NCBI GenBank assembly: GCA_022706785.1
Contig: JAKJBW010000006.1
Coordinates: forward strand, 11,306 to 75,305
Length of the DNA: 64,000 nucleotides
Source of the DNA: Bacillota bacterium
GTDB taxonomy: Bacteria; Bacillota; Clostridia; UBA1381; UMGS1253
Direction of reading: 5' to 3'
Shown: positions 1 to 64,000 of the stretch, in pieces
How the letters are laid out: every line of letters starts with the position of its first letter
Position numbering within the stretch: the first letter of the stretch is position 1
Notes under the pieces: model-generated
What the model was told of the DNA's origin: nothing
The model's database searches: none
The model's input: the letters and a program-made list of their open reading frames with translations, nothing else
Program-made: the position numbers and the translations under genes

Positions 1-363
1 GCTATCGGAATCATAATACTTCGCCCCGGCAAGCCTGCCGTTTTTATCAAAAAAGAATACAAAGTCTATTTTTAAATCAGTAAAAAAATTTTTATCCAGC
101 TGCCTAAGAAGGATATCGGAATCAGATAAGGAAGTGATACCATAGATGCTGTTTAAACGATTCAGGCTGCCGATGGCCAATTGGTTATTTTGTGTCATTT
201 CATTAAAATAGTAATCCACACTGACCATGCGTCTTTCAATCTGGCGGTTTTCGTCCTTTGTAATATGCGCCATAAAATCATTTACAAACAGAATATTGCC
301 TGCCAGCAGCATGATAAAGGATATGGATGCCACGGCCACCATAATTTTGTGCGCTATTTTCAT
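1..363 (-). CDS. Membrane-anchored sensor protein, N-terminal part (gene continues past window start)
   Basis: My own translation of the reverse strand from ATG at 363-361 gives MKIAHKIMVAVASISFIMLLAGNILFVNDF... This is one N-terminal TM helix followed by an extracytoplasmic-looking sensor region. AGGAG lies 8 nt upstream and the frame stays open to position 1. The output domain is not visible. Confidence 0.5.
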   Translation of the reverse strand, partial: MKIAHKIMVAVASISFIMLLAGNILFVNDFMAHITKDENRQIERRMVSVDYYFNEMTQNNQLAIGSLNRLNSIYGITSLSDSDILLRQLDKNFFTDLKIDFVFFFDKNGRLAGAKYYDSDS

Positions 364-527
364 AGTGTCATCTCCTAATACAGGGTTTTCTATGGAAAAC
401 CGTACTGTATGCAAATGATAATACGCTTCGGCGGATAGGGACGCACCCGCGCAGCGCGGGTAACCTTCAATGGTAACAGCTAAAATAACGCTTGTCTGTA
501 ACAGCGCTGACAGCACTATTGTACAAC

Positions 528-556
528 ATAAATCCATTTATGTCAATATATTCAAA
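528..556 (-). promoter_or_regulatory. Sigma-A type promoter for the sensor gene (TTGACA-17 nt-TACAAT with TGn)
   Basis: The reverse strand reads TTGACA taaatggatttatgttg TACAAT. The -35 is a perfect consensus, the spacer is 17 nt and the -10 is extended (TGt). Confidence 0.5.
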
Positions 557-604
557 TTAGTCTCGCCTTGCAAACTTTCGCTGCTGTGCAAGCCGTTAAC
601 GGCC

Positions 605-3340
605 TTACTGTTGCTGTATGCTCCCGACTGTATTGAAGGGTAATACCGGCAGTCCCGCAGAGCTAAACAGGCTCACCTGAGGATAGTTATACCAGGCATA
701 TCTGGCGCCATATACCGCTTCAAGAGAATCTGACCATACGGTAACCGTGTTGTCATCATTGATTTCTGCCTGGGCCGGCAACCATGTACCGTCGGCACCC
801 AGCACCTCAAAACCGGCCGCCGGACCGTCCTTAAAGCAAAGCGTATCGTATACATGATCAAACGCAACCGTGACCTTATTGCCTTGGGTTTCATATCCTT
901 TCATCTGCGGGCTTTCGCACTGCGTATCCTGTCCGTATATCATATTCATGGCAAGCATGGCAAGCCGGTCGCCTATCTGTTTTTTCCTTGTCGGATGAAT
1001 TTGCCCGGGGTCGGGGTCGGACAGGTCCACTGCGCTCACCAGTCCAGTATTGCTTGTGGTGTTTGCTACGCTCATCTGAACCTCGCGTATACACGGCCAG
1101 TTGTCTTGGTCGGTGCCAATGCTGTTTGTACCGTAGCCCGCAAGCTGCACGAGCATTACGGGAAGCGAGGCATCCTTAAATTCTGTGCGCAGACCGCCGA
1201 TATAGCTTCTTAGCAGGGGCTCGTACTGATAGCGCAGATGCGTACTGTTTTCACCCTGATAGTAAATAACGCCCTTTACGGCATACGGCGCGACAGCGTC
1301 CATATACCCGTTCCAAAAACCCGAAACCACGGGGATATCATCGGCCGCAACGCGTCCGATGCCTGTCACACAATCCGGCATAAATGCTTCAATCGTAGTG
1401 CCGCCGTAAGACAGGCGTATAAGACCTATAGTAACGCCACTCAGATCGTGGTTGGCCTCAAGCAGCTTTTGGGCAAAAAATGTGCCTATGGCGGGTGAGT
1501 TCGCCAACACATAGTCGTGGGTATTCATCCACTTTCCGGGACTGTCGAACTGGGGTGTGACGGCCATGGCCTTTTCGCCCCAGTAAAAGCGCAGGGCAGG
1601 TTTTCCCGTCAGCTTCTTTTTGGTTTCAGCCCCCTGATCACAATCGGATAAGAACATTTCGCAGTTGGACTGCCCCGCAACAAGGAACACTTCCCCCATT
1701 TGAAGGTTTTTGAGCACCACCTTTTTAAAGCTGCTGCTCACGGTCATATCGTAAGGACCGCCCTTAGGCTCGGGCGCAAGCTCTGCATACCAGCGTCCGT
1801 CTTTTACCATCGCTGTGATGGTCTGCTCTTTAAATTTAACGGTTATGGTATCCCCGCACACGCCTCTGCCCCACACAGGTATTTTTTTATCCCTTTGCAG
1901 AACCGCACCCGATGACAGTACCGATGGCAGCTCCAGATCACAGTTGATTTGTCTTCCGTCCGGATCTGATATTTTGGTGAGTATGGACGCGCACTCAGCC
2001 CGGCTCACCGCAGTATTGCCTGAGAAATTAAAAGCATCATCCAGACCCAGATAGCCTTGGTAAAAAGCGTACAGCACGGCCTGGCGGTATTCGTCGGGCA
2101 CATCATCAAAGTCCTTGATACAGCGGGCATACTGTATATCAGTGCTTAGACTCCCGTCAAAACGGTTTATCAACAGAGCAATATCGTACTTGGTGGCCGG
2201 CGCGTTTATGTCGGCAAACTCATTTTCCCTGACAAGACCTATCTGCTCAGCATATTTTATACATGCGTCAGCTGAAATATCTTTAGTGGCAAAGGAAGTA
2301 TCGCCCCACATCCGTATCAGCATGGTTATGAGCTGCCGAAGCGTGACTTTGTCATTAGGATGATATTTTCCGTCCGGATAGCAGTAAGCGATCCCCTGAT
2401 TAAGCAGGTAGCGGATATCTCCGTACGAATCACTTGCCTGTATATCGGATGGTGACACCAAAGAATAGCTCTGCAGCTGTTTTTCATACTGTTTAAACAC
2501 GTCGGGCCGGAAAAGCCTGATATTGTCGTAGCATACAACAGACGGCGTGCCCCATGAGGCCAGATCAAGTCCGCCAGCTGAAAAAACGGGGCCTTTGGCG
2601 CTTTCCAGGATTCTGTATACCGATGAGTCGGTATAATCGATTATGGGCTCAAACGTTTTAGCCGGGTTCTGAGGGCTGTCGGCATAAAAGCGTATGCGCA
2701 CATTGCCCTGGTCGGTGTTTTGGATAGCCAGACGGAGCGTGTATGCCGTATTTTCTCTAAGCAGATAGTAGCCTTGAGCCAGCAGCTGTGCTTCTCCAGG
2801 CGCCGCGGTATTGACAATAGCCCACTTGAGCCTGTATACATTCCCTACGGTATTCTCCATAAAATATCTCAGCGCGTAATATTCATGAAAATCTGCATCC
2901 TTTGTCCTTGGAATGATCGAGGCAACAGGACGGTTCTGCGAGCCTTCATTGCCCGTTTTTACAACACGCATGGTGAATTCCATAGCCAGATTTTGTTCAT
3001 GCTCCCATTGGCTGTCGGACAAAACGGCGTACTCCGGAGCGGAAGCGCCGCCCAACTGAAGCGCGCCGGTATCGCTTATGCGGCTTTTGGCAGACTTATT
3101 GTTGATGAGCGTCCACACGGTATTGTCCTGGTGGTCGGTGATCCGGTTGCCTTTAAGCTGTTTATCGTCAAAACTTTCGGTATAGTACGCCTGGCTTCCG
3201 TAAACGTCAGGGATAGGCGAAAATGTGCTTTTGAGTTTGTTGTTTGACGCATATTCAGAAGTGGCCATAATGAGTACGAGTGCCAAACATAAAAGGATAA
3301 TGCCCGTATATTTCCGTTTCATTAAAATACAAACCTCCAA
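605..3340 (-). CDS. Secreted multidomain carbohydrate esterase (sialate O-acetylesterase/SASA-like C-terminal domain, lectin/LamG-like N-terminal region, SLH-like central repeats)
   Basis: 911-aa ORF with an N-terminal signal/TM (GIILLCLALVLIMATSEYA). The C-terminal half carries LVAGQSNCEM and YYQGENS motifs typical of SASA/DUF303 SGNH-type O-acetylesterases. The central segment FDDVPDEYRQAVLYAFYQGYLGLDDAFNFSGNTAVSRAE resembles SLH. Confidence 0.7.
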   Translation of the reverse strand: MEVCILMKRKYTGIILLCLALVLIMATSEYASNNKLKSTFSPIPDVYGSQAYYTESFDDKQLKGNRITDHQDNTVWTLINNKSAKSRISDTGALQLGGASAPEYAVLSDSQWEHEQNLAMEFTMRVVKTGNEGSQNRPVASIIPRTKDADFHEYYALRYFMENTVGNVYRLKWAIVNTAAPGEAQLLAQGYYLLRENTAYTLRLAIQNTDQGNVRIRFYADSPQNPAKTFEPIIDYTDSSVYRILESAKGPVFSAGGLDLASWGTPSVVCYDNIRLFRPDVFKQYEKQLQSYSLVSPSDIQASDSYGDIRYLLNQGIAYCYPDGKYHPNDKVTLRQLITMLIRMWGDTSFATKDISADACIKYAEQIGLVRENEFADINAPATKYDIALLINRFDGSLSTDIQYARCIKDFDDVPDEYRQAVLYAFYQGYLGLDDAFNFSGNTAVSRAECASILTKISDPDGRQINCDLELPSVLSSGAVLQRDKKIPVWGRGVCGDTITVKFKEQTITAMVKDGRWYAELAPEPKGGPYDMTVSSSFKKVVLKNLQMGEVFLVAGQSNCEMFLSDCDQGAETKKKLTGKPALRFYWGEKAMAVTPQFDSPGKWMNTHDYVLANSPAIGTFFAQKLLEANHDLSGVTIGLIRLSYGGTTIEAFMPDCVTGIGRVAADDIPVVSGFWNGYMDAVAPYAVKGVIYYQGENSTHLRYQYEPLLRSYIGGLRTEFKDASLPVMLVQLAGYGTNSIGTDQDNWPCIREVQMSVANTTSNTGLVSAVDLSDPDPGQIHPTRKKQIGDRLAMLAMNMIYGQDTQCESPQMKGYETQGNKVTVAFDHVYDTLCFKDGPAAGFEVLGADGTWLPAQAEINDDNTVTVWSDSLEAVYGARYAWYNYPQVSLFSSAGLPVLPFNTVGSIQQQ

Positions 3341-3765
3341 GTACCATGAGTGTGCCGACTCCGTATGTCGGTATAAAATCTATGCAGAGTCTTTCCGGAT
3401 CCAAAAAATACCCAATCAGGCACCTTATTCTTATTCTACTGCTTCCCATGACAAAAAGCAATACAATATTAAGGGGCAGACTGTAAAAGCCGTAAAAAAG
3501 CATGATCCCGAAACTGAAGTGTATAAGGCGGCAATTCGGGGGTCATGCTTATTTGTTTTATCCGTACAGGCTCAAAGGAAACAGCTTATACGGATTTCAT
3601 TTTGAAATATAGCAATAAAAACGCAGGATTTTTTCCGTCAGGCGAGACGGCAGCTGGCGGGAATACTTGGTGTATTCCCACCGGCGACAACAAAGCATGG
3701 CGGGAAAAAGACAAGCTTTTATCTATATTTTAAATTGAAATCCGTATTACCCTGCTTTACGCATA

Positions 3766-5790
3766 CTAAAAGCGATAGGATGACAGCCGGGAGAGAACAG
3801 CTGCGATTTCACCCCTTGTTGCGGTATCCTTGGGCCGGAAGCCGGACTCATCGCCGCCCATCCAGCCGGCGATGCGAACGGTATAAACCGCGGATTTCGC
3901 CCAATCAGAAATATTGCTGTCATCCACAAAGATGAAACCATTAGGCACTGCATTCGTCTTAACCGCACGAACTAAAATGACGGCAATCTGCTCTCGGGTA
4001 ATCGCGTCATCCGGGCAGAAATTCCCATCGCCGTTACCTGCAATGATCCTGCGTGCCGTTAATGCGGCTATGTAATTTTTCGCCCAATGGTTTTGCGTGT
4101 CGCTGAAAGCGGCGCCCTCCATCGGCAATCCCAGATTAAGGTATTTTGCCATTGCTGCTGCAAATTCAGCGCGGGTCAGTTGTCCTTGCGGCCTGAAAGT
4201 GCCATCCTCATAGCCGCTCATAATGCCCTTACTGAGCACATCGCTTACATAGGGCTCATACCAGTTTGTGCCGGCTGCAGACGCAGACGTCGGTGCGGTT
4301 ATTCCTGCCACTACGCCGGCAACATTGGATGGGCTGGATTCTGCCCCGTCCACATTTTTGGCAATTACCCTGTAGTAATATTGCTGACCCGGCTTTGCTG
4401 ACGTATCGTTAAACGGTTTATATGGTTTGGTACTGTCAAACACATCGGAGGCTATGACAGACCAGGGACCGGTTTTCCTTTTGGCTCTCTCGACAGCGTA
4501 GGTATACCCGCCCACAGAGCCTTTCCAACGTATGGCGTCCGAAGAGGCGATGGGAAGCAGATAGGGTGCGTTGGGCACAGGCATGGGCGGCACGTCCAGA
4601 CCGCGTATTTTATAGGCGTATTCCCGCATGGTTTTCATAATATAAGGCTCGCCTTCAGGCAGCGTGCTGTCAAATCCGGGCCATTGAAATGAATCGCTCC
4701 TGTCCTCAAAATCGTTGACGAAATAATAGCCGCCGGTATCTCTGTGAGACCTCAGGCTCCATATCAGCGCCCCGGTTGTTCCGCTGTTTACAATATCGTC
4801 TAACAGCGGAAGAATTTCAGATTTTCCTACGAAGAATTCGCCTAGGACAAAAGGCTTTTTGCCCTTGCTTTGCTTGCGCAGATCAAAGATATTGTCTACA
4901 TAATGCAGCGTGCAGATATCAATATTCGGGTCATTTAATGAAACCGCTTTGATCTTGCCGTCGTTTTTATACTGACCGTCCATCACAAGGTGGTTGGGGT
5001 CTTCACTTTTAATGTAAGCGGCCATCTCGGACATCCAGTCGTCGGGCGAATAGGCAAGCTCGTTGCCAAGCTCCCAGGCCAGGATCGCCTTGTCGTCTTT
5101 ATATTTCACACCTGTGTATGTATTTGTTCTGTTTAACACATAAGATATGAGGGCTTTAAAGTCCTGCTTGATCTGGGGGTTGGTATAAAAAGCGGTTAAC
5201 GTTTTACCTTGGAAAGCCGCGAACTCATTGATACCGCCATGATGGGGGTAATTGTCGATAAACGGAACGATGACTCTTATGCCATATTTGTTGCACAGCC
5301 TCAGCATCCTGTCAAAATCCTGAAACAAATACTCGCTGTAGTCGCCGGGCGTATTCACATGACTGGCGTTATTGCGGTTGGCAGTGCCGCCTTTGACAGA
5401 GAAGACGTACACCCGCAGCGCCTGCCCACCCATTTGCGCAATGGTGCGGATAGCGTCCTCCTGCTCGTATTCGGTTACGCTGCTCTTGCCGTTGAACACC
5501 CTAGCCGTCAGGGCCGGAACGTTGTATGATATAAACCGGAACTCATTTTCACCGTCCATCAGCGCATCGCCTTTGCGCGTGATGAAATTGGCAAGCGCTT
5601 CAGGCGCCTGCCTGGCGGCTGCGGCGGCCGGCAAGCCACTGTCCTGCCTGCCTAAAACCCCTTTATCTTCGCTTGATACTGCCGAAGAAGCGGCGTTTGC
5701 ATTTTCTGCGGAAGCGGGTGCCGTAATCCCATCAGAAATGGTCAGCAGCAGGCTTATCATGGTTATCATTGCAAAAAAACGCTGTTTCAT
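3766..5790 (-). CDS. Secreted glycoside hydrolase family 5 (mannanase-like) with Fn3-like module and three C-terminal SLH domains
   Basis: ILAWELGNEL (GH5 acid/base NE motif) and FVLGEFF (nucleophile region) are present. The C-terminus has repeated SLH-type segments (FSDTQNHWAKNYIAALTARRIIAG...; FVDDSNISDWAKSAVYTVRIAG...). I moved the start to the internal ATG at 5790 (MKQRFFAMITMISLLLT signal peptide, AGGAGG upstream) because the longer ORF overlaps htpG. Confidence 0.8.
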   Translation of the reverse strand: MKQRFFAMITMISLLLTISDGITAPASAENANAASSAVSSEDKGVLGRQDSGLPAAAAARQAPEALANFITRKGDALMDGENEFRFISYNVPALTARVFNGKSSVTEYEQEDAIRTIAQMGGQALRVYVFSVKGGTANRNNASHVNTPGDYSEYLFQDFDRMLRLCNKYGIRVIVPFIDNYPHHGGINEFAAFQGKTLTAFYTNPQIKQDFKALISYVLNRTNTYTGVKYKDDKAILAWELGNELAYSPDDWMSEMAAYIKSEDPNHLVMDGQYKNDGKIKAVSLNDPNIDICTLHYVDNIFDLRKQSKGKKPFVLGEFFVGKSEILPLLDDIVNSGTTGALIWSLRSHRDTGGYYFVNDFEDRSDSFQWPGFDSTLPEGEPYIMKTMREYAYKIRGLDVPPMPVPNAPYLLPIASSDAIRWKGSVGGYTYAVERAKRKTGPWSVIASDVFDSTKPYKPFNDTSAKPGQQYYYRVIAKNVDGAESSPSNVAGVVAGITAPTSASAAGTNWYEPYVSDVLSKGIMSGYEDGTFRPQGQLTRAEFAAAMAKYLNLGLPMEGAAFSDTQNHWAKNYIAALTARRIIAGNGDGNFCPDDAITREQIAVILVRAVKTNAVPNGFIFVDDSNISDWAKSAVYTVRIAGWMGGDESGFRPKDTATRGEIAAVLSRLSSYRF

Positions 5791-5881
5791 TTTAGCCAGT
5801 TCCTCCTGTATCGTACAAAAGATTTTACGTTTTATGATAGGACTCTGATGCCGCTTAAAGCGCCTGCGCCGGCGGGCGCGT

Positions 5882-7756
5882 TTACCGCATGATTTTACAG
5901 ATGTTGTTTGTGAATGCCATGGGGTCTTCAACAGGCAATCCGCAAATCAGCAGTGCCTGGCTGTATAAAAGCTCGCTGTAAAGCCTCAGCTTGTCCTTAT
6001 CCTTTTCAAAGGCATCCTTTAAAGCGGCAAACACCGCATGGTTTACATTTATTTCAAGCACCTTTTCCGCTTTGATATCGGGGCTGTCGGGCATGGATTT
6101 TAGCACCTTTTCCATTTCAATGGTAAGCTCGCCCTCGTTTGTGAGGCATACAGGATAATTTTTCAGCCTTTTGGAAGAGCGCACATCCTTCACTTTTTCC
6201 GCAAGCATTTCTTTAATACTGTCGAATAAAGCGCGGTTATCCTCATTGTTGGCATCTGCGGTGTTTTGCTCTTCATCTAATTCAAAATCACCGCCGGACA
6301 CCGATTTAAATGCTTTGTCGTGATAGGCTACCATCATTTTGACCGCAAATTCATCCACATCGTCCGTGAAATATAACACCTCATAGCCTTTGTCCGACAC
6401 AAGCTCAAGCTGCGGCAATTTTTCGATCCGCTCAATGGACTCGCCCGAAGCGTAATAGATATGCTTTTGATCTTCAGGCATTCCTGACACATATTCCTGC
6501 AGGGTAACCAGCTTTTTTTCCTTTGAGGAATAGAACATCAGAAGATCGGCAAGCATTTCCTTATTGCTGCCGAAATCACTGTAAATGCCGTATTTGAGCT
6601 GCCTTCCGAAAGCGTTGAAGAACAGCGCATACTTTTCCCGGTCATTTTTAAGCAGGGATTCCAGCTCGCCTTTGATTTTTGTTTTAATATTTTTGGCAAT
6701 AAACTGCAACTGCCTGTCGTGCTGAAGCATTTCTCTGGAAATATTGAGCGATAAATCCTGTGAATCCACAATGCCCCGAACAAACGCGAAATAGTCGGGC
6801 ACGAGGTCGGCACACCGGTTCATGATCAGCACGCCGTTTGCGTAAAGCTCAAGCCCTTTTTCGTATTCCTTGGTGTAAAAATCATAGGGCGCCCGCTCCG
6901 GAATAAATAAAATAGCATTGTAGCTGACAACCCCGTCGACGCTGGTATGGATATATTTAAGCGGCTTATCGAAGCCGTAGTGGCGTTCGAAATAAAAATT
7001 TTCATAATCCGCGTCCGAAAGCTCAGCCTTATTCTTTTTCCATATCGGCACCATACTGTTTACGGTCTGCTCTTCGGTGACGTCTTCATATTCGTCCTTG
7101 CTGCCTTCCTTGAGCCTGTGCTGCGTGATATCCATCTTTATGGGGTATCTGATGAAATCGGAATATTTTTTAATAAAGGATCTGAGTTTGTATTCTTCAA
7201 GATACTGCCCATAATCCTCGTCGTCAGTATTCGCCTTTATAGAGAGGATGACATCGGTGCCCACACCTTCCTTCTCACACGGCTGTATGGTATAGCCGTC
7301 GGCCCCTGTGGATTTCCACTCATAGCCCTGCTCGCTGCCCAGCGCCTTTGTTATCACTGTCACCGTATCCGCTACCATAAACGCGGAATAAAACCCCACG
7401 CCGAACTGGCCGATGATATCGTAGTCGTCATGCGGGTCATTTTGTTTTTTAAAGTTTAACGAACCGCTTTTGGCGATAACGCCGAGGTTATCGTCTAACT
7501 CCTCTTTTGTCATACCAATACCGGTATCGGATATTTTAAGCGTTCTGTTATGTTTGTCGGCTGCTATCTTGATATAATAATTATCGCGGTCAAACGTAAG
7601 CGATTCATCGGTCAGCGCCTTATAATAGATTTTGTCTATGGCGTCGCTTGCGTTTGAAATGAGCTCACGAAGAAAAATCTCCTTATGTGTGTAGATGGAA
7701 TTTACCATAAGGTCAAGGAGCCTTTTGGATTCTGCTTTAAATTGTTTTTTTGCCAA
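5882..7756 (-). CDS. htpG: Molecular chaperone HtpG (Hsp90)
   Basis: 624 aa with the hallmark N-terminal [12 protein letters not shown] and [19 protein letters not shown] ATPase motifs. The length is full for HtpG. Confidence 0.95.
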
Positions 7757-8031
7757 GCTAATCTCTCCTTCTGCTGTAAAATTTGTATAAAAAAAATTTG
7801 TTGGTACAAAAAGAAAAGGCGAAACCGGCGGCCATGGTTTGTAAGCGATAACGCTTAGTTTTTATATAACATATATTTCTTTTTTCGTCAATACGTTCAA
7901 AAGCCAAAACAATTTTTAACAAAGAAAACCGCGATAACGGCGCGCTGCCCAAACCGGATTTATTCTGATTTTTCCACGCATATTGGCCGGTTATTCTGGA
8001 ACACTAAAAAAGAAAGGGAGGTGTGAGCTGA

Positions 8032-8265
8032 ATGACGCAAAAAAATAATCCGGATGATCGTAAGGATAATGTTGAAAAGATTCAAAAAAACATTGATAAC
8101 ACCATTGAGAATATGGAGCTTGCGGCGGATATGATGCTAAACACATCTGATGAAAAAGCAAAGCAGGACCTTATTGATAAAAACAAAAGAAGGAAGCAGG
8201 CACTTGAAGGCATGCGCCGTGAAATAAAGGATGAAGCGGATGCGCGGGCTCATAACTACCAGTAA
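8032..8265 (+). CDS. tlp: Small acid-soluble spore protein Tlp
   Basis: The 77-aa sequence PDDRKDNVEKIQKNIDNTIENMELA...KNKRRKQALEGMRREIKDEA closely follows Bacillus Tlp (PDDRSDNVEKLQ..TIENIEEA..REIKDE). GGGAGG RBS. A GCATA-18 nt-ACACTAA motif at 7978-8007 weakly resembles a forespore sigma-F/G promoter. Confidence 0.8.
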   Translation: MTQKNNPDDRKDNVEKIQKNIDNTIENMELAADMMLNTSDEKAKQDLIDKNKRRKQALEGMRREIKDEADARAHNYQ

Positions 8266-8323
8266 TGTAAAAAAGGTATAGCACAATCCGCGTATACCGA
8301 ACAAAGAGCATAGAAATGATTTT

Positions 8324-8347
8324 GCGCCCTTTTGCAGGGCGCCTTTT
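8324..8347 (+). terminator. Intrinsic terminator after tlp
   Basis: GCGCCC-7 nt loop-GGGCGC followed by CTTTTACTATATTTTT. Confidence 0.6.
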
Positions 8348-8381
8348 ACTATATTTTTGAAGTGTCCGATGGTTATATATA

Positions 8382-8636
8382 TTATTTGTGGCTATGGTAA
8401 AATTCACGCAATTCCTGTTTTGTGCTGTCATCGAGATTGTGCCAGCGTATACCGCGGATAGCGCCTTCCAGACCATTTAAACGCATAATGCACGCGGATG
8501 GATCCATTATTTTGATACGCAGCCAGGCCTCTCTGCTTCCCACGCAGGCTAATTCTTCGGGGGTATGTATACCCACCTCATTTAGCTGCTGTTCCACCTT
8601 GACGCCTATATTGGCAAGCTTGGCCAATTCACCCAT
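8382..8636 (-). CDS. TfoX/Sxy C-terminal domain protein
   Basis: The 84-aa sequence LANIGVKVEQQLNEVGIHTPEELACVGSREAWLRIK...RLNGLEGAIRGIRWHNL matches the helix-hairpin-helix TfoX_C pattern. Confidence 0.7.
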   Translation of the reverse strand: MGELAKLANIGVKVEQQLNEVGIHTPEELACVGSREAWLRIKIMDPSACIMRLNGLEGAIRGIRWHNLDDSTKQELREFYHSHK

Positions 8637-8692
8637 TTTAAACCCTCCTTTGATTTAGAAAAGCAAATATTTGCCTTTAAACAACATTACCC

Positions 8693-8728
8693 AAAAAGAA
8701 AAAGCGACTGCTTTTGTAAGCAATCGCT
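8693..8728 (-). terminator. Intrinsic terminator after the large surface protein gene
   Basis: The reverse strand reads AGCGATTGCTT-acaa-AAGCAGTCGCT followed by TTTTTCTTTTT. The single non-Watson-Crick position is a G-U wobble only on the minus-strand RNA. Confidence 0.6.
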
Positions 8729-8741
8729 GTTTTTTAAAGCA

Positions 8742-11700
8742 TTACGGACGCAGACATCTTATCATGTTGTTGTCGGTGTCTGAAATATACACAACGCCGT
8801 TTTTGTCCACTGCTACGCCCTTGGGCCAGTTAAGCCTTGCCGCGGTAGCTGCTCCGCCGTTTCCGCCGCTGCCCAGAATGCCGTCGCCTGCGATTGTCGT
8901 AATCATATTGGTGTCATGCATGACCTTTCTTACCCTGTGATTTGCCGAATCGGCGATATAAAGGTTATCGGCTGCATCTATGGCAATGTCGTTGGGGAAA
9001 TAGAGCGACGCTTCGGCAGCATCCCTGTTGTCGCCTACGCCCTCTTCGGTGGCGCTGTTTGTGGGAAGCCTGCCGCTTCCGGCAACTGTAGTTATTCTGC
9101 CTGTGGACATGTCGATCTTTCTTATTCTGTGGTTATCCATATCGGCCACATACAAATCGCCGTTGCTGTCAAAGGCAAGACCCACCGGGCGCTTAAGTCC
9201 CGCATCGGTTGCAAGCCCGCCGTCGCCCCAGTACCCGCCTATGCCCGGGCTGCCGGCTATATTGGTTATGCGGCCGTCTCTTGTAATCTTTCTTATAATG
9301 TTATTGTTAGTGTCGGCAACATAAATATTGCCCGAAAGGTCTACCGCTATGCCCTGCGGGGCGCTGAATCTCGCATTCAGTGCTATGCCGCCGCCGTCGG
9401 AATAGCCTCCGGCAGAGCCGATCTGCAGCACGCCTGCGATTGTGCGCAGATTACCGTTTTGATCGATCATTCTCACGATATGGTTGTCGGTATCCAGATA
9501 GAACACATATTTACCGCAAGGGCCTACCACAACGTCCATAGGCTCGTACATGCCCTGGCCGTATGCTGCCCCGGTATAGTCTGCAGGCGTATAGCCGTTC
9601 TCTATGCCGTTGCCGGTAATAGTGGACATAGCGCCGCCGGGTGTTACCTTTCTTACCGTTCCGTTCTTTTCGTCTGCGATATAGAGATTGCCGTTTTTGT
9701 CCACCGCAAGACCTCTGGGACCGTACACCTCGCTGCTTGTCGCAGACGAATATGTGCTTGGCGCCAGACTGCCTCTTTCGCCGTTAAAGCCTGCCACGCC
9801 TGTTCCCGCATAAGCATATATGGTATATTCAGTCTGCGCAAACCGCGGGTCGGAAGGATCGCCAAAGTTTATCACTGAATCGCCGCAGTCCGGAATGGGC
9901 TCGCTGCCCGGCGTAGGTGTAGGCGCCTGGGTTGGTTCAGGCGTAGCCGTAGGTTTGGGAGTAGGCGCCTGCGTCGGCCCGGGCGTTGGTGTCGGCTCCG
10001 GCGTTGGTGTCGGTGTGGACTCGGGTGTCGGTGTCGGCGGTGGGGTCACAACGCCTGCGTCAATGGTATAATTATTGCCGGTAAGGTTTATGGTTGCTGT
10101 TTCACCCGTCGCCGGATCTGCGTTGCTGTCATTGTCGACATCTGCGCCGCTGCCCTGTATCGTGAATATATACGGCTGTGCCACGCCGGAAATGTTAAAG
10201 TACAGGTGATAGCTGCCCAGCGGAAGGCCTGTGAACAGATACTGTCCGTCGCTGTCTGTAGTGGTGACGTTGAGCAAAGAGTTGTTTTCATCATAGAGGA
10301 CCACAATGACGCCTTCAAGCCCCTGCTCCCCGCCGCCAAAGATACCGTCGCCGTTGCTGTCTATCCATACCTGATTGCCCAATTCATAAACCGGAACAAG
10401 TGTTGGCGTCGGAGTCGGTTCTGGCGTTAGGGTAGGCGTAGGCGTTGGAGTGGGCGTTGGTGTCGGGGTCCAATTGCACAGTCTGGGATTAAATATTATA
10501 GATACATGACTGACATCCGCCGGCTTACCGGAAGCGTTTTTGGGGGAAACCAAGCTGATATCGGTGCTAAAGTTATCGGAATAATTATATAGATTGTACT
10601 TGTTTCCGCCCTTTACAATAACGGCATACAGATTGATATTGCTACTCCATTCCGAAACCCATGTGTATCCGTTTCCGCTGTCGGATATAGTAATATTCAC
10701 CTCAATAGGCCCGCTTGAAGAAGCATTGCCGTTGCAATCAAATTTAAGCGTATAGTTCCCCGCCGCGCTGTTGTTAAGCTTGTAATACACATACTCGTTC
10801 GGAACAATAATATCCTGATCCTGGCTGTCGTTGCCGGAATATTCTGTTGGTGTAACGAGAGGGCCAGACGCAGAAGGCGAAGCGGTTGGTTTTGGAGTTG
10901 GAGTCAGAGTAGGCATCGGGGTTGGTGTATTCACCGTGCCGTTGAACAGGTTGTTGTGAAACTCCCATCCCCAAGTGTTTGCCGCCGCCAGCGACTTGAC
11001 AATCAGATTGCCTTGAACATTACCCGAGCCGGGCGTGGAAGCGGTCGCAAACGGTGCCAGTATCGAACCGTTTACGGTTTGCATGGAAACGCTGGTTGCC
11101 TGCGGGAAATTCCAGACAAGCTTCTGGTTTCCCCAAACATTACCGCCCGGAACAGACCCGTTTATAAACATTGAACAATTGCTGAATCCGGCAGTGGCCC
11201 CTGAAACGTTTACCAGTATGGTTGAGCCGTAAGGTACGTCTATGTGTATTTCTAAATCCTTCAAATCTTTACCGCTTGAAAGAACATTCTCGCCGCTGAT
11301 ATTAAAAACATTTAAAGAACTGTTATTGCCGACAAGATACATCTGCTTATAGGGATTGACAGTTTTGGAAACACTGTTGTCAGCAAGAGCCCCCCAGCCC
11401 AGCGAAAGCCCCTGAAGGTATGTTTTTGCCTGGTTGAAATCTATTACGTCGGCTTGGAAAACACCTTTGTCGCTTCCGCCATTATGCCAAAAATTATAGC
11501 CGTTTTTTACGTACGAACCTGCATAAACAGTGTTACATGTCTGATTCACTGTGTTTGCGGAGAGGATCAGGTCCCCCCCTACAATAAGGCTTGCCTTTGA
11601 TGATGACGGCACGTTTGCCCCAACGGTAAAATTGCCTAAGGTAGCGTTGCCGCCTACGGCAATCCTTCCTTCTGAATCCGCACCGCCTTTTGCGGCGTCT

Positions 11701-11846
11701 TCAAGCACGAAAACATTAAAATCATTGGCAACGCCGAAATTCACAGACTGGTCGTAATTTCCGAGATAATCGACGGCGGTGGATGCAAACGGAGTGATAT
11801 TGACCAGCATTGCGATCACAGCGATTAAACTAAGCGCTTTTTTCAT
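8742..11846 (-). CDS. Large secreted surface protein: choice-of-anchor A domain, Pro/Thr linkers, unknown beta-rich module, SdrD B-like/Cna-B-type domain, C-terminal NHL-repeat beta-propeller
   Basis: 1034 aa with a signal peptide (MKKALSLIAVIAMLVNITPFAS). FGVANDFNVFVLEDAAKGGADSEGRIAVGGNATL is the choice-of-anchor A signature. GNQVWIDSNGDGIFGGGEQGLEGVIVVLYD...TTDSDGQYLFTGLPLGSY is SdrD B-like. There are six or more NHL-like repeats (PxGxAVDxxGNxYxADxxNxxIRK). Three PT-rich linkers are present. Confidence 0.8.
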   Translation of the reverse strand: MKKALSLIAVIAMLVNITPFASTAVDYLGNYDQSVNFGVANDFNVFVLEDAAKGGADSEGRIAVGGNATLGNFTVGANVPSSSKASLIVGGDLILSANTVNQTCNTVYAGSYVKNGYNFWHNGGSDKGVFQADVIDFNQAKTYLQGLSLGWGALADNSVSKTVNPYKQMYLVGNNSSLNVFNISGENVLSSGKDLKDLEIHIDVPYGSTILVNVSGATAGFSNCSMFINGSVPGGNVWGNQKLVWNFPQATSVSMQTVNGSILAPFATASTPGSGNVQGNLIVKSLAAANTWGWEFHNNLFNGTVNTPTPMPTLTPTPKPTASPSASGPLVTPTEYSGNDSQDQDIIVPNEYVYYKLNNSAAGNYTLKFDCNGNASSSGPIEVNITISDSGNGYTWVSEWSSNINLYAVIVKGGNKYNLYNYSDNFSTDISLVSPKNASGKPADVSHVSIIFNPRLCNWTPTPTPTPTPTPTLTPEPTPTPTLVPVYELGNQVWIDSNGDGIFGGGEQGLEGVIVVLYDENNSLLNVTTTDSDGQYLFTGLPLGSYHLYFNISGVAQPYIFTIQGSGADVDNDSNADPATGETATINLTGNNYTIDAGVVTPPPTPTPESTPTPTPEPTPTPGPTQAPTPKPTATPEPTQAPTPTPGSEPIPDCGDSVINFGDPSDPRFAQTEYTIYAYAGTGVAGFNGERGSLAPSTYSSATSSEVYGPRGLAVDKNGNLYIADEKNGTVRKVTPGGAMSTITGNGIENGYTPADYTGAAYGQGMYEPMDVVVGPCGKYVFYLDTDNHIVRMIDQNGNLRTIAGVLQIGSAGGYSDGGGIALNARFSAPQGIAVDLSGNIYVADTNNNIIRKITRDGRITNIAGSPGIGGYWGDGGLATDAGLKRPVGLAFDSNGDLYVADMDNHRIRKIDMSTGRITTVAGSGRLPTNSATEEGVGDNRDAAEASLYFPNDIAIDAADNLYIADSANHRVRKVMHDTNMITTIAGDGILGSGGNGGAATAARLNWPKGVAVDKNGVVYISDTDNNMIRCLRP

Positions 11847-12136
11847 AATATATCAGTCCTTTTCGTGAAATAATCCTCATTGTTGTTATGTTAAGATTAA
11901 AAAATATTTTTGTCTGCTTACGTAACAAACCTATCAAATAACACACGCAATATGCAAGCGGTTTGTAAAAATCATCATACGAAATGTAAAAAACGTCACT
12001 AAAAAGCCCGCATTAGTACCAGGATGAATGTATTAAAATAATCAGCGGCGCTGACAGGCAGACTTGTTTTAGCGAGCTCCGCCGATCAAAACCTATGTGT
12101 GGTCGGACACCTCATGCTTATGCAATAATAAATAGA

Positions 12137-12165
12137 TTATACCGCCTGTTTGCCGCACAGACAAT
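12137..12165 (-). promoter_or_regulatory. Candidate sigma-A promoter for the surface protein gene (TTGTCT-17 nt-TATAAT)
   Basis: The reverse strand reads TTGTCT gtgcggcaaacaggcgg TATAAT. This implies a 5' leader of about 280 nt before the ATG at 11846. Confidence 0.45.
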
Positions 12166-12341
12166 ACGGCATGGGAATTTGTTGTTTCTTTAACAGAATT
12201 CTGACGCAAGACTGTAACATGCAAGACACATAAAGATAATAATTCCATATTCACAGAGAAAAAACTATTTCATATCCAAGCTATTTTATGCCGACGCAAA
12301 AATTATTTCTGCCGCAGGTATGGATTTTAACACCAAAAAAC

Positions 12342-12370
12342 TTGCCATATAGTGGCGCTCGTGATATAAT
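12342..12370 (+). promoter_or_regulatory. Candidate sigma-A promoter for the diguanylate cyclase gene (TTGCCA-17 nt-TGaTATAAT)
   Basis: TTGCCA tatagtggcgctcgtga TATAAT with an extended -10 TG, about 50 nt upstream of the ATG at 12422 (GGAGG RBS). Confidence 0.55.
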
Positions 12371-12421
12371 AAATTGAGTTTGTATATGCTCTGGTAACAT
12401 ATTTCCGAAGGAGGAATTCCT

Positions 12422-13312
12422 ATGATATTTCAGGATTCCCAAAAAATAGTTGAGTTTATGCTCAACTTCCAAGGCCTGTTTGATGTGATCCGGGTTGTCG
12501 ATCCCATGAGCCGAAAAGTAGTGGAGTATTTTGAACGAGAACCGTTTCTTCAGGGAGGGCATTGTTACGACTACTGGAAAAACGGCGTCCTTTGCGCCAA
12601 CTGTATTTCATCGCGCGCTTTTTTGCAGGAGGACACCTTTGTCAAAATTGAATACAACAAGGACAAGATCTATATGGCGATGGCAAGCCCGGTGATACTG
12701 CCGGAGCATACTTATGTTGTGGAAATGCTCAAGGATGTCACCGAAACAGGGATTGTTCCCGACATGGAGCGCAAGACCATCGATGAAATTAATGGGATCA
12801 TTGAGATGTTAAACCTTGAAATTGTTACCGATGAGCTGACACAGGTCTATAACAGGCGTTATATCAACGAACAGCTTCCGACCGAGCTTTACGACGCGGC
12901 CACGGAGGGGCTGCCGCTGTCGGTGATTATGATGGACATTGACCATTTCAAGGCAGTGAACGATACCTACGGGCATGTGTGCGGCGATGAGGTTCTGAAA
13001 ACGTTCAGCAGTGTTATCAGATCAGTGGTGCAGGAAAAGGACGGCTGGGTCGCAAGGTATGGCGGCGACGAATTTTTGGTCGTCCTGCCCAATACCGGCC
13101 CCCAAGAAGCAAACACAGCAGCCCAGGACCTGTGCTCTGCGCTTGCCGGAAGAGAGATGGGGTGCACAGGCCGCAAAATATGCGCAACCGTCAGCGTCGG
13201 GACATACACCGTTATGGGGCAGGCGTTAAATGTGGAAGAGCTTTTAGCGCGTGTGGATCAAAACGTATACAGAGCCAAGGAAAGAGGAAGAAACACTGTG
13301 GTTTCGGACTGA
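12422..13312 (+). CDS. Diguanylate cyclase (GGDEF) with Cys-containing N-terminal sensor domain
   Basis: The C-terminal half has DELTQVYNRRY, DIDHFKAVNDTYGH and RYGGDEFLVV (intact GGDEF), plus VYRAKERGRN. The N-terminal ~130 aa carries HCYDYWKNGVLCANC (C-x9-C-x2-C). Confidence 0.85.
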   Translation: MIFQDSQKIVEFMLNFQGLFDVIRVVDPMSRKVVEYFEREPFLQGGHCYDYWKNGVLCANCISSRAFLQEDTFVKIEYNKDKIYMAMASPVILPEHTYVVEMLKDVTETGIVPDMERKTIDEINGIIEMLNLEIVTDELTQVYNRRYINEQLPTELYDAATEGLPLSVIMMDIDHFKAVNDTYGHVCGDEVLKTFSSVIRSVVQEKDGWVARYGGDEFLVVLPNTGPQEANTAAQDLCSALAGREMGCTGRKICATVSVGTYTVMGQALNVEELLARVDQNVYRAKERGRNTVVSD

Positions 13313-13355
13313 CGCGCCCGCGGCTGGCAGATAAGCGTTTAAGGAGGTAGCGGCA

Positions 13356-14282
13356 TTGGATACGCAAGGCGGCAGCAGAAGAGAATACATCATAGTCAAT
13401 CTTGTGATGTGTGCGTTCATTATCGCGGGAATGCTTTTAGGAGAAACGACATTGTCTTTTATGATCCTTGTTCCGGCGTGCCTTATTTTAATTGCTGTGC
13501 GTCAGAGCCCTATGCATTTGGCCGCTTCGGTTCTTATTTGTCTGGCTTTGCCTTCGCTGCTTGCTATGACGCTGTACCCTGTGGCGCTGGTCTTTTCGGT
13601 GCCGTGCGCGCTTTTTATGGCAATTATGTTTAAGCGCAGGCAGGGGATGCTTTCTATTCTGATCATGGGGGTAGCAGGATTCCTGATATCGTTTTTAAGC
13701 CTGTATCTTATCAACATGGCTTCGGCAGATACGCAGGGACAGGCCGCTTTTTCGGCAACGTTTTTTGATATGGCCAGGGAAGCGGTGGATAAGGCTGCTC
13801 AGCTAGAAGGCTTTACCTCCGAACAGCGTGATACGTTCTATAATGCGCTTGTGTTGGTATCGCCGGCGTTGTATCTGTGCGAGTGCATGTTTTTATGCTA
13901 TTTTATTTTTCTGATTTCGCGCGCCGTGCTCCGCAGACTGGACAGCTCATACAACTATTTCAGACCGTTTTGGATGCTGCGTACCGACCGCGTGAGTGCT
14001 GTTTTGTTTTTGGTTGCGCTTTTCGTCGGCGCACAAGCAGGCGGGCTTATCGGAAGAGTGCTTCTTAATATAGCGGTTATTATTGCCGTGTTTATGCTGG
14101 TATGCGGATTTGCACTGGCGTATTTTTTCATCCTGCACCTGCGGGCGCGTTTGCTGCGTGCCCTTCTGTGTGCGGTGTCGATTGTGCTTATGCCCATACT
14201 GATCTACTTATATATTCCTGTCGGCTTGATAGACGCCTTTGCCGATATTAGGCGTGTTTTTATAGGAGTGAGATGGAGATGA
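13356..14282 (+). CDS. yybS: YybS-like DUF2232 polytopic membrane protein
   Basis: 308-aa multi-TM protein directly upstream of, and overlapping, gdpP, as in the Bacillus yybS-yybT(gdpP)-rplI-dnaC operon. AAGGAGG RBS before a TTG start. Confidence 0.7.
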   Translation: MDTQGGSRREYIIVNLVMCAFIIAGMLLGETTLSFMILVPACLILIAVRQSPMHLAASVLICLALPSLLAMTLYPVALVFSVPCALFMAIMFKRRQGMLSILIMGVAGFLISFLSLYLINMASADTQGQAAFSATFFDMAREAVDKAAQLEGFTSEQRDTFYNALVLVSPALYLCECMFLCYFIFLISRAVLRRLDSSYNYFRPFWMLRTDRVSAVLFLVALFVGAQAGGLIGRVLLNIAVIIAVFMLVCGFALAYFFILHLRARLLRALLCAVSIVLMPILIYLYIPVGLIDAFADIRRVFIGVRWR

Positions 14283-16282
14283 AAAAAAGTGTATCGTTTT
14301 TTCCCGCGGCCAGCCGGCTTTCAAGCGTTGCGATATGGTTTTTGCTGCTTTGCGCCGCTGCGACCTTTGCGGTAGGCGAGATATGGCTTGGTGTGGCGGA
14401 AATGCTTTTGTTTCTGCTATTGCTTTCCTTAAGCCTGAGTCTGAAAAAACGCCGCGATTCCGATATCCGCGAATATGTGCAGAGAATCAATGCGCACCTG
14501 GACAGCGCTACCAAGGACACACTGGCTAATTTTCCGTTCCCAATGGTTGTGGCGCATCTGGACGGCAAGGTATCGTGGTACAATCGCGGCTTTGCCGATA
14601 TTGTGGGCGGGGAATCGCTGTTTGAGCGGTATTTGAATGAGGTGTTTGAGGACTTAAGCTGGTCGGATGTTTTGCGTATGCAGGAGGGCATCAGCCTGTC
14701 GGTGGCGTTTTGCGGCCGCCGCTACAGTGTCATGGGCAGCATCATAAAGCCCGACCCCAAGCGTGAAAAAGAATATCTGGTGCTCTTGTACTGGCTGGAT
14801 GTGACGGAGTATCAGAGCCTGCGCGCAAGGTATGCCGAAGAAAAGACCGACCTGTGTATTATCATGATAGACAATTACGATGACGTGATGCAGGCGACCG
14901 AGGACAGCCGCAAGCCCCAGTTGATTTCGTCAATCGATAAGCGAATAAACGACTGGGTGTCGGAAGTGGGCGGTGTGATCAAAAAAACAGAACGGGACAG
15001 GTATTTGCTGCTGTTTGAGCACCAGCGGCTTGAGGAATTCATTGCGCGTAAATTTGATGTTTTGGATAAAGTAAGGGAAATAGACGCGGGCAACAAAACG
15101 CCTGCCACTATCAGCATAGGTATCGGAACAGGCGGCGACAGTATCGCCGACAACGATTCCTATTCGCGCATGGCGCTGGATATGGCGCTGGGGCGCGGCG
15201 GCGATCAGGCGGTTATCAAGGATGAGAGTCAATTTTCGTTTTACGGCGGCAAAACCAAGGAGCACGAAAAATCCACGCGCGTAAAGTCGCGGGTGGTGGC
15301 CTATGCGCTGCGACAGCTTATCGAAAGTGCGGGCAAGGTGGTTATCATGGGACATCATCACCCCGACGTGGACTCAATGGGGGCGGCTATCGGGCTCTCA
15401 CATGCAGTGAGAAACCGCGGCAAACACGTCTATATCGTTTGTGGGGAGCACAATCTTACGGTGGAAAACATGCTGTCGCAATTCTACGCCGAGCCCGATT
15501 ATGAAACGGTGTTCGTCACGCCCGAGGAGGCGGAGGCGCTTGTGGATCAGAGCACAACGCTTGTGGTAGTGGATACCCACCGGCCGTCGCTGACCGAAAA
15601 TCCGAATTTGCTCAAAAAAGCCGGTGAGCTTGTGGTGATAGACCACCACCGCCGCTCAACCGAATTTATAGAAAATTGCTCGCTGGTGTATCACGAGCCG
15701 TACGCGTCGTCGTCGTGCGAGCTTGTTTCAGAGCTCTTGCAGTACATGGACAACAAAGCCATGCTGACAAAAAAAGAAGCCGAAGCCTTATACGCCGGTA
15801 TATGCATGGATACCAAAAACTTTATTTTCAAAACAGGCGTGCGTACCTTTGACGCCGCCGGCTTTCTGCGAAAGCACGGCGTAGATACTGTGGCGGTCAA
15901 GCAGATGTTCCAGTACGACCTTGAGCACTACAGCAGCCGCGCCCAGATTGTCAAGAGCGCCGAGTTTGTGGCAGATGCCGTTGCCATAGCCATCTGTGAA
16001 GAGCAGATCGACGATCTTGAGGTGATCGTGTCGCAGGCAGCGGATGAGCTGCTTAATATTGCGGGCATAAGCGCATCGTTTGTGCTGGCGGTGTACGGCG
16101 ATGAGATCCTCATCAGCGGCCGCTCGTTAGGTGAGATAAATGTTCAGGTGATTTTAGAAAAGCTGGGCGGCGGCGGGCATATGACCGTTGCGGGAGCACA
16201 GCTCCACGGTGTTGACATGGCGAAGGCCAGGCATATGCTGGTTGCCGAGATAGAGAGTTACCTTAGGCAGGAAGCGCAGTGA
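14273..16282 (+). CDS. gdpP: Cyclic-di-AMP phosphodiesterase GdpP (2 TM, PAS-like, degenerate GGDEF, DHH/DHHA1)
   Basis: 669 aa with two N-terminal TM helices, the DHH motif region (VIMGHHHPDVDSMGAAIG, VVVDTHRP, VVIDHHRR) and a GGGH motif (LGGGGHMTVAGAQ) in DHHA1. Conserved operon context. Confidence 0.9.
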   Translation: MEMKKSVSFFPAASRLSSVAIWFLLLCAAATFAVGEIWLGVAEMLLFLLLLSLSLSLKKRRDSDIREYVQRINAHLDSATKDTLANFPFPMVVAHLDGKVSWYNRGFADIVGGESLFERYLNEVFEDLSWSDVLRMQEGISLSVAFCGRRYSVMGSIIKPDPKREKEYLVLLYWLDVTEYQSLRARYAEEKTDLCIIMIDNYDDVMQATEDSRKPQLISSIDKRINDWVSEVGGVIKKTERDRYLLLFEHQRLEEFIARKFDVLDKVREIDAGNKTPATISIGIGTGGDSIADNDSYSRMALDMALGRGGDQAVIKDESQFSFYGGKTKEHEKSTRVKSRVVAYALRQLIESAGKVVIMGHHHPDVDSMGAAIGLSHAVRNRGKHVYIVCGEHNLTVENMLSQFYAEPDYETVFVTPEEAEALVDQSTTLVVVDTHRPSLTENPNLLKKAGELVVIDHHRRSTEFIENCSLVYHEPYASSSCELVSELLQYMDNKAMLTKKEAEALYAGICMDTKNFIFKTGVRTFDAAGFLRKHGVDTVAVKQMFQYDLEHYSSRAQIVKSAEFVADAVAIAICEEQIDDLEVIVSQAADELLNIAGISASFVLAVYGDEILISGRSLGEINVQVILEKLGGGGHMTVAGAQLHGVDMAKARHMLVAEIESYLRQEAQ

Positions 16283-16377
16283 GCAGGATAAAAGATAGCT
16301 GATAAGAAAGAATAAACACAGAGTGCGGCCTTAGAGCAAACAGGCTTTGGGCGCCTTTGGACGGGAGGCAGATTAAC

Positions 16378-16824
16378 ATGAAAGTAATTTTGCAGGCAGA
16401 TATTAAAGGTCAGGGGAAAAAGGGCGACGTCAAAGAGGTATCGGACGGCTATGCGCGCAATTTTCTTTTGCCCAGAGGGCTTGCCACCGAGGCTACAAAA
16501 GGAAATTTAAACTCGGTACAGGGCCAGAAAGAGGCGCAGGCGTTCCATCACAGTCAGGAAAAAGCGCAGGCAAACGAGCTCAAAGAAAAGCTGTCGGAGC
16601 TGACCGTATCGCTCTTGGCTAAGGCGGGCGCAAACGGCAAGCTGTTCGGCTCCATTACAGCCAAGGACGTGGCCGAGGCGCTTAAATATCAGCACCATAT
16701 CGTGGTAGACAAAAAAAAGATCCACCTGCCCGACGGCATAAAGCAGACGGGCGTTACCGAGGTTGAGGTGCGGGTGTATCCGGAGATCACCGCCATGCTT
16801 AAGGTAGAAGTATCGGGCGAATAG
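16378..16824 (+). CDS. rplI: 50S ribosomal protein L9
   Basis: [36 protein letters not shown] is the canonical L9 N-terminus. The start is placed at the internal ATG at 16378. Confidence 0.95.
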
Positions 16825-16853
16825 ACAGGCCGGGGCCGGGGAGGAAAGATACC

Positions 16854-18188
16854 GTGGAAATGCCATCAAGAACCATGCCATACAGCCTCGAGGCCGAGCA
16901 GTCGGTGCTTGGCAGTGTTCTTTTGGACAGGGATTGTATCGCTGCCGTTAGTGAGCTGATTGTGGAGGATGATTTCTATTTTGACCAGAACCGTATCGTA
17001 TATGCCGCTATGCAGGAATTGTTCAATACGGGCCGTCCTGTGGATCTGGTGACGGTGTCGGACATGCTTGCCACCATGGGCAGACTTGACGTGGTGGGCG
17101 GCGTGGGGTATCTGTCGGGTATTGCGTCGTCGGTGCCCACCACCGCAAATGTCCGCCAGTACGCGCAGATCATTTTGGAAAAATCCATCCTGCGCCGGCT
17201 GATCGATGCGGGCACAAAAATAACCGAGATGGGCTATGCGGCACAGGACGACACGGGATATATTTTAGAGCAGTCGGAAAAGCTGGTATATGACGTGCTG
17301 GCCGGCAAAAATGCGCACAGCGTTGTGCCCATACGCGAGCTTCTGGGCAGCAGCTTTGCGCAGATGCAGGCGCTGGCGGAAAACAAAGGCAAGCTTACCG
17401 GCGTGCCAACGGGATTTGGCTATCTGGACGCGTTGACGTCGGGCCTGCAAAACAGTGACCTGATTCTGGTCGCGGCCCGTCCTGCCATGGGCAAAACCAG
17501 CTTTGCCTTAAATATCGCGCAGCATGCCGCCATCATTCATCAGGTACCGGTGGCTGTTTTTAATCTTGAAATGTCGCGTGAGCAGCTCACCAACCGCATT
17601 ATATGCTCAGAAGCGCTTGTGAGCTTCCAGAGGATGAAGGACGGCAGCTTAGAGGCGGCCGACTGGATCAAAATCGGTGAAAATATCGCCCGCATCGGGC
17701 AGGCTCCCATATATATCGACGATTCGTCCGCGCTGTCGGTAGCGGAAATACGCGCCAAGTGCCGCCGGTTAAAGCAGAGAAGCGGCTTGGGGCTGGTTGT
17801 GATCGACTATCTTCAGCTTATGACAGGTCGCGGCCGTGCCGAAAACCGCCAGCAGGAGGTCTCGGAGATTTCACGTTCACTCAAGATACTGGCCAAGGAA
17901 TTAAACGTGCCCGTACTGACACTGTCGCAGCTTTCACGCGGGCCGGAATCACGTACCAACAAGCGTCCCATGCTGTCGGATCTGCGCGAGTCGGGAGCGA
18001 TAGAGCAGGATGCCGACATCGTTATGTTCTTATACCGCGACGAATATTATAATCCCGATACGGAAGATAAGAACATTGCCGAGTGCATTATCGCCAAGCA
18101 TAGAAACGGGGAGACAGGGACCGTCAAGCTCTGGTGGGACAAAAACCACACGCGGTTTTTGCATCTTGATGAGAAGCATGATGCTTAA
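16854..18188 (+). CDS. dnaB: Replicative DNA helicase DnaB (DnaC in B. subtilis nomenclature)
   Basis: PYSLEAEQSVLGSVLLD, Walker A ARPAMGKTSFALN, and the LSQLSR/ESGAIEQDAD motifs. 444 aa. Confidence 0.95.
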   Translation: MEMPSRTMPYSLEAEQSVLGSVLLDRDCIAAVSELIVEDDFYFDQNRIVYAAMQELFNTGRPVDLVTVSDMLATMGRLDVVGGVGYLSGIASSVPTTANVRQYAQIILEKSILRRLIDAGTKITEMGYAAQDDTGYILEQSEKLVYDVLAGKNAHSVVPIRELLGSSFAQMQALAENKGKLTGVPTGFGYLDALTSGLQNSDLILVAARPAMGKTSFALNIAQHAAIIHQVPVAVFNLEMSREQLTNRIICSEALVSFQRMKDGSLEAADWIKIGENIARIGQAPIYIDDSSALSVAEIRAKCRRLKQRSGLGLVVIDYLQLMTGRGRAENRQQEVSEISRSLKILAKELNVPVLTLSQLSRGPESRTNKRPMLSDLRESGAIEQDADIVMFLYRDEYYNPDTEDKNIAECIIAKHRNGETGTVKLWWDKNHTRFLHLDEKHDA

Positions 18189-18203
18189 ATATGGAGTGAA
18201 TAC

Positions 18204-19664
18204 ATGGACGATACAAGGTTTGTGTTTTCTTTTTTGAAAAACATAAAGCGCACCATTGAGCTGCATAAGCTTTTTAAAGCGGGAGAGCGCGTGCTGGTAG
18301 GCGTTTCGGGCGGGGCCGACTCCGTCTGCCTTCTGCACGCTTTGCACCGCCTTGCGTCCGAATATGGCATCACCCTGTTTGCCGTGCATGTCAACCACTG
18401 CCTGCGCGCCGGGCAATCGGACGCGGACCAGGACTTTACCGCCGCGCTGTGTGCGCGGCTGGGCGTGCCGTTTTTTGCAAAACGCGTCAGCGTGGCCGAG
18501 CATGCGGCGGCGATTAAGCAGAGTGTTGAGGCTGCTGCACACCATCTGCGCTATGACGCTTTTTTTTCATTGGCCAAGGATATGCATTTGGATAAAATCG
18601 CAATAGCACACAACAAAAACGACAATGCCGAAACCGTGCTTGCCGCTATGCTGCGGGGGAGCGGCACGCGTGGACGCAGCGGGCTTGCCCCAAAACGCCC
18701 TGATGGCATTGTGCGCCCGCTGATTGAAATCCCCCGTGCCGATATTGAACGTTTTTTGGCAGTCATAGGCGAGACATACGTTACGGACTGTACCAACAGT
18801 CAGATGTGCTGCACGCGCAATAAACTGCGCGCAGAGCTGATTCCCCATCTAGCGGAGCACTATAATCCCAATATCGTCGACACCTTGGCGCGCACAGCGG
18901 TCTTGTCGGCTGCGGATGAGGATTATATGGATACTATAGCACGGCAAGCGGCGCAGGGTTTGCTGGGGATAAACGACGATGACGTGACACTTAGTGTTTC
19001 AGAGCTGCTCTCCCTTCACCGGGCCATTGCCGCGCGCGTGGTCCGTATCGCAGCAGGGCAGGTAATACCGGGCGGCGAGCGCGGCGTGTCGTTTGACGCT
19101 GTGGCGCGGTGTATGCGGCTGGCGTGCTCTGTGTGCGGCGGAGGTGCGGAAGATATCGGCGGCGGTGCAGTGGTCGTGCGCGAGCACCGCCTTGTGAGAT
19201 TCATGCCAAAGCAAAGCAAACCGCTTTCCCAAGATGGGTGCAAGTCCGATTATTGCTATGTTCTCGAGCCTGACGGCACGGTTTTTGTGCCTGAGGCGGA
19301 TGTGGTGTTTTCAGCTGAGCTGCGGAAATCTGCCCCACAAAAAGATTTCCTGGACCATAAAAAAGAAAAAGATACCGAAAGCTTTGATTATAATTTGATA
19401 AAAGGGAAAATATATATAAGAAACAGAAAGCCGGGCGATCTGTTTTCGCCTTACGGAAACCGCGGCACAAAAAAACTGGGCGATTATTTCACCGACACGA
19501 AGGTGACACCCTCGCAGCGCGATAGCATCCCTTTGGTGTGCGATGACGACCATATTCTCTGGGCAGCTGGGTACAGACGAAGCGCACACGCCTGTGTCAA
19601 TGAAACAACAGAACAAATTTTGACCATACGTTTTTCAGTGAAAAGGGGGGATAATCATGCATGA
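18204..19664 (+). CDS. tilS: tRNA(Ile)-lysidine synthase
   Basis: PP-loop VGVSGGADSVCLLHAL, with the conserved tilS-hpt-ftsH order. Confidence 0.9.
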   Translation: MDDTRFVFSFLKNIKRTIELHKLFKAGERVLVGVSGGADSVCLLHALHRLASEYGITLFAVHVNHCLRAGQSDADQDFTAALCARLGVPFFAKRVSVAEHAAAIKQSVEAAAHHLRYDAFFSLAKDMHLDKIAIAHNKNDNAETVLAAMLRGSGTRGRSGLAPKRPDGIVRPLIEIPRADIERFLAVIGETYVTDCTNSQMCCTRNKLRAELIPHLAEHYNPNIVDTLARTAVLSAADEDYMDTIARQAAQGLLGINDDDVTLSVSELLSLHRAIAARVVRIAAGQVIPGGERGVSFDAVARCMRLACSVCGGGAEDIGGGAVVVREHRLVRFMPKQSKPLSQDGCKSDYCYVLEPDGTVFVPEADVVFSAELRKSAPQKDFLDHKKEKDTESFDYNLIKGKIYIRNRKPGDLFSPYGNRGTKKLGDYFTDTKVTPSQRDSIPLVCDDDHILWAAGYRRSAHACVNETTEQILTIRFSVKRGDNHA

Positions 19665-20202
19665 GGATGTGGAAAGGATCCTTCTGACTGCCCAAGAGCT
19701 GGACACAAAGGTAAGCGAAATGGCTGCGCGTATCAGCACAGACTATCAGGGCAAAGAAATTCTGCTCATAACGCTCTTAAAGGGTGGCGTGATGTTTGCG
19801 GTAGACCTCATGCGCAAGCTGACGGTGCCCGTGGAGATCGATTTTATGGATGTGTCCAGCTATGGCGCAGACGCTAAAACGTCGGGCGTGGTGAGGATAG
19901 AAAAAGACCTTGACAGCCCGATAGCGGGCAAGCATGTGCTTTTGGTGGAGGATATTGTTGATTCGGGGCTGACGCTTAAATATGTGAGCACACTTCTGCG
20001 TGACCGAAACCCGGCGAGCCTTCGGATATGCACCATTTTAAATAAGCCCATGCGCCGGAAGACGCAAATAGACGCAGATTACATAGGCTTTGATATTCCC
20101 GACGAGTTTGTGGTGGGCTATGGGCTTGACTATGCCCAAAAGCATCGCAATCTGCCGTATGTGGGCGTTTTGAAGCGCGAGATTTATGCCCAAGGGAAGT
20201 AG
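19657..20202 (+). CDS. hpt: Hypoxanthine phosphoribosyltransferase
   Basis: 181 aa with the PRPP-binding loop VLLVEDIVDSGLTL and FVVGYGLDY. It overlaps the tilS stop by 8 nt. Confidence 0.9.
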   Translation: MHEDVERILLTAQELDTKVSEMAARISTDYQGKEILLITLLKGGVMFAVDLMRKLTVPVEIDFMDVSSYGADAKTSGVVRIEKDLDSPIAGKHVLLVEDIVDSGLTLKYVSTLLRDRNPASLRICTILNKPMRRKTQIDADYIGFDIPDEFVVGYGLDYAQKHRNLPYVGVLKREIYAQGK

Positions 20203-20417
20203 GACATACATACCGTAAAAGGTGGCTGCATACGAAAATTTATAACAAATCATGAACATTTTGCAAAGGCTGTTGTAATTATGCAAGGTTTATGGTAACA
20301 TATGCGTTGAATCACGTTGATCGGGCGGATGTATCCCCTGCGTCCGAGGGACGAAATGGTGTGATATGCTTTTTAAAAGGGCTCTCCTGCCCGTTCACAT
20401 GATGAGGAGTTGATTAT

Positions 20418-22382
20418 TTGAAAAAATACATGAAGTCTGTAAGCTTTTATGTGCTGCTTTTTGCGGTGCTGCTTTTGCTTGCGTATATGCTGTCCTCCAT
20501 GCAGACGACGGTGACTAAGCGGGTGTATTCGGATCTGTTTCGCGAAATAGAGGCGGGCAGGGTAGTCGAGCTTGTGGTAGCCGACAACAAAGCCTACGCA
20601 AAACTGTCCGAGCCCATTAAGACCATAGACGCAAACGGCAAGCAGGTCGCAGATAAAGTGGATCAGATAGAGGTAGATATCCCTGATTCGGAAGTATTTG
20701 AAGCGGATTTGGGCGACGTTATCCGCGCACAGATGCGGGAAGGAAAAATAAAATATGAAACCCAGGTGCCCAAAACAACGCCGTGGTGGGCGACGTTGCT
20801 GCCCATTTTAGGAACGGCTGCGCTGCTTGTGTTTGTTTACGTTTTCTTCATGCAGCAGGCACAGGGCGGCGGCAAGGCTATGTCGTTCGGCAAGAGCAGG
20901 GCAAAGATCGTCAGTGAGGATAAAAAGAAGACTACGTTTTCCGATGTCGCCGGCGCGGATGAGGAAAAGGCCGAACTGGAAGAGATCGTCGATTTTCTCA
21001 AATACCCCAGGCGCTTTATGGAGCTTGGTGCGCGCATTCCGCACGGCGTTTTGCTTATCGGTCCTCCGGGCACAGGCAAGACGCTCTTGGCAAGAGCGGT
21101 TGCCGGGGAGGCAGGCGTGCCGTTCTTCAGCATATCGGGCTCTGATTTTGTGGAAATGTTCGTGGGCGTAGGCGCGTCGCGTGTGCGTGATTTGTTTGAG
21201 CAGGCCAAAAAGTCCAGCCCATGTATCGTTTTTATAGATGAAATTGACGCCGTAGGCCGGCACCGCGGAGCGGGCATGGGCGGCGGCCACGACGAGCGTG
21301 AACAGACGCTCAACCAGCTTTTGGTGGAGATGGATGGCTTTGGCGACAATGCTGGCGTTATCATCCTTGCGGCAACCAACCGTCCCGATATTCTTGATCC
21401 GGCGCTGCTGCGCCCGGGCCGCTTCGATCGCCAGATCGTGGTGGGTACGCCCGATGTGCGCGGCAGGGAAGAAATTTTGCGGGTGCATTCGCGCGGCAAG
21501 CCGCTGGATTCGGATGTCAAGCTGTCGGTGATCGCCAAGACCACTGCGGGCTTCACCGGCGCTGATCTTGAAAATCTGATGAATGAGGCGGCGCTCCTGG
21601 CTGCCCGTCAGGATGCCAAAACCATAACCCTGCGCCATCTGGAGGATGCCATGATCAAGGTGGTCATGGGTACTGAAAAGAAATCCAGGGTCATTTCGGA
21701 TCACGAAAAGAAGCTCACCGCATACCATGAGGCGGGGCACGCGGTTATATCAAGGCTTCTGCCCACGCAGGATCCCGTGCATGAGGTTTCCATCATACCG
21801 CGCGGTATGGCCGGCGGTTACACCATGCACCTGCCGAGCGAGGACAAATGGTATGCCTCCAAGAAAGAAATGTATGAGGATATCATGTCGCTGCTGGGCG
21901 GGCGTGTGGCGGAAAAGCTGATGCTTGACGATATCAGCACAGGCGCCTCAAATGATATTGAACGTGCCACCAATGCTGCCCGCAAGATGGTTACGCGCTA
22001 CGGCATGAGTGATGTGATCGGGCCCATAAACTACGGGACGACGCAGGAGGTATTCATTGGCCGCGATCTGACACAGAGCAGAAATATCAGCGAGCATGTG
22101 GCCGCGGAAATTGATGAGGAGATAAAGAACATTATTCAGACCTGCTACCAGAAATGTGAGCAGATGCTTACGGAGCATTCAGAGACCCTCACGCGTGTGG
22201 CTAATATGCTGCTAGAGAAAGAAAAGATTACCGGTGAGGAATTTGAGCAGATATTCAAAAATGCTGCTGAGCCTGCCATGACCCCTGCTCCGACGCAGGA
22301 GGCGGACGGCTCTGCATCCGGACTTGAAAATCTACAGGGTGACAGCCATGAGGTATCGGAGCAGGACCGGAGTGACAGCTGA
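20418..22382 (+). CDS. ftsH: ATP-dependent zinc metalloprotease FtsH
   Basis: Two TM helices, AAA+ Walker [15 protein letters not shown], and the zinc site HEAGHAV. Confidence 0.95.
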
Positions 22383-22466
22383 GTTGATTGTTGTCCTGTC
22401 AGTTGGATTATCTGTAGAATAAAGAATAAAAAAGTACATGGCGTCAATCGCGAAAGGAGAACCAAT

Positions 22467-22670
22467 ATGAATCAAATTACAAAAGAAACCATTATTGCGG
22501 ATGTTTTAAGGATGGATCCTTCCACTGCCCAATATTTTCTGGAAATCGGCATGCATTGTCTCGGGTGTCCGTCGGCGAGCGGTGAAAGCATTGAAGAGGC
22601 GTGCATGGTGCACGGCGCCGATGCCGACGCGCTGATAGAAAAAATCAATGCGCATTTGGCTGACGCTTAA
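22467..22670 (+). CDS. DUF1858 / hybrid-cluster-protein-associated redox disulfide domain protein
   Basis: The 67-aa sequence TIIADVLRMDPSTAQYFLEIGMHCLGCPSASGESIEEACMVHG matches the CxxC-containing DUF1858 pattern. Confidence 0.7.
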   Translation: MNQITKETIIADVLRMDPSTAQYFLEIGMHCLGCPSASGESIEEACMVHGADADALIEKINAHLADA

Positions 22671-22762
22671 GTGAGCCTGTGTCAAAGATTTGCGTTTGTG
22701 AAGGGCAGGGTCCGCACGGATTTCCACCTCTTAACGCATGGTATTTTCCACACTTGAATTGG

Positions 22763-22789
22763 GGGCGGAGCTGATTCCGCCCTTTCTTT
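22763..22789 (+). terminator. Intrinsic terminator
   Basis: GGGCGGA-6 nt-TCCGCCC followed by TTTCTTT. Confidence 0.6.
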
Positions 22790-22876
22790 AAAAGCGGAGC
22801 AAACATATTGTGTATAAAGGGCGCAACGGCAGCTGCGACATGAGATTTTCTTTTGTTGGCGGGAGGAGCGGCACGG

Positions 22877-24136
22877 GTGAATAATACTGTAAAGCGCACG
22901 TTTTTTCACATTGGCAGACTTTTTGCAGATGCCGAGCTGACACGCGATCAGCGAACGCTTATCGCCATTATTACCCTGCTGTTCTTTGGCAACGGGTTTT
23001 CGGGGACGTTTGTCAATACGTTTTTATATGCATCGGACGGTGGGCTTAACAGTGTTCTTGTTTACAATATATATAATTATTGTGGTGTTGTAGGTGCGGC
23101 TTTTATCGTGGCCTTTATAGGGCGCACTATTACCATGAAAAATTGCCTTATTTTAGGCATGTGCTTTTTTTCGGCGGTATATGCGCTGCTTTTATGCCTG
23201 CGTGAGGCTGCCTCAGGCTATGTGTGGCTGATAGGGCTTCTCACGGCACTGGCATCGGCATTTTTCCATATCCCCCATGCTTCGCTGGTATTCCAGCGTA
23301 CCGACAACCGGATACGCGATCTGTATTTTTCGCGGCAGGGCATTTTTACCATGATAGGCGTGCTTGTGGCGCCGTTTATAGCAGGTTATGCGATCGACAT
23401 GATAGGGGGCACGAGGGGCTATTTGTTCATGTTTTCGCTGTCGCTGTTGATGTATATTATTGCGGGCATAATCGCCCTGCGTCTGGAGCGGACGCGCACC
23501 GGCGGCAATTCGCGCAATTTTTTGTTTTTAACCTTGAGGCTGGTGGTTGTGAGGCGCAACTACCGCGCTGTTGCCTTGGCAAGTGTTCTGCGCGGCATAA
23601 GAGAGGGTACAATGTGGGTGCTCACAGGGACGCTGCTGTTTGCCATATCCAATAATGCTACGGTCGGCATATACAGCTTTGTTACAGCGGGTTTGATCGT
23701 TATTTCCCTGTATGCCGTACAACGGGTATTAAGGCCGCATAATCGCAGCGCATGGCTTTTGCTTGCCACATCGTTTATGGCTTTTAGCACGCTTTTATTC
23801 CTGTTCGGACTGACAACAACGATATTTTTTGTTTTTGGTGTACTGATATCGTTTGGCATGGCGTTTTTCAACACGATTACGGCAAGCATTTACTGTCATG
23901 TGACAAGCAGTCTGCCTGCGAGCAACCGGCGCAGCCTGGAAGGCATGGCTATTCAGGAGATCATGCTCAATGTGGGGCGCGGGATGTCCATGATAGCTAT
24001 CCTGCTGCTGCCGCATACACAGCTCTTTTTGATATATGCTATGATCGTAGCCGGATTTTTGCAGCTTGCAACATGGTTTTTTTATGCGCGTGCAGAAAAG
24101 TATACCTGTCCGGAGTGTACGCATGACGATTATTAA
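22877..24136 (+). CDS. MFS-type transporter (paralog of 26559..27836)
   Basis: About 12 hydrophobic segments. Start moved to the in-frame GTG at 22877, 8 nt after GGGAGGAG. The N-terminus (LTRDQRTLIAIITLLFFGNGFSGTFVNTFLY) aligns with LTRDQKNLLYAMTLFFIATGISSVFVNTFLY of the second copy. Confidence 0.65.
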   Translation: MNNTVKRTFFHIGRLFADAELTRDQRTLIAIITLLFFGNGFSGTFVNTFLYASDGGLNSVLVYNIYNYCGVVGAAFIVAFIGRTITMKNCLILGMCFFSAVYALLLCLREAASGYVWLIGLLTALASAFFHIPHASLVFQRTDNRIRDLYFSRQGIFTMIGVLVAPFIAGYAIDMIGGTRGYLFMFSLSLLMYIIAGIIALRLERTRTGGNSRNFLFLTLRLVVVRRNYRAVALASVLRGIREGTMWVLTGTLLFAISNNATVGIYSFVTAGLIVISLYAVQRVLRPHNRSAWLLLATSFMAFSTLLFLFGLTTTIFFVFGVLISFGMAFFNTITASIYCHVTSSLPASNRRSLEGMAIQEIMLNVGRGMSMIAILLLPHTQLFLIYAMIVAGFLQLATWFFYARAEKYTCPECTHDDY

Positions 24137-24241
24137 TAAACTGAGGACGGATTTTGTACACATAAGCTTTTGTAGCTCATGCGGGGCTACATAGACTTAA
24201 CATGATGGGCATACGAAGCAGGCGATTTAGGAGGGGGTCTT

Positions 24242-26305
24242 ATGAAGCGTCCTGATATATACAAACATCAAACCCGGATCACCGTTTGGATACTCACCAT
24301 AAGCTTTATTTTAGCAGGCAACTTTTTCATCTTATTTCATCTGTCCAAGGAACATTACATCTATTTTTGGGATATCTCAGGCTATTGGATTTCGGGCATT
24401 GAGTTTGCAAAGGTATTATTTTCGTCGCCTTTAGAAGCCTTGGGCAAGCTCTACCACAGTATACTGGAATCAGATTATAACCTGCTCCCTGCCGTTTTGC
24501 TTTCAACAGTGGTGAAAGTGGTTTCGGCAAGTCATAGGGTGTATACGCTTGCCGTATACAATCTGTATGTTGTGCCGTTTGTCTGTATATTGTTGATTTT
24601 TTACCGTAAAATTCTGTTGGACAATCATGTGTATTCCGCCGTGAAAATGTTGTTCGGGTGTATTTTTCTGCTGCTTTATACCGCATTGCTTACGCCGGTG
24701 CTTTTTGGATATTTGGACGCGGTAGGTTTAGGTGTTATTGCTGCCATTTTGATACTGGTTTACCGAAGCGGCTTTAAAACATTTAAAAGTTCAGACGCTT
24801 TACTCATCACGTTTTTGCTTGTGCTGCTCACGCTGCTCAGACGTTGGTACCTGTTTTGGGTGGTAGGCTTTTTTGTTGCTGTCGGTGTGGTGTATTTGAT
24901 TAAAATGATTTTAGAAAAGGACTACGCACCTGGACAGATATTGCGCAAAGCTTTCATGTTTTTATCCATAGGCGCTGGATATCTGCTGATACTGTCAGTA
25001 TTTTTCACCAGGTTTTTGATAAGAGCGCTGAAAAATAATTTTCAGGATGCTTATAAAGCATATAATGGGGGAGACCTGGTCTATAACATTACGCACCTTT
25101 TCGGGTTTTTCAGCATCATAGTCATGCTTTTTGTTTTAGCGGGCGCTATCGCTTTGCTGATGCGCAAAAAAAGCAGGGACTTTGGCATATTTCTTGTCGT
25201 GCAAGCATTTGTGGTTTTCTTTTTGTTCACAAGAGTACAGAGCTTTGGCTCGCAGCATGTCTATCTCTTTGTGCCGTCTTTTGCCATACTTGCCTTCTGC
25301 GGCATATGCTTTACGTTAGACTGCATTAAACGGTCCTTGCCGAGGGCTTTGGGCTATGTTCTCGCAGCGGCCTTGCTGTTTGTTAATTTCTACTATGTCT
25401 ATATCGGTGACAATAAGGTCACCGATGCCCTCAAGCCGGTTTTATCACAGGAAACACTCAGACCGAGAGTGATGAATGATATTGACGAAATCAGGGATAT
25501 GGCCGGCTATCTCACATCTTTGACACAGGATTCCGGCAAGACAGTCTATGTCCTTGCAAGCTCGTTTGTTATAAACGATGAGATATTGGGTAATTCAAAA
25601 TTGCCATATGAAAGATATGCGGTGATCGGGCTTCTTGCGACCAACCATGTGGACAGGCGTGACGGATTCCCTAATCATTTCCTTCTGGCGGATTATATCG
25701 TGGTGGCCGATCCCGTTCAGTATCATCTAAAGCAGTCCGAGCAGCAGGTTGTGGGGGCGATTGCACAGGAGCTTGTGCATAACACGCCCGATAACCTGAC
25801 CTTGTTAAAAACTTACGCCTTAGACAAGGGTGTTACCGCTAAGGTTTATCAGAGAACAGGGCCTTATGCGCTTCAGTTTTTGGATGCTTTAAGCACGATA
25901 TTTTATACAAGCTATCCCGATTACCCCAGCCTGAACACCATCAGCCGCTTTTATGGCCGGCTCAAAGATATCCGTACAACCGATGCGGAGGGCATGGTAA
26001 GCTATACCGGGCAAAGCGATATTGTTATGCAAGTGGGCAAGACCGGTCATACCGCTTTTACCCTAGATAACCAAAAGCTTTTTAAAAGGCTTAAATTTAA
26101 GGCATGCACCGGCACAGCCGCGCCATATAGCGCAGGGGTCGGCCTGAGAATATATGACGGGGACAATCTGCTCTGCGACGATGTTATTCTTTCGGAGCAC
26201 GACTATGATATTGATATTTCGGACAAAGACAGCTTAAGGTTTATTATTTACGGAAATGATAGTGGAATCGCTAAGATAATTCTTAAAGACATACAGATGG
26301 AGTAA
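24242..26305 (+). CDS. Polytopic membrane protein with C-terminal extracytoplasmic domain (GT-C-like glycosyltransferase candidate)
   Basis: 687 aa with about 11-13 TM segments in the first ~390 aa, then a ~290-aa soluble domain. The architecture resembles ArnT/PMT/YfhO-type GT-C enzymes, but I recognise no diagnostic motif. Confidence 0.45.
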   Translation: MKRPDIYKHQTRITVWILTISFILAGNFFILFHLSKEHYIYFWDISGYWISGIEFAKVLFSSPLEALGKLYHSILESDYNLLPAVLLSTVVKVVSASHRVYTLAVYNLYVVPFVCILLIFYRKILLDNHVYSAVKMLFGCIFLLLYTALLTPVLFGYLDAVGLGVIAAILILVYRSGFKTFKSSDALLITFLLVLLTLLRRWYLFWVVGFFVAVGVVYLIKMILEKDYAPGQILRKAFMFLSIGAGYLLILSVFFTRFLIRALKNNFQDAYKAYNGGDLVYNITHLFGFFSIIVMLFVLAGAIALLMRKKSRDFGIFLVVQAFVVFFLFTRVQSFGSQHVYLFVPSFAILAFCGICFTLDCIKRSLPRALGYVLAAALLFVNFYYVYIGDNKVTDALKPVLSQETLRPRVMNDIDEIRDMAGYLTSLTQDSGKTVYVLASSFVINDEILGNSKLPYERYAVIGLLATNHVDRRDGFPNHFLLADYIVVADPVQYHLKQSEQQVVGAIAQELVHNTPDNLTLLKTYALDKGVTAKVYQRTGPYALQFLDALSTIFYTSYPDYPSLNTISRFYGRLKDIRTTDAEGMVSYTGQSDIVMQVGKTGHTAFTLDNQKLFKRLKFKACTGTAAPYSAGVGLRIYDGDNLLCDDVILSEHDYDIDISDKDSLRFIIYGNDSGIAKIILKDIQME

Positions 26306-26337
26306 TATTTGCAGGGAGTTGATTGCGGCCCTGGGAT

Positions 26338-26495
26338 ATTGCTCCTCCGCTTAAATATTGCCGAAAAATCAGAGAGGAATTTCGCCGGCAGGAAAGGCGG
26401 AAGGCGCAGCTTTGCTGGCGCAAAGCAAGGATGACAACAGGGCATGACGGCGAAATAACCGTTTAGATGAGGAAATATTTAATTGGGGGAGCAAT
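26338..26495 (+). repeat. 158-nt structured intergenic element, copy A
   Basis: Colinear with 62108..62265 with no gaps (134/158 identical by manual count). A 22-nt 5' arm ATTGCTCCTCCGCTTAAATATT pairs with the 3' arm AATATTTAATTGGGGGAGCAAT. Internal hairpins include GCTTTGC-TGGC-GCAAAGC. Confidence 0.7.
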
Positions 26496-26558
26496 AAAAA
26501 CAGCATGCAAAAACAGAGGTGGATTAAGGCATGCAACGTTTGAAGGGGGAGTTTTGCC

Positions 26559-27836
26559 ATGAAAAGACTGGGGAGTCTGTCAGGCGGCCTTTTCGGCAGC
26601 CGGCTTTTAACGCGTGACCAGAAAAATCTTTTGTACGCAATGACGCTATTCTTTATTGCAACAGGCATTTCAAGCGTTTTTGTCAATACTTTTTTGTACG
26701 TTGCCGGTTCGGATGCAGACAGTACGCATACATTGTCCGGAATCACGCTGGTTGTGGTGTACAATCTTTTCTTCTTTGCTTCGGCATGTGTATTTTCAGG
26801 TGTGAGCGGCATGCTGGTAAGGATAGTTCCGGGCTTGCGGATGTGCGCGGGTTTGATTTTGAATGCAGCGCTCTACTTCCTTTTGCTGCTTTATCGTGAG
26901 GAGGTCTTGTCCGTCACATGGCTGTTGGGTATTTTAGGCGGGGCAGGGATAGCCTGTTATAATATAGCCTATAATGCTGCTGTAAATGATTTGACAGATG
27001 GGCGGGGGCGCGACTGTTATGTTGGCTTTCAGTATATTGTTACAGCGGTTTTGGGACTTGTTGCGCCACTAGGGGCGGGTTTGGTATTGGGAACGACAGA
27101 CGGCGTGCGTGGTTACCAGTCTATTTTCACCGTATCGCTTCTGCTATTTATTGCAGCCACAGTGATGGCCGCAAAGCTGCCGCGCTCTGCAAGGATGAGG
27201 AACAAACGCGGTTTTGTCCGTATACTTGCAAGGTCGGTTTCAAACAGCGCTTTTGCCAGCGCAGCAGTTGCTGAAATGCTTCACGGTATGCACAGCGGTG
27301 TGGTGACATTCTTAGCGCCCGTACTTTTGATGACCATAGGCGCGCCTATTCAGATGATAGGCGTATATGTGCTGGTCTGTGCGGCGCTTGGGCTTGCGGG
27401 AGGATTTGTGATACGTCATGTGCTGAGCGCGGCCAAGGATTTTCGCCGCCTTATGCTTGCCGCAGTTACTGCGGCCGTTTCACCGCTTTTCCTGCTGGCA
27501 GGTATAAATTCAATGTCCATATTTGCGGTAGGCATACTTACGTCCGCTACTTTTGCTTTTTTCATAGAACCATCCTGTATGATTTATCATCGTGTGGTGG
27601 GCGCACTGTCCGACGGCCCGAGGCGGGCGGCGGACGGAAACGCTGTGCGCGATTTTTATTTAAACCTTGGCAGAATGGCGGGAGCGGCCGTACTTTTGAT
27701 CGTTTCCAAAGAAATGATGCATATCGTATATGCGTTGATAGCACTGGGGATATTGCAGCTTGCGGCGCCGGTTCTTTACGGATATGCGGACAAAAAAGCT
27801 TTGCGTATTGTGGCGCAAAAGCAGCAAGCGGTCTAA
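26559..27836 (+). CDS. MFS-type transporter (paralog of 22877..24136)
   Basis: 425 aa with about 12 hydrophobic segments, GGGGGAG RBS, and the shared N-terminal motif noted for the first copy. Confidence 0.65.
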   Translation: MKRLGSLSGGLFGSRLLTRDQKNLLYAMTLFFIATGISSVFVNTFLYVAGSDADSTHTLSGITLVVVYNLFFFASACVFSGVSGMLVRIVPGLRMCAGLILNAALYFLLLLYREEVLSVTWLLGILGGAGIACYNIAYNAAVNDLTDGRGRDCYVGFQYIVTAVLGLVAPLGAGLVLGTTDGVRGYQSIFTVSLLLFIAATVMAAKLPRSARMRNKRGFVRILARSVSNSAFASAAVAEMLHGMHSGVVTFLAPVLLMTIGAPIQMIGVYVLVCAALGLAGGFVIRHVLSAAKDFRRLMLAAVTAAVSPLFLLAGINSMSIFAVGILTSATFAFFIEPSCMIYHRVVGALSDGPRRAADGNAVRDFYLNLGRMAGAAVLLIVSKEMMHIVYALIALGILQLAAPVLYGYADKKALRIVAQKQQAV

Positions 27837-28094
27837 GAAGATTCAGCAGAAGCATAGTCGGATTTGCCGCTTTGGATAACATGTTTATCTTTAGGGAGCA
27901 TCAAGGCGGCATTGCCTGTTACAACGCGTATATGAAATAAAGGTAGACAATATATTGAAAATGTAGTATACTATTTGAGATATCTTTTTTGTTTTTTATG
28001 GAAAGATCTTTTCGCAAGTGATCAGGATACGGGCATGGCGAAACGTGAATATGTGTTTTGTACGTTGCTTTGTGTCTAGTAAGGAGGGATAAAA

Positions 28095-28493
28095 ATGGTC
28101 GAAAAGAAAGCATCCAAAAAAGCCGAAGCATCCGAGCCAACGCCTGAAGCTTTAGCGTCCGCTCTCCAGCAGGAGGCTGGTGAGTCTAAGCCTAAGGCAA
28201 AGTCCAAAGTTAAGGCAAAGCTTTTGATGTATAAGGGCAAGCCGTTTGTGCGGCAGGGCAACGTCATCTATTATGGCAATCCCACAGATAAATATATTGT
28301 TACCTTTACGCTGGAGGACTTCAAGCAAGTCAAGGATTTGCAAGTTGCGCAGCATGTGACCATTGTGCTTCAGAAAAATGACGAATACTTAAGCCAGAAA
28401 AATAAAATGATCAAAAAGGCGGAGCGCGACTGCCTGTGGTCGGCAATTGATATCGGCGCGTTTTGGCTGGAGGATGCGCTTGAGCAAGGTTAA
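28095..28493 (+). CDS. Hypothetical protein (Lys/Ala/Glu-rich disordered N-terminus, conserved-looking C-terminal domain)
   Basis: 132-aa ORF with AAGGAGGG RBS followed by a strong terminator. No family recognised. Confidence 0.5.
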   Translation: MVEKKASKKAEASEPTPEALASALQQEAGESKPKAKSKVKAKLLMYKGKPFVRQGNVIYYGNPTDKYIVTFTLEDFKQVKDLQVAQHVTIVLQKNDEYLSQKNKMIKKAERDCLWSAIDIGAFWLEDALEQG

Positions 28494-28530
28494 ACGTATA
28501 GCTGATGGCAATTGTTAAATATCAAAATAA

Positions 28531-28560
28531 AAAGGCTGCCCGTTATGGGGCGGCCTTTTA
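28531..28560. terminator. Bidirectional intrinsic terminator between convergent genes
   Basis: AGGCTGCCC-6 nt-GGGCGGCCT (9 bp, one G-U) flanked by an A-run and a T-run. Confidence 0.7.
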
Positions 28561-28594
28561 TATATATACACTTTTTCTGCTTAGGTTTTATTTC

Positions 28595-30007
28595 TTATTC
28601 CTCTACTATTTTAGCGGTCATATACCCTTTGCTGACATTATAGCTTACCGGCGTTGACGTATATCCGATCATACCTGCCAGTTTGCTGCGGGTCTGCGGG
28701 TAAGCGTCCAAATACTTGACAAGCTGATATACCAGCTCGCCGCCCTCCGCCTTGGTAACCAGGTTATACGGACGGATGGTGTTGTCTTCAAAGCCTTTGA
28801 GCAGCCCATACCCTTCCATGTTCTTTACGGGTTGTATTCCCCATTCGGGGACGCTTGCCACATCGGCGTAGTCCAGATTAATATCGCTTGCCGCATCGGG
28901 ATTGATGGTATTGTTGAGCATAACCAGGGTTTCTATTCTTGTCAGCGGGGAATCTGCGTCCAAATACACGCTGCTGCCCCTGCCCACGCCTTTGATAATG
29001 CCTGCCGCCGCCGCCCGGTACGCAGGCTGCTGCAGCCATGAAGGAATGGTGCTGTCGTCTGCAAATTTAAATTCCGCGCTTGCCTCGGGCAGACTCTCAA
29101 GGCCCACAGCTGCTGTGATCAAGAGAATAACATCGCCGCGGGTGAGCTGCTTGTCGGGATAGTAGAAGTACTGGTCGCCTATTTTTTCACCGACGGTGAT
29201 ATCACGTTCCACCAGCTTGGAGGCGGAGTATGCGGCCCAGTGCGGATCTAAGTCGGCGTACTTGAAAAGCTGTTCTGCAGGCGTGTCCTCAATGGTGATG
29301 CCTACTGTCGCGATGGCGGACTCATACGGGGCATAAACGATGCGGTAAGTGAATTCATCCTCTCCGGTCTGGTCAAGAAATGGCGTGTACACAAAATTTC
29401 CGGTATGCACGTCAGTCACTTCAACCTCTCCCTTTGTGGGGGCGGTCACGATTTGGAATGTAAAGTTCGTGGGCGCCTGATCGGTAGAGTGGCCTATCAG
29501 CTGTCCCGAATGGGGCGTGTTTTTTTGCGTGGTGAAATTAAAATCCTCCACAATCAGCGGTCCGGCCGCCGGTTCGGTGATCACTATCGTAACGGTAGCC
29601 GCATCGGAATAGTCGGTGCCCTCCGCCTTGGCGGCATAGGTGAACGTGGTTGTGCCTACCCACTCGTCGCCCGGCTTAAACATCAGAGAGCCAAGCTGGG
29701 CGGCGCTGATTTCCGTGTCTGCCGTGACATCGGCAGTATCCAGCATCAGCTTGGCGCCTTCAGCTTCGGGGAGAGTTAATATTTTGATGGCATAGATAGG
29801 CGCGCTGTCGGGTGCGGAAAAGCTCTCCGCAAAATCCTCAGCCGAAAAATAAATTGAAGTGTTTTTGATTTCACTTTTTGTAAAGCTTCCCGCGGTGACA
29901 CTCTGGGGTGGTTCTTCCGTCGCTGCCGCCGGCAGGACTGCGGCCATGAGCAAAGCGGCCGTCAGTATAAAGGAAAGGCACTTTTTGCACTTTCTGTTGG
30001 TATTCAT
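28595..30007 (-). CDS. Secreted S-layer-anchored protein: Ig/cadherin-like repeats plus three SLH domains
   Basis: Signal peptide (LSFILTAALLMAAVLPAAA). Repeats end in FTYAAKAEG..ATVTIVI and DEFTYRIVYAP..ATVGITI. Three C-terminal SLH-type segments (YADLDPHWAAYSASKLV..., FADDSTIPSWLQQPAYRAAAAGIIKG..., YADVASVPEWGIQPVKNMEGYGLLKG...). Confidence 0.75.
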   Translation of the reverse strand: MNTNRKCKKCLSFILTAALLMAAVLPAAATEEPPQSVTAGSFTKSEIKNTSIYFSAEDFAESFSAPDSAPIYAIKILTLPEAEGAKLMLDTADVTADTEISAAQLGSLMFKPGDEWVGTTTFTYAAKAEGTDYSDAATVTIVITEPAAGPLIVEDFNFTTQKNTPHSGQLIGHSTDQAPTNFTFQIVTAPTKGEVEVTDVHTGNFVYTPFLDQTGEDEFTYRIVYAPYESAIATVGITIEDTPAEQLFKYADLDPHWAAYSASKLVERDITVGEKIGDQYFYYPDKQLTRGDVILLITAAVGLESLPEASAEFKFADDSTIPSWLQQPAYRAAAAGIIKGVGRGSSVYLDADSPLTRIETLVMLNNTINPDAASDINLDYADVASVPEWGIQPVKNMEGYGLLKGFEDNTIRPYNLVTKAEGGELVYQLVKYLDAYPQTRSKLAGMIGYTSTPVSYNVSKGYMTAKIVEE

Positions 30008-30351
30008 ATTGATTATCCTCCTTTTGTTACGGTTTAATAATTAGCGTTTTTGTCCTTTTATTTGGACATTTGTTTTCATTGTTATTTTTAGTATTTTTTT
30101 CGCGGCCATACCGAAAAAATGGTGGAATATCTGTCATACATTTCCGACTTGTAACAAATTGTTGCGTTTACGATAAAATAATAATGAAGGGCCAAGTCAA
30201 TAACGGCCTACGAAAACTATTAGTATATGCGGATTTTTTAAAAATTATTACGATATTATTAAAAAAATCATTAAAAATGTTTGACAAACTGATAAACTTA
30301 GTATAAAATATAAGCAATAAAAGTTTTGACAGTATATCCGGAGGTAATCTC

Positions 30352-31233
30352 ATGAAGGTTTCACGTAAGATGATAACTGCCGCAGTATCGGCAGCGACAA
30401 TATTTTTGCTTTCCTGCATTTCAGCTTATGCGCAGGACGGCGTAGTAACAGCAAGCGTACTCAACGTTCGCGGCGGCGGTTGGGATCAGGCCGATAAGAT
30501 AGGCGAGATCGCGGAAGGCACAGGCGTACATATCCAGTCCGTTGCGGACGGCGGATGGCTGGAGATTTTTTACAACGGTATCAGCGGATACGTCAAATCC
30601 GATTATGTCAGAATTATCGAAGGCTGCGAGGCTATGCCCAAGACATATGCGGGTGTGCTTTACGGAAGAGTCAACGTAAGTGTGCTCAACGTGCGTGCCG
30701 GAGCGAGCTTTGATTCAAGGGTATGCCGCCAGTTAAGCGGCGGAAGCAAGGTCGAGATACGCGGCACACAGGGCGATTTTTACATCATTGAAAACGGCGA
30801 TTGGAATGCGTTCGTAGCAAAAGAATATATTGATATTATTTCGTATGAGGAATACAGCGCCCAGCCGCAGGGGTGCAGCGGTGTTGTGGATGTTGCGATG
30901 CAATATATCGGAACGCCGTATCGTTACGGCGGCTCAAGCCCTTCGGGTTTTGACTGCTCGGGATTTACCTCTTATGTATACGCACAGATGGGCGTCAGCT
31001 TAAACCGTACAGCCGCAGGGCAGGCCTCAAATGGTGTTGCGGTAGACCGCGATGAGCTTGCGCCGGGAGATTTGGTTATGTTTAATACCGGCGGCGGCAT
31101 AAGCCATGTAGGTCTTTATATCGGCGGGGGGAATATGATCCATTCGCCGTATTCGGGCCGTTCGGTGTGCGTTGAGTCCATTGATTCAGGGTATTACGCC
31201 GGCAGATTTGTGTGCGCAAGGCGGATTTTATAA
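30352..31233 (+). CDS. Cell-wall hydrolase: two SH3b-like domains plus NlpC/P60 (C40) peptidase
   Basis: Signal peptide, two SH3-like repeats (VTASVLNVRGGG..., GRVNVSVLNVRAGAS...), the catalytic Cys context GFDCSGFTSYVY and ISHVGLYIGGGNMIHS. Confidence 0.85.
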   Translation: MKVSRKMITAAVSAATIFLLSCISAYAQDGVVTASVLNVRGGGWDQADKIGEIAEGTGVHIQSVADGGWLEIFYNGISGYVKSDYVRIIEGCEAMPKTYAGVLYGRVNVSVLNVRAGASFDSRVCRQLSGGSKVEIRGTQGDFYIIENGDWNAFVAKEYIDIISYEEYSAQPQGCSGVVDVAMQYIGTPYRYGGSSPSGFDCSGFTSYVYAQMGVSLNRTAAGQASNGVAVDRDELAPGDLVMFNTGGGISHVGLYIGGGNMIHSPYSGRSVCVESIDSGYYAGRFVCARRIL

Positions 31234-31396
31234 CTTCGCATAGTTCCCGCATCAAAACTTGTTTAGGCGGCGGATACCGATTTACCGGGCAAGAGGTAAG
31301 ACAATTTCCCGCTTCGTTGAAACGCACGAAGGTGTGAAAAAATTTCTGCAAACGAAAATTTTTCAGCCTGTTACGTTATAATCAGCATAATCCGGA

Positions 31397-31425
31397 TTGA
31401 ACTACCTCTCATAATATGATAAAAT
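31397..31425 (+). promoter_or_regulatory. Candidate promoter (TTGAAC-17 nt-TGaTAAAAT) overlapping the upstream terminator
   Basis: TTGAAC tacctctcataatatga TAAAAT. The predicted start near 31432 lies inside the 5' arm of hairpin 31423..31460. Confidence 0.4.
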
Positions 31426-31460
31426 ACGAGCAGCTAAAGACAGCGATGCTCGTATTTTTT
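31423..31460 (+). terminator. Intrinsic terminator (10-bp stem) downstream of the NlpC/P60 gene
   Basis: AATACGAGCA-14 nt-TGCTCGTATT followed by TTTTATT. Confidence 0.55.
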
Positions 31461-31532
31461 ATTAGGAAATTACACTAAAATAGGCTATCAGGCAACGATT
31501 GTTGTCTGATAACAGACTGCCTGCGTGGTGCC

Positions 31533-31555
31533 AGCGGGCGCTGCCCGCTTTTTTA
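31533..31555 (+). terminator. Intrinsic terminator 30 nt upstream of the comEC start (leader terminator or attenuator, or end of a small RNA)
   Basis: AGCGGGC-GCT-GCCCGCT followed by TTTTTTAT. It is preceded by a second hairpin, CAGGCA..GTCTG-ATAA-CAGAC-TGCCTG (31488-31523). Confidence 0.6.
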
Positions 31556-31585
31556 TGCAGTAAACCATATAAGAGGTAATATCAT

Positions 31586-34036
31586 ATGAAGGTGCCGGTC
31601 AATATAAGACAGTATCGTTTGAAGCACATTTTTATTGGCGTCTGCCTTGCGTACGGGGCGGGTATTTTTGCGATGGAAGGCAAGAGTACATATATCGTGC
31701 TGCAGGATATCGGGATAGTCCTGCTGGCGGCTTTTATAAAGCTGATCATATCCTCAAACAGGCGGTCACTGCCGGGGATACTGCTTGCGGTTTGTTTTGC
31801 GGCAGGCGGTGTGGCCGTGCATATCACGGGTGATGCAACGGTGAGGGCGCCGTATCAATATGTGGAAAAGTATGTGACGGTTACCGGAAGAATATGTGAG
31901 CCGCCGCAAATACAAAGCGGTGTTGGCCGTTACGTTTTAAACACGCGCACATGCAGCTATCTTGATGAAACGGTGCCGCTTTCCGGAAAGCTGGCTGTAT
32001 CCTGCTATGAGCCCCAGGGAAAACGGCATTACCAATATGGCGATGTTATAGCGGTAAGCGGATTTATCGGGCTGCCAAAGCCGCCGCTTAATGAGGGGGA
32101 TGTCGATTACGTCAAATGGTATAAGACCCAAAAAGTATATTTTGAAATGGAGTCGGACTATGATCATAGCCAGCGGCTGTTAGGGGAAACGTATTGGTAT
32201 AAGCCCGCCGATCTTGCTAACCGGATACGCAGCCATTGTATTGCAGTCATTAACCGCTATCTTCCGCAATCTGAGGCGGCGCTTGCAAGAGCTATGCTCC
32301 TAAATGACCAGTCTGGCCTTTCAGCGGAAACCAAAAAAGCGTTGCAGATCAGCGGATTATACCACATGGCGGTTGCGTCGGGCATGCATGTGAGTGGTAT
32401 ACTCATGATATTAACCTGGCTTTTACTGGCTTTTGGCTTCAATAGAAAATGGATATGCATCATCGGCATGGCAGCGGTCGGTATGCTTGCGTTGGTGCTG
32501 GGCCTGTCCGCCTCCATCCTGCGTGCCGCTATTATGGCGTCGGTCTATCTTTTGGCCATCATTTTTGGCCGTGAGGAGGACAGGTTTATTTCACTGTTTG
32601 GGTCGGCATTGGTATTGATGCTGTTAAACCCGTATGTCGTCTTTGATGCGGGCGCCCAGCTTTCGTTTTTGTCTGTGCTTGGTATTTTTACCTTGCTTGA
32701 GCCTATCAAACAGCTGCTGCTCAGATTCATCAAAATAAAATGGATATGCGACGGAATTGCGGTAACGGCAGCGGTTCAGCTGTTTTTGGCGCCTGTGCTT
32801 GCCTACTATTTCGGCTATGTTCCGACATATGTGCTTTTAAGCAATCTGCTGGTATCCCCTGTGGTCATATTGGTCATGGGCGCAGGCATTGCATTGCTGG
32901 CGGCCTCTGCGGTTTGCGGCGCTATCGCGCATGTTGCGGCGGGATTTTTGTATGTGCTGCTCACCTATATTGGCACTGTGTCCTCGTTTATCGCTAAGCT
33001 TCCGTTCGCCCAAATTGGCACCCCACGTCCCGGTTTTAATTTTTTTCTCATATACTTTTTGCTGCTTTATGCGTTGTACGCGATTTTGCACAATAAGCCC
33101 CGAATCAGTATTGTGACTGCATGCAGTGCGTGTGCGGGCGTGTTTGCCGCATGTGTCATCATAGCTGCCGGTATGGCCCATACCCTGACACTCACATTCA
33201 TCAATGTAGGCCATGGCGACGCTGCGCTGATTCATATGCCGCAGGGCAAGACCATGATCATAGACGGTGGCGGGAGCGCCGCATACTCACAGCAGGATCT
33301 TGGGGAAATGCTTTTTATACCCTACCTTAAACGGCGGGGCTTGGATAAGCTCGACATTGCCGTGGTCTCACACTATGACAAGGACCATGTCCAGGGCGTT
33401 GCCGCTGCACTGCGCCATTTTGAGGTGTCCGAACTGATTTTACCGCGTTATCCGGAAGGGTATCAAAACGCCTATAAGACCGAGCTTGAGACGCTGGCTG
33501 CGCAGTCCGGTACGCGTGTCCATTATGTGACCGACGGCATGTATCTGGATTTTGGCGGCGGCGTCAGCGCAAAGATACTTTCGCCGACGGTACAGATAGC
33601 GTCATCCCATACCGAAAAAGAAAACAACAGGTCAATTGTTTTAAAGCTGAGCTATGGCGATATGGATGTTTTATTCACAGGCGATATCGAAAAACAGACG
33701 GAGCAGGATTTGGTAAAACGCGGTGCGCCGCTTGACGCAGAGGTCTTAAAGGTAGCGCATCATGGGTCTAAAACGTCGTCTTCTCCGGATTTTGTCAGAG
33801 CGGTGTCGCCTGCTCTTGCGGTCATCAGCACAGGCGAAGGGATGAATCCTGCCGATGCGGACAGAACCGAGGCGCTGCTGACAGCCTATGGCGCGCAGGT
33901 GCTCCGCACCGATAAAAACGGCGATATTACAATGAAAATACAAAAGACGCAAATTGACGCCATTGATTTATTCAGGCGCACTGCCCGGTTTAATCTGTTA
34001 TATGCCAGGGCAATGGCTGGGGCCGTTGCGTGGTAG
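31586..34036 (+). CDS. comEC: DNA internalization competence protein ComEC/Rec2 (with metallo-beta-lactamase domain)
   Basis: 816 aa with a multi-TM competence domain (SGLYHMAVASGMHV) and C-terminal MBL motifs (FINVGHGDAALIH, VVSHYDKDH, LKVAHHGSKTSS). Confidence 0.9.
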   Translation: MKVPVNIRQYRLKHIFIGVCLAYGAGIFAMEGKSTYIVLQDIGIVLLAAFIKLIISSNRRSLPGILLAVCFAAGGVAVHITGDATVRAPYQYVEKYVTVTGRICEPPQIQSGVGRYVLNTRTCSYLDETVPLSGKLAVSCYEPQGKRHYQYGDVIAVSGFIGLPKPPLNEGDVDYVKWYKTQKVYFEMESDYDHSQRLLGETYWYKPADLANRIRSHCIAVINRYLPQSEAALARAMLLNDQSGLSAETKKALQISGLYHMAVASGMHVSGILMILTWLLLAFGFNRKWICIIGMAAVGMLALVLGLSASILRAAIMASVYLLAIIFGREEDRFISLFGSALVLMLLNPYVVFDAGAQLSFLSVLGIFTLLEPIKQLLLRFIKIKWICDGIAVTAAVQLFLAPVLAYYFGYVPTYVLLSNLLVSPVVILVMGAGIALLAASAVCGAIAHVAAGFLYVLLTYIGTVSSFIAKLPFAQIGTPRPGFNFFLIYFLLLYALYAILHNKPRISIVTACSACAGVFAACVIIAAGMAHTLTLTFINVGHGDAALIHMPQGKTMIIDGGGSAAYSQQDLGEMLFIPYLKRRGLDKLDIAVVSHYDKDHVQGVAAALRHFEVSELILPRYPEGYQNAYKTELETLAAQSGTRVHYVTDGMYLDFGGGVSAKILSPTVQIASSHTEKENNRSIVLKLSYGDMDVLFTGDIEKQTEQDLVKRGAPLDAEVLKVAHHGSKTSSSPDFVRAVSPALAVISTGEGMNPADADRTEALLTAYGAQVLRTDKNGDITMKIQKTQIDAIDLFRRTARFNLLYARAMAGAVAW

Positions 34037-34126
34037 GCCAATATCTGTTTTTGATGGTCAAATGCAGGGCATACGGGAGCAGCGGCAAGAGAAATTTTCA
34101 CCCAAGGTTTTTGGAGGTGTGGGCAA

Positions 34127-35143
34127 ATGGCAAAAAAATCAGACAGCGCGGGCCTTGGCAATCTTAAGGCCCAGCTTAAAAGCGGGACGCTGCGTCAGAT
34201 ATATTTGTTTTTTGGCGAGGAGGACTATTTAAAAGAATATTATTTTGGCGAGCTGAAAAAGAAGGTGCTTGCAGACGGGCCGTCCGAGTTCAATTTTGTC
34301 CTGTTTGAGGGCGGAAAGATTATGTGGGAGCAGGTGGACGAGGCACTTGCCGCGCCGCCGCTGATGGCCGACAAAAAGCTTTTGCTTATTCGTGAGTCCG
34401 GCATTTTCAAGACGGCAGATGTTTCCGCAAGGGCGTACTGGGAGCGGTGTCTTGCTGATTTACCGGAATATGTGTGCGTTGTGTTTTACGAAAAAGAGGT
34501 TGACAAGCGCGGCGCCCTTTACAAGACGGTGGCGCAAAATGGGGAGGCTGTGGAGTGCGCTTACGTGGAAGGCGTAGAGCTGTACAATTGGGTGTTGCGC
34601 GGATGCCGCAGTGCCGGACTGCAAATCGACCGCGGCGCCGCCGAATATCTGATAGCTGCCTGCGACGGTGGCATGAACAATTTAAAGCAGGAGCTGGGGA
34701 AGCTTTTCAGCTATTGTTCAGGCAGCATTACAAGGGCGGATATTGACAGAGTCGTGACAAAAATGCCGCAGGCGCGTGTGTTTGAAATGATAAACGCCAT
34801 CATGAAGAAGGACGGACATACGGTATTTTTACGGCTGGGTGAGCTTAAAACGCTTAAAGAATCGCCGTTTATGGTGCTTTCCCTTTTGTGTGGAAGCTTT
34901 TCTCGAATCCTTCACGCAAAGCTCTTGTGCGAGGAGGGTTCGCCTCATGCGCAGGTTGCCTCAGCCCTTGGCATACCGCCGTTTTTTGTAAAAGATTACA
35001 CCGCCGCCGCCCACTGCTTCGATAAAGCATTTTTAAGGCGGGCTGTCTGTGCGTGTGCCGAGATAGACTTTGCGGTCAAACAGGGTAAGGTCGAAGCGTG
35101 GCTGGCTGTGGAACAGTTCTTGGCCGAATGCGTGTCCGTGTAG
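34127..35143 (+). CDS. holA: DNA polymerase III delta subunit
   Basis: 338 aa with N-terminal IYLFFGEEDYLKEYY typical of HolA, in the conserved comEC-holA order. Confidence 0.85.
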   Translation: MAKKSDSAGLGNLKAQLKSGTLRQIYLFFGEEDYLKEYYFGELKKKVLADGPSEFNFVLFEGGKIMWEQVDEALAAPPLMADKKLLLIRESGIFKTADVSARAYWERCLADLPEYVCVVFYEKEVDKRGALYKTVAQNGEAVECAYVEGVELYNWVLRGCRSAGLQIDRGAAEYLIAACDGGMNNLKQELGKLFSYCSGSITRADIDRVVTKMPQARVFEMINAIMKKDGHTVFLRLGELKTLKESPFMVLSLLCGSFSRILHAKLLCEEGSPHAQVASALGIPPFFVKDYTAAAHCFDKAFLRRAVCACAEIDFAVKQGKVEAWLAVEQFLAECVSV

Positions 35144-35149
35144 GAATAC

Positions 35150-35176
35150 AGGCCGTTTTGCTTTCGCAAACGGCCT
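35150..35176. terminator. Hairpin after holA
   Basis: AGGCCGTTT-9 nt-AAACGGCCT. The U-tract is weak on both strands. Confidence 0.4.
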
Positions 35177-35235
35177 TATACGATTTCACGCCCAAAACAG
35201 GACTATCCGCCGCGCCTTTTTTTGCCCACAGCTTT

Positions 35236-35278
35236 GCTGTCGTCCTTGCCTTGCGCCGGCAAAACTGCGTCTTTCGCT
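35236..35278 (-). repeat. Diverged, inverted core copy (copy C) of the structured element
   Basis: The reverse complement reads gcgaaagacgcagttttgccggcgcaaggcaaggacgaca, against copy A gcggaaggcgcagctttgctggcgcaaagcaaggatgaca. The central hairpin is kept with G-U substitutions. The flanks (about 35190-35335) are only weakly similar. Confidence 0.5.
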
Positions 35279-35387
35279 ACGCTGTGCACAAAAAAATCCA
35301 ACGACATTCTATCCTTATTTTAAACGCGAAATAGTATTATTATCATATATACAAAGCCGTAAATCACTTCCTGTCCGCGGATGCAAT

Positions 35388-35434
35388 AAACTTAAAAGGA
35401 ATAAGACCGGCGTGGTCTTATTCCTTTTAAGTTT
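35388..35434. terminator. Perfect 21-bp hairpin downstream of aroF
   Basis: AAACTTAAAAGGAATAAGACC-ggcgt-GGTCTTATTCCTTTTAAGTTT, 30 nt after the aroF stop on the minus strand. Confidence 0.6.
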
Positions 35435-35463
35435 ATTCTATTACAGCGTTACGCTATAGAATT

Positions 35464-36477
35464 TTATGCCATGCGCTTGCCCTCGGCTGCGACGCGCTTT
35501 TTGATGCTTGCCATGGTGCTTGAAAACTGGTCGAAATTCAACGACTGTGCGCCGTCGCACAACGCGCAGGCCGGATTGTTGTGTACCTCTATCATCACGC
35601 CGTCTGCGCCTATGGCAATGGCAGCACGCGAAAGCGGCTCTACCAGCCACGGAACACCGGTGGCGTGACTGGGGTCGAAAATAACGGGCAGATGCGAGTT
35701 GTGCTTAATCAGGGCAATGGCAGTCAGATCGGGCGTATTTCTTATGGCGGTTTCAAAGGTGCGTATCCCGCGTTCGCAAAGGATGACATTGGGGTTACCG
35801 CCCGCAAGGATATACTCTGCGCTCATCAAAAATTCTTCGACGGTGCTTGAAAGGCCGCGCTTTAGAAGCACGGGCTTTTTGCTGTGCCCCAGCTCCTTTA
35901 AAAGCTGGAAGTTCTGCATGTTGCGGGCGCCCACCTGAATGACGTCAACATCCGCAAAAAGATCGATATGCATCTCACTCATGATTTCGGTAACGATGGG
36001 CAGGCCGGTTGCGGCCTTTGCTTCTAAAAGAAAGCGCAAACCGTTTGCTTCAAGGCCCTGAAACGAATATGGGCTGGTACGCGGTTTAAACGCACCGCCA
36101 CGCAGCAGCTGCGCGCCGCTCTTTTTAATCTCTTCTGCGACACATATGATCTGTTCTTCGCTTTCAACCGAGCAGGGGCCTGCAATGACGCAAAAATTTC
36201 CCTCTCCTATGTTATGACCGCCTACCGGGATGTGCGTGTCCTGGGGGTGAAAACGCCGGTTAACCGCCTTGTAGGGTTCAGAAATACGCTTCACCGCTGC
36301 GACGATATCATTGGCGCACACAGCGTCCATATCCACCTGCGAGGTATCGCCCACCAGCCCCATAATGGTGGTATGCGTTCCTTCGCTGTAGTGAATGGTC
36401 AGCCCCATTTGCTCAAATGACTTAGCAAGACTGTCCACCTTTTGCTTACTGACATTTTCTTTTAAGATGACTATCAT
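35464..36477 (-). CDS. aroF: 3-deoxy-7-phosphoheptulonate (DAHP) synthase, type I-beta with N-terminal ferredoxin-like regulatory domain
   Basis: 337 aa. The N-terminal MIVILKENVSKQKVDSLAKSFEQMGLTIHYSEG regulatory domain resembles Thermotoga-type DAHPS. The catalytic core has LLRGGAFKPRTSPYSFQG and FDPSHATG. Confidence 0.9.
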   Translation of the reverse strand: MIVILKENVSKQKVDSLAKSFEQMGLTIHYSEGTHTTIMGLVGDTSQVDMDAVCANDIVAAVKRISEPYKAVNRRFHPQDTHIPVGGHNIGEGNFCVIAGPCSVESEEQIICVAEEIKKSGAQLLRGGAFKPRTSPYSFQGLEANGLRFLLEAKAATGLPIVTEIMSEMHIDLFADVDVIQVGARNMQNFQLLKELGHSKKPVLLKRGLSSTVEEFLMSAEYILAGGNPNVILCERGIRTFETAIRNTPDLTAIALIKHNSHLPVIFDPSHATGVPWLVEPLSRAAIAIGADGVMIEVHNNPACALCDGAQSLNFDQFSSTMASIKKRVAAEGKRMA

Positions 36478-36660
36478 ATCTTCTCACTTCCTAACCTTTT
36501 GCGTGCTTTGCAGACGGACTATGGCCACAGCAAAGCACAAAAATAGGGTAAAAGCGAGTCCGCGTTTTTAGCGGAACTCGCTTATTATAAATACCTGTCT
36601 TTGTGCGCGCGCTTCAAAAGCGTCGGGCGCGATCCTACACCATAAAGCACTTAAACGGAA

Positions 36661-36737
36661 TGGTAGAGACAGTAGGACTTGAACCTACGACCTCTCGCAT
36701 GTGAAGCGAGCGCTCTAACCAACTGAGCCATGCCTCC
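36661..36737 (-). tRNA. tRNA-Val (anticodon CAC), CCA encoded
   Basis: Reverse strand: GGAGGCA TG GCTC AGTTGGTTA GAGC G CTCGC TTCACAT GCGAG AGGTC GTAGG TTCAAGT CCTAC TGTCTCT A CCA. The cloverleaf is canonical. The acceptor stem contains G1-U72 and G5-U68 wobbles. Confidence 0.9.
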
Positions 36738-36761
36738 ATTTGCCCTTTTGTAGTAACAACT

Positions 36762-36791
36762 ATTATACCACCTTCTGCTGCCCTGCGTCAA
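36762..36791 (-). promoter_or_regulatory. Candidate promoter for tRNA-Val (TTGACG-18 nt-TGgTATAAT)
   Basis: The reverse strand reads TTGACG cagggcagcagaaggtgg TATAAT, ending about 25 nt before the tRNA 5' end. Confidence 0.5.
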
Positions 36792-36820
36792 GCGTTTGTC
36801 CCATTTTTTTAATATTGTGC

Positions 36821-36857
36821 CAAAAAAGCCTTGAAAGCAATTGCTTTCAAGGCTTTT
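36821..36857 (-). terminator. Intrinsic terminator (near-perfect palindrome) after 36875..37327
   Basis: AAAAGCCTTGAAAGCAA/TTGCTTTCAAGGCTTTT, with TTTTTTGG following on the minus strand. Confidence 0.65.
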
Positions 36858-36874
36858 CAAAATTTTATACCTGC

Positions 36875-37327
36875 TTAATTGGCCTGCTTTGAAGTGATTA
36901 CAACCGTGCTTGTCTGACCAACCCATTCGACATCCGCGCCGATATTTTCCGCAACAAACCGCAAGGGCACCAAAGTCCTGTCATTAACAAGCTGGGCCGG
37001 AACATCAAGATCCTTAGGCTGACTGTTGACAAACGCTCTTTTGTTGCCTATCTGGAGCACGATTGATTGGCCGGGCTTATTTGCGATAACAGTGTTTGTA
37101 GACTCGACCCAGGAAACATTGAACGCATAAAACTCAAAAATCTTCCGGAAAGGCACGAGGGTACGGTCGTCAATAATAATAGGAGGCACGTCGAATTCAA
37201 TTGTCTGGCCGTCTATTATCACATTTGCAGTTTCGTATTCCTGCGCACAGACCACTGTTCCGAGCAATGCCGCCGAAACAATACCGAGTAAAACCAATAC
37301 AGTTATCCATTTGCTGATATGACGCAT
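36875..37327 (-). CDS. Secreted copper-amine-oxidase N-terminal-like ('stalk') domain protein
   Basis: The repeated pattern (DDRTLVPFRKIFEFYAFNVSW; NDRTLVPLRFVAENIGADVEW) is typical of the Cu_amine_oxidN1 domain common in Clostridia. Start set at the ATG at 37327 (MRHISKWITVLVLLGIV, AGGGGG RBS). Confidence 0.75.
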   Translation of the reverse strand: MRHISKWITVLVLLGIVSAALLGTVVCAQEYETANVIIDGQTIEFDVPPIIIDDRTLVPFRKIFEFYAFNVSWVESTNTVIANKPGQSIVLQIGNKRAFVNSQPKDLDVPAQLVNDRTLVPLRFVAENIGADVEWVGQTSTVVITSKQAN

Positions 37328-37414
37328 ATCAAAACCCCCTTGCAATATTGATTCATTTTTAAGTATACTAAAAATTCACAGGGCTTGTCCACCCTAAAAA
37401 TTATCCAACGCCGG

Positions 37415-38161
37415 CTAAAAACGGCCAAAATGGCTGATGGATATTTTTTCAAACGTACTTTTCACCAGCTTGAAGCAATCCAGGATCTCAGGGTCAAACA
37501 TACCGCATTCACCGTTCGTGATCATCTCCACAGCGGTTTTGTGCGGCAGACGCGGTTTGTAAGGCTTTACGCTTGTGAGCGCATCATACACGTCGGCAAT
37601 GGCTACCACTCTGGCGGCAAAAGGAATCTGTTCGCCCGACAGCTGCATAGGGTAACCGCTGCCGTCCCAGCGCTCATGATGGGATCGGCATATGTCGGCG
37701 CAGACTTTAATATAATCAGAGTCAAACACATTTTTCAGGCCCTCAATAATTTCTGCGCCCCTGATGCTGTGCAGCTTCATCAGTTCGCGTTCTTCGTCGG
37801 TGAGCCTTCCGGTCTTGAGCAGGACATGGTCGGGAACGGCTATCTTTCCTATGTCGTGAAAAGTGGAGGCCTGGGCATAAAGTGCGATATCCTCTTTCTT
37901 CAGCTTGTATTTGCTGTTTTTGTTTTTATAAATACTCTTGAGGAGCACAAGGGTGTACTGCCGTATACGGCGTACATGGCCTACGTCGTCATAGCTCCTG
38001 TGTTCAATCAAAGCGGTCATCATGTCTATAAGCGGTTCATAGGATGCTGCCATTTCGGAAGTCTTGGTGTCCGGGGCGGTTTTGTCCGAAGGTTTTTTCT
38101 CCAAGTGCCAACACGTCCTTTCTAAAACGCTGCAATGAGATTTGCCCGCCAAACCTGCCAT
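37415..38161 (-). CDS. Stand-alone HD-GYP domain protein (c-di-GMP phosphodiesterase family)
   Basis: FHDIGKIAVPD, HSIRGAEII, HHERWDGSGYP. The start codon is uncertain (38161 or the internal 38053) and no clear RBS precedes either. Confidence 0.8.
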   Translation of the reverse strand: MAGLAGKSHCSVLERTCWHLEKKPSDKTAPDTKTSEMAASYEPLIDMMTALIEHRSYDDVGHVRRIRQYTLVLLKSIYKNKNSKYKLKKEDIALYAQASTFHDIGKIAVPDHVLLKTGRLTDEERELMKLHSIRGAEIIEGLKNVFDSDYIKVCADICRSHHERWDGSGYPMQLSGEQIPFAARVVAIADVYDALTSVKPYKPRLPHKTAVEMITNGECGMFDPEILDCFKLVKSTFEKISISHFGRF

Positions 38162-38190
38162 AAAGCCGAGTATGCACAGGGGCCGGGCTG

Positions 38191-38880
38191 TTACGAATCT
38201 GTCATAGCATCGATGATAATAGCGAGAGTCACCTTGAGCAGGAAGTAAACAGAATCGGATTTGCCGATGCTGGATTTTCCGCTTTGGCGTTTTTTCATCT
38301 TCACAGGGATCTCGCGTATGCGAAGCCTATGCCGCACGGCAATAACAATGGACTCAGGCTCGGGATAGTCCTGCGGGTAGTTAAAAGTGAACAGCCTGAT
38401 AGCGTCTTTATCACAGACCCGAAAGCCCGAGGTCGGGTCGGATATGGAAAGCTTAAAAAAAGTTTTGATCAACGTGTATAAAAACGATATACCCATCCTT
38501 CTCATAAAGGATGATTGAAACCCGTTGCGGTCTATAAAGCGCGAACCGATACAGATGTTATAGCCCTGTTGGAGGACAGGCAGCATGTGGTCAATATAGG
38601 AAGGGTCATGCTGACCGTCGCCGTCCAACTGAACCAGTGCGTCATAGTTGTTGTAGTAAGCATATCTGAAACCTGTCTGCCTGGCTCCGCCTATCCCCAA
38701 ATTGGAAGGCAATTTTATCACCGATACGCCGCGGCTTCGTGACACCGCGTAGGAGTTATCCGTTGAACAATCGTCGATAATCAAAATATCGTATCCGGGA
38801 CAGGTGGCCTTAAGCTCGTCTAAAACTGCGCCGATATTATTTTCTTCATTATACACAGGTATGCATATCAATACTTTCAT
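38191..38880 (-). CDS. Family 2 glycosyltransferase, polyprenol-phosphate sugar synthase-like (DPM1/GtrB/ArnC-type)
   Basis: MKVLICIPVYNEENNIGAVLDEL, ILIIDDCSTDNS, QLDGDGQHDP (DxD region). 229 aa with a short hydrophobic C-terminus. Confidence 0.8.
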   Translation of the reverse strand: MKVLICIPVYNEENNIGAVLDELKATCPGYDILIIDDCSTDNSYAVSRSRGVSVIKLPSNLGIGGARQTGFRYAYYNNYDALVQLDGDGQHDPSYIDHMLPVLQQGYNICIGSRFIDRNGFQSSFMRRMGISFLYTLIKTFFKLSISDPTSGFRVCDKDAIRLFTFNYPQDYPEPESIVIAVRHRLRIREIPVKMKKRQSGKSSIGKSDSVYFLLKVTLAIIIDAMTDS

Positions 38881-39012
38881 CCAAGATCCTCCGAAGCATC
38901 AGATCACTTAGCGCGAATGCCATGCGTATTTATAAACACAATGCCATTATACTATCTATCGCCGCGCACGTCAATCATCAACATTCGGTTTTTCATTTGA
39001 ACACGGGGGCTA

Positions 39013-39053
39013 TAAATGATGATAAAGGCCGCATATCAAACCATGCAGCCTTT
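39013..39053 (-). terminator. Hairpin between the two GT2 genes
   Basis: 11-bp stem AAAGGCTGCAT/ATGCGGCCTTT whose only non-Watson-Crick pair is G-U on the minus-strand RNA. The U-tract is weak. Confidence 0.35.
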
Positions 39054-39098
39054 TATTATTCAATATGGGAGCCGCAAAGGAACGTAGACTGCAGGCGC

Positions 39099-39824
39099 CT
39101 ATGCGGATACAGAGCTTCTCTGGGCAGCGGGGACGCGCTGAGGTCTTAATGAAATCAGGATGGCAAGCGATACCTTTGTCATAAAATATACCGAAGCGAG
39201 GCTGCTGATGCTGGACTTCCCGCATCCTCTTTCCTGCATGGTAACCGGCAGTTCACAAATAGCCAGATTGTTTTTGGAAGCGGTAACAATGGACTCCGGT
39301 TCGGGATAATCCTGGGGATATTCGGCTGCAAACAGTTTAATAGCCTCTCTGTCACAGGCTCTGAAGCCCGAGGTAGGGTCTGTGATGCTGTTTCCGGTAA
39401 TCATCTTGATCAGGTTATGCAGAAGGGCTATGCCCACCCTGCGCATAAATGACGACTGGAAGCCTTGAAAATTGATAAAGCGGGAGCCTATACAGATATT
39501 GTTGCCCGCCCTTAAGCTGTCAAGCATCCTGCCGATATACTCGGGTTTGTGCTGGCCGTCGCCGTCAATCTGGATCACTGCGTCGTAGTTATTGGCAAGC
39601 GCATATTTAAAGCCTGTCTGACGCGCTCCCCCTATACCGAGGTTGGAAGGCAGCCGTATCACAGCGACATTTTCCCTGCCTGAGCATATCTCATAAGTGG
39701 AGTCGGTGGATCCGTCATCAACAACCAGCACATCATACTGGTGCTCTGACTGCGCCATGCCGTCCAGTACGTTGGCTATGTTTCTTTCTTCATTGTACGC
39801 TGGGATGATAACAAGCACTTTCAT
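39099..39824 (-). CDS. Family 2 glycosyltransferase, paralog of 38191..38880
   Basis: MKVLVIIPAYNEERNIANVLDGM, VLVVDDGSTDST, QIDGDGQHKP. Colinear with the neighbouring GT2 along its full length. Confidence 0.8.
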   Translation of the reverse strand: MKVLVIIPAYNEERNIANVLDGMAQSEHQYDVLVVDDGSTDSTYEICSGRENVAVIRLPSNLGIGGARQTGFKYALANNYDAVIQIDGDGQHKPEYIGRMLDSLRAGNNICIGSRFINFQGFQSSFMRRVGIALLHNLIKMITGNSITDPTSGFRACDREAIKLFAAEYPQDYPEPESIVTASKNNLAICELPVTMQERGCGKSSISSLASVYFMTKVSLAILISLRPQRVPAAQRSSVSA

Positions 39825-40117
39825 GGCTCTTTCGCTCCTTCCATTATCTGAAAAGTGTGTGTACGAGCTGATTATCTCTTTACAATACGGAGTATAATAC
39901 GCCCGGCGAAAAGATAAAAGCGTTTTGTATTATTTGGGTCGTTTTTTGTAATTTCTGAACGCAAATCCCGTTTGGCGCGCCTGGCCCAAAAGTTGCGCAA
40001 AGCCGGTAACAGACTGTCAAAAAAGGGCAAAATATATTTTTTAAGTAATAGTTGCATTTGTCTGTTTTTGTAGATATAATAAATGCAAGCAAGGTATAAA
40101 GTCTATCAATTTTATTT

Positions 40118-40177
40118 TATGCATTTATTGTATCGGAGTGAAGTAAGCCGACTGCGGCTTACACGGATGATATAATA
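40118..40177 (+). promoter_or_regulatory. Tandem promoter-like module 1 (ends in TGaTATAAT; contains palindrome AAGCCG-N4-CGGCTT)
   Basis: The 60-nt module repeats at 40216..40275 (49/60 identical, no gaps, 98-bp period). The extended -10 is at 40168-40176. Confidence 0.5.
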
Positions 40178-40215
40178 AACGCAATTATGGATATAAAACC
40201 TTTCGGTTTTATTCC

Positions 40216-40275
40216 TATGCCTTTATTGTATCGGTGTGCAACAAGCCGACTACGGCTTGTATTTATGATATAATA
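40216..40275 (+). promoter_or_regulatory. Tandem promoter-like module 2, proximal to the LytTR regulator gene
   Basis: Same layout as module 1. The extended -10 TGaTATAAT lies at 40266-40274, 78 nt upstream of the ATG at 40352. Confidence 0.5.
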
Positions 40276-40351
40276 TGTTTGACGCAATCCCTCAGAATAA
40301 AGTATGTGCCTCGGGCGGGAACATTTGCCGGGACAGGAACGGGGGCTCATT

Positions 40352-41068
40352 ATGAGAATTGCCATATGCGACAACGATCCGCATACAGTCGAAAGATTAA
40401 ACAGCATTCTGGTCAGTACATCACGCGAACACAGGGGTATCGACGTATATACCTATTTTTCCGGCGAGGAGCTTGTGGGTGCGTTTGAAAAAAAGGGAAT
40501 GCGCTTTGATATGGTCTTTCTTGACATCAAAATGTCGCGCCTCGACGGGATCTCTGTCGCAAAAGTGATAACGGGTCTGCAAAGCAGCTGCCTTATCTTT
40601 TTGGTGACTGCCTATATGGACTATGTTCTGAAGGGGTATGAGGTAAGAGCGTTTAGGTATATTATGAAGCCGTTTAAGGATGAGGAGATCAAAAAACACT
40701 TCCTTTACGCCGTCAGGGAGCTGCTTGATGAGGGAAAACGGTACTCCGTTCATACCAAATCCACTATTCTGACCTATAACCCCGATGACATTGTGTTTTT
40801 GGAAAGTACGCAAAGACAGGTGATTTTAAACACGCTTACGGCGCGTACCAGTTTTTACTCCAAACTGGGCAACGAGGAGGAAAAGCTGAAGGGTTTTGGT
40901 TTTGTGCGTGTGCATCAGGGATTTCTGGTCAATATGGCCTATATAAAGACGATTATAGAAAACAATATTATCCTTACGAACGGGGCGGCAATCCCTATGA
41001 GCAAAAGCAAAAAGAAGGAAGCCCTGAACTGTTATACGAAATACCTTACCGAGTTTGACGGCATATAG
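40352..41068 (+). CDS. LytTR-family response regulator (AgrA/LytR type)
   Basis: The receiver domain has MRIAICDNDP and DMVFLDIKM. The C-terminal LytTR pattern is FVRVHQGFLVNMAYI. Start set at the internal ATG at 40352. Confidence 0.9.
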   Translation: MRIAICDNDPHTVERLNSILVSTSREHRGIDVYTYFSGEELVGAFEKKGMRFDMVFLDIKMSRLDGISVAKVITGLQSSCLIFLVTAYMDYVLKGYEVRAFRYIMKPFKDEEIKKHFLYAVRELLDEGKRYSVHTKSTILTYNPDDIVFLESTQRQVILNTLTARTSFYSKLGNEEEKLKGFGFVRVHQGFLVNMAYIKTIIENNIILTNGAAIPMSKSKKKEALNCYTKYLTEFDGI

Positions 41069-41093
41069 CTGACAGGAGAGGAGGCGCGGTATT

Positions 41094-42401
41094 TTGCATG
41101 AACATATCATTGTCCTCATTCGGGCTTTACTCGATGGGCTGCTGATTTGTCTTATGCCGGGATACTTTTTCGCACCTAAAGGGGTATTTTATATCAAAAC
41201 TACGATCAGAACTGTATCGGTGGTTGCGTCGGTAACAGCTGTTTTGGCTGCGTTTTACTGTGGACGATACGGCTTGCCGGCGGATTTTGTATTTGTCGCA
41301 ATCGTCGGAACAACCGTCGGCGTGCTTTTGTTTAGCGGGCCGGTGGCGGCTAAGCTATACACAGCTGCGCTTGCGGCGTTTGTTTCTATTGTTGGGGAGT
41401 CTGCGGCGCTGAGCCTGCCGACCACTTCAGCACATAAAGACTTCGGTATATTTTGGCTTGTGGTTGTGCTGCTGGGTGTGATATACAAGCTTTTCCTGCC
41501 GACAGTCTTTTTTGTTTTAAATAAACGAAACGGCGGGGCAATCATTACATCGGCGGACGATATGCCAAAACGCTTTGTCGTATCCGGTGTATTAGCTGTA
41601 ATATCCGCTGCGTGCGTGGTTTGCTTTGCGTTTCGGGACAGCGGGTATCTCCACTGGAGCTTTTATTTTGCGGCGGGTTTTGCAGTGTTTGCAGGATTCT
41701 ATGCGCTTAGTGCATTTGCCGGTGCTAAGCAGGCGTGCCAAAGGTGCGCTTTTATGGAGCAGCAGCTTTCTCAGGCGGCCAAGCGTTACAGGCAGATGGA
41801 AATTTTCGGTGAAACGCTCAGCGGCGTATGGCACGATTTTCGCAACCATATGACGTATGTTATGGCGCTTTTGGATAGGACAGACATTTCGGGTGCACAA
41901 AAATACCTTACGGAGCTGTACGCGTCGTCTGTCGAGGCGGAGGACTATGCCGTTACAGGGAATCTGGTGTTTGACAGCATCTTAAGGGAGAAACGCATAT
42001 TAGCGCGTAAAAACAACATCGGGTTTGCCTACAGTGTGCGTTTGCCGGAGCATGTTTATATAAAAGATATGGATTTGTGTATCGTGCTGGGTAATATACT
42101 CGACAATGCTCTGGAAGCGTGCATGGGGTCAGCCGAAACGGACACGAAGCGCATTATCCTGGACGTGGGCTGGAAGCACGACTACATTTACCTGTCGCTT
42201 GAAAATTGCGAGCCGCGGGTACAAGACGCTGACAGCAAACGCGCACAGGCGTTTGACAAGGGTGGACTGGCGCGCGGTATAGGCATGAAAAATGTTGAGG
42301 CGGTCGTCTCAAAATACGATGGCAATCTGTACCTTGAGCATGCCGGTGGCAAATTCAAAATGCGCATTATACTTAAAAACGACATGTCACATACACAGTA
42401 A
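41094..42401 (+). CDS. Membrane sensor histidine kinase, AgrC/GHKL (HPK10-like) type
   Basis: About six N-terminal TM segments, a His-box region SGVWHDFRNHM, GNILDNALEA (N-box) and GIGMKNV (G-box). TTG start after GGAGAGGAGG. Confidence 0.8.
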   Translation: MHEHIIVLIRALLDGLLICLMPGYFFAPKGVFYIKTTIRTVSVVASVTAVLAAFYCGRYGLPADFVFVAIVGTTVGVLLFSGPVAAKLYTAALAAFVSIVGESAALSLPTTSAHKDFGIFWLVVVLLGVIYKLFLPTVFFVLNKRNGGAIITSADDMPKRFVVSGVLAVISAACVVCFAFRDSGYLHWSFYFAAGFAVFAGFYALSAFAGAKQACQRCAFMEQQLSQAAKRYRQMEIFGETLSGVWHDFRNHMTYVMALLDRTDISGAQKYLTELYASSVEAEDYAVTGNLVFDSILREKRILARKNNIGFAYSVRLPEHVYIKDMDLCIVLGNILDNALEACMGSAETDTKRIILDVGWKHDYIYLSLENCEPRVQDADSKRAQAFDKGGLARGIGMKNVEAVVSKYDGNLYLEHAGGKFKMRIILKNDMSHTQ

Positions 42402-42546
42402 TCCCTTTTTAGAAAACTGCGTATTTTTGTGCGGCAGCGAAGGCGGATTTCCGCATGGGACTTATTATATAGAGAAAAAAAGCTAAAATATTACACTAAA
42501 TAACCCAAAAAGAACAAAGTGCTTTTTTGCCCGGCAAACAGATAAT

Positions 42547-42564
42547 ATACTATAGGTATAGTAT
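42547..42564. promoter_or_regulatory. Perfect palindrome ATACTATA-GG-TATAGTAT upstream of the DivIVA-EAL gene (candidate operator)
   Basis: Read directly from the sequence: 8-bp arms with a 2-bp spacer, 70 nt upstream of the ATG at 42634. Confidence 0.3.
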
Positions 42565-42633
42565 TCTGGGTTTATTGTGTCACTAAAGACTGCATTTGCG
42601 CGCAAATAACCTTCCCGAAAGGGGGCATTGAGG

Positions 42634-44565
42634 ATGGTCGCCGAAAATTTGAGCATTAAAACCGGGCTGCTGGGACTCAGGAAAGCCGACGTTGACAAAT
42701 ATATTACCGGCATGGTGCAGGAATACAGCACCGTACTGTCCGAAATGCGTAAAGAGCTTGCGTCTTTGGGGACGGAAAAAAAACATCTTTTGGCCGAATT
42801 GCAGCGGGCTAAAGCAGAAGGCCGGCAGGTGGTTTATGAAGAAGAACCCGCGGAAAAAAATGCATTTGCAGAATTGCTTAATTATTCGGACAAAGCGGTC
42901 AGGCGCCTGGACAGGACCATCGCACTGATAAATCAGATAGCCGAGCAAAAGATAGATGATATGGTGCAAAAGGCCGGCGTACAGATGGCTGAGTATGATG
43001 CAAAGCTGGCCCGGCTGGGCGATGAGATTGAGCAGACCCGCGGAAGCGTTGAGAGCCTGCTGGGTGAAGTGGTGGATTTACTTAAAACCAATATAGATGA
43101 AATCATAGGCGAACCGCGGGCGCGCAGCTCTGCAGATACGGCCAAAACGCCCGCATCCCCTTCCAAGACCATAAGAAAGGCCACTGGAAACGCTGAGACC
43201 ACTCCCCCGGCGGAAACAGAAAACGTGGTAAGCCTGTTTGGCGCTGCGGCAGGGGCAAAGCCCAGTCTGACGCTTGTGTCCAAGGAAGTGGAAACGGCAG
43301 TTATCAAAACCCTTGAAACCTACCAAAGCCTCAAGGGCGAATACACCAAAAAACTTGAAAGTATTTTAGCTGGGCCAGGCGATGAAATCAGCGGCGCGGC
43401 ATTGTTTTTTCAGATCAATGAATTCGTTATGACCAACTATTTTTTAAATTGCTCTGCCGACGGGGCTTTGATAAAGGCTATTTCAGACTATATTATGAGT
43501 CTGGATAAGGGTGTGTATGTCGAGCGGCTCTCCTACGACCAGCTTGGCGTGATTTATGACGGCCAGAGCAGCAAAGGCAAAGTCTGCGCGTTTGCCAGCG
43601 ATGTGCTGGCTTATATTCAAAGCGGTATTTTTGTAAACGGCAGGAAAGCGGAGCTGTCCGCCAATGCCGGAATTGCGATGTATTCAAAGAACAGCGCAAG
43701 CGCTGAACTTGTGATAAATTATGCGGGTATCGCACTCTATAAGGCTAAGGAGCGGGGCAAGGGCCTATACCAGTTCGTGGATGACAATCTGATCAGTGAG
43801 GTGGAGTTTGATAACGCGTTAAAAGCGGATTTGCGCAGCGCCATTGATAACAACGAACTGGTATTGTTCTATCAGCCGCAGTATACGGCAAAAACAAAAG
43901 AACTGGCGGGTTTTGAAGCGTTGCTCCGCTGGCAGAACCCCAAGTATTATCAAATGTCGATTGATGATATCATAAAAATAGCGGAGCAGGAAAATCTTAT
44001 CGAGAAAATAGGGCTGTATCTGTTTCGCAAAGCGTGCCTGTTTGCTAAGGAAGTGGGGGCCAGAAGCCAAAAACGCTGCATAATTTCGGTCAACTTTTCG
44101 TCCATACAGATCGCAAATGACAATTTTGTGAATATCATAAAGCGTGTGCTGGGCGAAACGGGCGTGCCGCCCGAGTATTTGGGGCTTGAAATCACCGAGT
44201 CATGCTTTATGGACTGTATAGGCGAAACCTGCCAAAAGCTTAATCAGATCAGAAACATGGGCATTACTATTTCTATCGATGATTTCGGCACAGGCTATTC
44301 CACACTGTCCTATCTGCTCAAGCTGCCTGTGTCGGTGATAAAGATCGACAAAACCTTCCTAGACGAGCTGGAGTCGGGTAAAAAGGCCGAGATATTTGTT
44401 GCGTCTATCATTAATACTGCGCACAATCTTGGGCTTCGCGTGGTAGCCGAAGGGGTTGAAAATGAGCGTCAGATGCAGGTGCTGGCGGAAGCGGGATGCG
44501 ATTACCTGCAGGGGTATTATCTGTCAAAGCCGGTTCCCGAAAACGAGGCATACTTGTATTTATAA
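42634..44565 (+). CDS. DivIVA-motif coiled-coil protein fused to a degenerate GGDEF domain and an EAL phosphodiesterase domain
   Basis: The N-terminal GLLGLRKADVDKYITGMVQEY resembles the DivIVA F-x-GY-x2-EVD-x-F motif and is followed by coiled coil. The GGDEF position reads SYDQL. The EAL domain has intact FEALLRW, EITES, DDFGTGYS and KIDKTF. Start at ATG 42634 after AAGGGGG. Confidence 0.8.
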   Translation: MVAENLSIKTGLLGLRKADVDKYITGMVQEYSTVLSEMRKELASLGTEKKHLLAELQRAKAEGRQVVYEEEPAEKNAFAELLNYSDKAVRRLDRTIALINQIAEQKIDDMVQKAGVQMAEYDAKLARLGDEIEQTRGSVESLLGEVVDLLKTNIDEIIGEPRARSSADTAKTPASPSKTIRKATGNAETTPPAETENVVSLFGAAAGAKPSLTLVSKEVETAVIKTLETYQSLKGEYTKKLESILAGPGDEISGAALFFQINEFVMTNYFLNCSADGALIKAISDYIMSLDKGVYVERLSYDQLGVIYDGQSSKGKVCAFASDVLAYIQSGIFVNGRKAELSANAGIAMYSKNSASAELVINYAGIALYKAKERGKGLYQFVDDNLISEVEFDNALKADLRSAIDNNELVLFYQPQYTAKTKELAGFEALLRWQNPKYYQMSIDDIIKIAEQENLIEKIGLYLFRKACLFAKEVGARSQKRCIISVNFSSIQIANDNFVNIIKRVLGETGVPPEYLGLEITESCFMDCIGETCQKLNQIRNMGITISIDDFGTGYSTLSYLLKLPVSVIKIDKTFLDELESGKKAEIFVASIINTAHNLGLRVVAEGVENERQMQVLAEAGCDYLQGYYLSKPVPENEAYLYL

Positions 44566-44596
44566 AATCAGTTTGAGGTTTGAGGGGTTTTATGTT

Positions 44597-45889
44597 ATGA
44601 TAAAAAAAACGCTGTTTCTTTGCCTGGCATGGGTTCTTTCCATAGGCTGTCCGCTTAGCGGCAGCGTCAGTGCCGCCGATGTCAGCTATATGGAGGAGGC
44701 CAGAGTGTTTTACGATCTCGGCCTTTACAAGGGCGTTTCCGCAGACCACTTTGATCCTGATCTGTTCTCATTTTCGGATAAGGAGACGGCGCTTGTTTTC
44801 CTGCTCAGGCTGGCCGGCCAGCGCGATAACGTACAGGCAAGCAGCGACAGCGGGGCAAACTATACGCTGGGCGCCTACACAGACGGAAGTTCGGTGTCGG
44901 ACTGGGCAAGGAAGCATGTGGCTTACGGGCTGCGGCAAAAGCTGATACCCGATATCTCAAACAATCAGATTTTGCCCAAGCGGCTTTGCGATGGCAAGAC
45001 GTTTACCGCTATCCTGCTTCGCATAATGGGGTATTCATTAGACAACGATTTGTGGGAAATATCCACCTACATAAACAGCTATATAGGCGGGATGACAGCT
45101 GACGACGCCAGGGAGTACGCGGACAAAATCCTGACTAAAAACGATATGATCGCCATTGTGTGGAAATCGCTTTATATTAAAGATAAAAACGGCACCAGCT
45201 TTTTAAGCCGCATTGTCGCAGACAATGGCCTGCAAAAAAGCAGGATGACAGCGTTAGGCTTTACCTATTCGTCCAGCGGGATAACCGCCCCGGCTTTCAG
45301 AAAAACGGCAGTGAATCTTGACAATGTTCAAAACAACAGATATAGTATGCAGGATGGGTCGGCATACTACGGCGAAACTTCCGGCGGCGTCCCCAACGGA
45401 AGAGGCGTTGTGTATTATGCCGACGGGAGCAAGTACGAGGGTTCGGTTGTAGGTGGTATGCGTCATGGAGAAGGCAAGCTGACGCGCAACGATGGCTTTG
45501 TTTATTCGGGCAGTTGGGAAAATGATAAAATGACCGGTTACGCCACCTTAAAATGGCCGAGCGGCGACAGCTATACCGGCAATTTGTACACCGGCTATTT
45601 TCAGGGTTACGGTACCATGGTGTGGGCCAGCGGCGACAGCTATACCGGCAATTGGCGTGAAGGTAAGTTTTCGGGCCAAGGCACCTTCAGATGGGCAAAC
45701 GGAAACTACTATCAGGGCGACTGGAGCGATGGTGAATTTGACGGATACGGTGTGCTTAATATACTGAATTCGGGTATTTATGAGGGGCAGTGGCGCATGG
45801 GTAAAAAGAACGGCCGCGGAAAGTTTGTGTCTGTTGGCAGCACTGTCCAGGAGGGAACATGGGAAAATGACAATTATGTAGGGCCGTAA
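44597..45889 (+). CDS. Secreted protein with SLH-like N-terminal region and C-terminal MORN repeats
   Basis: Signal peptide MIKKTLFLCLAWVLSIGCPLSGSVSA. There are at least seven MORN-type repeats (YxGxxxxGxxxGxGxxxxxxG, for example YEGSVVGGMRHGEGKLT, YTGNWREGKFSGQGTFR). Start moved to 44597 (GAGGGG RBS), which removes the overlap with the EAL gene. Confidence 0.75.
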   Translation: MIKKTLFLCLAWVLSIGCPLSGSVSAADVSYMEEARVFYDLGLYKGVSADHFDPDLFSFSDKETALVFLLRLAGQRDNVQASSDSGANYTLGAYTDGSSVSDWARKHVAYGLRQKLIPDISNNQILPKRLCDGKTFTAILLRIMGYSLDNDLWEISTYINSYIGGMTADDAREYADKILTKNDMIAIVWKSLYIKDKNGTSFLSRIVADNGLQKSRMTALGFTYSSSGITAPAFRKTAVNLDNVQNNRYSMQDGSAYYGETSGGVPNGRGVVYYADGSKYEGSVVGGMRHGEGKLTRNDGFVYSGSWENDKMTGYATLKWPSGDSYTGNLYTGYFQGYGTMVWASGDSYTGNWREGKFSGQGTFRWANGNYYQGDWSDGEFDGYGVLNILNSGIYEGQWRMGKKNGRGKFVSVGSTVQEGTWENDNYVGP

Positions 45890-45913
45890 TGGCCGCGAAA
45901 GGCGAGGGTATGG

Positions 45914-46261
45914 ATGCGGGTTGTGGTGCTTTCTCTCTTAAATGCGATTCTTTTGGTGTCCGGCCAGCTTTTGTGGAAGGCCGGCCTTGCGGGGCGGGAA
46001 TTTAACAGCGCTGAAACAATTGTGAAGGCTATGTTCTCGCCGCTTATCCTAACGGGGCTTTTCATATATGCTGCCGCGACGGTGCTGTGGCTGTATATCC
46101 TTACCCAGGCCGATATCAGCTATGTGTATCCGCTTACCAGTGTGGTTCATATCATTATGCTTTTGGTGGCGCTGTTTATCTTTAAAGAGCATGTGTATCT
46201 TACCAGATGGATAGGCGTTTTTCTCATTACTGCCGGCGTGTGCTTTGTGGGACTCAGATAG
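45914..46261 (+). CDS. Small 4-TM EamA/DMT-type protein (ArnE/ArnF-like lipid-linked sugar flippase candidate)
   Basis: 115 aa with four hydrophobic helices. The pattern LWLYILTQADISYVYPLTS...WIGVFLITAGV is typical of single EamA domains. Confidence 0.6.
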   Translation: MRVVVLSLLNAILLVSGQLLWKAGLAGREFNSAETIVKAMFSPLILTGLFIYAAATVLWLYILTQADISYVYPLTSVVHIIMLLVALFIFKEHVYLTRWIGVFLITAGVCFVGLR

Positions 46262-46329
46262 GCGTCTAAAAGGATACAAAACAGTTTTTACGACCCGGTT
46301 TTGCCGGCCGACTTTTGGGGGTGTGATGG

Positions 46330-46707
46330 ATGCTTGATCGAAATCTTCAGATTATTTTGCTGATTGTAACGCTTTCATTTTTGGTTTATATAATAAACAT
46401 GGTAAGAAACAAAAAACTGGAGCTTCGCTACATCTTAATCTGGCTCCTTACCGCCGTGGGGCTGCTTGTGATTACCATCCTGCCGGGCGCTATCCATATG
46501 CTGTCGGCTATGCTGCATATTGTGGAGCCGGTAAACACACTGTTTTTGGCAATCATTTTCTTTTTGATTATGATTATTTTTTCACTGACAAAGGAAGTGT
46601 CAAGACACTTTGTGAAAATAGGAACGCTGGTTCAGGAGATTGGGCTTTTGAAGCTTGAAATAGAAGCGCTGAGAAAACAGGTTACGGATAATAGCGAAAG
46701 CAAATAA
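46330..46707 (+). CDS. DUF2304-like small membrane protein
   Basis: 125 aa. The N-terminal TM is followed by VRNKKLELRYILIWLLTAVG, then more TM helices and a C-terminal coiled tail. This matches my recollection of DUF2304 proteins that accompany GT2 genes. Confidence 0.55.
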   Translation: MLDRNLQIILLIVTLSFLVYIINMVRNKKLELRYILIWLLTAVGLLVITILPGAIHMLSAMLHIVEPVNTLFLAIIFFLIMIIFSLTKEVSRHFVKIGTLVQEIGLLKLEIEALRKQVTDNSESK

Positions 46708-46788
46708 ACGGCGGGGCGATAAAGCTATCGCCAGGGTTTTGTTTAATGCGGATGATTTTAGTATGTTTTGCGAGGGGGATCGGGTGGT

Positions 46789-48513
46789 GTGAGTAAAAAT
46801 ATCAAGGTTATGCTGACAACGGAGGGAACCTACCCTTTCCATCAGGGAGGCGTAAGCACTTGGTGTGATATTCTGGTGAACAAGCTGGACAGTGTGGATT
46901 TCGTGCTCTACAGCCTGATGATGAACCCGTTTATCTCGCAGATATTTCCGCTCCCCTCTTCAACGCAGCTTGTCAAGGTGCCGCTGTGGGGCACGGAGGA
47001 ACCGAGCGAATACCTTGAAAGCTCATTTTCGCGGGTGTACCTTTCCAAGCAGAGAACTACCGACGATGTTGTGGAAAAAAAGTTTCTGCCCCTTTTCAAG
47101 GCGCTTATCAGAGAGTTTGTGAGCCTTGAAAAAAATCCTGTGCGGCTTGGCGAAACGCTTTATGCGATGTATCTGTATTTTCAGGAGTATGAGTACAAGA
47201 AAAGCTTTAAATCCGATATCACATGGGCCGAATATAAGCGCCTGATACATGACTTTACTGAGGATGAGGAGAACAAAATAGACAGCCCCAGTGTTTATGC
47301 GCTTATTCAGAGCCTGGGGTGGGTATACAGGTTTATGGTCACGCTAAACACCCCGCTTCCCGAGGCGGATGTGGTGCATTCGGCAGCGGCGGCCTTTTGC
47401 GGGATCCCGTGCGTGCTGTCCAAAATTGAGCGGAAAACACCGTATATGCTCACAGAGCACGGCGTGTATATCAGAGAACAGTATCTGTCGCTGTCCAAGC
47501 GGGGATATCCTTCGTTTTTAAATACATTTTTTATACGCATGATCAACTCGATAATAAGCTTAAATTACGAGTATGCCGACATCGTTTCGCCCGTGTGCAA
47601 ATATAATACGCGCTGGGAACAGCGGTTCGGCGTTGTTAAAGAAAAAATAAATGTCATATACAACGGCGTTGACACCGAAAAGTTTGCTCCGGCTTCGGCC
47701 AAAAAAGTCAAGGATGTGCCCACCGTCGTTTCCATAGCCCGTATAGATCCGCTTAAGGATATTATAACGCTTATCGAAGCCACCGAGCTGGTGGCAAGGG
47801 AAATCCCCGATGTCAGGGTGATTGTGTACGGCTCTGTTTCGGTGGACGATTATTATGAGGAGTGCACACAGAAGGTCAAAAGCCTTGGCCTTGAGGACAC
47901 AGTCATCTTTGCGGGGCACACCAGTGATGTGCCCGCGGCCTATAACAGCGGCGACATTATTGCATCGTCGAGCATTTCGGAGGCGTTTCCGTATTCAGTG
48001 GTGGAGGCTATGATGAGCGGCAAGCCTGTGGTTTCAACCGATGTGGGTGGAATTGCTGAAGCGCTTGGCGACTGCGGGATCCTTGTCACGCCAAGGGCGC
48101 CGGCAGAGCTTGCGGAAGGCATCGTCAAACTGCTGCAGAATCCGGATATGGTGGAAGACATGGGGAAACGCGCCAGGATAAGGGCGCTAGAGCATTTTTC
48201 CATTGAAAAGGTGCTGGAGAACCATTATAATACTTATAATGGACTTATTGCAGGAGATTATCAGCTCAAGAAGACTTTGCCTATTTCACTTTTGCAAAAG
48301 CAGAAGTTTTATGCCGAAAAAGGCTATACCCTTTTGAATATGGGCTATATCAAAGAGGCAATCGAGCAGTTTCGGGAGGCGATCAGCGCATCGCCAAACA
48401 CGCCTACTGTTCCGGTGCTTATGCTTGAAATCGCCAATGCCTATAAGAAAATGGGGGAGCACCAAAAAGCAGATCTTGAAATAGAAAAAATCGGCTATAT
48501 CACAGGCGCGTAA
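46789..48513 (+). CDS. pelF: PelF-like glycosyltransferase (DUF3492 plus GT4) with C-terminal TPR extension
   Basis: The N-terminal MLTTEGTYPFHQGGVSTWCDILV matches the PelF/DUF3492 signature (EGTYPYxxGGVSSW). The GT4 core has SISEAFPYSVVEAMMSGKPVVSTDVGG. The last ~90 aa are TPR-like (YAEKGYTLLNMGYIKEAIEQFREAI...IANAYKKMGEHQKA). The start is GTG 46789 or ATG 46810. Confidence 0.8.
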   Translation: MSKNIKVMLTTEGTYPFHQGGVSTWCDILVNKLDSVDFVLYSLMMNPFISQIFPLPSSTQLVKVPLWGTEEPSEYLESSFSRVYLSKQRTTDDVVEKKFLPLFKALIREFVSLEKNPVRLGETLYAMYLYFQEYEYKKSFKSDITWAEYKRLIHDFTEDEENKIDSPSVYALIQSLGWVYRFMVTLNTPLPEADVVHSAAAAFCGIPCVLSKIERKTPYMLTEHGVYIREQYLSLSKRGYPSFLNTFFIRMINSIISLNYEYADIVSPVCKYNTRWEQRFGVVKEKINVIYNGVDTEKFAPASAKKVKDVPTVVSIARIDPLKDIITLIEATELVAREIPDVRVIVYGSVSVDDYYEECTQKVKSLGLEDTVIFAGHTSDVPAAYNSGDIIASSSISEAFPYSVVEAMMSGKPVVSTDVGGIAEALGDCGILVTPRAPAELAEGIVKLLQNPDMVEDMGKRARIRALEHFSIEKVLENHYNTYNGLIAGDYQLKKTLPISLLQKQKFYAEKGYTLLNMGYIKEAIEQFREAISASPNTPTVPVLMLEIANAYKKMGEHQKADLEIEKIGYITGA

Positions 48514-48622
48514 AAACGGCCTGTTATTCTGTATATTTGCGGCGGTATGTCTGCCGATTTAAGGCATACGGCTGCGCTGCGGGTCTGAAACTGTTTATTA
48601 GGTTTATGAGGGGGAACACGAA

Positions 48623-49054
48623 ATGCCGGTTACCGACAGAGTCACATTGTTCGGATACAGTGCTACGGAAGTTGAAAAACGGGTGGAAAAGATAAAAGCG
48701 GAGTTTGAGGAAAAGAAAGCTGAGCTTGAAGCTTCCGTTTCCGAGCTCAAGGCAGAGCTTGAGACGCTCAAAACGCAGATCGAGCATGAAAAAAACAACA
48801 AAAAGGTTGTCGTGAAAAAGCGGGTCGTGCATGCTCAGGGCACTGAAAGCAAGGAACAAAGTGAGATAATGGAGGCGCTCTACAACGCGCATATCAAATC
48901 CACCGAGCGCATTTTGAAGGTGCAGAAGAATATCTCCATGACCTTGGAGAAACGAAAGTCACTCATACTGATCCGTGAACGTAAGGCCAATGAAATGAAA
49001 AATGATTTGCAGAATCTGATAGATTATATCGACTCACTGGCAAAAAGCTACTAG
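48623..49054 (+). CDS. DivIVA-motif coiled-coil protein (short)
   Basis: 143 aa with N-terminal LFGYSATEVEKRVEKIKAEFEEK followed by heptad-rich sequence. GAGGGGGA RBS. Confidence 0.6.
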   Translation: MPVTDRVTLFGYSATEVEKRVEKIKAEFEEKKAELEASVSELKAELETLKTQIEHEKNNKKVVVKKRVVHAQGTESKEQSEIMEALYNAHIKSTERILKVQKNISMTLEKRKSLILIRERKANEMKNDLQNLIDYIDSLAKSY

Positions 49055-49089
49055 AGCCTTGCTAAATTTAGGGGGAAGGAGTTGATGAG

Positions 49090-50193
49090 ATGGCGTCTTT
49101 TGATTTGAATTTTCCTACCAGCTTTTTTGGCCTGAATAAAAAGGATGTACGCAAATGTTTTGAAGAGCTGGAAAAAGAGCAGAAAAAAGTAATGGAAGAG
49201 CTCGAGAAAAAGAAAAAACAGCTGGAACGTGAAGAACAAAAGCTACAGGAAAGCTTGGACGAAGCCCAAAAAGAGATTGTAAAATATGAAGACGAAATCG
49301 TAGAAACTCCTGGTTTGCCAAGCGAGCTTATTAGCGACGCCTATAAAAGGACGGAAAAGACCACGGCGCTGATTAACATGCTGGCCGATGAGGAAGCCGC
49401 ACAGCTCACCAAAAAGGCAAATGAAAAGCTGGCCGAATACGATATCATGCTTGACGAGCTGCAGGAATCCATCAATGAAAATAAAGAGAAGATCGAGGCT
49501 ATACTAAACGATGTGCTCAGTCTTTTGAAGGCCAATGCGGAAAGCGTGATCAAGAAGGATAAAAAGCCCGATTATAAAGACGAGCTTGCCGAGCCGGAGC
49601 TGTCGGGCAAAAAGGTGATTGACCTATTCCGTGAGAAGCTTCAGGAAAACAAGCTTTCGCTTGAAAAAGAGCAGCGGGAGAGAATGACTGCGGACGGCAC
49701 CTCTCTTGACAATATCAACAAGCTGATGATGTTTAAGAAAAAATATGCCTCCCAGAAAGACGAGGAGGATGAAGACGAGCTTGCCGAGGTGCTTATAGGG
49801 AAAAAGAAGCCCAAAGATGAGCTGTATGATCTGCTCAACGGCTATGATGTTGACGATGATGCCTATGAGGAGCGGGCTGCCGTAAGAAAGCCGGCCAAAC
49901 CGGGGCTAGGCGCTATTGACCGGTTTGCGTTTGATGAAACGGAAGAAGAAAGCCCTGCGGCGGGGACGCGGCCTTCCCAAACCGCAGAGGGTGCGCAGGC
50001 CGGCAGTGAAACTGAGATCAAGCAGATGAGAAACACCCTGATTATTGGCAAGATTGCGGGTGAGGACCTTGTCGACAGTGAAAATAACGTGGTGATACCC
50101 AAGGGCAAGGTGCTTTCAGAGGAGGATATTGCTTTGGCTGAGGCGGCTGCAAAGCTGCCGGAGCTGATCATAAATATGGTGCTGCCACAATAA
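49090..50193 (+). CDS. DivIVA-motif coiled-coil protein (long, acidic) with a small C-terminal globular module
   Basis: 367 aa with N-terminal FFGLNKKDVRKCFEELEKEQKK, long E/K-rich coiled coil, an acidic linker, and the C-terminal IIGKIAGEDLVDSENNVVIPKGKVLSEEDIALAEAAAKLPELI. Confidence 0.6.
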   Translation: MASFDLNFPTSFFGLNKKDVRKCFEELEKEQKKVMEELEKKKKQLEREEQKLQESLDEAQKEIVKYEDEIVETPGLPSELISDAYKRTEKTTALINMLADEEAAQLTKKANEKLAEYDIMLDELQESINENKEKIEAILNDVLSLLKANAESVIKKDKKPDYKDELAEPELSGKKVIDLFREKLQENKLSLEKEQRERMTADGTSLDNINKLMMFKKKYASQKDEEDEDELAEVLIGKKKPKDELYDLLNGYDVDDDAYEERAAVRKPAKPGLGAIDRFAFDETEEESPAAGTRPSQTAEGAQAGSETEIKQMRNTLIIGKIAGEDLVDSENNVVIPKGKVLSEEDIALAEAAAKLPELIINMVLPQ

Positions 50194-50206
50194 AGGAGTC
50201 ACACGC

Positions 50207-51811
50207 ATGATTCATGCAAACAGCTCGGATAACGCGGGCACGGAAAGCATTTTTAACAGCTTGATAAACGAAGTGACCTCAAAGCAGCTGCACCCCGAAA
50301 ATCACTACGAGGTGGCCGCTATTTTGGAGTCTATCGGTTGGAACGACGAACGGGCCTTTTCGGTGTTCGGTGTCGGCGATATTTTTGAGCTTGCGCTCGA
50401 AATTTTCAATGTCATTAATGAAGATATCAGCTTTTCTTCCTTTGAGGAAGAGGTCAGATACTCGTTCTGGCACAAAAGCAATGTTGTTATAAAAAGCTTT
50501 ATCCGCGGCGTCATTTTCGCTTTGCCCATGGCGCTTTCCGTCCTTTCCATGCTTACGCTGCGCTTTTCTCTGTGGTCGTATGAATATTTGTCGGTAGAGG
50601 TCGCCACCTGTATTGCGATAGGCACAATATTCAGCTTCCTTACAGTTGGCGGATTTATGCAGGCCATCGCGCGCCGCGGATTTTTGTATCTGCGGCAGGG
50701 GTATTACAATCTTGCCCGGAAAATCACATGGTATTTTATACGGCTGGGCTATCTGCTTACGGCAGTGGTGACCCTGGCGTTTCTTATATTTAACCTGATT
50801 TTTGAAGCCTTTCCCTACGATATGATGATGATTATCATCGTCTATTATGTGTTTTTGTGCGCTATCTGGTTTTCGGTTACCGTTATGTACATTCTGGAGC
50901 GGGAATTTACGTTTACCGGCCTTATCGCGGGCGGTATTGTCATTGTGTACGTTTTGTTTGTGCTTCTCAAAATCAATATTATCGTGTCGCAGGTAATTGC
51001 GCTCGGTATTGTGGCGATAGTCGGCATTGCGCTCATTATTCATTTCTTCAGTAAAGAGGAGCGCAAGATGGAAAAGGGTGTTGAGCCCTCATTGCCCAAA
51101 CGGTCCATCACGCTCTATACCACCTTCCCGTTTTTTGCCTACGGTTTTGTGTACTTTGCGTTTTTGTTTGTGGACAGAATCATAGGCTGGTCCACAAACA
51201 ACTCCTACATGCCGTATATCATCTGGTTTAGAGGCGCCTATGAGCTGGGTCTGGACTTTGCGCTGCTGATGCTGATTGTGCCCATGGGGGCGTGCGAGGT
51301 GGTTGTCAGCAATATGATGGATGAACTGGCGGAAAGCCAGAAGAACTCTTTTGGCGTGGATTCGCTCACCATCGACAGCAGATTCTGGCGGCTCTATGTC
51401 AGAAGGCTTTTTGTGGTCGCTGTTATTTCGGTGGTCAGCGCAATTATTACCTATATTGTAGTATGGCTTTTGGAGAACAATCCGCTGCCGGGCTTTAGGA
51501 CAGGCTTTTTATCCAATTATGTGACCAATTTTGTGCTCATTATCGGCTTGATCAGTTATGCCATCGTCGCGGTGTCACTGATGAACTGCGTTACGCTTTT
51601 TTCACTGTCCCAGCCCGAAATGGCAGGCAGGGCGGTGCTGATTTCCCTGGTTGTGAACATTGTCGTGGGTTTTCTGCTCAGCAGGTGGATAAACTATTAT
51701 TATTCGGTATTCGGGCTTTTGGCGGGGTCTATTGTTTTCCTTGTGCTGAGTACCAGAAAGATACTCCAGGTGTTTAGGAATCTGGACTATTACCTTTATT
51801 TCCAATCGTAA
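50207..51811 (+). CDS. 12-TM membrane protein (PelG/MOP-like exporter candidate) with ~95-aa cytoplasmic N-terminal domain
   Basis: 534 aa. I count 12 hydrophobic segments after a soluble N-terminus. The position downstream of the PelF-like gene parallels pelF-pelG. No diagnostic motif recognised. Confidence 0.45.
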   Translation: MIHANSSDNAGTESIFNSLINEVTSKQLHPENHYEVAAILESIGWNDERAFSVFGVGDIFELALEIFNVINEDISFSSFEEEVRYSFWHKSNVVIKSFIRGVIFALPMALSVLSMLTLRFSLWSYEYLSVEVATCIAIGTIFSFLTVGGFMQAIARRGFLYLRQGYYNLARKITWYFIRLGYLLTAVVTLAFLIFNLIFEAFPYDMMMIIIVYYVFLCAIWFSVTVMYILEREFTFTGLIAGGIVIVYVLFVLLKINIIVSQVIALGIVAIVGIALIIHFFSKEERKMEKGVEPSLPKRSITLYTTFPFFAYGFVYFAFLFVDRIIGWSTNNSYMPYIIWFRGAYELGLDFALLMLIVPMGACEVVVSNMMDELAESQKNSFGVDSLTIDSRFWRLYVRRLFVVAVISVVSAIITYIVVWLLENNPLPGFRTGFLSNYVTNFVLIIGLISYAIVAVSLMNCVTLFSLSQPEMAGRAVLISLVVNIVVGFLLSRWINYYYSVFGLLAGSIVFLVLSTRKILQVFRNLDYYLYFQS

Positions 51812-51832
51812 ACATGATACGGAGGGCTGGGC

Positions 51833-53806
51833 TTGACAGGGTTTCATGTTAATATGGGGTTGTATTTTTTAAAATATACGCTTGCATACGGGGCACTGTT
51901 TTTTTTAGTGCCATGCTTTATCTTTACGAATATCAAGCCCGATTTGGTGAAGGGACTGGCAGCCAACTATATCAAAATGACGTTTTGGGTCATTATTTTC
52001 GGCTATATCACAGTGCTTTTGCGGCTGTTTGAGTTTATTACCTTTTTTGCTATCGTTCTTATTGCGATTGCTTACAAATATTATAAAAAGAGCCTGACAG
52101 CAGGTAAAAACCGCGGTTATATCGGGGACGACGTGGGGGTGTTGGTCATCAACCATGTCGACCGTGTTGAGCGTATTGAAAACAAGCTGCTCAAATATAT
52201 TGTCAAAACCCTGCGCGCTATGGGTTCAGACATTTCGGATTATTTCGGCAACCCATGGCTTTTTCTCGGTTTTTTGATGCTTTGCGCCATATTTGGTTAT
52301 GCCGGCTATCTGCACTTTCACGACGCCTTTACCAGCGTAGCGCCCGAAGCGGGCGAGTCGTACCTTACCATGGTGCGTATGAAAAGCTTGGGAAGCCGTG
52401 TGCTGTTTACGGATAACATCTATCCGCAGGGGTTTTATCTTGTGCTTGAAACGCTGCAAAGGATGATGCGGATGGATCATTTGTTTATCGTGCGCTTTAC
52501 AGGCGCCTTTCACACGCTGATAACCGGCTTTGGCATGTATTTCTTTGTTTCAAGGCTGACCAAAAGTCAGACGGGCGGCATGGCGGCTGCTTTGATTTAT
52601 TGTGTTTTGGGCATCAGCTATGCACAGAACGCTTGGTTGCGCAATACGGCCACACCGCTGCAGTTTGCCATGATATTTGTGCTTCCCGTCCTGTTCTTCT
52701 TCTACGAGTACATAAGGCGGTCAAGGCGTGAGGATTTTTTTGCGGCATTTTTCGGGGCTATGGTCATCGGGCTTGTGCACCCGAGCGCGTTTGTCTTTTT
52801 GGCCATCGGCCTTGTCACGCTTTGTGCGGCATGCCTGATACGCGGCGCTTCGGGAATTTTTCATAAGCTGCTGGAGGTTATTGCGTTTGTGGTCATGGCG
52901 ACCGTGATCTCTATGATGCCTGTAGGAATAGGCCTGCTGATGGGCAAAGGCTTTGACGGCGGCATGATAGAATATTTGTTTGCGACGGATTATACCATCA
53001 AAGCGCCGTCTTTGAATCTGTTTGACTATGCGGCGATGGCGGCGATGGTGCTTATTGCGCTTCGGGCGCTGGTCAATATCCGCAACCAGAGCCGTTTCAT
53101 ATCACATTTATGGGTACTGATGCTGGGCGCTGTCTGCCTGGGCGGCTATCTGTATGCGGGAGCCGTTACAAAAAGCGTCTATATAAACGACGGGGCAAGA
53201 ATGATCTGGATGCTGATGCTGCCGGTCGTTGTTGCCTTTGGCGCGGAGGCGGTGTTTGCGGGGCTGAGGCTTTTGCCGTATATGTACTACGCGGGGTATT
53301 TCATCGGCATTGCGGCGCTGATAACCGTGTTTGGCTTTTTTCCTCAGCAGCCTATTACTGCTCAGAAGCAGGAGTATGACAGCACTGTGGCACAATACCT
53401 GCGCATAACCAAAACCTTCAGACCGACACAGTGGATGATTGTATCATGGCAGGAGGAATATGCGCTTTCCCTGAGCAACGGTTTTCATATGATGACGGAC
53501 GATTTTCTAAACCGCTACAGCCCGCATGAGCAAGTGCTTGTGGACAGGACCGGCAATGAGCCGGAAAAGCTGGAAATGCAGGATGTGCTTATCTTTTGCG
53601 AAAAGAGAGCCTACAAATTTCCCGGACAGAGCAGCGACCAGCTGCAATACCGCGGCGATACAGGCCGCCGTGTGAAGGAATGGCTTGTCATCTATCAGGA
53701 AAAGCATGATAACCTGACGCTGTTTTACAGTGACAGAAATTTAGAAATATGGCGCATCCATTATGAGATGAGCGATGAGGAAAGAATAGAGCGTCTTTGG
53801 CAGTGA
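51833..53806 (+). CDS. Large polytopic membrane protein with C-terminal soluble domain (paralog A; GT-C-like candidate)
   Basis: 657 aa. It shares DNIYPQGFYLVLETLQRMMRMDHLFIVRFTG with paralog B (DGVYPYGYEAIISALQKLFFIDPAVIVRFYG) and has a similar C-terminal domain. The start is TTG 51833 or ATG 51854. Confidence 0.5.
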   Translation: MTGFHVNMGLYFLKYTLAYGALFFLVPCFIFTNIKPDLVKGLAANYIKMTFWVIIFGYITVLLRLFEFITFFAIVLIAIAYKYYKKSLTAGKNRGYIGDDVGVLVINHVDRVERIENKLLKYIVKTLRAMGSDISDYFGNPWLFLGFLMLCAIFGYAGYLHFHDAFTSVAPEAGESYLTMVRMKSLGSRVLFTDNIYPQGFYLVLETLQRMMRMDHLFIVRFTGAFHTLITGFGMYFFVSRLTKSQTGGMAAALIYCVLGISYAQNAWLRNTATPLQFAMIFVLPVLFFFYEYIRRSRREDFFAAFFGAMVIGLVHPSAFVFLAIGLVTLCAACLIRGASGIFHKLLEVIAFVVMATVISMMPVGIGLLMGKGFDGGMIEYLFATDYTIKAPSLNLFDYAAMAAMVLIALRALVNIRNQSRFISHLWVLMLGAVCLGGYLYAGAVTKSVYINDGARMIWMLMLPVVVAFGAEAVFAGLRLLPYMYYAGYFIGIAALITVFGFFPQQPITAQKQEYDSTVAQYLRITKTFRPTQWMIVSWQEEYALSLSNGFHMMTDDFLNRYSPHEQVLVDRTGNEPEKLEMQDVLIFCEKRAYKFPGQSSDQLQYRGDTGRRVKEWLVIYQEKHDNLTLFYSDRNLEIWRIHYEMSDEERIERLWQ

Positions 53807-53905
53807 TCCTGCCCGCAGCGCCGACCGCCGGGGCAGGACAGTACAGCAAGACGTGCAGCACGAAGAAGGCCACAATACGCCGCAGGCATGAAAGGGGGCG
53901 CAGGC

Positions 53906-55984
53906 ATGTTTCCCATACAGCACACACTGTTTTTGTTAATCAAAGTGCTGCTGGCTTTTGGCATTTTATATATTTTCCTTCCGTCCAGACTGACCGTGTT
54001 TGATGAGCATGGTGATGACTGGACAGACAAAGTCATGGTGTCTATGACCCATTCGCATGTTATTATCATCATCCTGGTGCACCTTTTGGTGGTATTGCGG
54101 ATATATGAAACGATTTCTTTGTTTATCGCCATTATCGCGCTGACGATATTCATCATATCCCTGCGCGCAAAAAGAGCCAGACAGGAGACGGAGGAAAAGC
54201 GCAGTGCGTTTTCCCTGCTGCTGGACGTGGTGGATGGCAGACTGGGCAACAAGACGCAGCGAAGGCAGAAGCTGTCTGAATATTTAAAGAAAGCGCCTGC
54301 GGCACTTATGCGCGGGATAACACATGCCTTTATCCATCCGTTCGACGGGGTGATACTGTTTGCCCTGTTTGGGGTGGCTGCGGCAATAAGGTTTAGCCAT
54401 GCGATGCAATACCTCTACTATGGCGCCTCCGACTGCTACGTTCACCTTGCGTGGGCAAAGTATCTGGGTGTTAATAAGCTTTATTATGACGGTGTTTATC
54501 CTTATGGATACGAGGCCATCATATCGGCGCTGCAAAAGCTTTTCTTTATCGATCCGGCTGTGATTGTGCGGTTTTACGGCGGCATAGGCAGTATGCTGAT
54601 TGTATTTTCCATTTTCTATATTTTAAGAAAGAATATGAAGGGCAAATATATTCTGATTTTCGCAGGTGTTGCGGCGTATGTGTTGGGCACCGAGCTGCCC
54701 AACGAAACCAACAACATCTGGCGTCAGCTGTCCGCGCTGCCGCAGGAGTATGCCGCCGCATTTGTACTGCCGGGCATACATTTCCTCAACGTGTTCTTCA
54801 ACACGGGCAGGAGGCGGTATCTCGCACTGGCGGCTGAGGTTCTGGCAATCACGGTGTTCATCCACTTTTATGCTGCCGCGTTCTTGGGTATCGGTTACGC
54901 TTTTTTGACCTTGTTTCACTTTGGCAAGCTGTTTCGGGGCAAGACATTGCCGCGACTCATTGGATATCTTGGCTTTGGCGGTGCGATAGGCATTTTGCCT
55001 ATTGCGGTAGCGCTCGGGCTGGGCATGAAATTCCACCAGCTGTCCCTAGGCTTCGTTGCAGAAAGCGCTACCGTTTCAACAGCGCTTGACTGGCATACCG
55101 AGATTTTCCGCTACAGGGAAGTTGACCCCACGCTAAAGCTGGTTTTGTTTTGCGCTTTGGCAGTAGCGGTTTATACAGCCCTGCGGGCGTTTTTCAAAAA
55201 AAGCCCGGCATACGCCTCAGCGGCTCCGTTGACGCTTACCATTGCCGCGATGAGTGTATTGTCCTATACTCAGGTCCGCGCTGAGTATATCGGCTTTCCG
55301 TCGCTGCTTGAGTTTTCCAGGGCCAGCACATTCTTCGGTTTTGTGGCTGTGGCGCTGCTTGCCTTGACCATCTATCTTCTGGTCGAGTTTCTGCCCGTTC
55401 ACAAGCTGGTCAAGTATGTTGCCGGGTTTGGTATGAGCGCCTTTGTGCTCATGACTGTGTTCCAGCCGCAAAATTATGCCGTGATGCAGCCTACAGGGGC
55501 AAAGCTTGAGTATGATGAAGCCGCCTACGCGTACTATAAAATAAAAGAGGATTTTCCCATCTTAAACTGGACCATCATCTCGCCGGTTGAACAGTATCAG
55601 CAGAGCATGGGCTACGGATGGCACTACAACCTGTGGGAATTTGTTAAGGACATCCAGATAGACAAGAAGGAAGAGGTATCCTTTCCCACCGATTATGTCT
55701 TCGTGATTGTGGAAAAAAAGCCGCTGAATCAAGCCAAGCCGTATACCGAGATGCCCGAAATTACAACGGAGGATGCGTCACAGCCGTTTCCGGATATGTC
55801 AGGCTCTCCGGAAAAATACTACACCATCTATGAAAACCGCAGAGTCATTGAGGCGAAGGCATATTATTGGATGGAGGAATACATGGGGACAAAGGGTAAC
55901 TTTGCGGTTTACTGGGAAGATGATAAACTTAAAATATATATGTTGAAGCAGGATGGAACAGAGCCGGTCAATCTGGCGCAATGA
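53906..55984 (+). CDS. Large polytopic membrane protein with C-terminal soluble domain (paralog B)
   Basis: About 692 aa from ATG 53906 (AAGGGGG RBS). It is colinear with paralog A, including the C-terminal W-x-I-I-S...EK-K/R block. Confidence 0.5.
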   Translation: MFPIQHTLFLLIKVLLAFGILYIFLPSRLTVFDEHGDDWTDKVMVSMTHSHVIIIILVHLLVVLRIYETISLFIAIIALTIFIISLRAKRARQETEEKRSAFSLLLDVVDGRLGNKTQRRQKLSEYLKKAPAALMRGITHAFIHPFDGVILFALFGVAAAIRFSHAMQYLYYGASDCYVHLAWAKYLGVNKLYYDGVYPYGYEAIISALQKLFFIDPAVIVRFYGGIGSMLIVFSIFYILRKNMKGKYILIFAGVAAYVLGTELPNETNNIWRQLSALPQEYAAAFVLPGIHFLNVFFNTGRRRYLALAAEVLAITVFIHFYAAAFLGIGYAFLTLFHFGKLFRGKTLPRLIGYLGFGGAIGILPIAVALGLGMKFHQLSLGFVAESATVSTALDWHTEIFRYREVDPTLKLVLFCALAVAVYTALRAFFKKSPAYASAAPLTLTIAAMSVLSYTQVRAEYIGFPSLLEFSRASTFFGFVAVALLALTIYLLVEFLPVHKLVKYVAGFGMSAFVLMTVFQPQNYAVMQPTGAKLEYDEAAYAYYKIKEDFPILNWTIISPVEQYQQSMGYGWHYNLWEFVKDIQIDKKEEVSFPTDYVFVIVEKKPLNQAKPYTEMPEITTEDASQPFPDMSGSPEKYYTIYENRRVIEAKAYYWMEEYMGTKGNFAVYWEDDKLKIYMLKQDGTEPVNLAQ

Positions 55985-56004
55985 AGACAGGGGGGATTTT
56001 ACAA

Positions 56005-57843
56005 ATGATTAACGGAGTTTGGGGTTGGTATCAGATACTGGCGGTTTTGGCCGTTCTGCTGTTGCTGTGTATACTGATTGGGATTATAAGCTATTTTCGT
56101 AAAAAAGCCGGCATAGAAAAACAGCTGTATGAAAAGATATTTAACAGCTGTAAGGAGCCGTGCAATATCAATCAGACGATAGGCGGCATTTTTAGGCTGA
56201 TGTCCGCCAAGATAAAGGCAAACGAGTACGGTTTTTATTTATTGGACGGCAAAAACGGCCAGTTTGTGCTTAAGTCTATCCACTATAAAAACGAAAGTGA
56301 CGATAATCTTAATTTGTCTTATTCGGGGTTGATCCCGCATAAGGATATCAAATATGTTTTTCCTGTGGCGCTTGGCCCCGCGGATATTGCAAAAGATGTG
56401 GGTGTCTTAAATGAGGCAAAGACCAAGATAGCGTATGTGCGCATACGTGGCGGCAAGGCGCTTATCCAGCTGGTGGTAGGCAGCAGCTTCAAAATGGATA
56501 AAAACACGGCCGCAGCGCTGAAAAACGTGTCTGAAAGACTGGAGTCCGTTATCCAGTGCCTTATTGAAGCCGAAATTAAAAACACCAAGGCCAAGATTTT
56601 GGAAACCTCCCAGCAGGCTACCAAGAGCATAACAAGTATGATAAGCGGTGACGGTATCCTTAAAATGGCGGTGAGCATGTTTACCAAGACCATCAACGCC
56701 AAGGGCGGATTTTTCCTCAAGCGGGGCGAGGACGGTTATGAGCTGGAGGTAAATACAGGGTTTTCCAAGGAAACGGGCGTCATGTTCAAATACGATGCCG
56801 AGCTGCACGGTTTTCTCTACGATTTTCTGGGCAGTAAAAAGCTTGCTACGCTGAATGTCAACGACAGCAACTTTTCCATCATGCCAATATACTTAATCGC
56901 CGAAGGCGTAAAGCAGATACTGCTGTTTAGGATCGATTATGCGGATAATGTGGGTATTGCGGGTTTTTGGTACGATCAGCCGTATGAAATAGATGAATAC
57001 CAAACCGTGTCGCTGCTGTTGATGTTTTCAAAAATATCTGACGTTTTCGGCAAAACCAAGCAGCTTTCACGCAGCTGTGCCGACAACATCGAGACCTTAA
57101 AGCTCATATCCACGCTGGTTGACGATTTAAGCCCCTACACCGTCGGCTTTTCAAGCCTGATGCAGAAGTATGCCACACTGATTGCAGAGCACATGCGGCT
57201 TCCGAAAGAAGAGGTTGACGAGATCGCGCTGGCGGCGTTTTTAAGCAATATCGGTATTGCAGCGCTTTCATATGACGTTTTCCTTAAGAAGGGCAAATAC
57301 ACTGAATTTGATTATGAAATCATAAAGCTTCACTCCGAGGTAGGCGCGGATATTATTGAGTCGCTCCAGGGGCAGAGCCGGGCGGCGGATATGGTGCGCT
57401 ACCATCACGAGCGCATAGACGGCTGCGGATACCCTTATGGACTAAAAGGTGACGATATCCCCATCGGTGCAAAGATTTTGGCGGTGGCGCAGTTCTTTAT
57501 CGCAAAAATATCGCCAAGGAATTTCCGGGACGCCAGTACATACGATGAGGCCTTGGCAGCCATAGAAAGCGCGGCGGGCACCCAGCTGGACAAAGACGTG
57601 GTCGACAATTTCCTGAGCTGTGTTGCAAACATAAGAAATGAGCACAAATATGATGATGGTTCCTTAGACTACTGCTGGAATATGCGTTTTGTGTCCAGTG
57701 AGCTTTGCAACAAGTGTCCCGTTAAGGTGCGTACCGACAGGAAATGCTGGGAGAGTTCCGCGACGCTGTGTGTGGCGCACGGAAACAAGTGTGAAACGTG
57801 TTTTATTTATACCGAGTATCAGGGAAGAATGAACAAGAATTGA
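56005..57843 (+). CDS. Membrane-anchored GAF-like / HD-GYP protein with C-terminal Cys-rich 'two-CW'-like domain
   Basis: One N-terminal TM (WYQILAVLAVLLLLCILIGIISYF), two GAF-like regions, HD-GYP motifs (HSEVGADII, HHERIDGCGYPYGL), and the tail YCWNMRFVSSELCNKCPV...RKCWESSATLCVAHGNKCETCFIY. The start is ATG 56005 (AGGGGGGA RBS); the alternative is 55981. Confidence 0.8.
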   Translation: MINGVWGWYQILAVLAVLLLLCILIGIISYFRKKAGIEKQLYEKIFNSCKEPCNINQTIGGIFRLMSAKIKANEYGFYLLDGKNGQFVLKSIHYKNESDDNLNLSYSGLIPHKDIKYVFPVALGPADIAKDVGVLNEAKTKIAYVRIRGGKALIQLVVGSSFKMDKNTAAALKNVSERLESVIQCLIEAEIKNTKAKILETSQQATKSITSMISGDGILKMAVSMFTKTINAKGGFFLKRGEDGYELEVNTGFSKETGVMFKYDAELHGFLYDFLGSKKLATLNVNDSNFSIMPIYLIAEGVKQILLFRIDYADNVGIAGFWYDQPYEIDEYQTVSLLLMFSKISDVFGKTKQLSRSCADNIETLKLISTLVDDLSPYTVGFSSLMQKYATLIAEHMRLPKEEVDEIALAAFLSNIGIAALSYDVFLKKGKYTEFDYEIIKLHSEVGADIIESLQGQSRAADMVRYHHERIDGCGYPYGLKGDDIPIGAKILAVAQFFIAKISPRNFRDASTYDEALAAIESAAGTQLDKDVVDNFLSCVANIRNEHKYDDGSLDYCWNMRFVSSELCNKCPVKVRTDRKCWESSATLCVAHGNKCETCFIYTEYQGRMNKN

Positions 57844-57853
57844 GGTATTTTAT

Positions 57854-58633
57854 TTGCGCAGAGAAAACCGACTGCATGGAATTAAAAATTTTACTGTTTA
57901 CTATGGATACGGCAAAGAAGACCAGCTGGCAAGCTATGACCTTTTGGTTTTGGAGCCTAAGGCACGCATGCCGCAGGATATTTATGCGCTTAAACGTACA
58001 GGCAGCACAGTTGTCGCGTATTTAAGCGCGGTGGAGGTAAGCAGCGACGACGAGCTTTTTAGCGCGCTTGGCGAAGAAGACATCCTGCGTTCTAAAGACG
58101 ATCCTCTTATCAACAAGGAATACGGCACACATTATATGGATATTGCTTCGCCCAAGGTGCAGAATCTGCTGCTCTATCGTGTGGAGGATATTTTGAAAAG
58201 CGGCTATGACGGCATTTTCCTCGACACACTCGACGATATTGAATATTTAAATATTTCCCGGGAAAAGCAAAAGGCTATGCTTGCGGGCGCAGGCCGGGTC
58301 GCCAAGGAAATCAGGCGGCTGTTTGCCGATTCGGTTTTAGTGCAGAACAATGGCCTTTTGCAGGTATGTGACTATACTCATGCTTATATAGACGCCATAT
58401 GCTTTGAGAACCCACCGTATAAAACCTGGGGCGGCCTTGTTTGGACAGCAAGCGCCCTTGCCAGGGCAGGACGGCTGCGCAGGGATTTTGGCATACAGCT
58501 TTTGTTGCTGCATGGGCTTTGTGCAAATGATAACAATGTCAAAAACCGTATTTCCCGTTATGTGCTGAAGCATTTTGCAAAGCTCAGGGGCTATTTGTAC
58601 TATGAAACCGGCAGTCATTATAATCGCATCTGA
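57854..58633 (+). CDS. GH114 / TM1410-family TIM-barrel glycoside hydrolase-like protein (PelA-hydrolase/endo-alpha-1,4-polygalactosaminidase-like)
   Basis: SYDLLVLEP...TVVAYLSAVEV...GYDGIFLDTLDDIEY matches the family pattern (DLVVID..AYLSxGE..GFDGVxLDxVD). TTG start. No signal peptide is visible. Confidence 0.65.
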   Translation: MRRENRLHGIKNFTVYYGYGKEDQLASYDLLVLEPKARMPQDIYALKRTGSTVVAYLSAVEVSSDDELFSALGEEDILRSKDDPLINKEYGTHYMDIASPKVQNLLLYRVEDILKSGYDGIFLDTLDDIEYLNISREKQKAMLAGAGRVAKEIRRLFADSVLVQNNGLLQVCDYTHAYIDAICFENPPYKTWGGLVWTASALARAGRLRRDFGIQLLLLHGLCANDNNVKNRISRYVLKHFAKLRGYLYYETGSHYNRI

Positions 58634-58650
58634 TTTTCAAACAAAGCAAA

Positions 58651-58691
58651 AGAAGCCGAAACGCTTGTGCGGGCGTACGGCTCCTTTTCTT
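58651..58691 (+). terminator. Intrinsic terminator closing the 42.6-58.6 kb gene run
   Basis: AGAAGCCG...CGGCTCCT stem with an inner ACGC/GCGT helix, followed by TTTTCTT. Confidence 0.5.
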
Positions 58692-58996
58692 GGTTGTACC
58701 CGGCACTGACGGTGAGGTAATCGCTTATGGAAAAGGTGTTTTTCGATATTTCGGTTGCGGTGCGGCGCCGGTTGTGATAAAATGAAAAACAATCCGGAAT
58801 ATGTGATACTGTTCCCAAATAAAATCATAGGCTAAAACTTGTCTTTTTTCCGTCTGACTGCGTCAAAGAACCATCGGCAATAAACAAATTATTGCCGAGA
58901 ACTTTTTTCTTGTCATATAAAAAAATCCGGCGTTTTATTTGTCTATTCTTTTATTTAGGAACAGTATAATATATCAGAAAATGTGGGTAAATATAA

Positions 58997-60052
58997 ATGG
59001 ATACTGAATATATCCGGCTTGACGGCCGAAATATTGATATTACGCTTGCGCACAAAGCGGGGGCGACCTTGCGAAACGGCGGAACCGTCGCGTTCCCCAC
59101 AGAAACTGTATATGGCTTGGGCGCAAATGCGCTGGACCCTGATGCGGTGAAGAAAATTTTTGCCGCCAAGGGCAGACCGGCTGATAATCCTTTGATAGTC
59201 CATGTAGCAGACGCTTCAGATGTTGTCCCTTTGGTGAAAGAGATTCCCGAACCGGCAAGGCTGGTGATGGCGAATTTCTGGCCAGGTCCTATCAGCATCA
59301 TTCTTCAAAAGTCCGGCCTTATCCCTGACATCGTAAGCGCAGGGCTGCCCACGGTTGCACTGCGTCAGCCCTCGCATCCGGTTGCGGCGGCGATTATCAG
59401 AGCGTCCGGCGTTCCGGTTGCAGCACCGTCGGCAAACCTTTCCGCAAGGCCGTCGCCAACCTGTGCGCAGCATGTCCGTCAGGATCTGGACGGCAAGATT
59501 GATATGATGGTAGACGGCGGCATATGCAGTGTGGGGCTTGAGTCCACGGTGCTGGATCTTTCGGGTGATGTCCCGGCCATCCTGCGTCCCGGCGGCGTTA
59601 CGCCGCAGATGCTGAGGCCGTTGATCGGCGAAGTGGCGCATTCGCTCGGCAAGACGGATACGGACTGTGCGCCCAAATGTCCGGGTATGAAGTACCGCCA
59701 TTATTCCCCCAAGGCACAGGTCTGCTTGGTGGAATGCGGCAGTGGGAGAGCAGCGTGCGTGGAAAACATTTCCAAAGAAATTGCCCGCCTTTGCGCCGAA
59801 AGCAAGCGAGAGGGAAAACGCGTCGGTGTTTTGACATGCGCAGGAGAAGGCAGCGGGGCGCCTGCCGATATATTTATAGCATGCGGCGAAACGCCGGGCG
59901 AATACGCCGCCAATATGTTTGCCGCCCTGCGCCAGTTTGATGAGCAGCAAGCGGATATTATATACGCTGCCCTGCCCTTTGACGATGAATTTTCCGCCGC
60001 TATCCGAAACAGGCTCTACAAAGCGGCGGGTGGCAGAGTCGTTAAAGTATGA
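58997..60052 (+). CDS. tsaC: L-threonylcarbamoyladenylate synthase (Sua5/YwlC type, with C-terminal Sua5 domain)
   Basis: GGTVAFPTETVYGLGANA, KGRPADNPLIVH, SANLSARPSPT. 351 aa. Confidence 0.9.
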   Translation: MDTEYIRLDGRNIDITLAHKAGATLRNGGTVAFPTETVYGLGANALDPDAVKKIFAAKGRPADNPLIVHVADASDVVPLVKEIPEPARLVMANFWPGPISIILQKSGLIPDIVSAGLPTVALRQPSHPVAAAIIRASGVPVAAPSANLSARPSPTCAQHVRQDLDGKIDMMVDGGICSVGLESTVLDLSGDVPAILRPGGVTPQMLRPLIGEVAHSLGKTDTDCAPKCPGMKYRHYSPKAQVCLVECGSGRAACVENISKEIARLCAESKREGKRVGVLTCAGEGSGAPADIFIACGETPGEYAANMFAALRQFDEQQADIIYAALPFDDEFSAAIRNRLYKAAGGRVVKV

Positions 60053-60099
60053 CGGCGCTTTTGGTTCAGATACACGATATTAAAACTGTGGTGATGTGA

Positions 60100-60549
60100 A
60101 TGAAGGTGCTCTTTGTATGCACAGGCAATACCTGCCGCTCGCCAATGGCGGAAGGGATTTTGAAGGTTTTGGCAAAGGACGCACGTGATATACAGGTCAT
60201 ATCGGGCGGGCTTTTTACGCAAGGCAGCGCGCCCGCAAGCGCACATGCGGTTACCGCAGCGGGCGAGTTGGGCGCTGATATTTCGCCGCACAGGTCCGCA
60301 AGCATAAACCCGGATGTTATCAGGGGGGCGGACCTCATCCTTGCCATGACGCAGGCGCATAAGCGCGCTTTAATTGACGTTTTGGGTGCGGACGCCGGCA
60401 AAACCTATACGGTTATGGAATATGCGGGGGTGTGCGGTGATGTGGCCGACCCTTACGGTGGGGATCTGGAAGCCTATCGGGCGTGCGCATTACAGCTTTA
60501 TGAGGCGCTTTGCGCAGTTTATAAGAAGATATGCGGTGAGGGCTCATGA
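60100..60549 (+). CDS. ywlE: Low-molecular-weight protein phosphatase (YwlE-like arginine/tyrosine phosphatase)
   Basis: P-loop VLFVCTGNTCRSPMAEG and a DP motif (VADPYGG). Confidence 0.85.
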   Translation: MKVLFVCTGNTCRSPMAEGILKVLAKDARDIQVISGGLFTQGSAPASAHAVTAAGELGADISPHRSASINPDVIRGADLILAMTQAHKRALIDVLGADAGKTYTVMEYAGVCGDVADPYGGDLEAYRACALQLYEALCAVYKKICGEGS

Positions 60550-60986
60550 AACCTTTGATAGAAAACATGAACGCAGCGCATCTTGAGCAGGTTGCCGCGC
60601 TTGAGCGGCAGTGTTTCACCATGCCGTGGCCGCTGCGGTCTTTCCAGGAAGAGATGTCCAACACCCTTGCGCGTTACTATGTGATGCTGATGGGTGATGA
60701 GGTTATCGCATACGGCGGGTTTTGGCATGTTTTAAGCGAGGCGCATATCACAAACATAGCGGTCAGGCCCGAATATCAGGGCATGGGGTATGGAAGCATG
60801 CTTTTGGCGCATATGATAAATCAGGCACACGGTATGGGCATAGGCTGGATGACGCTTGAGGTGCGCGCTTCCAACACAGCGGCAAAGAAGCTGTATTCCA
60901 AACACGGGTTTTCAGAGGCGGGCAGACGGCCACGTTACTATGCCGATAACTGTGAGGATGCTGTTATCATGACAAAAGAATGGTGA
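60546..60986 (+). CDS. rimI: Ribosomal-protein-alanine N-acetyltransferase
   Basis: GNAT fold (ITNIAVRPEYQGMGYGSMLL) with the typical RimI N-terminus (LERQCFTMPWP). Adjacent to tsaD and overlaps the upstream stop with ATGA. Confidence 0.85.
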   Translation: MKPLIENMNAAHLEQVAALERQCFTMPWPLRSFQEEMSNTLARYYVMLMGDEVIAYGGFWHVLSEAHITNIAVRPEYQGMGYGSMLLAHMINQAHGMGIGWMTLEVRASNTAAKKLYSKHGFSEAGRRPRYYADNCEDAVIMTKEW

Positions 60987-60992
60987 TTTGGG

Positions 60993-62015
60993 TTGGATAA
61001 TTCAAAAGATAAGACGCTGATACTTGGCATTGAAAGCTCGTGTGATGAAACGGCGGCGGCTGTGGTGGAAAACGGCTGCCAGGTGCTTTCCAATGTGATC
61101 AATTCCCAGATAGAGCTGCACAAGCGATACGGCGGAGTAGTACCCGAGCTTGCATCGCGGTGCCATATAGAAGTGATTGACGATGTGATAGACGAGGCGC
61201 TGGCACAGGCGAATACTACCTTAGACGAAATTGACGCCATTGCCGTAACAAACGGTCCGGGACTTGTGGGTGCGCTGTTGGTAGGTGTGTCGGCGGCCAA
61301 AGCGCTTGCGTTTGCGCTAAAAAAACCTTTGCTGGCCGTCCATCATATCCGTGCCCACATTATGGCAAATTTGATCGCGCACCATACGCTAAAACCACCG
61401 TTTGTGTGCCTGGTAGCGTCGGGCGGGCACAGCCACATCGTGCTTGTAAAAAGCATATCTGACTTTGAGGTAGTAGGCAGGACGTGTGACGACGCGGCTG
61501 GAGAGGCATACGACAAAGTGGCGAGGGTGTTGGGATTGGGGTATCCCGGCGGGCCGCTGATAGATACGCTTGCAAAACAGGGCAATGCCGAAGCCGTGCA
61601 TTTTCCCCGCGTAAAAATGCCATGTGAGCTGGATTTTAGCTTCAGCGGTGTGAAAACGGCAGTGATCAATTATATACACAAGCTGGAGCAGGCGGGCATT
61701 TCGTATAACAAAGCGGATATTGCCGCCAGCTTTCAGGCCGCTGTGGTTTCAGTGCTTTGCGAGAAAACCATGCGGGCCGCTCAAAGGTACGATATGAAAA
61801 AGGTCGCGCTGGCAGGGGGAGTCGCCGCCAATTCGGCTTTGCGCAGCGCTTTTGAATCGGAGTGTGCAAAAAGGGGTCTTTCATTTTTCGTGCCGCCACC
61901 CCAGCTTTGCACCGACAATGCGGCTATGGTTGCCTGCGTGGGATATTATGCGTACAAAGCAGGCTGTTTTGCTGATATGACTCTGAACGCGCAGGCCAGT
62001 CTGGACATAGGCTAG
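60993..62015 (+). CDS. tsaD: tRNA N6-adenosine threonylcarbamoyltransferase
   Basis: [41 protein letters not shown]. Confidence 0.95.
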
Positions 62016-62044
62016 CGCGCGGTGGGGCGGCAAAGATTATTGTA

Positions 62045-62073
62045 TTGCAATACTTATGCTTTGATGTTATAAT
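62045..62073 (+). promoter_or_regulatory. Near-consensus sigma-A promoter (TTGCAA-17 nt-TGtTATAAT) driving the darA leader
   Basis: TTGCAA tacttatgctttgatgt TATAAT. The predicted start is near 62080, about 28 nt before element copy B and about 232 nt before the darA ATG. Confidence 0.6.
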
Positions 62074-62107
62074 GTAACAAGAACGTAAAGAATCTGTAAA
62101 CTTGATT

Positions 62108-62265
62108 ATTGCTTCCCCGATCAAATATTGCCGAAAAATCAACGAGGGATTTTGCCGGCAGGCAAGGCCGGGGACGCAGCTTTGTTGGCGTAAAGCAAGG
62201 ATGACAACGGGGCATAACGGTAAAATAACCGTTCAGGCGAGGGAATATTTAATTGGAGGAGCAAT
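62108..62265 (+). repeat. 158-nt structured intergenic element, copy B (in the darA 5' leader)
   Basis: See copy A. The terminal arms ATTGCTTCCCCGATCAAATATT and AATATTTAATTGGAGGAGCAAT pair. The central hairpin is GCTTTGT-TGGC-GTAAAGC. Confidence 0.7.
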
Positions 62266-62311
62266 AAATATAAAGCAGGACATTTTAAGCTAACCGGGGA
62301 GGGTTTGCGGT

Positions 62312-62641
62312 ATGAAGCTGATTTTTGCAATAGTTCATGATGAAGACGGGAATAAGGTAATGAGTGAGTTGAATAAACAGGGCTTCAGTGTGACAAAGCT
62401 TGCTACAACGGGAGGATTTTTGAAGGCGGGGAATATGACGCTGCTTGTGGGGACAAGTGAGCAAAACGTTCAGACGGTGGTGGATATTATAAAATCCAAG
62501 AGCGAAACCAGAAAGCAGATCATATCGACACCTGTGCCCATGTCCGGGCTGGGCAGCGGGTATACGCCGTACCCGGTCGAGGTGGAGGTCGGCGGCGCTA
62601 CCATTTTTGTTATTGATGTGGAAAGGTTTGAAAAGGTATAA
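62312..62641 (+). CDS. darA: Cyclic-di-AMP receptor protein DarA (PstA/YaaQ, PII-like)
   Basis: MKLIFAIVHDEDG...TKLATTGGFLKAGNMTLL...YPVEVEVGGATIFV closely follows B. subtilis YaaQ/DarA. Conserved darA-holB-yaaT order. Confidence 0.9.
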   Translation: MKLIFAIVHDEDGNKVMSELNKQGFSVTKLATTGGFLKAGNMTLLVGTSEQNVQTVVDIIKSKSETRKQIISTPVPMSGLGSGYTPYPVEVEVGGATIFVIDVERFEKV

Positions 62642-63657
62642 TGCAAAGGACGCATACCTGCTCTGGCGAGCCTGTTTTAAGCTTGCTTGCGCAGGGCATC
62701 AAAAGAGGCGCTGTATCGCATGCGTATTTGTTTACGGGCGAGGCAGGCACAGGGAAAAGAAAGATGGCATTTTGGTTGGCACAGGCTTTGTTATGCTTGG
62801 ATCAGACGCAGGCGCCGTGCGGCAGGTGTGAACAGTGCATCCGCGCGGAGTCCGGCAACAACCCGGATCTGAACCGCTTTGCCCTTACAGATTTGTCATC
62901 CAAAAAGAGCATAGGTGCAGACGATATCCGTGCTGTGATTGCCGATGCATATATCAAACCGTTTGGAGCACGCTACAAGGTGTATATTATAGAGGACGGC
63001 GATGCGCTGACGCCTGCCGCGCAAAATGCTATGCTCAAGATTTTGGAGGAGCCGCCGTCATATGTGGTGTTCATTATCTGCAGTACCAATGCGGATTCGC
63101 TGCTTCCTACCGTGGTGTCGCGCAGCAGAGTGGTGCGTTTTGCCGCGTGCGGAGGCGCGGATATAGACCGGTATGTGGCGCAAAGCTATCCGGCGCTTGC
63201 ACACATGTCAGGCTTTATCGCGGCATATTCGCAAGGCAGCCCCCAGCGCGCCGATGCGCTGTGCCGCAACAGTGCGCTGCTTGATCTGCGATCCGAGGTG
63301 TGTGGTTGGCTGTGCGAGCTTTTAGTGGGCGGCGATGAAAAAAGGGTATTTGAGCTTGCCCAGCTTTTTGACAGACTAAAAAAGGACAAGGATATGCCGG
63401 ACCTTACAGACGTCGCGTTTGACCTGATGTTTACACAGCTTGGCGACATGCTTAAGCTCAAAAAAGGGATAGGCGCCTGTCTGATCAATCCTGACCTTGC
63501 GGACACGCTGCGGTGTGCGGCAAAGCGCGTAAGTGAAAAAAAAATCGTATATGCCCAAAGCCGTTTGATGGCAGCAGAGCAGATGCTTCGGCGGGCCGTC
63601 AATCTGAGGGCCTTGATGTTGAATTTTGTCATCAATGTCTGGCATTTTAGTGACTGA
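62641..63657 (+). CDS. holB: DNA polymerase III delta' subunit
   Basis: HAYLFTGEAGTGKRKMA (Walker-like), the C-x-x-C zinc module (CGRCEQC), and LKILEEPP. The start overlaps the darA stop (TAATG). Confidence 0.85.
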   Translation: MQRTHTCSGEPVLSLLAQGIKRGAVSHAYLFTGEAGTGKRKMAFWLAQALLCLDQTQAPCGRCEQCIRAESGNNPDLNRFALTDLSSKKSIGADDIRAVIADAYIKPFGARYKVYIIEDGDALTPAAQNAMLKILEEPPSYVVFIICSTNADSLLPTVVSRSRVVRFAACGGADIDRYVAQSYPALAHMSGFIAAYSQGSPQRADALCRNSALLDLRSEVCGWLCELLVGGDEKRVFELAQLFDRLKKDKDMPDLTDVAFDLMFTQLGDMLKLKKGIGACLINPDLADTLRCAAKRVSEKKIVYAQSRLMAAEQMLRRAVNLRALMLNFVINVWHFSD

Positions 63658-63742
63658 AAGAAATTGATGTCTTGAGGCGGTTAAGGGTTATTTGCCGCTT
63701 TTGTTATGACTGATTTTATATATTAAAGAAAAGGAGATTTTT

Positions 63743-64000
63743 ATGGCGCAAATAGTTGGTGTACGCTTCAAAAGCGTAGGCAAAATATATTACTTTGATC
63801 CCGACGGACTCGATATCTGCCCAAACATACATGTGATTGTGGAAACGGCGCGCGGTGTGGAGATGGGCGAAGCGGTGATAGGCCGGCGTGAGGTGGATGA
63901 AAGAGAGGTTGTGCAACCGCTTAAAAAGGTGATTCGCATTGCCACTGATGAAGATTTCGGGCAGGAGCAGGCAAACCGCGCAAAGGAGAAAGAGGCCTTT
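63743..64000 (+). CDS. ricT: PSP1-domain protein RicT/YaaT (stage 0 sporulation family), N-terminal part
   Basis: My translation from ATG 63743 (AAGGAG RBS) gives MAQIVGVRFKSVGKIYYFDPDGLDICPNIHVIVETARGVEMGEAV..., typical of the YaaT/PSP1 N-terminus. The frame is open to the window end. Confidence 0.8.
   Translation, partial: MAQIVGVRFKSVGKIYYFDPDGLDICPNIHVIVETARGVEMGEAVIGRREVDEREVVQPLKKVIRIATDEDFGQEQANRAKEKEAF

Follow-up and report, generated by a model that had tools for sequence, protein, structure and literature searches.

A 160-nt repeat that occurs five times in the window (the whole 64-kb stretch of DNA analyzed here) probably represents a previously undescribed family of small, nonautonomous, MITE-like mobile repeats in uncultured Oscillospiraceae. 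Each unit is a noncoding stretch of ~156 bp with a TA on either side (160 bp altogether), has inverted-repeat ends of 22 to 40 nt, and forms one long imperfect hairpin, which compensatory changes maintain along its full length and which is favored on one strand. The structure is real, yet our verdict is that it is neither a riboswitch nor a dedicated leader. Among the three readings offered by the original prediction (a cis-regulatory RNA, an sRNA family, or a MITE-like repeat), the last is the one retained, and the riboswitch or cis-regulatory reading is abandoned. The MITE-like reading rests on the five copies, their TA...TA ends, the unrelated flanks in which members are found, their random orientation, and the empty darA and tsaC leaders of relatives.

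Copies, relatives, and architecture of the repeat

Scanning the window without filters with R1, a covariance model of the 160-nt repeat family, recovers five copies, distributed over both strands:

Copy A: 3587-3748, plus strand; R1 score of 72.7 bits on the plus strand versus 33.6 on the minus strand
Copy B: 26337-26496, plus strand; R1 score of 136.7 bits (E 9e-29); 160 nt
Copy C: 35177-35338, minus strand; R1 score of 105.3 bits on the minus strand versus 14.1 on the plus strand
Copy D: 58805-58968, minus strand; R1 score of 40.2 bits on the minus strand versus 19.2 on the plus strand
Copy E: 62107-62266, plus strand; R1 score of 125.1 bits; 160 nt

Two close copies and one diverged inverted copy had been noticed originally; these three are real, but the total for the window is five. 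The gapless identity of 134/158 between the close copies (26338-26495 and 62108-62265) was reproduced on recounting (blastn E 7e-42). Their unit measures 160 nt and not ~158 nt, as first thought, because a 5′ T and a 3′ A complete the terminal TA...TA in copies B and E. An inverted core had also been reported at about 35236-35278; it is confirmed, with 84% identity over 43 nt, but it is the center of the diverged, full-length copy C and not a partial copy. Copies A and D retain the TA ends, arms, and P2 sequences and have other apical hairpins: GGGAATAC-TTGG-TGTATTCCC in the diverged copy A and CGGCAATAA-TTTG-TTTATTGCCG in copy D, the most diverged of the window copies.

Outside the window, scanning a collection with a single genome for each species for the exact pattern returns two real matches (L001 and L002, from the Oscillospiraceae MAGs JAIRPV01 and JAISXG01) and one chance match. 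A looser pattern, with the hairpin stem left free, returns 57 metagenome loci, ~38 of which are real and the remaining 19 of which are chance matches in GC-rich coding DNA. The metagenome relatives derive mostly from what we take, from the JGI sample series, to be termite-gut projects, and extra copies of the repeat are present in four of the loci (L021, L029, L044, and L054). In real relatives, the letters of the stem covary (CTTT/AAAG, CCTT/AAGG, CAAG/CTTG, GCGG/CCCG, and CTAG/CTAG), and conservation extends over long stretches outside the search pattern. That the 30-nt core does not vary among metagenome relatives is due in part to this pattern; neither the conservation of P2 and the junctions nor the variability of the arms is affected by the bias.

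Nearly all members are 160 nt long (160 to 162 nt), with 70 nt lying 5′ and 60 nt lying 3′ of the core pattern. Nearly all copies have TA at both ends, which is exactly where homology ceases, and almost every copy is closed by complementary arms of 22 to 41 nt, i.e., by terminal inverted repeats. The sequence of these arms differs wholly between subfamilies (TATAGTCAACC..., TATACTGCTTC..., TACTAATTCC..., TAGTACTTCACC..., and TATTGCTCC...). The repeat has no coding capacity, and the ORFs that overlap it are frame artefacts; a small ORF (ATGACAACAGGGCATGAC...) was considered and rejected, as the ATG of the window copies is missing from most members. The parts of the element, as they occur in copy B, are as follows:

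26337-26359, plus strand: 5′ arm with its TA (TA followed by TTGCTCCTCCGCTTAAATATT), pairing with the 3′ arm to form helix P1
26474-26496, plus strand: 3′ arm with the terminal TA (AATATTTAATTGGGGGAGCAA followed by TA)
26378-26388, plus strand: 5′ strand of P2 (AATTTCGCCGG), pairing with 26446-26456 (GACGGCGAAAT)
26393-26439, plus strand: apical domain (AAAGGCGGAAGGCG, hairpin P3, AAGGATGACAACA)
26409-26426, plus strand: hairpin P3 (GCTTTGC-TGGC-GCAAAGC)

Minimum free energies are -58.8 kcal/mol for copy B (z of -5.1 against shuffles) and -53.6 kcal/mol for copy E (z of -3.8), and the 22-position terminal helix described at the outset for both of these copies reappears on folding as a closing helix of ~22 bp. 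Three local hairpins had also been proposed. The central one, GCTTTGC-TGGC-GCAAAGC, is backed by covariation, but the other two (CGAAA/TTTCG and GACGG/CCGTT) are better read as strands of a long-range helix, in which TTTCGCCG pairs with CGGCGAAA.

The original prediction had recognized no known riboswitch or sRNA family in the sequence, in agreement with Rfam. At gathering level, Rfam 15 matches the window only at a tRNA and has no match in 12 of the loci; at E ≤ 10, it yields nothing meaningful for the window copies, for the best family member, or for the second scaffold in which the apical domain occurs (see below). T-arm-like sequences lie beside some matches, but ARAGORN found no tRNA or tmRNA from which they could originate. 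Carriage as phage or plasmid cargo was likewise rejected, the core pattern being absent from IMG/VR and the plasmid and phage collections containing no match. A literature search on the core sequences found no paper.

Covariation and strand preference of the fold

Across 27 full elements, RNAalifold returns a single rod-like hairpin of 47 pairs, 40 of which show compensatory changes. In total, 90.3% of alignment cells are paired, versus 68% in shuffles (none of 500 reaches the observed value) and 39 to 47% in slid controls. In P1, both sides have changed at all 16 pairs across the family; in helix 3, which provides the support for P2, double changes occur at 17 of 18 pairs, with 93% of cells paired; and in P3, 3 of 6 pairs show compensatory changes. 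The two purine-rich apical strands, GGCGGA(G/C)GACG and GGA(C/G)GACAAC, face each other through G-C pairs with tandem G.A/A.G oppositions between them, and the lone variable pair of this domain (74-104) covaries, being G-C in 14 elements, C-G in 10, A-U in 1, and G-U in 1.

Column conservation is lowest in the arms (0.56 to 0.58), intermediate to high in the interior (0.72 to 0.92), and 0.81 to 0.92 at the tip (measured over columns 66 to 113 of alignment A2). Unlike in a classical MITE, whose ends are conserved, the arms are thus the most variable part of the element and covary, and the interior is the most conserved. A second, shorter type of hairpin scaffold also has the apical domain (L035/L056/L010, L053, L048, and L041); in L035, the domain adjoins genes for a relaxase and a large serine recombinase.

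The fold prefers one strand. G.U pairs outnumber A.C oppositions by 109 to 25 over individual cells and by 81 to 21 if each 85% cluster contributes a single count (p 2e-9). In all 27 elements, the sense strand also folds more stably than the complementary strand, with means of -71.8 versus -55.5 kcal/mol under RNA parameters and -39.6 versus -31.2 kcal/mol under DNA parameters. The structure-preserving G.U changes that had been noticed on the plus strand of the two close copies are therefore real and hold family-wide. Because strand-symmetric mutation or arm-to-arm correction would yield G.U and A.C in equal numbers, the excess of G.U indicates that selection acts on some single-stranded sense form, in the propagating copies at least. 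For the apical domain, this form would most simply be an RNA, but RNA and single-stranded DNA are both candidates. Such an asymmetry is not accounted for by cut-and-paste DDE transposition, which passes through no single-stranded stage. The original prediction was to be refuted, in favor of a MITE, by many copies that are scattered, have target-site duplications, and show no covariation; the copies are indeed scattered and TA-flanked, but their covariation is very strong and strand-specific, so the structural part of that intuition was right.

A strand-specific fold of this kind, with its 81:21 ratio of G.U to A.C and a sense strand that is more stable in 27 of 27 elements, would also suit a family of independently expressed, multicopy sRNA genes, each yielding a rod of ~156 nt with a protein-binding apex and acting in trans, with mobility being secondary. 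The conserved, asymmetric, non-Watson-Crick motif with its one perfectly covarying pair, the stronger conservation of the interior relative to the arms, the presence of the apical domain in a second scaffold, and the position of copy C, alone between two terminators, all agree with such genes. We nevertheless judge this explanation improbable: the unit includes no conserved promoter or terminator, homology ends at the TA, -35-like hexamers are not in excess upstream of the ends, and, of the copies in operon-like contexts, about half are antisense to local transcription. Moreover, the first and last nucleotides of the element pair with each other, so that transcription of a full-length RNA has to begin outside it.

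The element could instead be mobilized or recombined as a folded single strand, in the manner of REPINs (RAYT/IS200-type HUH enzymes) or attC sites. Arms that keep complementarity but not sequence, a length held at 160 nt, a strand-specific fold that tolerates G.T and whose sense strand is also more stable under DNA parameters (-39.6 versus -31.2 kcal/mol), and the relaxase and large serine recombinase genes adjoining the apical domain of L035 all fit recognition of this sort. The 88 proteins encoded near elements, however, include no recurrent Y1/HUH transposase or integron integrase, and TA...TA ends are foreign to IS200/IS605, REP, and attC elements. Furthermore, the copies between 26 and 62 kb, all within one GC-skew domain, are oriented + - - +, with copies D and E in opposite orientations only 3 kb apart; there is therefore no replication-strand rule of the IS200/IS605 or REP kind. 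Folded-strand mobilization of these kinds is, in our assessment, improbable.

Gene context, dispersal, and empty sites

The five window copies and the promoter-like sites that precede two of them have the following surroundings (gene identities from Pfam):

Copy A: minus-strand genes at 605-3340 (SASA/SLH) and 3766-5931 (GH5/SLH); the copy is antisense to both
Copy B: 687-aa ORF at 24242-26305 and, downstream, an MFS transporter gene at 26559-27836 (MFS_1); the copy has the same sense as both
Copy C: holA at 34127-35143 (plus strand) and a DAHP synthase gene at 35464-36477 (minus strand); the copy lies between their convergent 3′ ends
Copy D: tsaC/sua5 at 58997-60052 (plus strand); the copy is antisense in the 5′ UTR
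Copy E: darA, a cyclic-di-AMP receptor gene, at 62312-62641 (CdAMP_rec, 1e-42); the copy is in sense in the 5′ UTR
58755-58783, plus strand: tsaC promoter-like site (TTGCGG-17-TAAAAT), conserved in L079, with its function suggested by sequence comparison
62045-62073, plus strand: darA promoter-like site (TTGCAA-17-TATAAT, with TG), conserved in L079

Among the five, only copies B and E match the sense of their neighboring genes. Copy C lies between the terminator hairpins of holA and the DAHP synthase gene, copy D lies 21 nt downstream of the tsaC promoter-like site, and copy E sits between the darA promoter and the Shine-Dalgarno sequence. Since the darA promoter-like site is kept in L079, copy E is probably transcribed within the darA leader. 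Copies inside transcription units would be transcribed with the host mRNA, as would apply to those at 26337 (ahead of the MFS gene), 62107 (in sense in darA), and 58805 (antisense in tsaC), and a rod of -55 to -60 kcal/mol would incidentally affect the processing or stability of these mRNAs, acting, for example, as an RNase III substrate or as a 3′ stabilizer; effects of this kind are reported for Correia and ERIC elements.

The idea that led the original prediction was a cis-regulatory leader, i.e., a riboswitch or other RNA with a ligand or protein as its signal and the downstream darA and MFS genes as its targets. Two copies do lie in sense just upstream of genes, the structure is strongly conserved with covariation (double changes at 40 of 47 pairs), and the product of darA is a cyclic-di-AMP receptor, which makes a role in second-messenger signaling a tempting idea. 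However, copies that are antisense to neighboring genes, or that lie between the ends of such genes, make up three of the five in the window; orientation is random across 34 elements; neighboring genes are unrelated; the darA leaders of three syntenic relatives keep the promoter without the element; no expression platform follows the element, and each gene has its own Shine-Dalgarno sequence 46 to 63 nt farther on; and Rfam gives no match, even at E ≤ 10. The random orientation, the unrelated neighbors, and the empty orthologous darA leaders make a cis-regulator extremely unlikely. The GGAGG/GGGGGAG stretch in the 3′ arm, formerly taken for a sequestered Shine-Dalgarno sequence, belongs to this subfamily's terminal inverted repeat: L025, L002, L023, and L036 have the stretch too, and it lies 46 to 63 nt upstream of start codons that are served by Shine-Dalgarno sequences of their own.

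The wider family behaves as dispersed repeats do under the MITE-like reading. L011 and L029 contain the same element (160/160), which together with that of L004 is found in three different flanks, and identical or near-identical elements also occupy unrelated flanks in L015/L034/L040, L014/L050, and L019/L049/L005. L002 is a chimera with arms from two subfamilies, L008 and L030 contain truncated copies, the copy in L021 measures 219 nt, and only the core is left in L001; all of these are bounded by TA. Among 34 elements, the downstream gene has the same sense in 15 cases and the opposite sense in 13, and the figures for the upstream gene are likewise 15 and 13; repeat orientation tracks neither local transcription nor replication. 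The 88 neighboring proteins match 112 Pfam families, each limited to one or two proteins, and correspond to ordinary housekeeping genes. Insertion into, or recreation of, -10 boxes was considered and rejected, as -35-like hexamers 16 to 18 nt off the ends occur at 13.6% versus 13.6%.

Three syntenic relatives of the window (L079, L080, and L081/L082, whose TsaD proteins are 75 to 77% identical) keep the gene order tsaC-LMWPc-rimI-tsaD-darA-holB and contain no element anywhere in 72 kb. In all three, the darA leader has kept its promoter and the element is absent. The darA leader of L079, which retains the promoter (TTGCAA-17-TATAAT) and the GTAACAgGAACGTAA that comes after it, is 75 nt long, versus 78 + 160 nt in the window; its tsaC leader, again with a conserved promoter (TTGCGG-17-TAAAAT) and no element, is 37 nt long, versus 50 + 164 nt. 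These element-free leaders with conserved promoters indicate that copies D and E are insertions into existing leaders, and the leader lengths of both genes are consistent with a clean insertion of 160 nt. In the same way, L004 has a copy upstream of a dGTPase gene, and the dGTPase locus of relatives L084 to L087 lacks the element. The relatives with empty sites are only 75 to 82% identical at the protein level, and a duplication of TA and a terminal TA borne by the element are indistinguishable in these comparisons.

Resemblance to known repeats and mode of propagation

Scattering, TA bounds, and the occurrence of the same element in unrelated flanks are traits by which reviews define bacterial MITEs, including the Correia and RUP elements (PMC2229807). 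Correia elements (CREE/NEMIS) of Neisseria are noncoding, 104 to 108 or 153 to 157 bp long, and bracketed by TA with TATAGT ends; they exist as hundreds of dispersed intergenic copies in either orientation, and their hairpin transcripts are cut by RNase III, with no transposase identified (PMC2229807, PMC9778887, PMC5039591). The 160-nt repeat resembles them in its TA-bracketed ends (TATAGT in many copies), its size, and its nature as a dispersed intergenic hairpin repeat, but it differs in its hosts, which are Firmicutes (Oscillospiraceae), and in reversing the Correia pattern, with arms that differ from one subfamily to another around a conserved interior. A work among the references of PMC9778887 reports inversion of the CREE interior, to which L007/L042 offers a possible parallel.

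The TATAGT ends, together with "CAAGGCG...CGCAG" strings, had suggested descent from Correia elements, a candidate ruled out by a sequence-only HMM: with nhmmer, the family HMM has no match on 18 loci with real Correia elements (taken from IMG/VR for this comparison); the Correia consensus includes the 26-bp repeat TATAGTGGATTAA.... R1 does give these elements 20 to 30 bits, but this is what the reverse strands of the family itself score and represents a generic-hairpin background. Judged by sequence, the resemblance is one of kind and not of descent.

RUP, the repeat unit of pneumococcus, is a small, TA-targeting repeat with inverted-repeat ends in a Firmicute, and its mobilization by an IS630-family transposase was inferred from similarity of the inverted repeats and from TA targets (PMC2229807). 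RUP has a known partner, IS630-Spn1, with closely matching inverted repeats. The 160-nt repeat, in contrast, has little in common with the one IS630-family element available for comparison, a genuine IS in L083 (75% identical to an annotated IS630 of a Rhabdochlamydia plasmid) with TA-flanked inverted repeats starting TATAGTGG (TATAGT): its arms and these inverted repeats share only TA-TAGT and an A-run. No IS630-like gene is present in the window, and a long-range inverted-repeat search of the collected loci found no autonomous element with matching arms. An IS630-like ORF beside the L001 fragment was rejected as a partner, being a pseudogene at a contig end with only distant relatives. IS630-type mobilization remains plausible because the L083 inverted repeats are TA-flanked and start with TATAGT, and many copies of the 160-nt repeat begin TA-TAGT..., like IS630-family inverted repeats and Correia elements. 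TA sites may thus be the insertion targets of the copies, as they are for IS630/Tc1-mariner-type elements, with the transposase supplied in trans.

Other repeats resemble the family in their fold. The bcr1 repeats of the Bacillus cereus group, like ERIC and YPAL, are transcribed, are imperfect palindromes over their whole length, and form one long RNA hairpin. ERIC/IRU and YPAL elements, 127 to 170 bp in length, form a single long RNA hairpin, reside in intergenic regions of operons, and may alter mRNA stability (PMC2229807). The sequences and hosts of ERIC/IRU, YPAL, and bcr1 are unrelated to those of the 160-nt repeat, and YPAL lacks TA termini. To our knowledge, conservation of an asymmetric tandem-G.A apical domain has been described for none of the three. 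REPINs are dispersed hairpin repeats of ~100 nt that persist within individual lineages and in which compensating changes preserve the stem (bioRxiv 10.1101/2021.07.10.451892). They have conserved REP ends of 20 to 25 nt and a linked RAYT gene, whereas the 160-nt repeat has variable, TA-bracketed ends and no RAYT-like gene among the genes neighboring any copy. By analogy, the best reading is that the family would be a counterpart of Correia, RUP, and ERIC elements whose interior and arms alike are preserved in the form of a strand-specific hairpin.

Variable, covarying arms sit badly with the MITE-like reading, because recognition of inverted repeats by a transposase does not predict them. There is a modest chance that the family is a mobile module of structured RNA or folded single-stranded DNA, with the apical domain (G-C pairs spaced by tandem sheared G.A, plus a YGGC-capped hairpin) serving as a binding platform, that is recognized and propagated by its shape and length (constant distances of 70 and 60 nt between the apical core and the TA ends) and not by the sequence of its ends. 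If true, this would amount to structure-guided mobilization or processing, which is not described for bacterial TA-flanked repeats, and the apical domain, with its second scaffold beside relaxase and recombinase genes, would be a reusable part of mobile elements. Under the favored MITE-like reading as well, the conserved apical domain (G-C pairs, tandem G.A, and a YGGC-loop cap) is probably under selection in propagating copies.

These results remove a tempting false lead, namely, a "riboswitch" ahead of a cyclic-di-AMP receptor gene, and put in its place a specific, new family of small mobile repeats, from an uncultured lineage of guts and termite guts that has been little studied. The covariance model now detects members and is useful in annotation, where they would otherwise resurface as candidate structured RNAs. 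The family also poses the question of why the arms vary, provided that they pair, while the asymmetric, tandem-G.A interior stays constant and strand-biased. Finally, the copies in the tsaC and darA leaders, which belong to essential pathways, lie in opposite orientations past conserved promoters and as such constitute a natural experiment on the effects of hairpins in leaders.

Hairpins at window copies and an apparent insertion at a promoter

Copy C of the TA-bounded 160-bp repeat, which lies between holA and the DAHP synthase gene, is flanked on both sides by strong hairpins, which probably serve as terminators for these two convergent genes. The diverged copy D, in the tsaC leader, carries an apical hairpin that is followed by a run of T on the plus strand and has a terminator-like score on both strands.

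Hairpins and a tRNA gene in the window
35150-35180: hairpin AGGCCGTTTTGC-TTTC-GCAAACGGCCT, after holA, beside copy C
35385-35436: hairpin AAACTTAAAAGGAATAAGACC...GGTCTTATTCCTTTTAAGTTT, after the DAHP synthase gene, beside copy C
36664-36737 (-): tRNA gene
58874-58898: apical hairpin TCGGCAATAA-ACAAA-TTATTGCCGA of copy D, inside the tsaC leader

Outside the window, one member of the family adjoins the -10 region of a dGTPase promoter (metagenome locus L004), which can be compared with a relative at the same site that lacks the element (L084).

Junction of element and dGTPase promoter
L004:1895-1935: TTGTCAAG...GTATATA|TAGTT, with the element
L084:845-885: TTGTCAAG...GTATAAT, without it

Judging from this sequence comparison, a TA within a -10 box was apparently the insertion point, with TATATA now standing in place of the box. 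A family-wide test found no general promoter preference.

Possibly rearranged members of the family

Several members depart from the standard layout. Two from the same sample, Ga0123354 (L007:1226-1392 and L042:6525-6696), have a common flank, CAAAGCCAACA, that adjoins the same arm (terminal inverted repeat) in each; relative to this flank, the element interior is oppositely oriented in the two, and the TATA end is absent on the common-flank side of both. Either the interior has inverted between the inverted arms or the assembly is artefactual at the repeat. Interior inversion is reported for the Correia elements of Neisseria and may offer a parallel.

The element at L002:1786-1944, from an Oscillospiraceae MAG, takes its 5′ arm from one subfamily (TATAGTTGATTAAC...) and its 3′ arm from another, the subfamily found in the window (...GGCGGAGCAATA), so its ends are unpaired; judged by these arms, it looks like the product of recombination between two copies. 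At L043:322-345, a second partial arm (GGTTGGGGGAACACTTAG), similar to the element's own 3′ arm, follows immediately after the element, which suggests remnants of a tandem or nested insertion.

The apical domain and core beyond the 160-bp hairpin

The family's apical domain (GCGGAcGACGCAG-hairpin-GCAAGGAgGACAAG) recurs within a different, shorter hairpin of ~110 nt (CCTCACAGCG...CGCTGTGAGG), for which Rfam, tRNA, and tmRNA checks gave no match.

Apical domain in the shorter hairpin
L035:8545-8700 (-): metagenome locus; further cases in L056, L010, L053, L048, and L041

The L035 hairpin lies in a mobile-element context, 200 nt past a large serine recombinase gene and with a MobA/MobL relaxase nearby, and has ~100 nt of conserved sequence on its 5′ side in common with L048.

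The 26-nt core pattern was also matched in an Acidobacteriota MAG (L003:6129-6154, intergenic, just upstream of nusA), where no further part of the element is present around the match; we estimate that ~0.3 such matches would be expected by chance.

IS630-family elements and the Correia repeats

An Oscillospiraceae MAG (L001:445-894, minus strand) retains only the core of the element, as a remnant ~190 nt upstream of a pseudogene for an IS630-like transposase. The pseudogene contains an in-frame stop, has TTGACA-17-TAGAAT ahead of it, and is located at the contig end, downstream of a gene for a sortase-anchored surface protein. A further locus, L083, holds an IS630-family element with two open reading frames (HTH_Tnp_IS630 and DDE_3) and 75% identity to an annotated IS630 on a Candidatus Rhabdochlamydia oedothoracis plasmid (NZ_CP075588.1).

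IS630-family insertion sequence
L083:2422-3357 (Logan SRR25266747; comparison loci L061-L078): TA-flanked inverted repeats TATAGTGGTTTAAAAAATCATTGATAA

These inverted repeats agree with the Neisseria Correia repeat TATAGTGGATTAACAAAAATCAGGACAA at ~23 of 27 positions. The transposase that mobilises Correia elements is reported as unknown, so the IS630 subgroup of L083 provides a lead to it.

Follow-up and report, generated by a model that had tools for sequence, protein, structure and literature searches.

The Pel machinery uses UDP-GalNAc as the substrate for an alpha-1,4 chain of GalNAc and GalN. In canonical systems the scaffold is formed by PelD and PelE, and PelD is the receptor. In the two systems studied, Pel-dependent biofilm formation requires a CE4 deacetylase, provided by PelA in P. 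aeruginosa (PMC10269871) and by PelA_DA in B. cereus (PMC13254593). Lipid-linked sugars are made with the help of DUF2304 proteins such as GacJ, which forms a complex with GacI and stimulates it, just as Rv3632 stimulates PpgS (bioRxiv 10.1101/180810). Multi-component transmembrane glycosylation systems in print share exactly the parts list of GT2, DUF2304 protein, flippase and GT-C enzyme (PMC8035078). In DvhD, an SQ-type HD-GYP domain serves as a receptor, binding c-di-GMP without metal (PMC13090378).

Here we describe a real, conserved and hitherto undescribed cluster of the Gram-positive Bacillota that joins a Pel-type core, a second, lipid-linked sugar-decorating machine and cyclic-di-GMP signalling parts. 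It lies in a window of 64,000 nt (GCA_022706785.1, contig JAKJBW010000006.1, 11,306-75,305 of the forward strand). Full-text literature searches returned no description of this combination of parts, in agreement with an earlier note on this DNA, which had matched it to no described system.

Gene content and extent of the locus

Twelve co-directional genes (g1-g12) occupy 42634-58633 on the plus strand, and the short gaps and overlaps described in the earlier note measure -4 to 109 nt in the ORF calls. Its count of thirteen genes falls to twelve because a DivIVA-like coil and an EAL domain share a single ORF (42628-44565, which also encodes the GGDEF domain). Profile scores bear out its identification of a PelF-like DUF3492/GT4 enzyme, a GH114/TM1410-like hydrolase, an EamA-like 4-TM protein, a DUF2304 protein and a MORN-repeat secreted protein.

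42634-44565, plus strand: g1, DivIVA-like N-terminal coil, degenerate GGDEF and EAL, 645 aa (EAL 228 bits, GGDEF 29.7 bits)
44597-45889, plus strand: g2, signal-peptide-like N-terminus and five MORN repeats (Pfam MORN 101 bits in five stretches)
45914-46261, plus strand: g3, 115-aa 4-TM half-size DMT/EamA protein (Pfam EamA 32.5 bits, cut-off 28.2)
46330-46707, plus strand: g4, small DUF2304 membrane protein of the GacJ/Rv3632 family (Pfam DUF2304 83.1 bits)
46789-48513, plus strand: g5, PelF-like cytosolic GT4 glycosyltransferase, DUF3492 and GT-B (DUF3492 127.6 bits, Glycos_transf_1 112 bits)
48623-49054, plus strand: g6, 143-aa soluble coiled-coil protein with a DivIVA-like N-terminal F-G-Y motif (motif, position)
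49090-50193, plus strand: g7, 367-aa soluble protein with DivIVA-like N-terminus, coiled coil, acidic linker and BBM2-like C-terminal module of ~60 aa (Pfam DivIVA 17.5 bits)
50207-51811, plus strand: g8, 534-aa polytopic membrane protein in the pelG position (Pfam PelG E 0.14, synteny)
51833-53806, plus strand: g9, 657-aa polytopic paralog of g10 (BLASTP against g10)
53906-55984, plus strand: g10, 692/698-aa protein with multi-TM core and C-terminal alpha/beta domain (AlphaFold, Foldseek)
55981-57843, plus strand: g11, TM, GAF, GAF, degenerate HD-GYP and Cys-rich tail (Pfam HD_5 108.5 bits)
57854-58633, plus strand: g12, PelA-hydrolase-like/GH114 TIM-barrel protein (Pfam Glyco_hydro_114 45 bits, cut-off 27)
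58654-58692, plus strand: terminator-like hairpin and U-tract ending the g1-g12 run (RNA folding, sequence reading)

The hairpin itself spans 58654-58684 (dG -21.2 kcal/mol, z -2.55) and is followed by the U-tract, which places the terminator close to the 58651-58691 first proposed; it was not among the outputs of a simple terminator scan. The functional locus reaches upstream to 37415 and takes in five further genes, among them two GT2 genes just upstream of 42634-58633 that had been overlooked.

37415-38161, minus strand: stand-alone HD-GYP phosphodiesterase (Pfam HD_5 101 bits, HD 60.6 bits, motif check)
38191-38880, minus strand: GT2 'b', 229-aa soluble GT-A glycosyltransferase (Pfam Glycos_transf_2 89 bits)
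39099-39824, minus strand: GT2 'a', 241-aa paralog of GT2 'b' (Pfam Glycos_transf_2 99.9 bits)
40304-41068, plus strand: LytTR-type response regulator (Pfam Response_reg and LytTR)
41094-42401, plus strand: membrane GHKL histidine kinase, partner of the LytTR regulator (Pfam HATPase_c_5 60.6 bits)

Conservation across Bacillota

The order PelF, larger g7-type coil, PelG-like protein and two GT-C proteins is kept in each of the 15 Bacillota loci whose completeness allows a judgement, and a g6-type coil protein is present in all of them except one (L033). Their sources include Oscillospiraceae-type MAGs, Psychrobacillus, Paenisporosarcina, Ectobacillus, Gorillibacterium and Peptococcaceae. As the order recurs in independent genomes, the gene arrangement is not due to chance, and the co-conservation that the earlier note had asked about is found in every sufficiently complete related locus. 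The PelF of this core carries a TPR extension, and GT2, DUF2304, MurJ, CE4, HD_5 and GH114 proteins recur around it. Most of the 15 loci encode three proteins that the window lacks (CE4 deacetylase, ATP-grasp protein, MurJ-type flippase); the deacetylase of the relatives had previously gone unremarked.

The Pel-type core

PelF membership of g5 is solid on sequence. It scores 154.6 bits against the NCBIfam PelF model (cut-off 100), a curated equivalog, is 26-33% identical to PGAP-annotated PelF proteins, and has RxxxxK and EX7E motifs legible in its translation. The presence of DUF3492 answers the possibility of a generic GT4 enzyme. Its C-terminal TPR extension (TPR_8 at 514-544) is clade-specific: matches to g5 run to residue ~575 in Bacillota loci only and end near 494 elsewhere.

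The 12-TM protein g8 does occupy the pelG position, directly downstream of the coil genes in every compared locus, whereas its membership of the PelG family is marginal. The Pfam PelG score of g8 is only 11.5 bits, a weakness that counts against a Pel-like polymer. The same profile is matched by 7 of 20 family members, the best being the L005 ortholog at 29.2 bits (cut-off 29, profile positions 28-452). Comparison of the g8 family with three canonical PelG proteins by hhalign gives a co-linear alignment (E 0.0047 local, 1.5e-4 global; probability 7-25%), and the g8 family HMM did not find those three proteins. It has an additional cytosolic N-terminal domain of ~90 aa, and g8 is best described as distantly and marginally PelG-like. 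The suspicion that g8 and the hydrolase might match unrelated families is settled for the hydrolase, a GH114/PelA protein, and for g8 the resemblance is weak but consistent. PelA (5tcb, E 1.7e-13) is the best sequence match of g12 among solved structures. No signal peptide, TM segment or hydrophobic N-terminus was found in g12, nor a hydrophobic N-terminus in 5 orthologs, and there is no in-frame start upstream in the window or in those orthologs.

As the earlier note had it, the other recognised Pel components are missing: PelD, PelE, PelB, PelC and a CE4 deacetylase are all absent from the window. The P. aeruginosa and B. cereus systems, in contrast, need their CE4 enzyme. The lack in the window of the CE4, ATP-grasp and MurJ proteins of most relatives, and of an export signal on g12, also speaks against a Pel-type machine. 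The acceptor of the GT-C enzymes described below could be another wall polymer or a protein. A GalNAc/GalN polymer, for its part, would fit the CE4 enzyme in most relatives and the GalE-type epimerase in L005.

A proposed lipid-linked sugar module

Together, the DUF2304, GT2, flippase and GT-C proteins would make up a GacIJKL-type lipid-linked glycosylation module, a grouping that the earlier note did not draw. Among solved structures, the top sequence matches of GT2 'a' are Dol-P-Man synthase 5mlz (E 1.1e-18), ArnC 9hwj and GtrB 5ekp, and with the in-operon GT2 of L024 it shares 54% identity. GT2 'b' shares 62% identity with GT2 'a' and 57-61% with the lone GT2 between MORN/EamA and DUF2304 in L001-L004, and is a candidate undecaprenyl-phosphate sugar synthase of the GacI/PpgS/ArnC kind. 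By family assignment, g4 would activate and anchor such a GT2 polyprenyl-phosphate sugar synthase. The DUF2304 gene directly follows a GT2 gene in the gene tables of L023, L024 and L033, and in L001-L003 as judged from tblastn coordinates. L024 has two GT2-DUF2304 pairs beside its two GT-C genes, the first placed directly between GT-C a and GT-C b and the second after MurJ. The GT2 genes of the window (38191-39824) lie on the minus strand, while those of relatives lie within the operon; this opposite orientation speaks against the model given below.

With NCBIfam E-values of 3e-8 for ArnE and 2.6e-6 for ArnF, neither reaching the cut-off, g3 is a candidate ArnE/ArnF-like undecaprenyl-phosphate sugar flippase. 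It is found only in the window and L002, a MurJ-type protein standing in its place in other loci, and its absence from the closest relatives L001, L003 and L004 weakens this assignment.

The two polytopic paralogs of ~650-700 aa, already guessed to be GT-C enzymes, are 24% identical end to end (E 4e-34). In a Foldseek PDB search with the g10 AlphaFold model (pLDDT 80.7, pTM 0.83), the top 21 matches are all GT-C enzymes, including STT3 (6ezn_F, E 6.5e-6, TM 0.43-0.46), DPY19, AftA, PglB, AglB, EmbA/B and AftD, and subsequent matches have a probability <0.3. A GT-C fold is predicted for g10, although the TM-scores, at 0.38-0.46, are moderate and rest on a predicted structure; its family counts 1251 representatives at E<=1e-3, of which 0 are named. 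Nothing in Pfam or NCBIfam matches g9, for which we infer the same fold through paralogy; its E175 falls opposite the invariant D182 in the alignment with g10.

Coiled-coil proteins and the secreted MORN protein

No family exceeds threshold for g6 in Pfam and profile searches, and in 14 loci the interval between PelF and the larger coil protein holds a counterpart of 111-151 aa with an aligning motif. The C-terminal domain of g7 (~60 aa) is kept in 14/14 aligned loci, and its profile matches an RNA polymerase beta fragment (3e7h, E 9.9e-5). Three DivIVA-motif coiled-coil proteins had been proposed; motif and coil are present, but the DivIVA family scores are sub-threshold (17.5-18.4 bits, cut-off 28), and the resemblance comes down in essence to an N-terminal F-G-Y/L...V motif together with the coiled coil. 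One of the three is the N-terminus of g1, leaving two separate proteins; its first 160 aa are paralogous to the N-terminus of g7 (33% identity, E 2e-19). Orthologs of the predicted secreted protein g2, which has a hydrophobic N-terminus, occur in L001-L004, and L024 encodes a MORN-like protein upstream of PelF.

Signalling proteins

Two c-di-GMP turnover proteins had been claimed, and only the EAL protein stands. The motifs EALxR, EITE, DDFGTG, KIDK, EGVE and QGYY are all found in g1, which carries SYDQL in place of GGDEF and is an active-looking c-di-GMP phosphodiesterase. On sequence grounds g11 is a pseudo-enzyme rather than a turnover enzyme because SN stands in place of the HD dyad and the family as a whole has lost two further metal ligands. 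Among 27 family members S422 is found in >=90% of sequences, N423 is invariant, and seven Cys and one His are invariant or nearly so; the first His ligand reads as F/Y, and invariant Q504 replaces a canonical Asp. The AlphaFold model (pLDDT 81) matches the HD-GYP structures 4mcw, 4r8z and c-di-GMP-bound DvhD 9rbz in Foldseek, and the tandem-GAF proteins 1mc0, 1ykd and 3ibj. Neither the tandem GAF domains nor the pseudo-enzyme nature of g11 had been recognised before. DvhD offers a precedent for g11, which may serve the machine as c-di-GMP receptor or regulator and is a plausible analogue of the receptor PelD.

All HD, HHE and GYP motifs are intact in the stand-alone HD-GYP protein, whose gene is the last of the divergent GT2-GT2-HD-GYP unit. 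The LytTR regulator, whose gene also immediately precedes the EAL gene in L001-L004 (54-58% identity), is the probable transcriptional regulator of the operon; its partner kinase has homologs in L003 and L004. In several Bacillales versions the flanks (~10 kb) hold no c-di-GMP genes, and therefore the c-di-GMP wiring is not universal to the family.

A model for the machine

As family membership suggests, g5 would polymerise a nucleotide sugar in the cytosol and the polymer would pass the membrane via the PelG-like g8. By homology with GacI/GacJ, PpgS/Rv3632 and ArnC, g4 and the pair of soluble GT2 enzymes may load undecaprenyl phosphate with a monosaccharide at the inner membrane face. The ArnE/F-like DMT protein g3 may then flip the lipid-linked sugar, as a MurJ-type protein would in most relatives, and g9 and g10, given their predicted fold, would move the sugar onto the nascent polymer as putative acceptor at the outer face. 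In place of the PelD/PelE scaffold of canonical Pel, we propose the two DivIVA-like coils and the PelF TPR tail, possibly siting the machine at poles or septa. Control would be through local c-di-GMP, with domain states read directly and ligand binding predicted: the intact g1 phosphodiesterase, sharing its N-terminal module with g7, would act alongside the intact HD-GYP enzyme (37415-38161), presumably co-transcribed with the GT2 genes, with membrane-anchored g11 as receptor or regulator in PelD's stead. The LytTR two-component system would govern transcription, and the PelA-hydrolase-like g12 may trim or process the polymer.

A new exopolysaccharide or surface glycosylation machine, as first proposed, gains support from the PelF score, the GH114/PelA match and gene co-localisation. 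We put roughly even chances on the fuller reading, that the locus is a Bacillota-specific variant of the Pel-type exopolysaccharide machine with a lipid-linked side-chain glycosylation module under local c-di-GMP control.

Organisation of the gene run

The run at 42634-58633 on the forward strand consists of 12 co-directional open reading frames, designated g1 to g12 from 5' to 3', with intergenic distances of -4 to 109 nt and purine-rich ribosome-binding sites before most of them. An earlier note, made from the sequence alone, had counted thirteen genes, because a DivIVA-like coil and an EAL domain that it listed separately share a single open reading frame. This frame is uninterrupted (42628/42634-44565) and encodes a 645-aa EAL protein (g1), of which the supposed first DivIVA-motif protein is the N-terminus. 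The run continues with a MORN protein (g2), an EamA protein (g3), a DUF2304 protein (g4), a PelF-like glycosyltransferase (g5), two coil proteins (g6 and g7), a PelG-like membrane protein (g8), a pair of polytopic paralogs of 657 and 698 aa predicted to be GT-C enzymes (g9 and g10), a degenerate HD-GYP protein (g11) and a GH114 protein (g12). Other features of the window are as follows.

605-3340, 3766-5931 and 28595-30007, reverse strand: SLH-domain surface proteins, including a SASA esterase, a GH5 enzyme and a cadherin/Big_9 protein
12422-13312, forward strand: stand-alone GGDEF diguanylate cyclase (147 bits), 30 kb upstream of the run
14273-16282: GdpP-type c-di-AMP phosphodiesterase
37415-38161, reverse strand: intact HD-GYP gene, following the GT2 pair
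38191-38880, reverse strand: soluble GT2 gene, outside the interval of the earlier note
39099-39824, reverse strand: second soluble GT2 gene, likewise outside that interval
40304-42401: LytTR response regulator and histidine kinase, preceding g1

The terminator said to close the run was found as a hairpin at 58654-58684 followed by a U-tract, with a folding energy of -21.2 kcal/mol (z -2.55 against shuffled sequences); it is not in the list returned by a simple terminator scan. Housekeeping genes, Sua5/TsaC among them, lie 3' of the run. Between the DUF2304 and PelF genes, a terminator-like hairpin GGCGATAAAGCTATCGCC with a weak T-tract occurs at 46715-46732 on the forward strand, which may be an internal attenuator or a chance match. 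Upstream, g1 has an AT-rich leader of 230 nt (42402-42633). Neither this leader nor the divergent region gave an Rfam match to a riboswitch, for c-di-GMP or any other ligand, even at E<=1, and so no c-di-GMP riboswitch was detected ahead of g1. The sole Rfam match across the whole window is a tRNA at 36664-36737 on the reverse strand.

Pel-type components

The assignment of g5 (46789-48513) as a PelF-like enzyme with DUF3492 and GT4 domains is upheld by Pfam (DUF3492 127.6 bits, Glycos_transf_1 112 bits) and by the NCBIfam PelF model NF038011 (154.6 bits against a cut-off of 100). g5 is 26–33% identical to PGAP-annotated PelF proteins across residues ~10-495, and its translation contains the RxxxxK and EX7E motifs needed by working GT4 enzymes. 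The C-terminus bears an extra TPR. Matches that reach ~residue 575 come from Bacillota relatives only, and those of cyanobacterial, acidobacterial and plasmid-borne PelF proteins end near residue 494.

The GH114-like hydrolase is also as described. g12 (57854-58633) scores 45 bits against the Pfam GH114 cut-off of 27, and its best sequence match among solved structures is the PelA hydrolase domain (5tcb, E 1.7e-13). Neither g12 nor any of five orthologs carries an export signal in the form of a signal peptide or transmembrane segment, and no alternative upstream start is available for g12. A signal peptide encoded upstream of the start was considered and rejected, as the apparent tblastn extension crosses a stop codon.

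The 12-TM protein g8 does occupy the pelG position, while its identity as PelG is marginal by sequence, with 11.5 bits (E 0.14) against the Pfam PelG model PF16933, which has a cut-off of 29. The Psychrobacillus ortholog, at 48% identity, reaches 29.2 bits and spans profile positions 28-452 of 452, PelG is matched at E<=0.01 in 7 of 20 g8 family members, and a small number of homologs in the database come with PF16933 as a precomputed annotation. Alignment of the g8 family with three annotated PelG proteins by hhalign is co-linear over ~360 columns and weak (local E 0.0047, probability 7%; global E 1.5e-4, probability 25%); against a single canonical PelG it is uninformative (probability 0.7%), and an HMM of the g8 family does not recover the three canonical PelG proteins. 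What the same HMM does recover are membrane proteins without a name, encoded after PelF in Thermus, Streptomyces, Kocuria and Deinococcus; the match is mainly via a common cytosolic N-terminal domain of ~70 aa. A tblastn search of plasmids with g8 returned no match.

The absence of further Pel parts, as asserted from inspection, is borne out within the window, where tblastn with canonical PelB, PelC, PelD, PelE and PelG finds nothing. The only GGDEF-like domain of the run sits in the soluble EAL enzyme g1, and its only TPR is the C-terminal tail of PelF; g11 has transmembrane and GAF domains but, unlike PelD, an HD-GYP nucleotide domain. CE4-DUF3473 deacetylase queries from two related loci, L023 and L024 (loci found in other genomes are numbered with an L), match nothing in the 64-kb window by tblastn, while a CE4 deacetylase gene is present in 10 related loci. 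The Pel-family members here are PelF and, by fold family, the PelA hydrolase only, with g8 a marginal case. The run could in principle be an ordinary Gram-positive pelDEA(DA)FG operon whose PelD, PelE and PelA deacetylase are too divergent for detection; PelD and PelE are known to diverge strongly enough that it took iterative HMM searches to find them in Gram-positives (PMC7112194). We regard this as very improbable, since all genes of the run are assigned and none encodes a TM-GAF-GGDEF, TM-TPR or CE4 protein. In addition, the CE4-DUF3473 gene of the relatives lies downstream of the GT-C genes, directly or after an ATP-grasp gene, whereas pelDEA(DA)FG has its deacetylase before pelF.

A predicted GT-C pair and a proposed lipid-linked sugar module

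Pfam and NCBIfam give nothing usable for g6, g8, g9 and g10 by sequence alone. The two large polytopic proteins are paralogs end to end (24% identity, E 4e-34). An AlphaFold model of g10 built from a 17-sequence alignment (pLDDT 80.7, pTM 0.83) was compared with the PDB by Foldseek. GT-C enzymes account for every one of the best 21 matches, with probability 1.0 and E-values as low as 6.5e-6; they are STT3, DPY19, AftA, PglB, AglB, EmbA/B and AftD. The alignments of 546-760 columns cover most of the query, with moderate TM-scores of 0.29-0.46, and the next matches are MFS transporters at probability <0.3. The g10 family profile matches no solved GT-C enzyme by sequence. An exhaustive profile search places 1251 cluster representatives in the g10 family, 621 of them at E<=1e-30, and a word-index search found no named member among these representatives. 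The motif S181-D182-x-Y-V-H in a loop after a transmembrane helix is invariant across the 17 sequences, and D182, which aligns with E175 of g9, is a candidate for the conserved acidic (DxD-like) residue that GT-C cores have in their first extracytoplasmic loop. The polytopic paralogs are predicted to be GT-C fold glycosyltransferases, g10 from its model and g9 through paralogy.

Both the DUF2304 protein and the EamA-like protein named in the earlier note match Pfam above cut-off, g4 with 83.1 bits against 25.5 and g3, a half-size protein of 115 aa, with 32.5 bits against 28.2, the latter falling below the ArnE/ArnF cut-offs. The MORN-repeat secreted protein stands too, g2 having MORN repeats and a hydrophobic N-terminus. 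GacJ, of the DUF2304 family, complexes with the soluble GT2 GacI and stimulates synthesis of undecaprenyl-phosphate-GlcNAc; its mycobacterial homolog Rv3632 likewise stimulates the polyprenyl-phosphate-GalNAc synthase PpgS, and the Gac system is completed by the flippase GacK and the GT-C enzyme GacL (bioRxiv 10.1101/180810).

The two soluble GT2 proteins of the window are 62% identical to each other, and their closest solved relatives, Dol-P-Man synthase (DPMS), ArnC and GtrB, are all polyprenyl-phosphate glycosyltransferases, which makes them candidate polyprenyl-phosphate sugar synthases. Their genes form a GT2-GT2-HD-GYP unit divergent from the LytTR regulator/kinase pair. L001-L004, which are the closest relatives, have just one GT2 ortholog (57–62% identity) inside the operon, between MORN/EamA and DUF2304, and the window has only 68 nt at the corresponding spot; this genome has therefore relocated and duplicated its GT2. 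An orthologous GT2 is also within the operon in L023, L024 and L033. The small EamA protein occurs in the window and L002 only, being absent from L001, L003 and L004, and other loci have MurJ-type proteins.

c-di-GMP proteins and coil proteins

The EAL protein g1 was correctly recognised as a turnover protein for c-di-GMP. Its EAL domain scores 228.4 bits and retains all catalytic motifs (EALxR, EITE, DDFGTG, KIDK, EGVE and QGYY), its GGDEF domain is degenerate, with SYDQL in place of GGDEF, and it is a candidate active phosphodiesterase. The stand-alone GGDEF protein at 12422-13312 is, by its domain, the only candidate c-di-GMP synthase within the window.

The second claimed turnover protein, g11, does have an HD_5 domain (108.5 bits), but it has lost some of its metal ligands and the turnover role falls with them. 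Across 27 family members the HD dyad is replaced by S422 (at least 90% of sequences) and N423 (invariant), and in the alignments the first His ligand reads as F/Y and an invariant Q504 replaces the Asp of the xDxxDA motif. Three metal ligands are accordingly substituted, while HHE and GYP are kept. The 248-aa HD-GYP protein encoded at 37415-38161 retains HD, HHE and GYP. The AlphaFold model of g11 (pLDDT 81) predicts a transmembrane helix, then two alpha/beta domains linked via a long helix, and after these the HD-GYP domain with its Cys-rich tail. Foldseek matches for the HD-GYP part are PmGH, PA4781 and c-di-GMP-bound DvhD, and those for the predicted tandem GAF are PDE2A, PDE5/6, CyaB2 and the GAF-PHY module of phytochrome. 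Throughout the family the tail (57700-57840) keeps eight invariant or almost invariant residues, seven Cys and one His, in the pattern CW..R...C..CP...C...C.AHGN.C.TC. It resembles a site for binding metal or Fe-S that has been attached to an inactive HD-GYP domain.

Precedents exist for such a protein. DvhD of Desulfovibrio vulgaris, an HD-GYP fold in which HD is changed to SQ, has been shown experimentally to be a metal-free c-di-GMP receptor (PMC13090378), and in the YN-GYP protein PA2572 of P. aeruginosa the HD dyad is also replaced, as it is by SN in g11. DvhD and g11 are both membrane-anchored with sensory domains upstream, and the g11 model superposes on c-di-GMP-bound DvhD with a TM-score of ~0.8 (normalised to target). 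g11 differs in keeping HHE and GYP, in having tandem GAF rather than PAS domains, and in its conserved Cys-rich tail, which probably binds metal. By analogy g11 is a candidate c-di-GMP receptor. Its domains and lost ligands would therefore give a layout of transmembrane segment, GAF and dead c-di-GMP domain as in PelD, with another nucleotide domain.

Of the three DivIVA-motif coiled-coil proteins reported, one is the g1 N-terminus, and the motif and coil are real but fall below the Pfam DivIVA threshold of 28 (g7 17.5 bits, g1 N-terminus 18.4 bits, no match for g6). The g6 and g7 families keep an N-terminal F-G-Y/L...V motif and a coiled coil, and only these features resemble DivIVA. Residues 1-160 of g1 and the N-terminus of g7 are paralogous to each other (33% identity, E 2e-19). 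At the C-terminus of g7 (50010-50190) is a module of ~60 aa with the pattern YIVGKxAGEDLxDxxGxLIIxKxxxITxExVxxAxxxGKLAELIVNM; Pfam returns only noise for it and no family, and its profile resembles an insert module from the beta subunit of RNA polymerase (3e7h, E 9.9e-5). The module is conserved in every related locus aligned; the g7-position proteins of L024 (246 aa) and L033 (453 aa) have no tblastn match, that of L024 aligning in the C-terminal module and that of L033 being left out of the alignment.

A conserved core in Bacillota

The gene set is co-conserved in related genomes. A g5 scan of one genome per species returned 22 loci and look-ups of g10 homologs added three more, which were compared by tblastn and gene tables. 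Fifteen are long enough to judge (L001-L003, L005-L010, L012, L013, L020, L023, L024 and L033), from Oscillospiraceae and Clostridia MAGs, Psychrobacillus, Paenisporosarcina, Ectobacillus, Gorillibacterium, Peptococcaceae and others. In 15 of 15 the core order is kept: PelF with its TPR comes first, followed by the two coil proteins, the small one ahead of the larger one that bears the C-terminal module, and then by the PelG-like protein and the first and second GT-C. The small-coil slot of L033 is a 70-aa open reading frame that was outside the comparison. The nearest relatives of the locus are in Oscillospiraceae, Clostridiaceae and Eubacteriales MAGs. Cyanobacterial and acidobacterial loci have only PelF and a 23–25% identical g8 homolog in common with it.

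Around this core recur GT2-DUF2304 pairs, a MurJ-type flippase, ATP-grasp and CE4+DUF3473 proteins, an HD_5 protein of ~630 aa and GH114. L024 has two GT2-DUF2304 pairs, the first flanked by the GT-C genes and the other located after MurJ, and in L005 a GalE-type epimerase gene is directly 5' of PelF. Several relatives have ATP-grasp and CE4+DUF3473 genes directly after the second GT-C (L005 18733-20759; L023 12057-14090), and where present the ATP-grasp protein suggests amino-acid or carboxylate modification of the polymer. The clade of the window and L001-L004 lacks ATP-grasp, CE4 and MurJ, with none anywhere in the 64 kb, and has gained the EAL protein, the MORN protein and the LytTR system.

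This synteny bears on whether a single machine is encoded at all. A Pel-like operon could simply adjoin an uncoupled module for glycosylation of teichoic acid or wall polysaccharide. The usual targets of GT2/flippase/GT-C modules are LTA, WTA or rhamnan, the GT2 genes of the window are transcribed separately on the other strand, and the flippase type differs among loci. Mere adjacency is nonetheless distinctly improbable, as the GT-C pair is directly 3' of the PelG-like gene in all 15 complete Bacillota loci, which span several orders, and holds that position although the peripheral genes are shuffled. GT2-DUF2304 genes also intrude into or abut the core, between the GT-C genes in L024 and upstream of PelF in L001-L003, and the GT-C family was not seen outside a PelF context in the places sampled.

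Within the cluster, identity across loci is highest for PelF (54–77%) and the PelG-like protein (47–75%), against 23–59% for the GT-C proteins. This sits poorly with a model in which the GT-C pair is the true polymerase, working outside the membrane from undecaprenyl-phosphate sugars in the manner of Emb/Aft enzymes, with PelF and the PelG-like protein providing only a primer or anchor. Such a model has attractions: AftA, EmbA/B and AftD are among the structural matches of g10, two GT-C paralogs with two GT2 proteins recall the heteromeric EmbA-EmbB, and L024 sets two GT2-DUF2304 pairs beside two GT-C genes. With its RxxxxK and EX7E motifs retained, however, PelF looks catalytically intact, and known Gram-positive GT2/DUF2304/GT-C systems add single side-chain sugars. 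We consider polymerisation by the GT-C pair improbable.

Discussion

The locus is Pel-like at its core and GacIJKL/PpgS-like at its periphery. As in the Pel systems of Bacillus cereus ATCC 10987, pelDEA(DA)FG (PMC7112168), and Pseudomonas, pelABCDEFG, a PelF-type DUF3492/GT4 enzyme is followed by a polytopic protein in the pelG position, with a GH114 protein like the PelA hydrolase and c-di-GMP proteins nearby; relatives of the locus often also have a CE4 deacetylase and an epimerase. There are also differences. PelD, PelE, PelB and PelC are missing, as is a deacetylase in the window. PelF has its own TPR tail, and the PelG-like protein, which is only marginally related to PelG, starts with an additional cytosolic domain. 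The invariant core contains, as insertions, a pair of DivIVA-like coil proteins and a pair of GT-C enzymes. In the candidate receptor an HD-GYP domain stands where PelD has GGDEF, and the hydrolase has no signal peptide. From the other direction, GacI/GacJ/GacK/GacL of the group A carbohydrate (bioRxiv 10.1101/180810) and PpgS/Rv3632/Rv3779, which decorate mycobacterial arabinogalactan with GalN, have, like the locus, a soluble GT2, a DUF2304 partner and a GT-C enzyme (predicted in the locus), and their flippase has a candidate counterpart in g3. Here, in contrast, the GT-C enzymes form a paralog pair whose family is unnamed and lacks both Pfam and NCBIfam models. The candidate flippase is a half-DMT protein of ArnE/F-like type, with a MurJ-like one in relatives, and not of the Wzx type (GacK) or GtrA type, and the module is tied genetically to a PelF/PelG-like core and not to a rhamnan, teichoic-acid or arabinogalactan pathway.

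A further cluster type is plasmid-borne, in Deinococcus aquaticus (L026), Streptomyces californicus (L029), Thermus brockianus (L030) and Kocuria rosea (L031), and comprises PelF, a PelG-like protein, Sph4 and GH114, annotated only as pelF and hypotheticals. The membrane protein after PelF and g8 have their cytosolic N-terminal domain in common (HMM E 1e-12 to 3e-6; hhalign probability 97.7%), and the GH114 protein is, as in the locus, an 'endo alpha-1,4 polygalactosaminidase'. Unlike the locus, these clusters have no GT-C, GT2/DUF2304 or DivIVA-like genes; the large hypotheticals beside PelF were considered as members of the GT-C family and rejected, being soluble proteins with no HMM match and no transmembrane segments. 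The clusters also contain sugar-nucleotide enzymes; Sph4, a spherulation-specific family 4 protein, is absent in L026 and not annotated in L030. This cluster type is reminiscent of the fungal galactosaminogalactan gene set.

From families, predicted structures and synteny we infer a working model. PelF would build a chain from a nucleotide sugar on the cytoplasmic side, and its passage across the membrane would fall to the PelG-like protein. A Pel-type alpha-1,4-GalNAc backbone fits the PelA-like hydrolase and the CE4 and epimerase genes of relatives; as the window has no deacetylase, its product may retain full acetylation, or the enzyme that deacetylates it may be encoded elsewhere. In parallel, GT2 and DUF2304 would load a monosaccharide onto undecaprenyl phosphate, g3 (MurJ in relatives) would flip the lipid-linked sugar, and the GT-C pair would transfer it to the polymer outside the cell, the two GT2 and two GT-C paralogs suggesting either a pair of substituents or one heteromeric enzyme. 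In place of the PelD/PelE scaffold, the coil proteins may act together with the TPR tail of PelF and position the complex, and since the EAL enzyme g1 shares the g7 module it may sit at the machine. g11 may gate activity by sensing c-di-GMP, another GAF ligand, or a redox or metal signal via its Cys-rich tail, with transcription probably controlled by the LytTR pair.

The same parts could instead serve a surface glycoconjugate pathway, in which the PelF-like GT4 assembles a lipid-carried glycan for flipping by the PelG-like (MOP/PST-like) protein and for en bloc transfer to a protein or wall polymer by an STT3/PglB-like GT-C. The oligosaccharyltransferases STT3, PglB and AglB are the best structural matches of g10, relatives carry a MurJ-type flippase, and candidate acceptors are at hand in the secreted MORN protein, which recurs in the locus, and the several SLH-domain surface proteins that the genome encodes. 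The presence of these SLH-domain proteins indicates that the organism makes a secondary cell-wall polymer to which SLH domains bind, and the GT-C enzymes could use this polymer, too, as acceptor. We nevertheless think this pathway unlikely. An initiating phosphoglycosyl transferase of the WecA/WbaP type was not found in or near the loci examined, GT2/DUF2304 indicates monosaccharide-phosphate-lipid rather than oligosaccharide-diphosphate-lipid donors, and a PelA-type polymer hydrolase, together with the CE4 polymer deacetylase of relatives, fits a polysaccharide product. Nor is PelF known to act on lipid carriers.

Decoration of an exported Pel-type polymer thus remains our preferred reading. 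Full-text literature searches returned no account of PelF clustered together with GT-C enzymes, DUF2304 or DivIVA-like proteins. A systematic survey of 2020 notes Gram-positive operons in which pelF and pelG were the sole loci recognised (PMC7112194), and the accessory sets of Whitfield et al. differ, including CotH, a polyphosphate polymerase, DUF4956, DUF4832 and GalE (PMC7112168). The locus is real, conserved, uncharacterised and mechanistically suggestive, and it is an assembly of recognisable modules rather than something categorically new. A bolder reading, which we consider somewhat less likely than not, is that it represents the first synthase-dependent (Pel-type) machine hard-wired to an extracytoplasmic GT-C module, of an unnamed family of >1,000 sequence clusters, with PelD/PelE replaced by DivIVA-like coil adaptors and a c-di-GMP-sensing GAF-GAF-HD-GYP pseudo-enzyme. 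Bacillota would then have an alternative and widespread way of making, decorating, localising and switching a biofilm polymer.

In Gram-positive anaerobes and in Bacillota of soil, understanding of biofilm matrix polysaccharides and of c-di-GMP signalling is poor, and the cluster-specific proteins are at present nearly all annotated 'hypothetical'. The locus offers a defined, testable gene set in Paenibacillus, Psychrobacillus, Aneurinibacillus, Clostridium swellfunianum, Peptococcaceae, Oscillospiraceae and others. If the working model is right, a role would follow for a large orphan GT-C family, the PelG-like family and the degenerate HD-GYP family, and a DivIVA-type positioning module would be linked to polysaccharide secretion. 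It would also mean that lipid-linked donors can decorate synthase-dependent polymers after export, joining mechanisms that have so far been treated as separate.

Follow-up and report, generated by a model that had tools for sequence, protein, structure and literature searches.

DivIVA/GpsB-type modules encoded in a PelF-containing polysaccharide locus of Clostridia, one of them joined to an EAL domain protein

Gene content and synteny of the locus

The window analyzed here, i.e., a 64,000-nucleotide stretch of contig JAKJBW010000006.1 (assembly GCA_022706785.1) from a clostridial Bacillota bacterium, contains a polysaccharide gene cluster in which three proteins, designated P1, P2 and P3, begin with similar N-terminal heads. 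The features of the cluster used below are as follows.

42634..44565, + strand: P1, full gene (DivIVA-like module, degenerate GGDEF domain and EAL domain)
42634..43113, + strand: P1 N-terminal DivIVA-like module, residues 1-160, with the head LLGLRKADVDKYI at residues 12-24 (P3 homology, profile alignment)
43399..43761, + strand: P1 degenerate GGDEF domain (Pfam GGDEF, E = 6.5e-7, partial, profile positions 35-159 of 161)
43825..44532, + strand: P1 EAL domain with a complete set of catalytic motifs (Pfam EAL, E = 1e-67)
46768..48513, + strand: PelF-like GT4 glycosyltransferase with a C-terminal TPR extension (NCBIfam PelF, 154.6 bits, cut-off 100; Pfam DUF3492, Glycos_transf_1, TPR_8)
48623..49054, + strand: P2, 143 aa, with the DivIVA-type head TLFGYSATEVEKRV and two long helices (head profile alignment, AlphaFold)
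49090..50193, + strand: P3, full gene (N-terminal module, linker and C-terminal domain)
49090..49557, + strand: P3 N-terminal DivIVA-like module, with the head FFGLNKKDVRKCF at residues 12-24 (P1 homology, profiles, AlphaFold helices with pLDDT >90)
49684..49704, + strand: P3 short motif ITADGTS in an otherwise disordered linker (conservation)
50008..50193, + strand: P3 C-terminal small beta domain, residues 307-367 (invariant GK.AG...KL..LI.NM, pLDDT ~83)
50207..51811, + strand: 534-aa polytopic membrane protein, a distant PelG-like candidate exporter (weak Pfam PelG, synteny)
51833..55984, + strand: two large polytopic membrane proteins (657 and 698 aa) of a conserved cassette (synteny)
55981..58633, + strand: membrane-anchored HD-GYP protein (620 aa) and GH114 PelA-hydrolase-like protein at the cluster end (Pfam HD_5, E = 4e-31; Glyco_hydro_114, E = 1e-11)

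The three head strings are encoded where the first-pass annotation had placed them, with all genes on the forward strand, and the gene calls for P1, P2 and P3 recur in the public record GCA_029974295.1. The locus also carries a GT2/DUF2304/EamA set, and the only terminator-like hairpin in a promoter and terminator scan (58874-58898) follows the GH114 gene. Similarity of the 534-aa protein to PelG is weak (Pfam PelG, E = 0.14 for the window protein; matches in two of eight orthologues, best E = 1.3e-6). The 657-aa and 698-aa proteins had no Pfam match in the window, and one orthologue matched DUF6541 weakly. None of the genes between 37415 and 58633 encodes a PelD, PelE or PelA deacetylase domain, the GH114 hydrolase-like protein being the only PelA-related product, and the locus yielded no c-di-GMP receptor or cyclase.

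A P2-like gene followed directly by a P3-like gene was found in 17 loci that were read. These loci span Clostridia and Bacilli and include a core cassette in the cultured Paenisporosarcina indica PN2. Wherever the contig reaches (it is cut in L008, L016 and L021), a PelF-like gene precedes the pair and the gene for the 534-aa protein follows it, except in L019, where the pair lies beside a polysaccharide deacetylase gene with neither PelF nor the 534-aa protein within 10 kb. The gene for the 534-aa protein is syntenic in nearly all loci, and a P3 gene always lies directly upstream of it. The two genes of the pair abut or overlap in L006 and L017, and in L015 a single 449-aa ORF contains both the P2 and the P3 head. 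The HD-GYP and GH114 genes accompany the cassette in L002-L005, L007, L015 and L022-L024. The proposal that two free scaffolds would serve a polysaccharide machine is strongly supported by this synteny.

We also considered whether P2 and P3 might be diverged forms of PelD or PelE. This candidate was rejected, as neither protein has a transmembrane segment or a GAF, GGDEF or TPR domain.

Relationship of P1, P2 and P3 to DivIVA and GpsB

All six-frame ORFs of at least 100 aa (25.8 k residues) were scanned with a relaxed head pattern, [FLIVMW][FLIVMWRTK]G[YLF]x3[DE][VIT]. Only four matches were found, and three of these correspond to residues 9-14 of P1, P2 and P3. In each of the three proteins, the motif is located at the extreme N-terminus, has an invariant Gly and hydrophobic loop-tip residues, and is followed by a long helix. 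G14 and V20 are invariant in the P1/P3 family, as are L9, F10, G11 and Y12 in the P2 family. The two hydrophobic residues at the loop tip (LF in P2, FF in P3 and LL in P1; F17-R18 in DivIVA), together with basic residues near the loop tips of all three proteins, would fit peripheral membrane binding. P1, P2 and P3 all lack transmembrane segments.

The first-pass annotation had noted a common head motif. While this motif is indeed common to P1 and P3, the similarity between these two proteins is not limited to it but covers an entire module of approx. 155 residues (33% identity over residues 1-154, E = 1e-19), which is conserved in five P1 orthologues. Among the 19 members of the P1/P3 module family, 17 matched Pfam DivIVA at E <= 1 (best 1.3e-6), and for P1 and P3 the homology extends over the whole 131-position Pfam domain. 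When 1.8e9 proteins were searched with the module profile, 216 matches were obtained at E <= 1e-3, nearly always at the N-terminus, and 55 of the 141 matches scanned also matched Pfam DivIVA. The matches included two bona fide DivIVA proteins, P0130 (118 bits against Pfam DivIVA; E = 1.8e-5, module positions 4-153) and P0145 (105 bits; E = 5.5e-5). Against an alignment of DivIVA proteins, whose members were picked among the matches of the module's own profile search, the module profile aligned over 146 columns (hhalign 98.3%, E = 2.3e-14).

The P2 family (22 proteins, nearly all with 143 aa) resembles DivIVA in the head alone. The close family by itself gave marginal results (DivIVA 2wuj, E = 0.11; Pfam DivIVA matched by 0 of 21 members), and a clear signal emerged only once distant P2-like sequences, with heads such as FKRSFFGYDPVSV, were added. 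The resulting diverse P2 alignment matched DivIVA over 30 columns (hhalign 96.2%, E = 2.8e-9), and its profile matched the solved structures of GpsB (E = 5.9e-4) and DivIVA (2wuj, E = 6.7e-3).

The assignment of all three N-termini to the DivIVA/GpsB type, as made in the first-pass annotation, therefore stands for family profiles, which tie all three proteins significantly to bona fide DivIVA/GpsB, but not for the single window proteins, which remain below the cut-offs. Pfam DivIVA (PF05103, cut-off 28 bits) scored 14.6 bits for full-length P1, 19.6 bits for the isolated P1 module and 17.5 bits (E = 0.0043) for P3, and did not match the P2 window protein. The NCBIfam GpsB match (E = 0.033) covered the head only, short of its cut-off, and the DivIVA, GpsB and MAG0865 matches obtained in single-sequence scans with Pfam and NCBIfam were all sub-threshold. 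A single-sequence phmmer search with P3 found nothing relevant among the sequences of solved structures. As no window protein reaches the Pfam DivIVA cut-off, P1, P2 and P3 are to be regarded as divergent relatives; the family profiles place P2 and P3 in the DivIVA/GpsB superfamily as divergent members.

Like DivIVA (i.e., B. subtilis DivIVA, actinobacterial Wag31 and PF05103), P1 and P3 have an N-terminal head of the form F-x-x-x-h-h-G-Y/L-x3-[DE]-V-x-x-[FY]-L and a long helix followed by a second helical half that ends in an LLxxxLxLLK-like segment. Unlike DivIVA, P3 carries an additional disordered linker and C-terminal beta domain, P1 carries the degenerate GGDEF and EAL domains, and all three genes are located in a polysaccharide cluster rather than a division cluster. 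The best solved-structure matches of both the P1/P3 and the P2 profiles are GpsB N-domains (9pv2, 8e2b/c, 4ug3 and 6gp7), over the head and the first helix. GpsB binds PBP tails through Tyr and Asp residues of the head; P1 and P3, unlike GpsB, have G-L in place of G-Y, and the Asp positions vary. We found no evidence for the DivIVA C-terminal tetramerization region or for the GpsB C-terminal domain in P1, P2 or P3, and the absence of the latter is a further difference from GpsB. GpsB serves as an adaptor between membrane-bound synthases of the cell envelope. In S. aureus, it coordinates the wall teichoic acid machinery (PMC9241681), a precedent for the role proposed below for P2 and P3.

AlphaFold monomer models placed two long helices in P3 (residues 17-65 and 78-156) and in P2 (residues 14-59 and 77-142), with pLDDT ~90. 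Foldseek searches with these models gave no informative fold match (weak matches only for P3, none for P2). Long helical hairpins discriminate poorly in fold comparison. Profile scores, on the other hand, may be inflated by coiled-coil composition; the P2 match, however, is confined to the head.

Two further parts of P3 are conserved. In the linker, T200, A201, D202 and G203 are invariant (16 proteins), and the ITADGTS motif recurs in the distant loci L006, L014, L018, L020 and L022. The C-terminal beta domain is the best-conserved part of P3-like proteins. Its profile matched the RNA polymerase beta-subunit insertion domain 3e7h (E = 5.9e-5), and a fold search with the P3 model gave weak 44-residue RNA polymerase matches (E ~0.08) in the same domain. 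A PilZ-like or MshEN-like c-di-GMP site was also considered for this domain and rejected, as by inspection the motif fits neither and the RNA polymerase insertion module was matched instead.

The EAL protein and the origin of its N-terminal module

The description of P1 as a protein with a degenerate GGDEF domain and an apparently active EAL domain was borne out. The GGDEF site reads SYDQL (RLSYDQL at residue 298), which is kept in the orthologues; neither a GG(D/E)EF cyclase motif nor an RxxD I-site was found. On the other hand, the seven catalytic and metal-binding motifs of the EAL domain (FEALLR, ISVNFS, EITE, DDFGTGYS, IKIDK, AEGVE and LQGY) are complete in all six orthologous proteins, i.e., the window protein and five others collected from syntenic loci. 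We thus propose that P1 is a catalytically competent EAL phosphodiesterase.

P1 was found in only seven genomes, all from one uncultured clostridial clade, and these represent all genomes of the clade in which the contig reaches far enough upstream. It is absent from all distant loci as far as their contigs extend. In a neighbor-joining tree, the P1 modules are sister to the P3 modules of the same clade, and P1 and P3 are more similar to each other (36.7% identity) than P3 is to distant P3-like proteins (19.6%). We propose that the P1 module arose as a duplicate of the P3 module within this clade.

As the P1 module is a recent paralogue of the P3 module, localized degradation of c-di-GMP by P1 is plausible. 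Spatially tethered c-di-GMP phosphodiesterases include Caulobacter TipF, a polar protein with a coiled coil and an EAL domain, and Pseudomonas DipA/Pch. P1 resembles these in that it combines an EAL domain with a putative targeting region at the N-terminus that is not sensory, a feature suggestive of c-di-GMP control that is local and not global. It differs from them in that the putative targeting device belongs to the DivIVA family and is a copy of a module found in a scaffold protein of the same operon. In addition, TipF spans the membrane and lacks catalytic activity; P1, by contrast, is predicted to be soluble and has intact catalytic motifs. Our literature searches, which covered open-access text, agree with the first-pass remark that this architecture is uncharacterized.

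Possible roles of the adaptor pair and of the EAL fusion

Among Gram-positive Pel systems, pelDEADAFG of B. cereus (Whitfield et al. 2020; PMC7112168) shares with the locus described here a PelF-type GT4 synthase, a GH114 protein, a link to c-di-GMP enzymes and possibly, given the weak match, a PelG-like protein. Unlike the B. cereus operon, however, this locus lacks PelD, PelE and the PelA deacetylase, its PelF has a TPR tail of its own, P2 and P3 are encoded between the PelF and PelG-like genes, and two extra membrane proteins of 650-700 aa as well as the GT2/DUF2304/EamA set are present. A Gram-positive class with "pelF and pelG only" is mentioned, without analysis, in PMC7112194, and the locus is probably a member of it.

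We hypothesize that P2 and P3 scaffold the synthase at the membrane and that P1 docks there via its P3-derived module, and we see about an even chance that this is correct. P2 and P3 would then act as paired coiled-coil adaptors, soluble but able to associate with the membrane, for a PelF/PelG-like polysaccharide synthase specific to Firmicutes, and would fill the organizing role that is held by the membrane proteins PelD and PelE in canonical Pel systems. The C-terminal beta domain and the TADG motif of P3 may contact the neighboring membrane protein or PelF. Through its module, P1 would join P3 in a complex or occupy the same site, and this docking would place c-di-GMP hydrolysis, or c-di-GMP-dependent trigger signaling, beside the synthase. 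The membrane binding, complex formation and local signaling that we infer, and all phenotypes expected from them, stay conditional on this arrangement. The broader version of the hypothesis, i.e., that P2 and P3 represent a previously unrecognized DivIVA-family pair of core subunits that replaces the PelD/PelE organization in a widespread Firmicutes "PelFG-only" synthase, and that the phosphodiesterase of one clade captured a copy of the scaffold module for docking, is put forward tentatively, as it is possible but somewhat doubtful.

One different explanation is that P1 is a c-di-GMP receptor or trigger enzyme that replaces PelD, rather than a local sink, so that binding or turnover at the EAL domain would change the DivIVA-like stalk and thereby switch the P2/P3-synthase on or off. 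The lack of PelD or any other recognizable receptor in the locus would fit this, as would the paralogy between the P1 module and the scaffold module and the position of the degenerate GGDEF domain next to the EAL domain, an arrangement known from LapD, PdeR and other receptors and trigger enzymes. However, the intact EAL motifs in six orthologues argue for real hydrolysis, and distant loci without P1 keep the cassette, which indicates that P1 cannot be the universal receptor of the system; we thus consider a receptor role unlikely. It is also conceivable that the P1 module is a mere dimerization or oligomerization stalk that does not dock to P2/P3, and that P2 and P3 serve the cluster in a structural or regulatory capacity without binding to membranes, with DivIVA ancestry but no shared function. 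EAL phosphodiesterases act as dimers, and the partner-binding residues of GpsB are not conserved in our alignment. Moreover, the DivIVA head binds lipid only weakly in dimers, as strong binding needs large oligomers (PMC3924036). On the other hand, the residues that remain invariant in each of the three families, despite deep divergence, are those of the head, a pattern indicative of selection on the head itself. In addition, the nearest relative of the P1 module is specifically the P3 of the same clade, and P2 and P3 are strictly adjacent, with one natural fusion. A stalk without docking is therefore improbable in our judgment.

A third alternative is that the three proteins behave as true DivIVA proteins: they would sense negative curvature, and both the synthesis of polysaccharide and the degradation of c-di-GMP would be concentrated by them at poles and septa. 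The homology of P1 and P3 over the whole Pfam domain would favor this behavior, and in Streptomyces, an interaction of DivIVA with the cellulose-synthase-like protein CslA has been reported at the tips of hyphae. Conversely, P2 matches DivIVA in the head only and, to our knowledge, GpsB has the same head yet is no curvature sensor. Curvature-dependent localization also requires higher-order DivIVA assemblies (PMC3924036). With weak lipid binding by the dimeric DivIVA head and no tetramerization region found in P1, P2 or P3, the targeting to negatively curved poles and septa that the first-pass annotation had suggested is unsupported, and we regard true DivIVA behavior as very unlikely.

If P2 and P3 indeed scaffold the synthase, the DivIVA/GpsB adaptor family would reach beyond cell division and wall growth and include exopolysaccharide secretion, and there would be an explanation for the ability of Gram-positive "PelF plus PelG only" loci to function in the absence of PelD and PelE. 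If P1 docks through its module, the locus would provide a concrete and genetically simple example of c-di-GMP specificity that is hard-wired by fusing a copy of a scaffold module to an enzyme, and local second-messenger signaling would have evolved through scaffold-domain duplication. The P1 fusion has so far been found only in uncultured Clostridia; the scaffold hypothesis is directly testable, as the core cassette is present in the cultured P. indica PN2.

Gene content and conservation of the cluster

A single co-directional cluster occupies approx. 40.3-58.6 kb of the window on the + strand.

Genes of the cluster and flanking features (window coordinates, strand, description)
38191-39824, -, two GtrB-like GT2 genes, upstream of the cluster
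-, small HD-GYP gene, upstream of the cluster
+, LytTR response regulator and histidine kinase, first genes of the cluster
42634-44565, +, P1 (643 aa), next after these: DivIVA-like module, degenerate GGDEF and EAL
+, secreted MORN-repeat protein, after P1
45914-46707, +, EamA-like small protein (115 aa) and DUF2304 protein, after the MORN-repeat gene
46768-48513, +, PelF-like GT4 enzyme with TPR tail (NCBIfam PelF, 154.6 bits; cut-off 100)
48623-49054, +, P2 (143 aa)
49090-50193, +, P3 (367 aa)
+, 534-aa polytopic protein, directly after P3
51833-55984, +, two polytopic proteins (657 and 698 aa) without Pfam match, next in order
55981-57843, +, membrane-anchored HD-GYP protein (620 aa), after these two
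+, GH114 protein, last gene of the cluster
58874-58898, hairpin 3' of the GH114 gene

Other genes in the window (GdpP, FtsH, ComEC, HolA and several SLH proteins) are consistent with a Firmicutes origin; the GdpP-type c-di-AMP phosphodiesterase gene (14273-16282, approx. 26 kb upstream) bears no relation to the DivIVA-like proteins.

The entire cluster, in the same gene order, was found in 7 separate genomes, the window included, all from a single uncultured clostridial clade (names on these genomes include Oscillospiraceae, Eubacteriales, Clostridiaceae and Firmicutes ADurb.Bin193), and among the loci compared P1 was found only in this clade. Distant loci, including those of Desulfosporosinus, Candidatus Dichloromethanomonas, uncultured Bacillales and the cultured Paenisporosarcina indica PN2, keep only a core of the PelF-like, P2-like, P3-like, 534-aa and two large membrane proteins, often accompanied by HD-GYP and GH114 genes; the HD-GYP gene is linked to the cassette also where P1 is missing. 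In 17 loci, a P2-like gene was seen to be followed by a P3-like one; the two genes of L006 and of L017 overlap or have no gap between them. A single 449-aa reading frame of an uncultured Bacillales genome (L015:8876-10225) encodes P2-like (WKRSWIGYKKSSV) and P3-like (VLFGLNMRSVDKYI) heads, in this order, together with the C-terminal domain of P3, a natural fusion which suggests that P2 and P3 act together. The pair of an uncultured Clostridium (L019:9012-11062), with textbook DivIVA heads (FKKVLFGYDTADV and FKKSFTGYDKQQV), adjoins a polysaccharide deacetylase-like gene, with neither a PelF-like gene nor one for the 534-aa protein up to 10 kb away.

The 534-aa protein is only weakly PelG-like, and no PelD, PelE or PelA deacetylase is present in the cluster. 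It is therefore unlike the Gram-positive pelDEADAFG operon reported in PMC7112168, and probably belongs with the loci that PMC7112194 mentions as having "only pelF and pelG". Extra TPR-like reading frames lie between the PelF-like and P2-like genes of some distant loci (L020:4615-5184, L023:7909-8268 and L024:7978-8313), a region that corresponds in the window to the TPR tail fused to PelF.

Relationship of P1, P2 and P3 to DivIVA

The three DivIVA-type N-terminal strings lie where the first-pass annotation had put them. In the 25.8 k residues of all six-frame reading frames no shorter than 100 aa, a relaxed head pattern has 4 occurrences, 3 of them at residues 9-14 of P1, P2 and P3. P1 and P3 are more alike than that annotation had stated (33% identity between P1 residues 3-160 and P3 residues 1-154, i.e., over approx. 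155 residues; E=1e-19, BLASTP), while no pairwise similarity of P2 to P1 or P3 was found. Its assignment of all three to DivIVA failed for single sequences, as P1 and P3 scored 14.6 and 17.5 bits against the Pfam DivIVA cut-off of 28, P2 gave no match to this family, and the only NCBIfam results were GpsB for P1 (E=0.033) and a DivIVA-related family for P2 (E=0.024), but held in family-level profile tests.

Relatives of P3 (n=16) and P2 (n=22) were collected from 5.8 billion clusters, and P1 orthologues, all of which carry the module, from syntenic loci. Pfam DivIVA matched 17 of 19 P1/P3 module sequences at E<=1 (best 1.3e-6), and a profile of these 19 placed GpsB N-domains, aligned on the head, at the top of the solved-structure sequences (E=3.8e-4 and weaker). 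A 14-sequence module profile matched 216 proteins at E<=1e-3 among 1.84 billion representatives, nearly always N-terminally; 55 of the 141 matches scanned carry Pfam DivIVA at E<=0.01. These matches include the textbook DivIVA proteins P0130 (MLTPLEVNNKEFKTRFRGYDVDEVEEFL..., Pfam 118 bits; module positions 4-153 aligned, E=1.8e-5) and P0145 (Pfam 105 bits; E=5.5e-5). Aligned against seven such DivIVA proteins, chosen from the matches of this same search, the module gave an hhalign value of 98.3% (E=2.3e-14); the 146 aligned columns begin in the head and run as far as the terminal LLxxVLxLLK segment. Because of these family-level results, the module of P1 and P3 is, as judged by profile comparison, a DivIVA domain that is divergent in sequence but complete. 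Comparing the structures of monomer models yielded nothing informative.

The close P2 family alone showed a marginal link to DivIVA/GpsB. When the P2 alignment was enlarged with P2-like proteins from distant loci, whose heads read FKRSFFGYDPVSV, FKRSFIGYDPVAV or FKRQIFGYRPEDV, it matched DivIVA (hhalign 96.2%, E=2.8e-9) over 30 head columns only, so that coiled-coil composition cannot explain the match; against solved structures it recovered GpsB (E=5.9e-4) and DivIVA 2wuj (E=6.7e-3).

Origin of the P1 module and a possible scaffold

The EAL domain of P1 keeps every catalytic motif in 6 of 6 orthologues, and its GGDEF domain reads SYDQL at the active site and has no RxxD. In a neighbour-joining tree, built without bootstrap values, the P1 modules group together as sister to their own clade's P3 modules, inside the wider P3-like radiation; P1 and P3 share 36.7% identity, as compared to 19.6% between P3 and distant P3-like proteins. 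The P1 module would appear to have arisen through duplication of the module of P3, the putative scaffold protein, an event apparently undescribed. Of the 150 best representatives, a single cluster (P0040) has the module together with GGDEF-EAL; P1 orthologues do occur in protein collections (P0040 and P0181). A word-indexed search with the N-terminal 251 residues of P1 (42628-43380) returned no match, even to itself, and this null does not signify absence.

P3-like proteins always end with GK.AGEDL.D..G..I...G..IT.....A...GKL.ELIINM, and their gene directly precedes that of the 534-aa protein. This C-terminal domain of approx. 60 residues (50008-50193) is the most conserved part of P3; it has no Pfam family, and its profile matches (E=5.9e-5) 3e7h, a small repeated module that is inserted in the beta subunit of RNA polymerase. 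In the otherwise disordered, acidic linker of P3, the short motif ITADGTS (49684-49704) is invariant; the motif, which has the look of a docking site, recurs in distant P3-like proteins (L006, L014, L018, L020 and L022).

In DivIVA, F17 and K15/R18 are exposed on intertwined loops and insert into the bilayer, and lipid binding is weak for dimers and strong only for large oligomers (PMC3924036). The F17-R18 positions align with LF in P2, FF in P3 and LL in P1, basic residues precede this loop-tip pair in P2-like proteins, and none of the three proteins has transmembrane segments. We infer that the PelF/PelG-like synthase may have a membrane-associated scaffold of coiled coils, made up of P2 and P3, and that P1 would join this scaffold via its P3-derived module, making c-di-GMP turnover local. 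The link of GpsB to wall teichoic acid synthesis (PMC9241681) offers a precedent for such an adaptor role of P2 and P3. Polar or septal targeting, stressed in the first-pass annotation, gained no support from this analysis, and no c-di-GMP receptor or cyclase of the system was recognised in the locus.

The individual domains are already known. Full-text searches of the open-access literature found no paper on a fusion of DivIVA with EAL and c-di-GMP, or linking PelF with DivIVA, in agreement with the earlier view that the architecture is uncharacterised; both the DivIVA-domain-GGDEF-EAL architecture (with degenerate GGDEF) and the conserved DivIVA-like pair within a Pel-like cassette appear undescribed.

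Further features of the cluster

The 620-aa HD-GYP protein combines a transmembrane helix at its N-terminus, approx. 330 residues without family match and a Cys-rich tail (CWNMRF...CNKCPV...CWESSATLCVAHGNKCETC). The GT2 pair, the 115-aa EamA-like, the DUF2304 and both large polytopic proteins (650-700 aa) accompany the cluster; this set may resemble systems for extracytoplasmic glycosylation that have three components, a lipid-sugar synthase, a flippase and a GT-C enzyme. Upstream of P2, the PelF-like gene contains within its 3' end a sigma-70-like near-consensus site (TTGAAA, 17-nt spacer, TATAAT; 48203-48231), a possible internal promoter.
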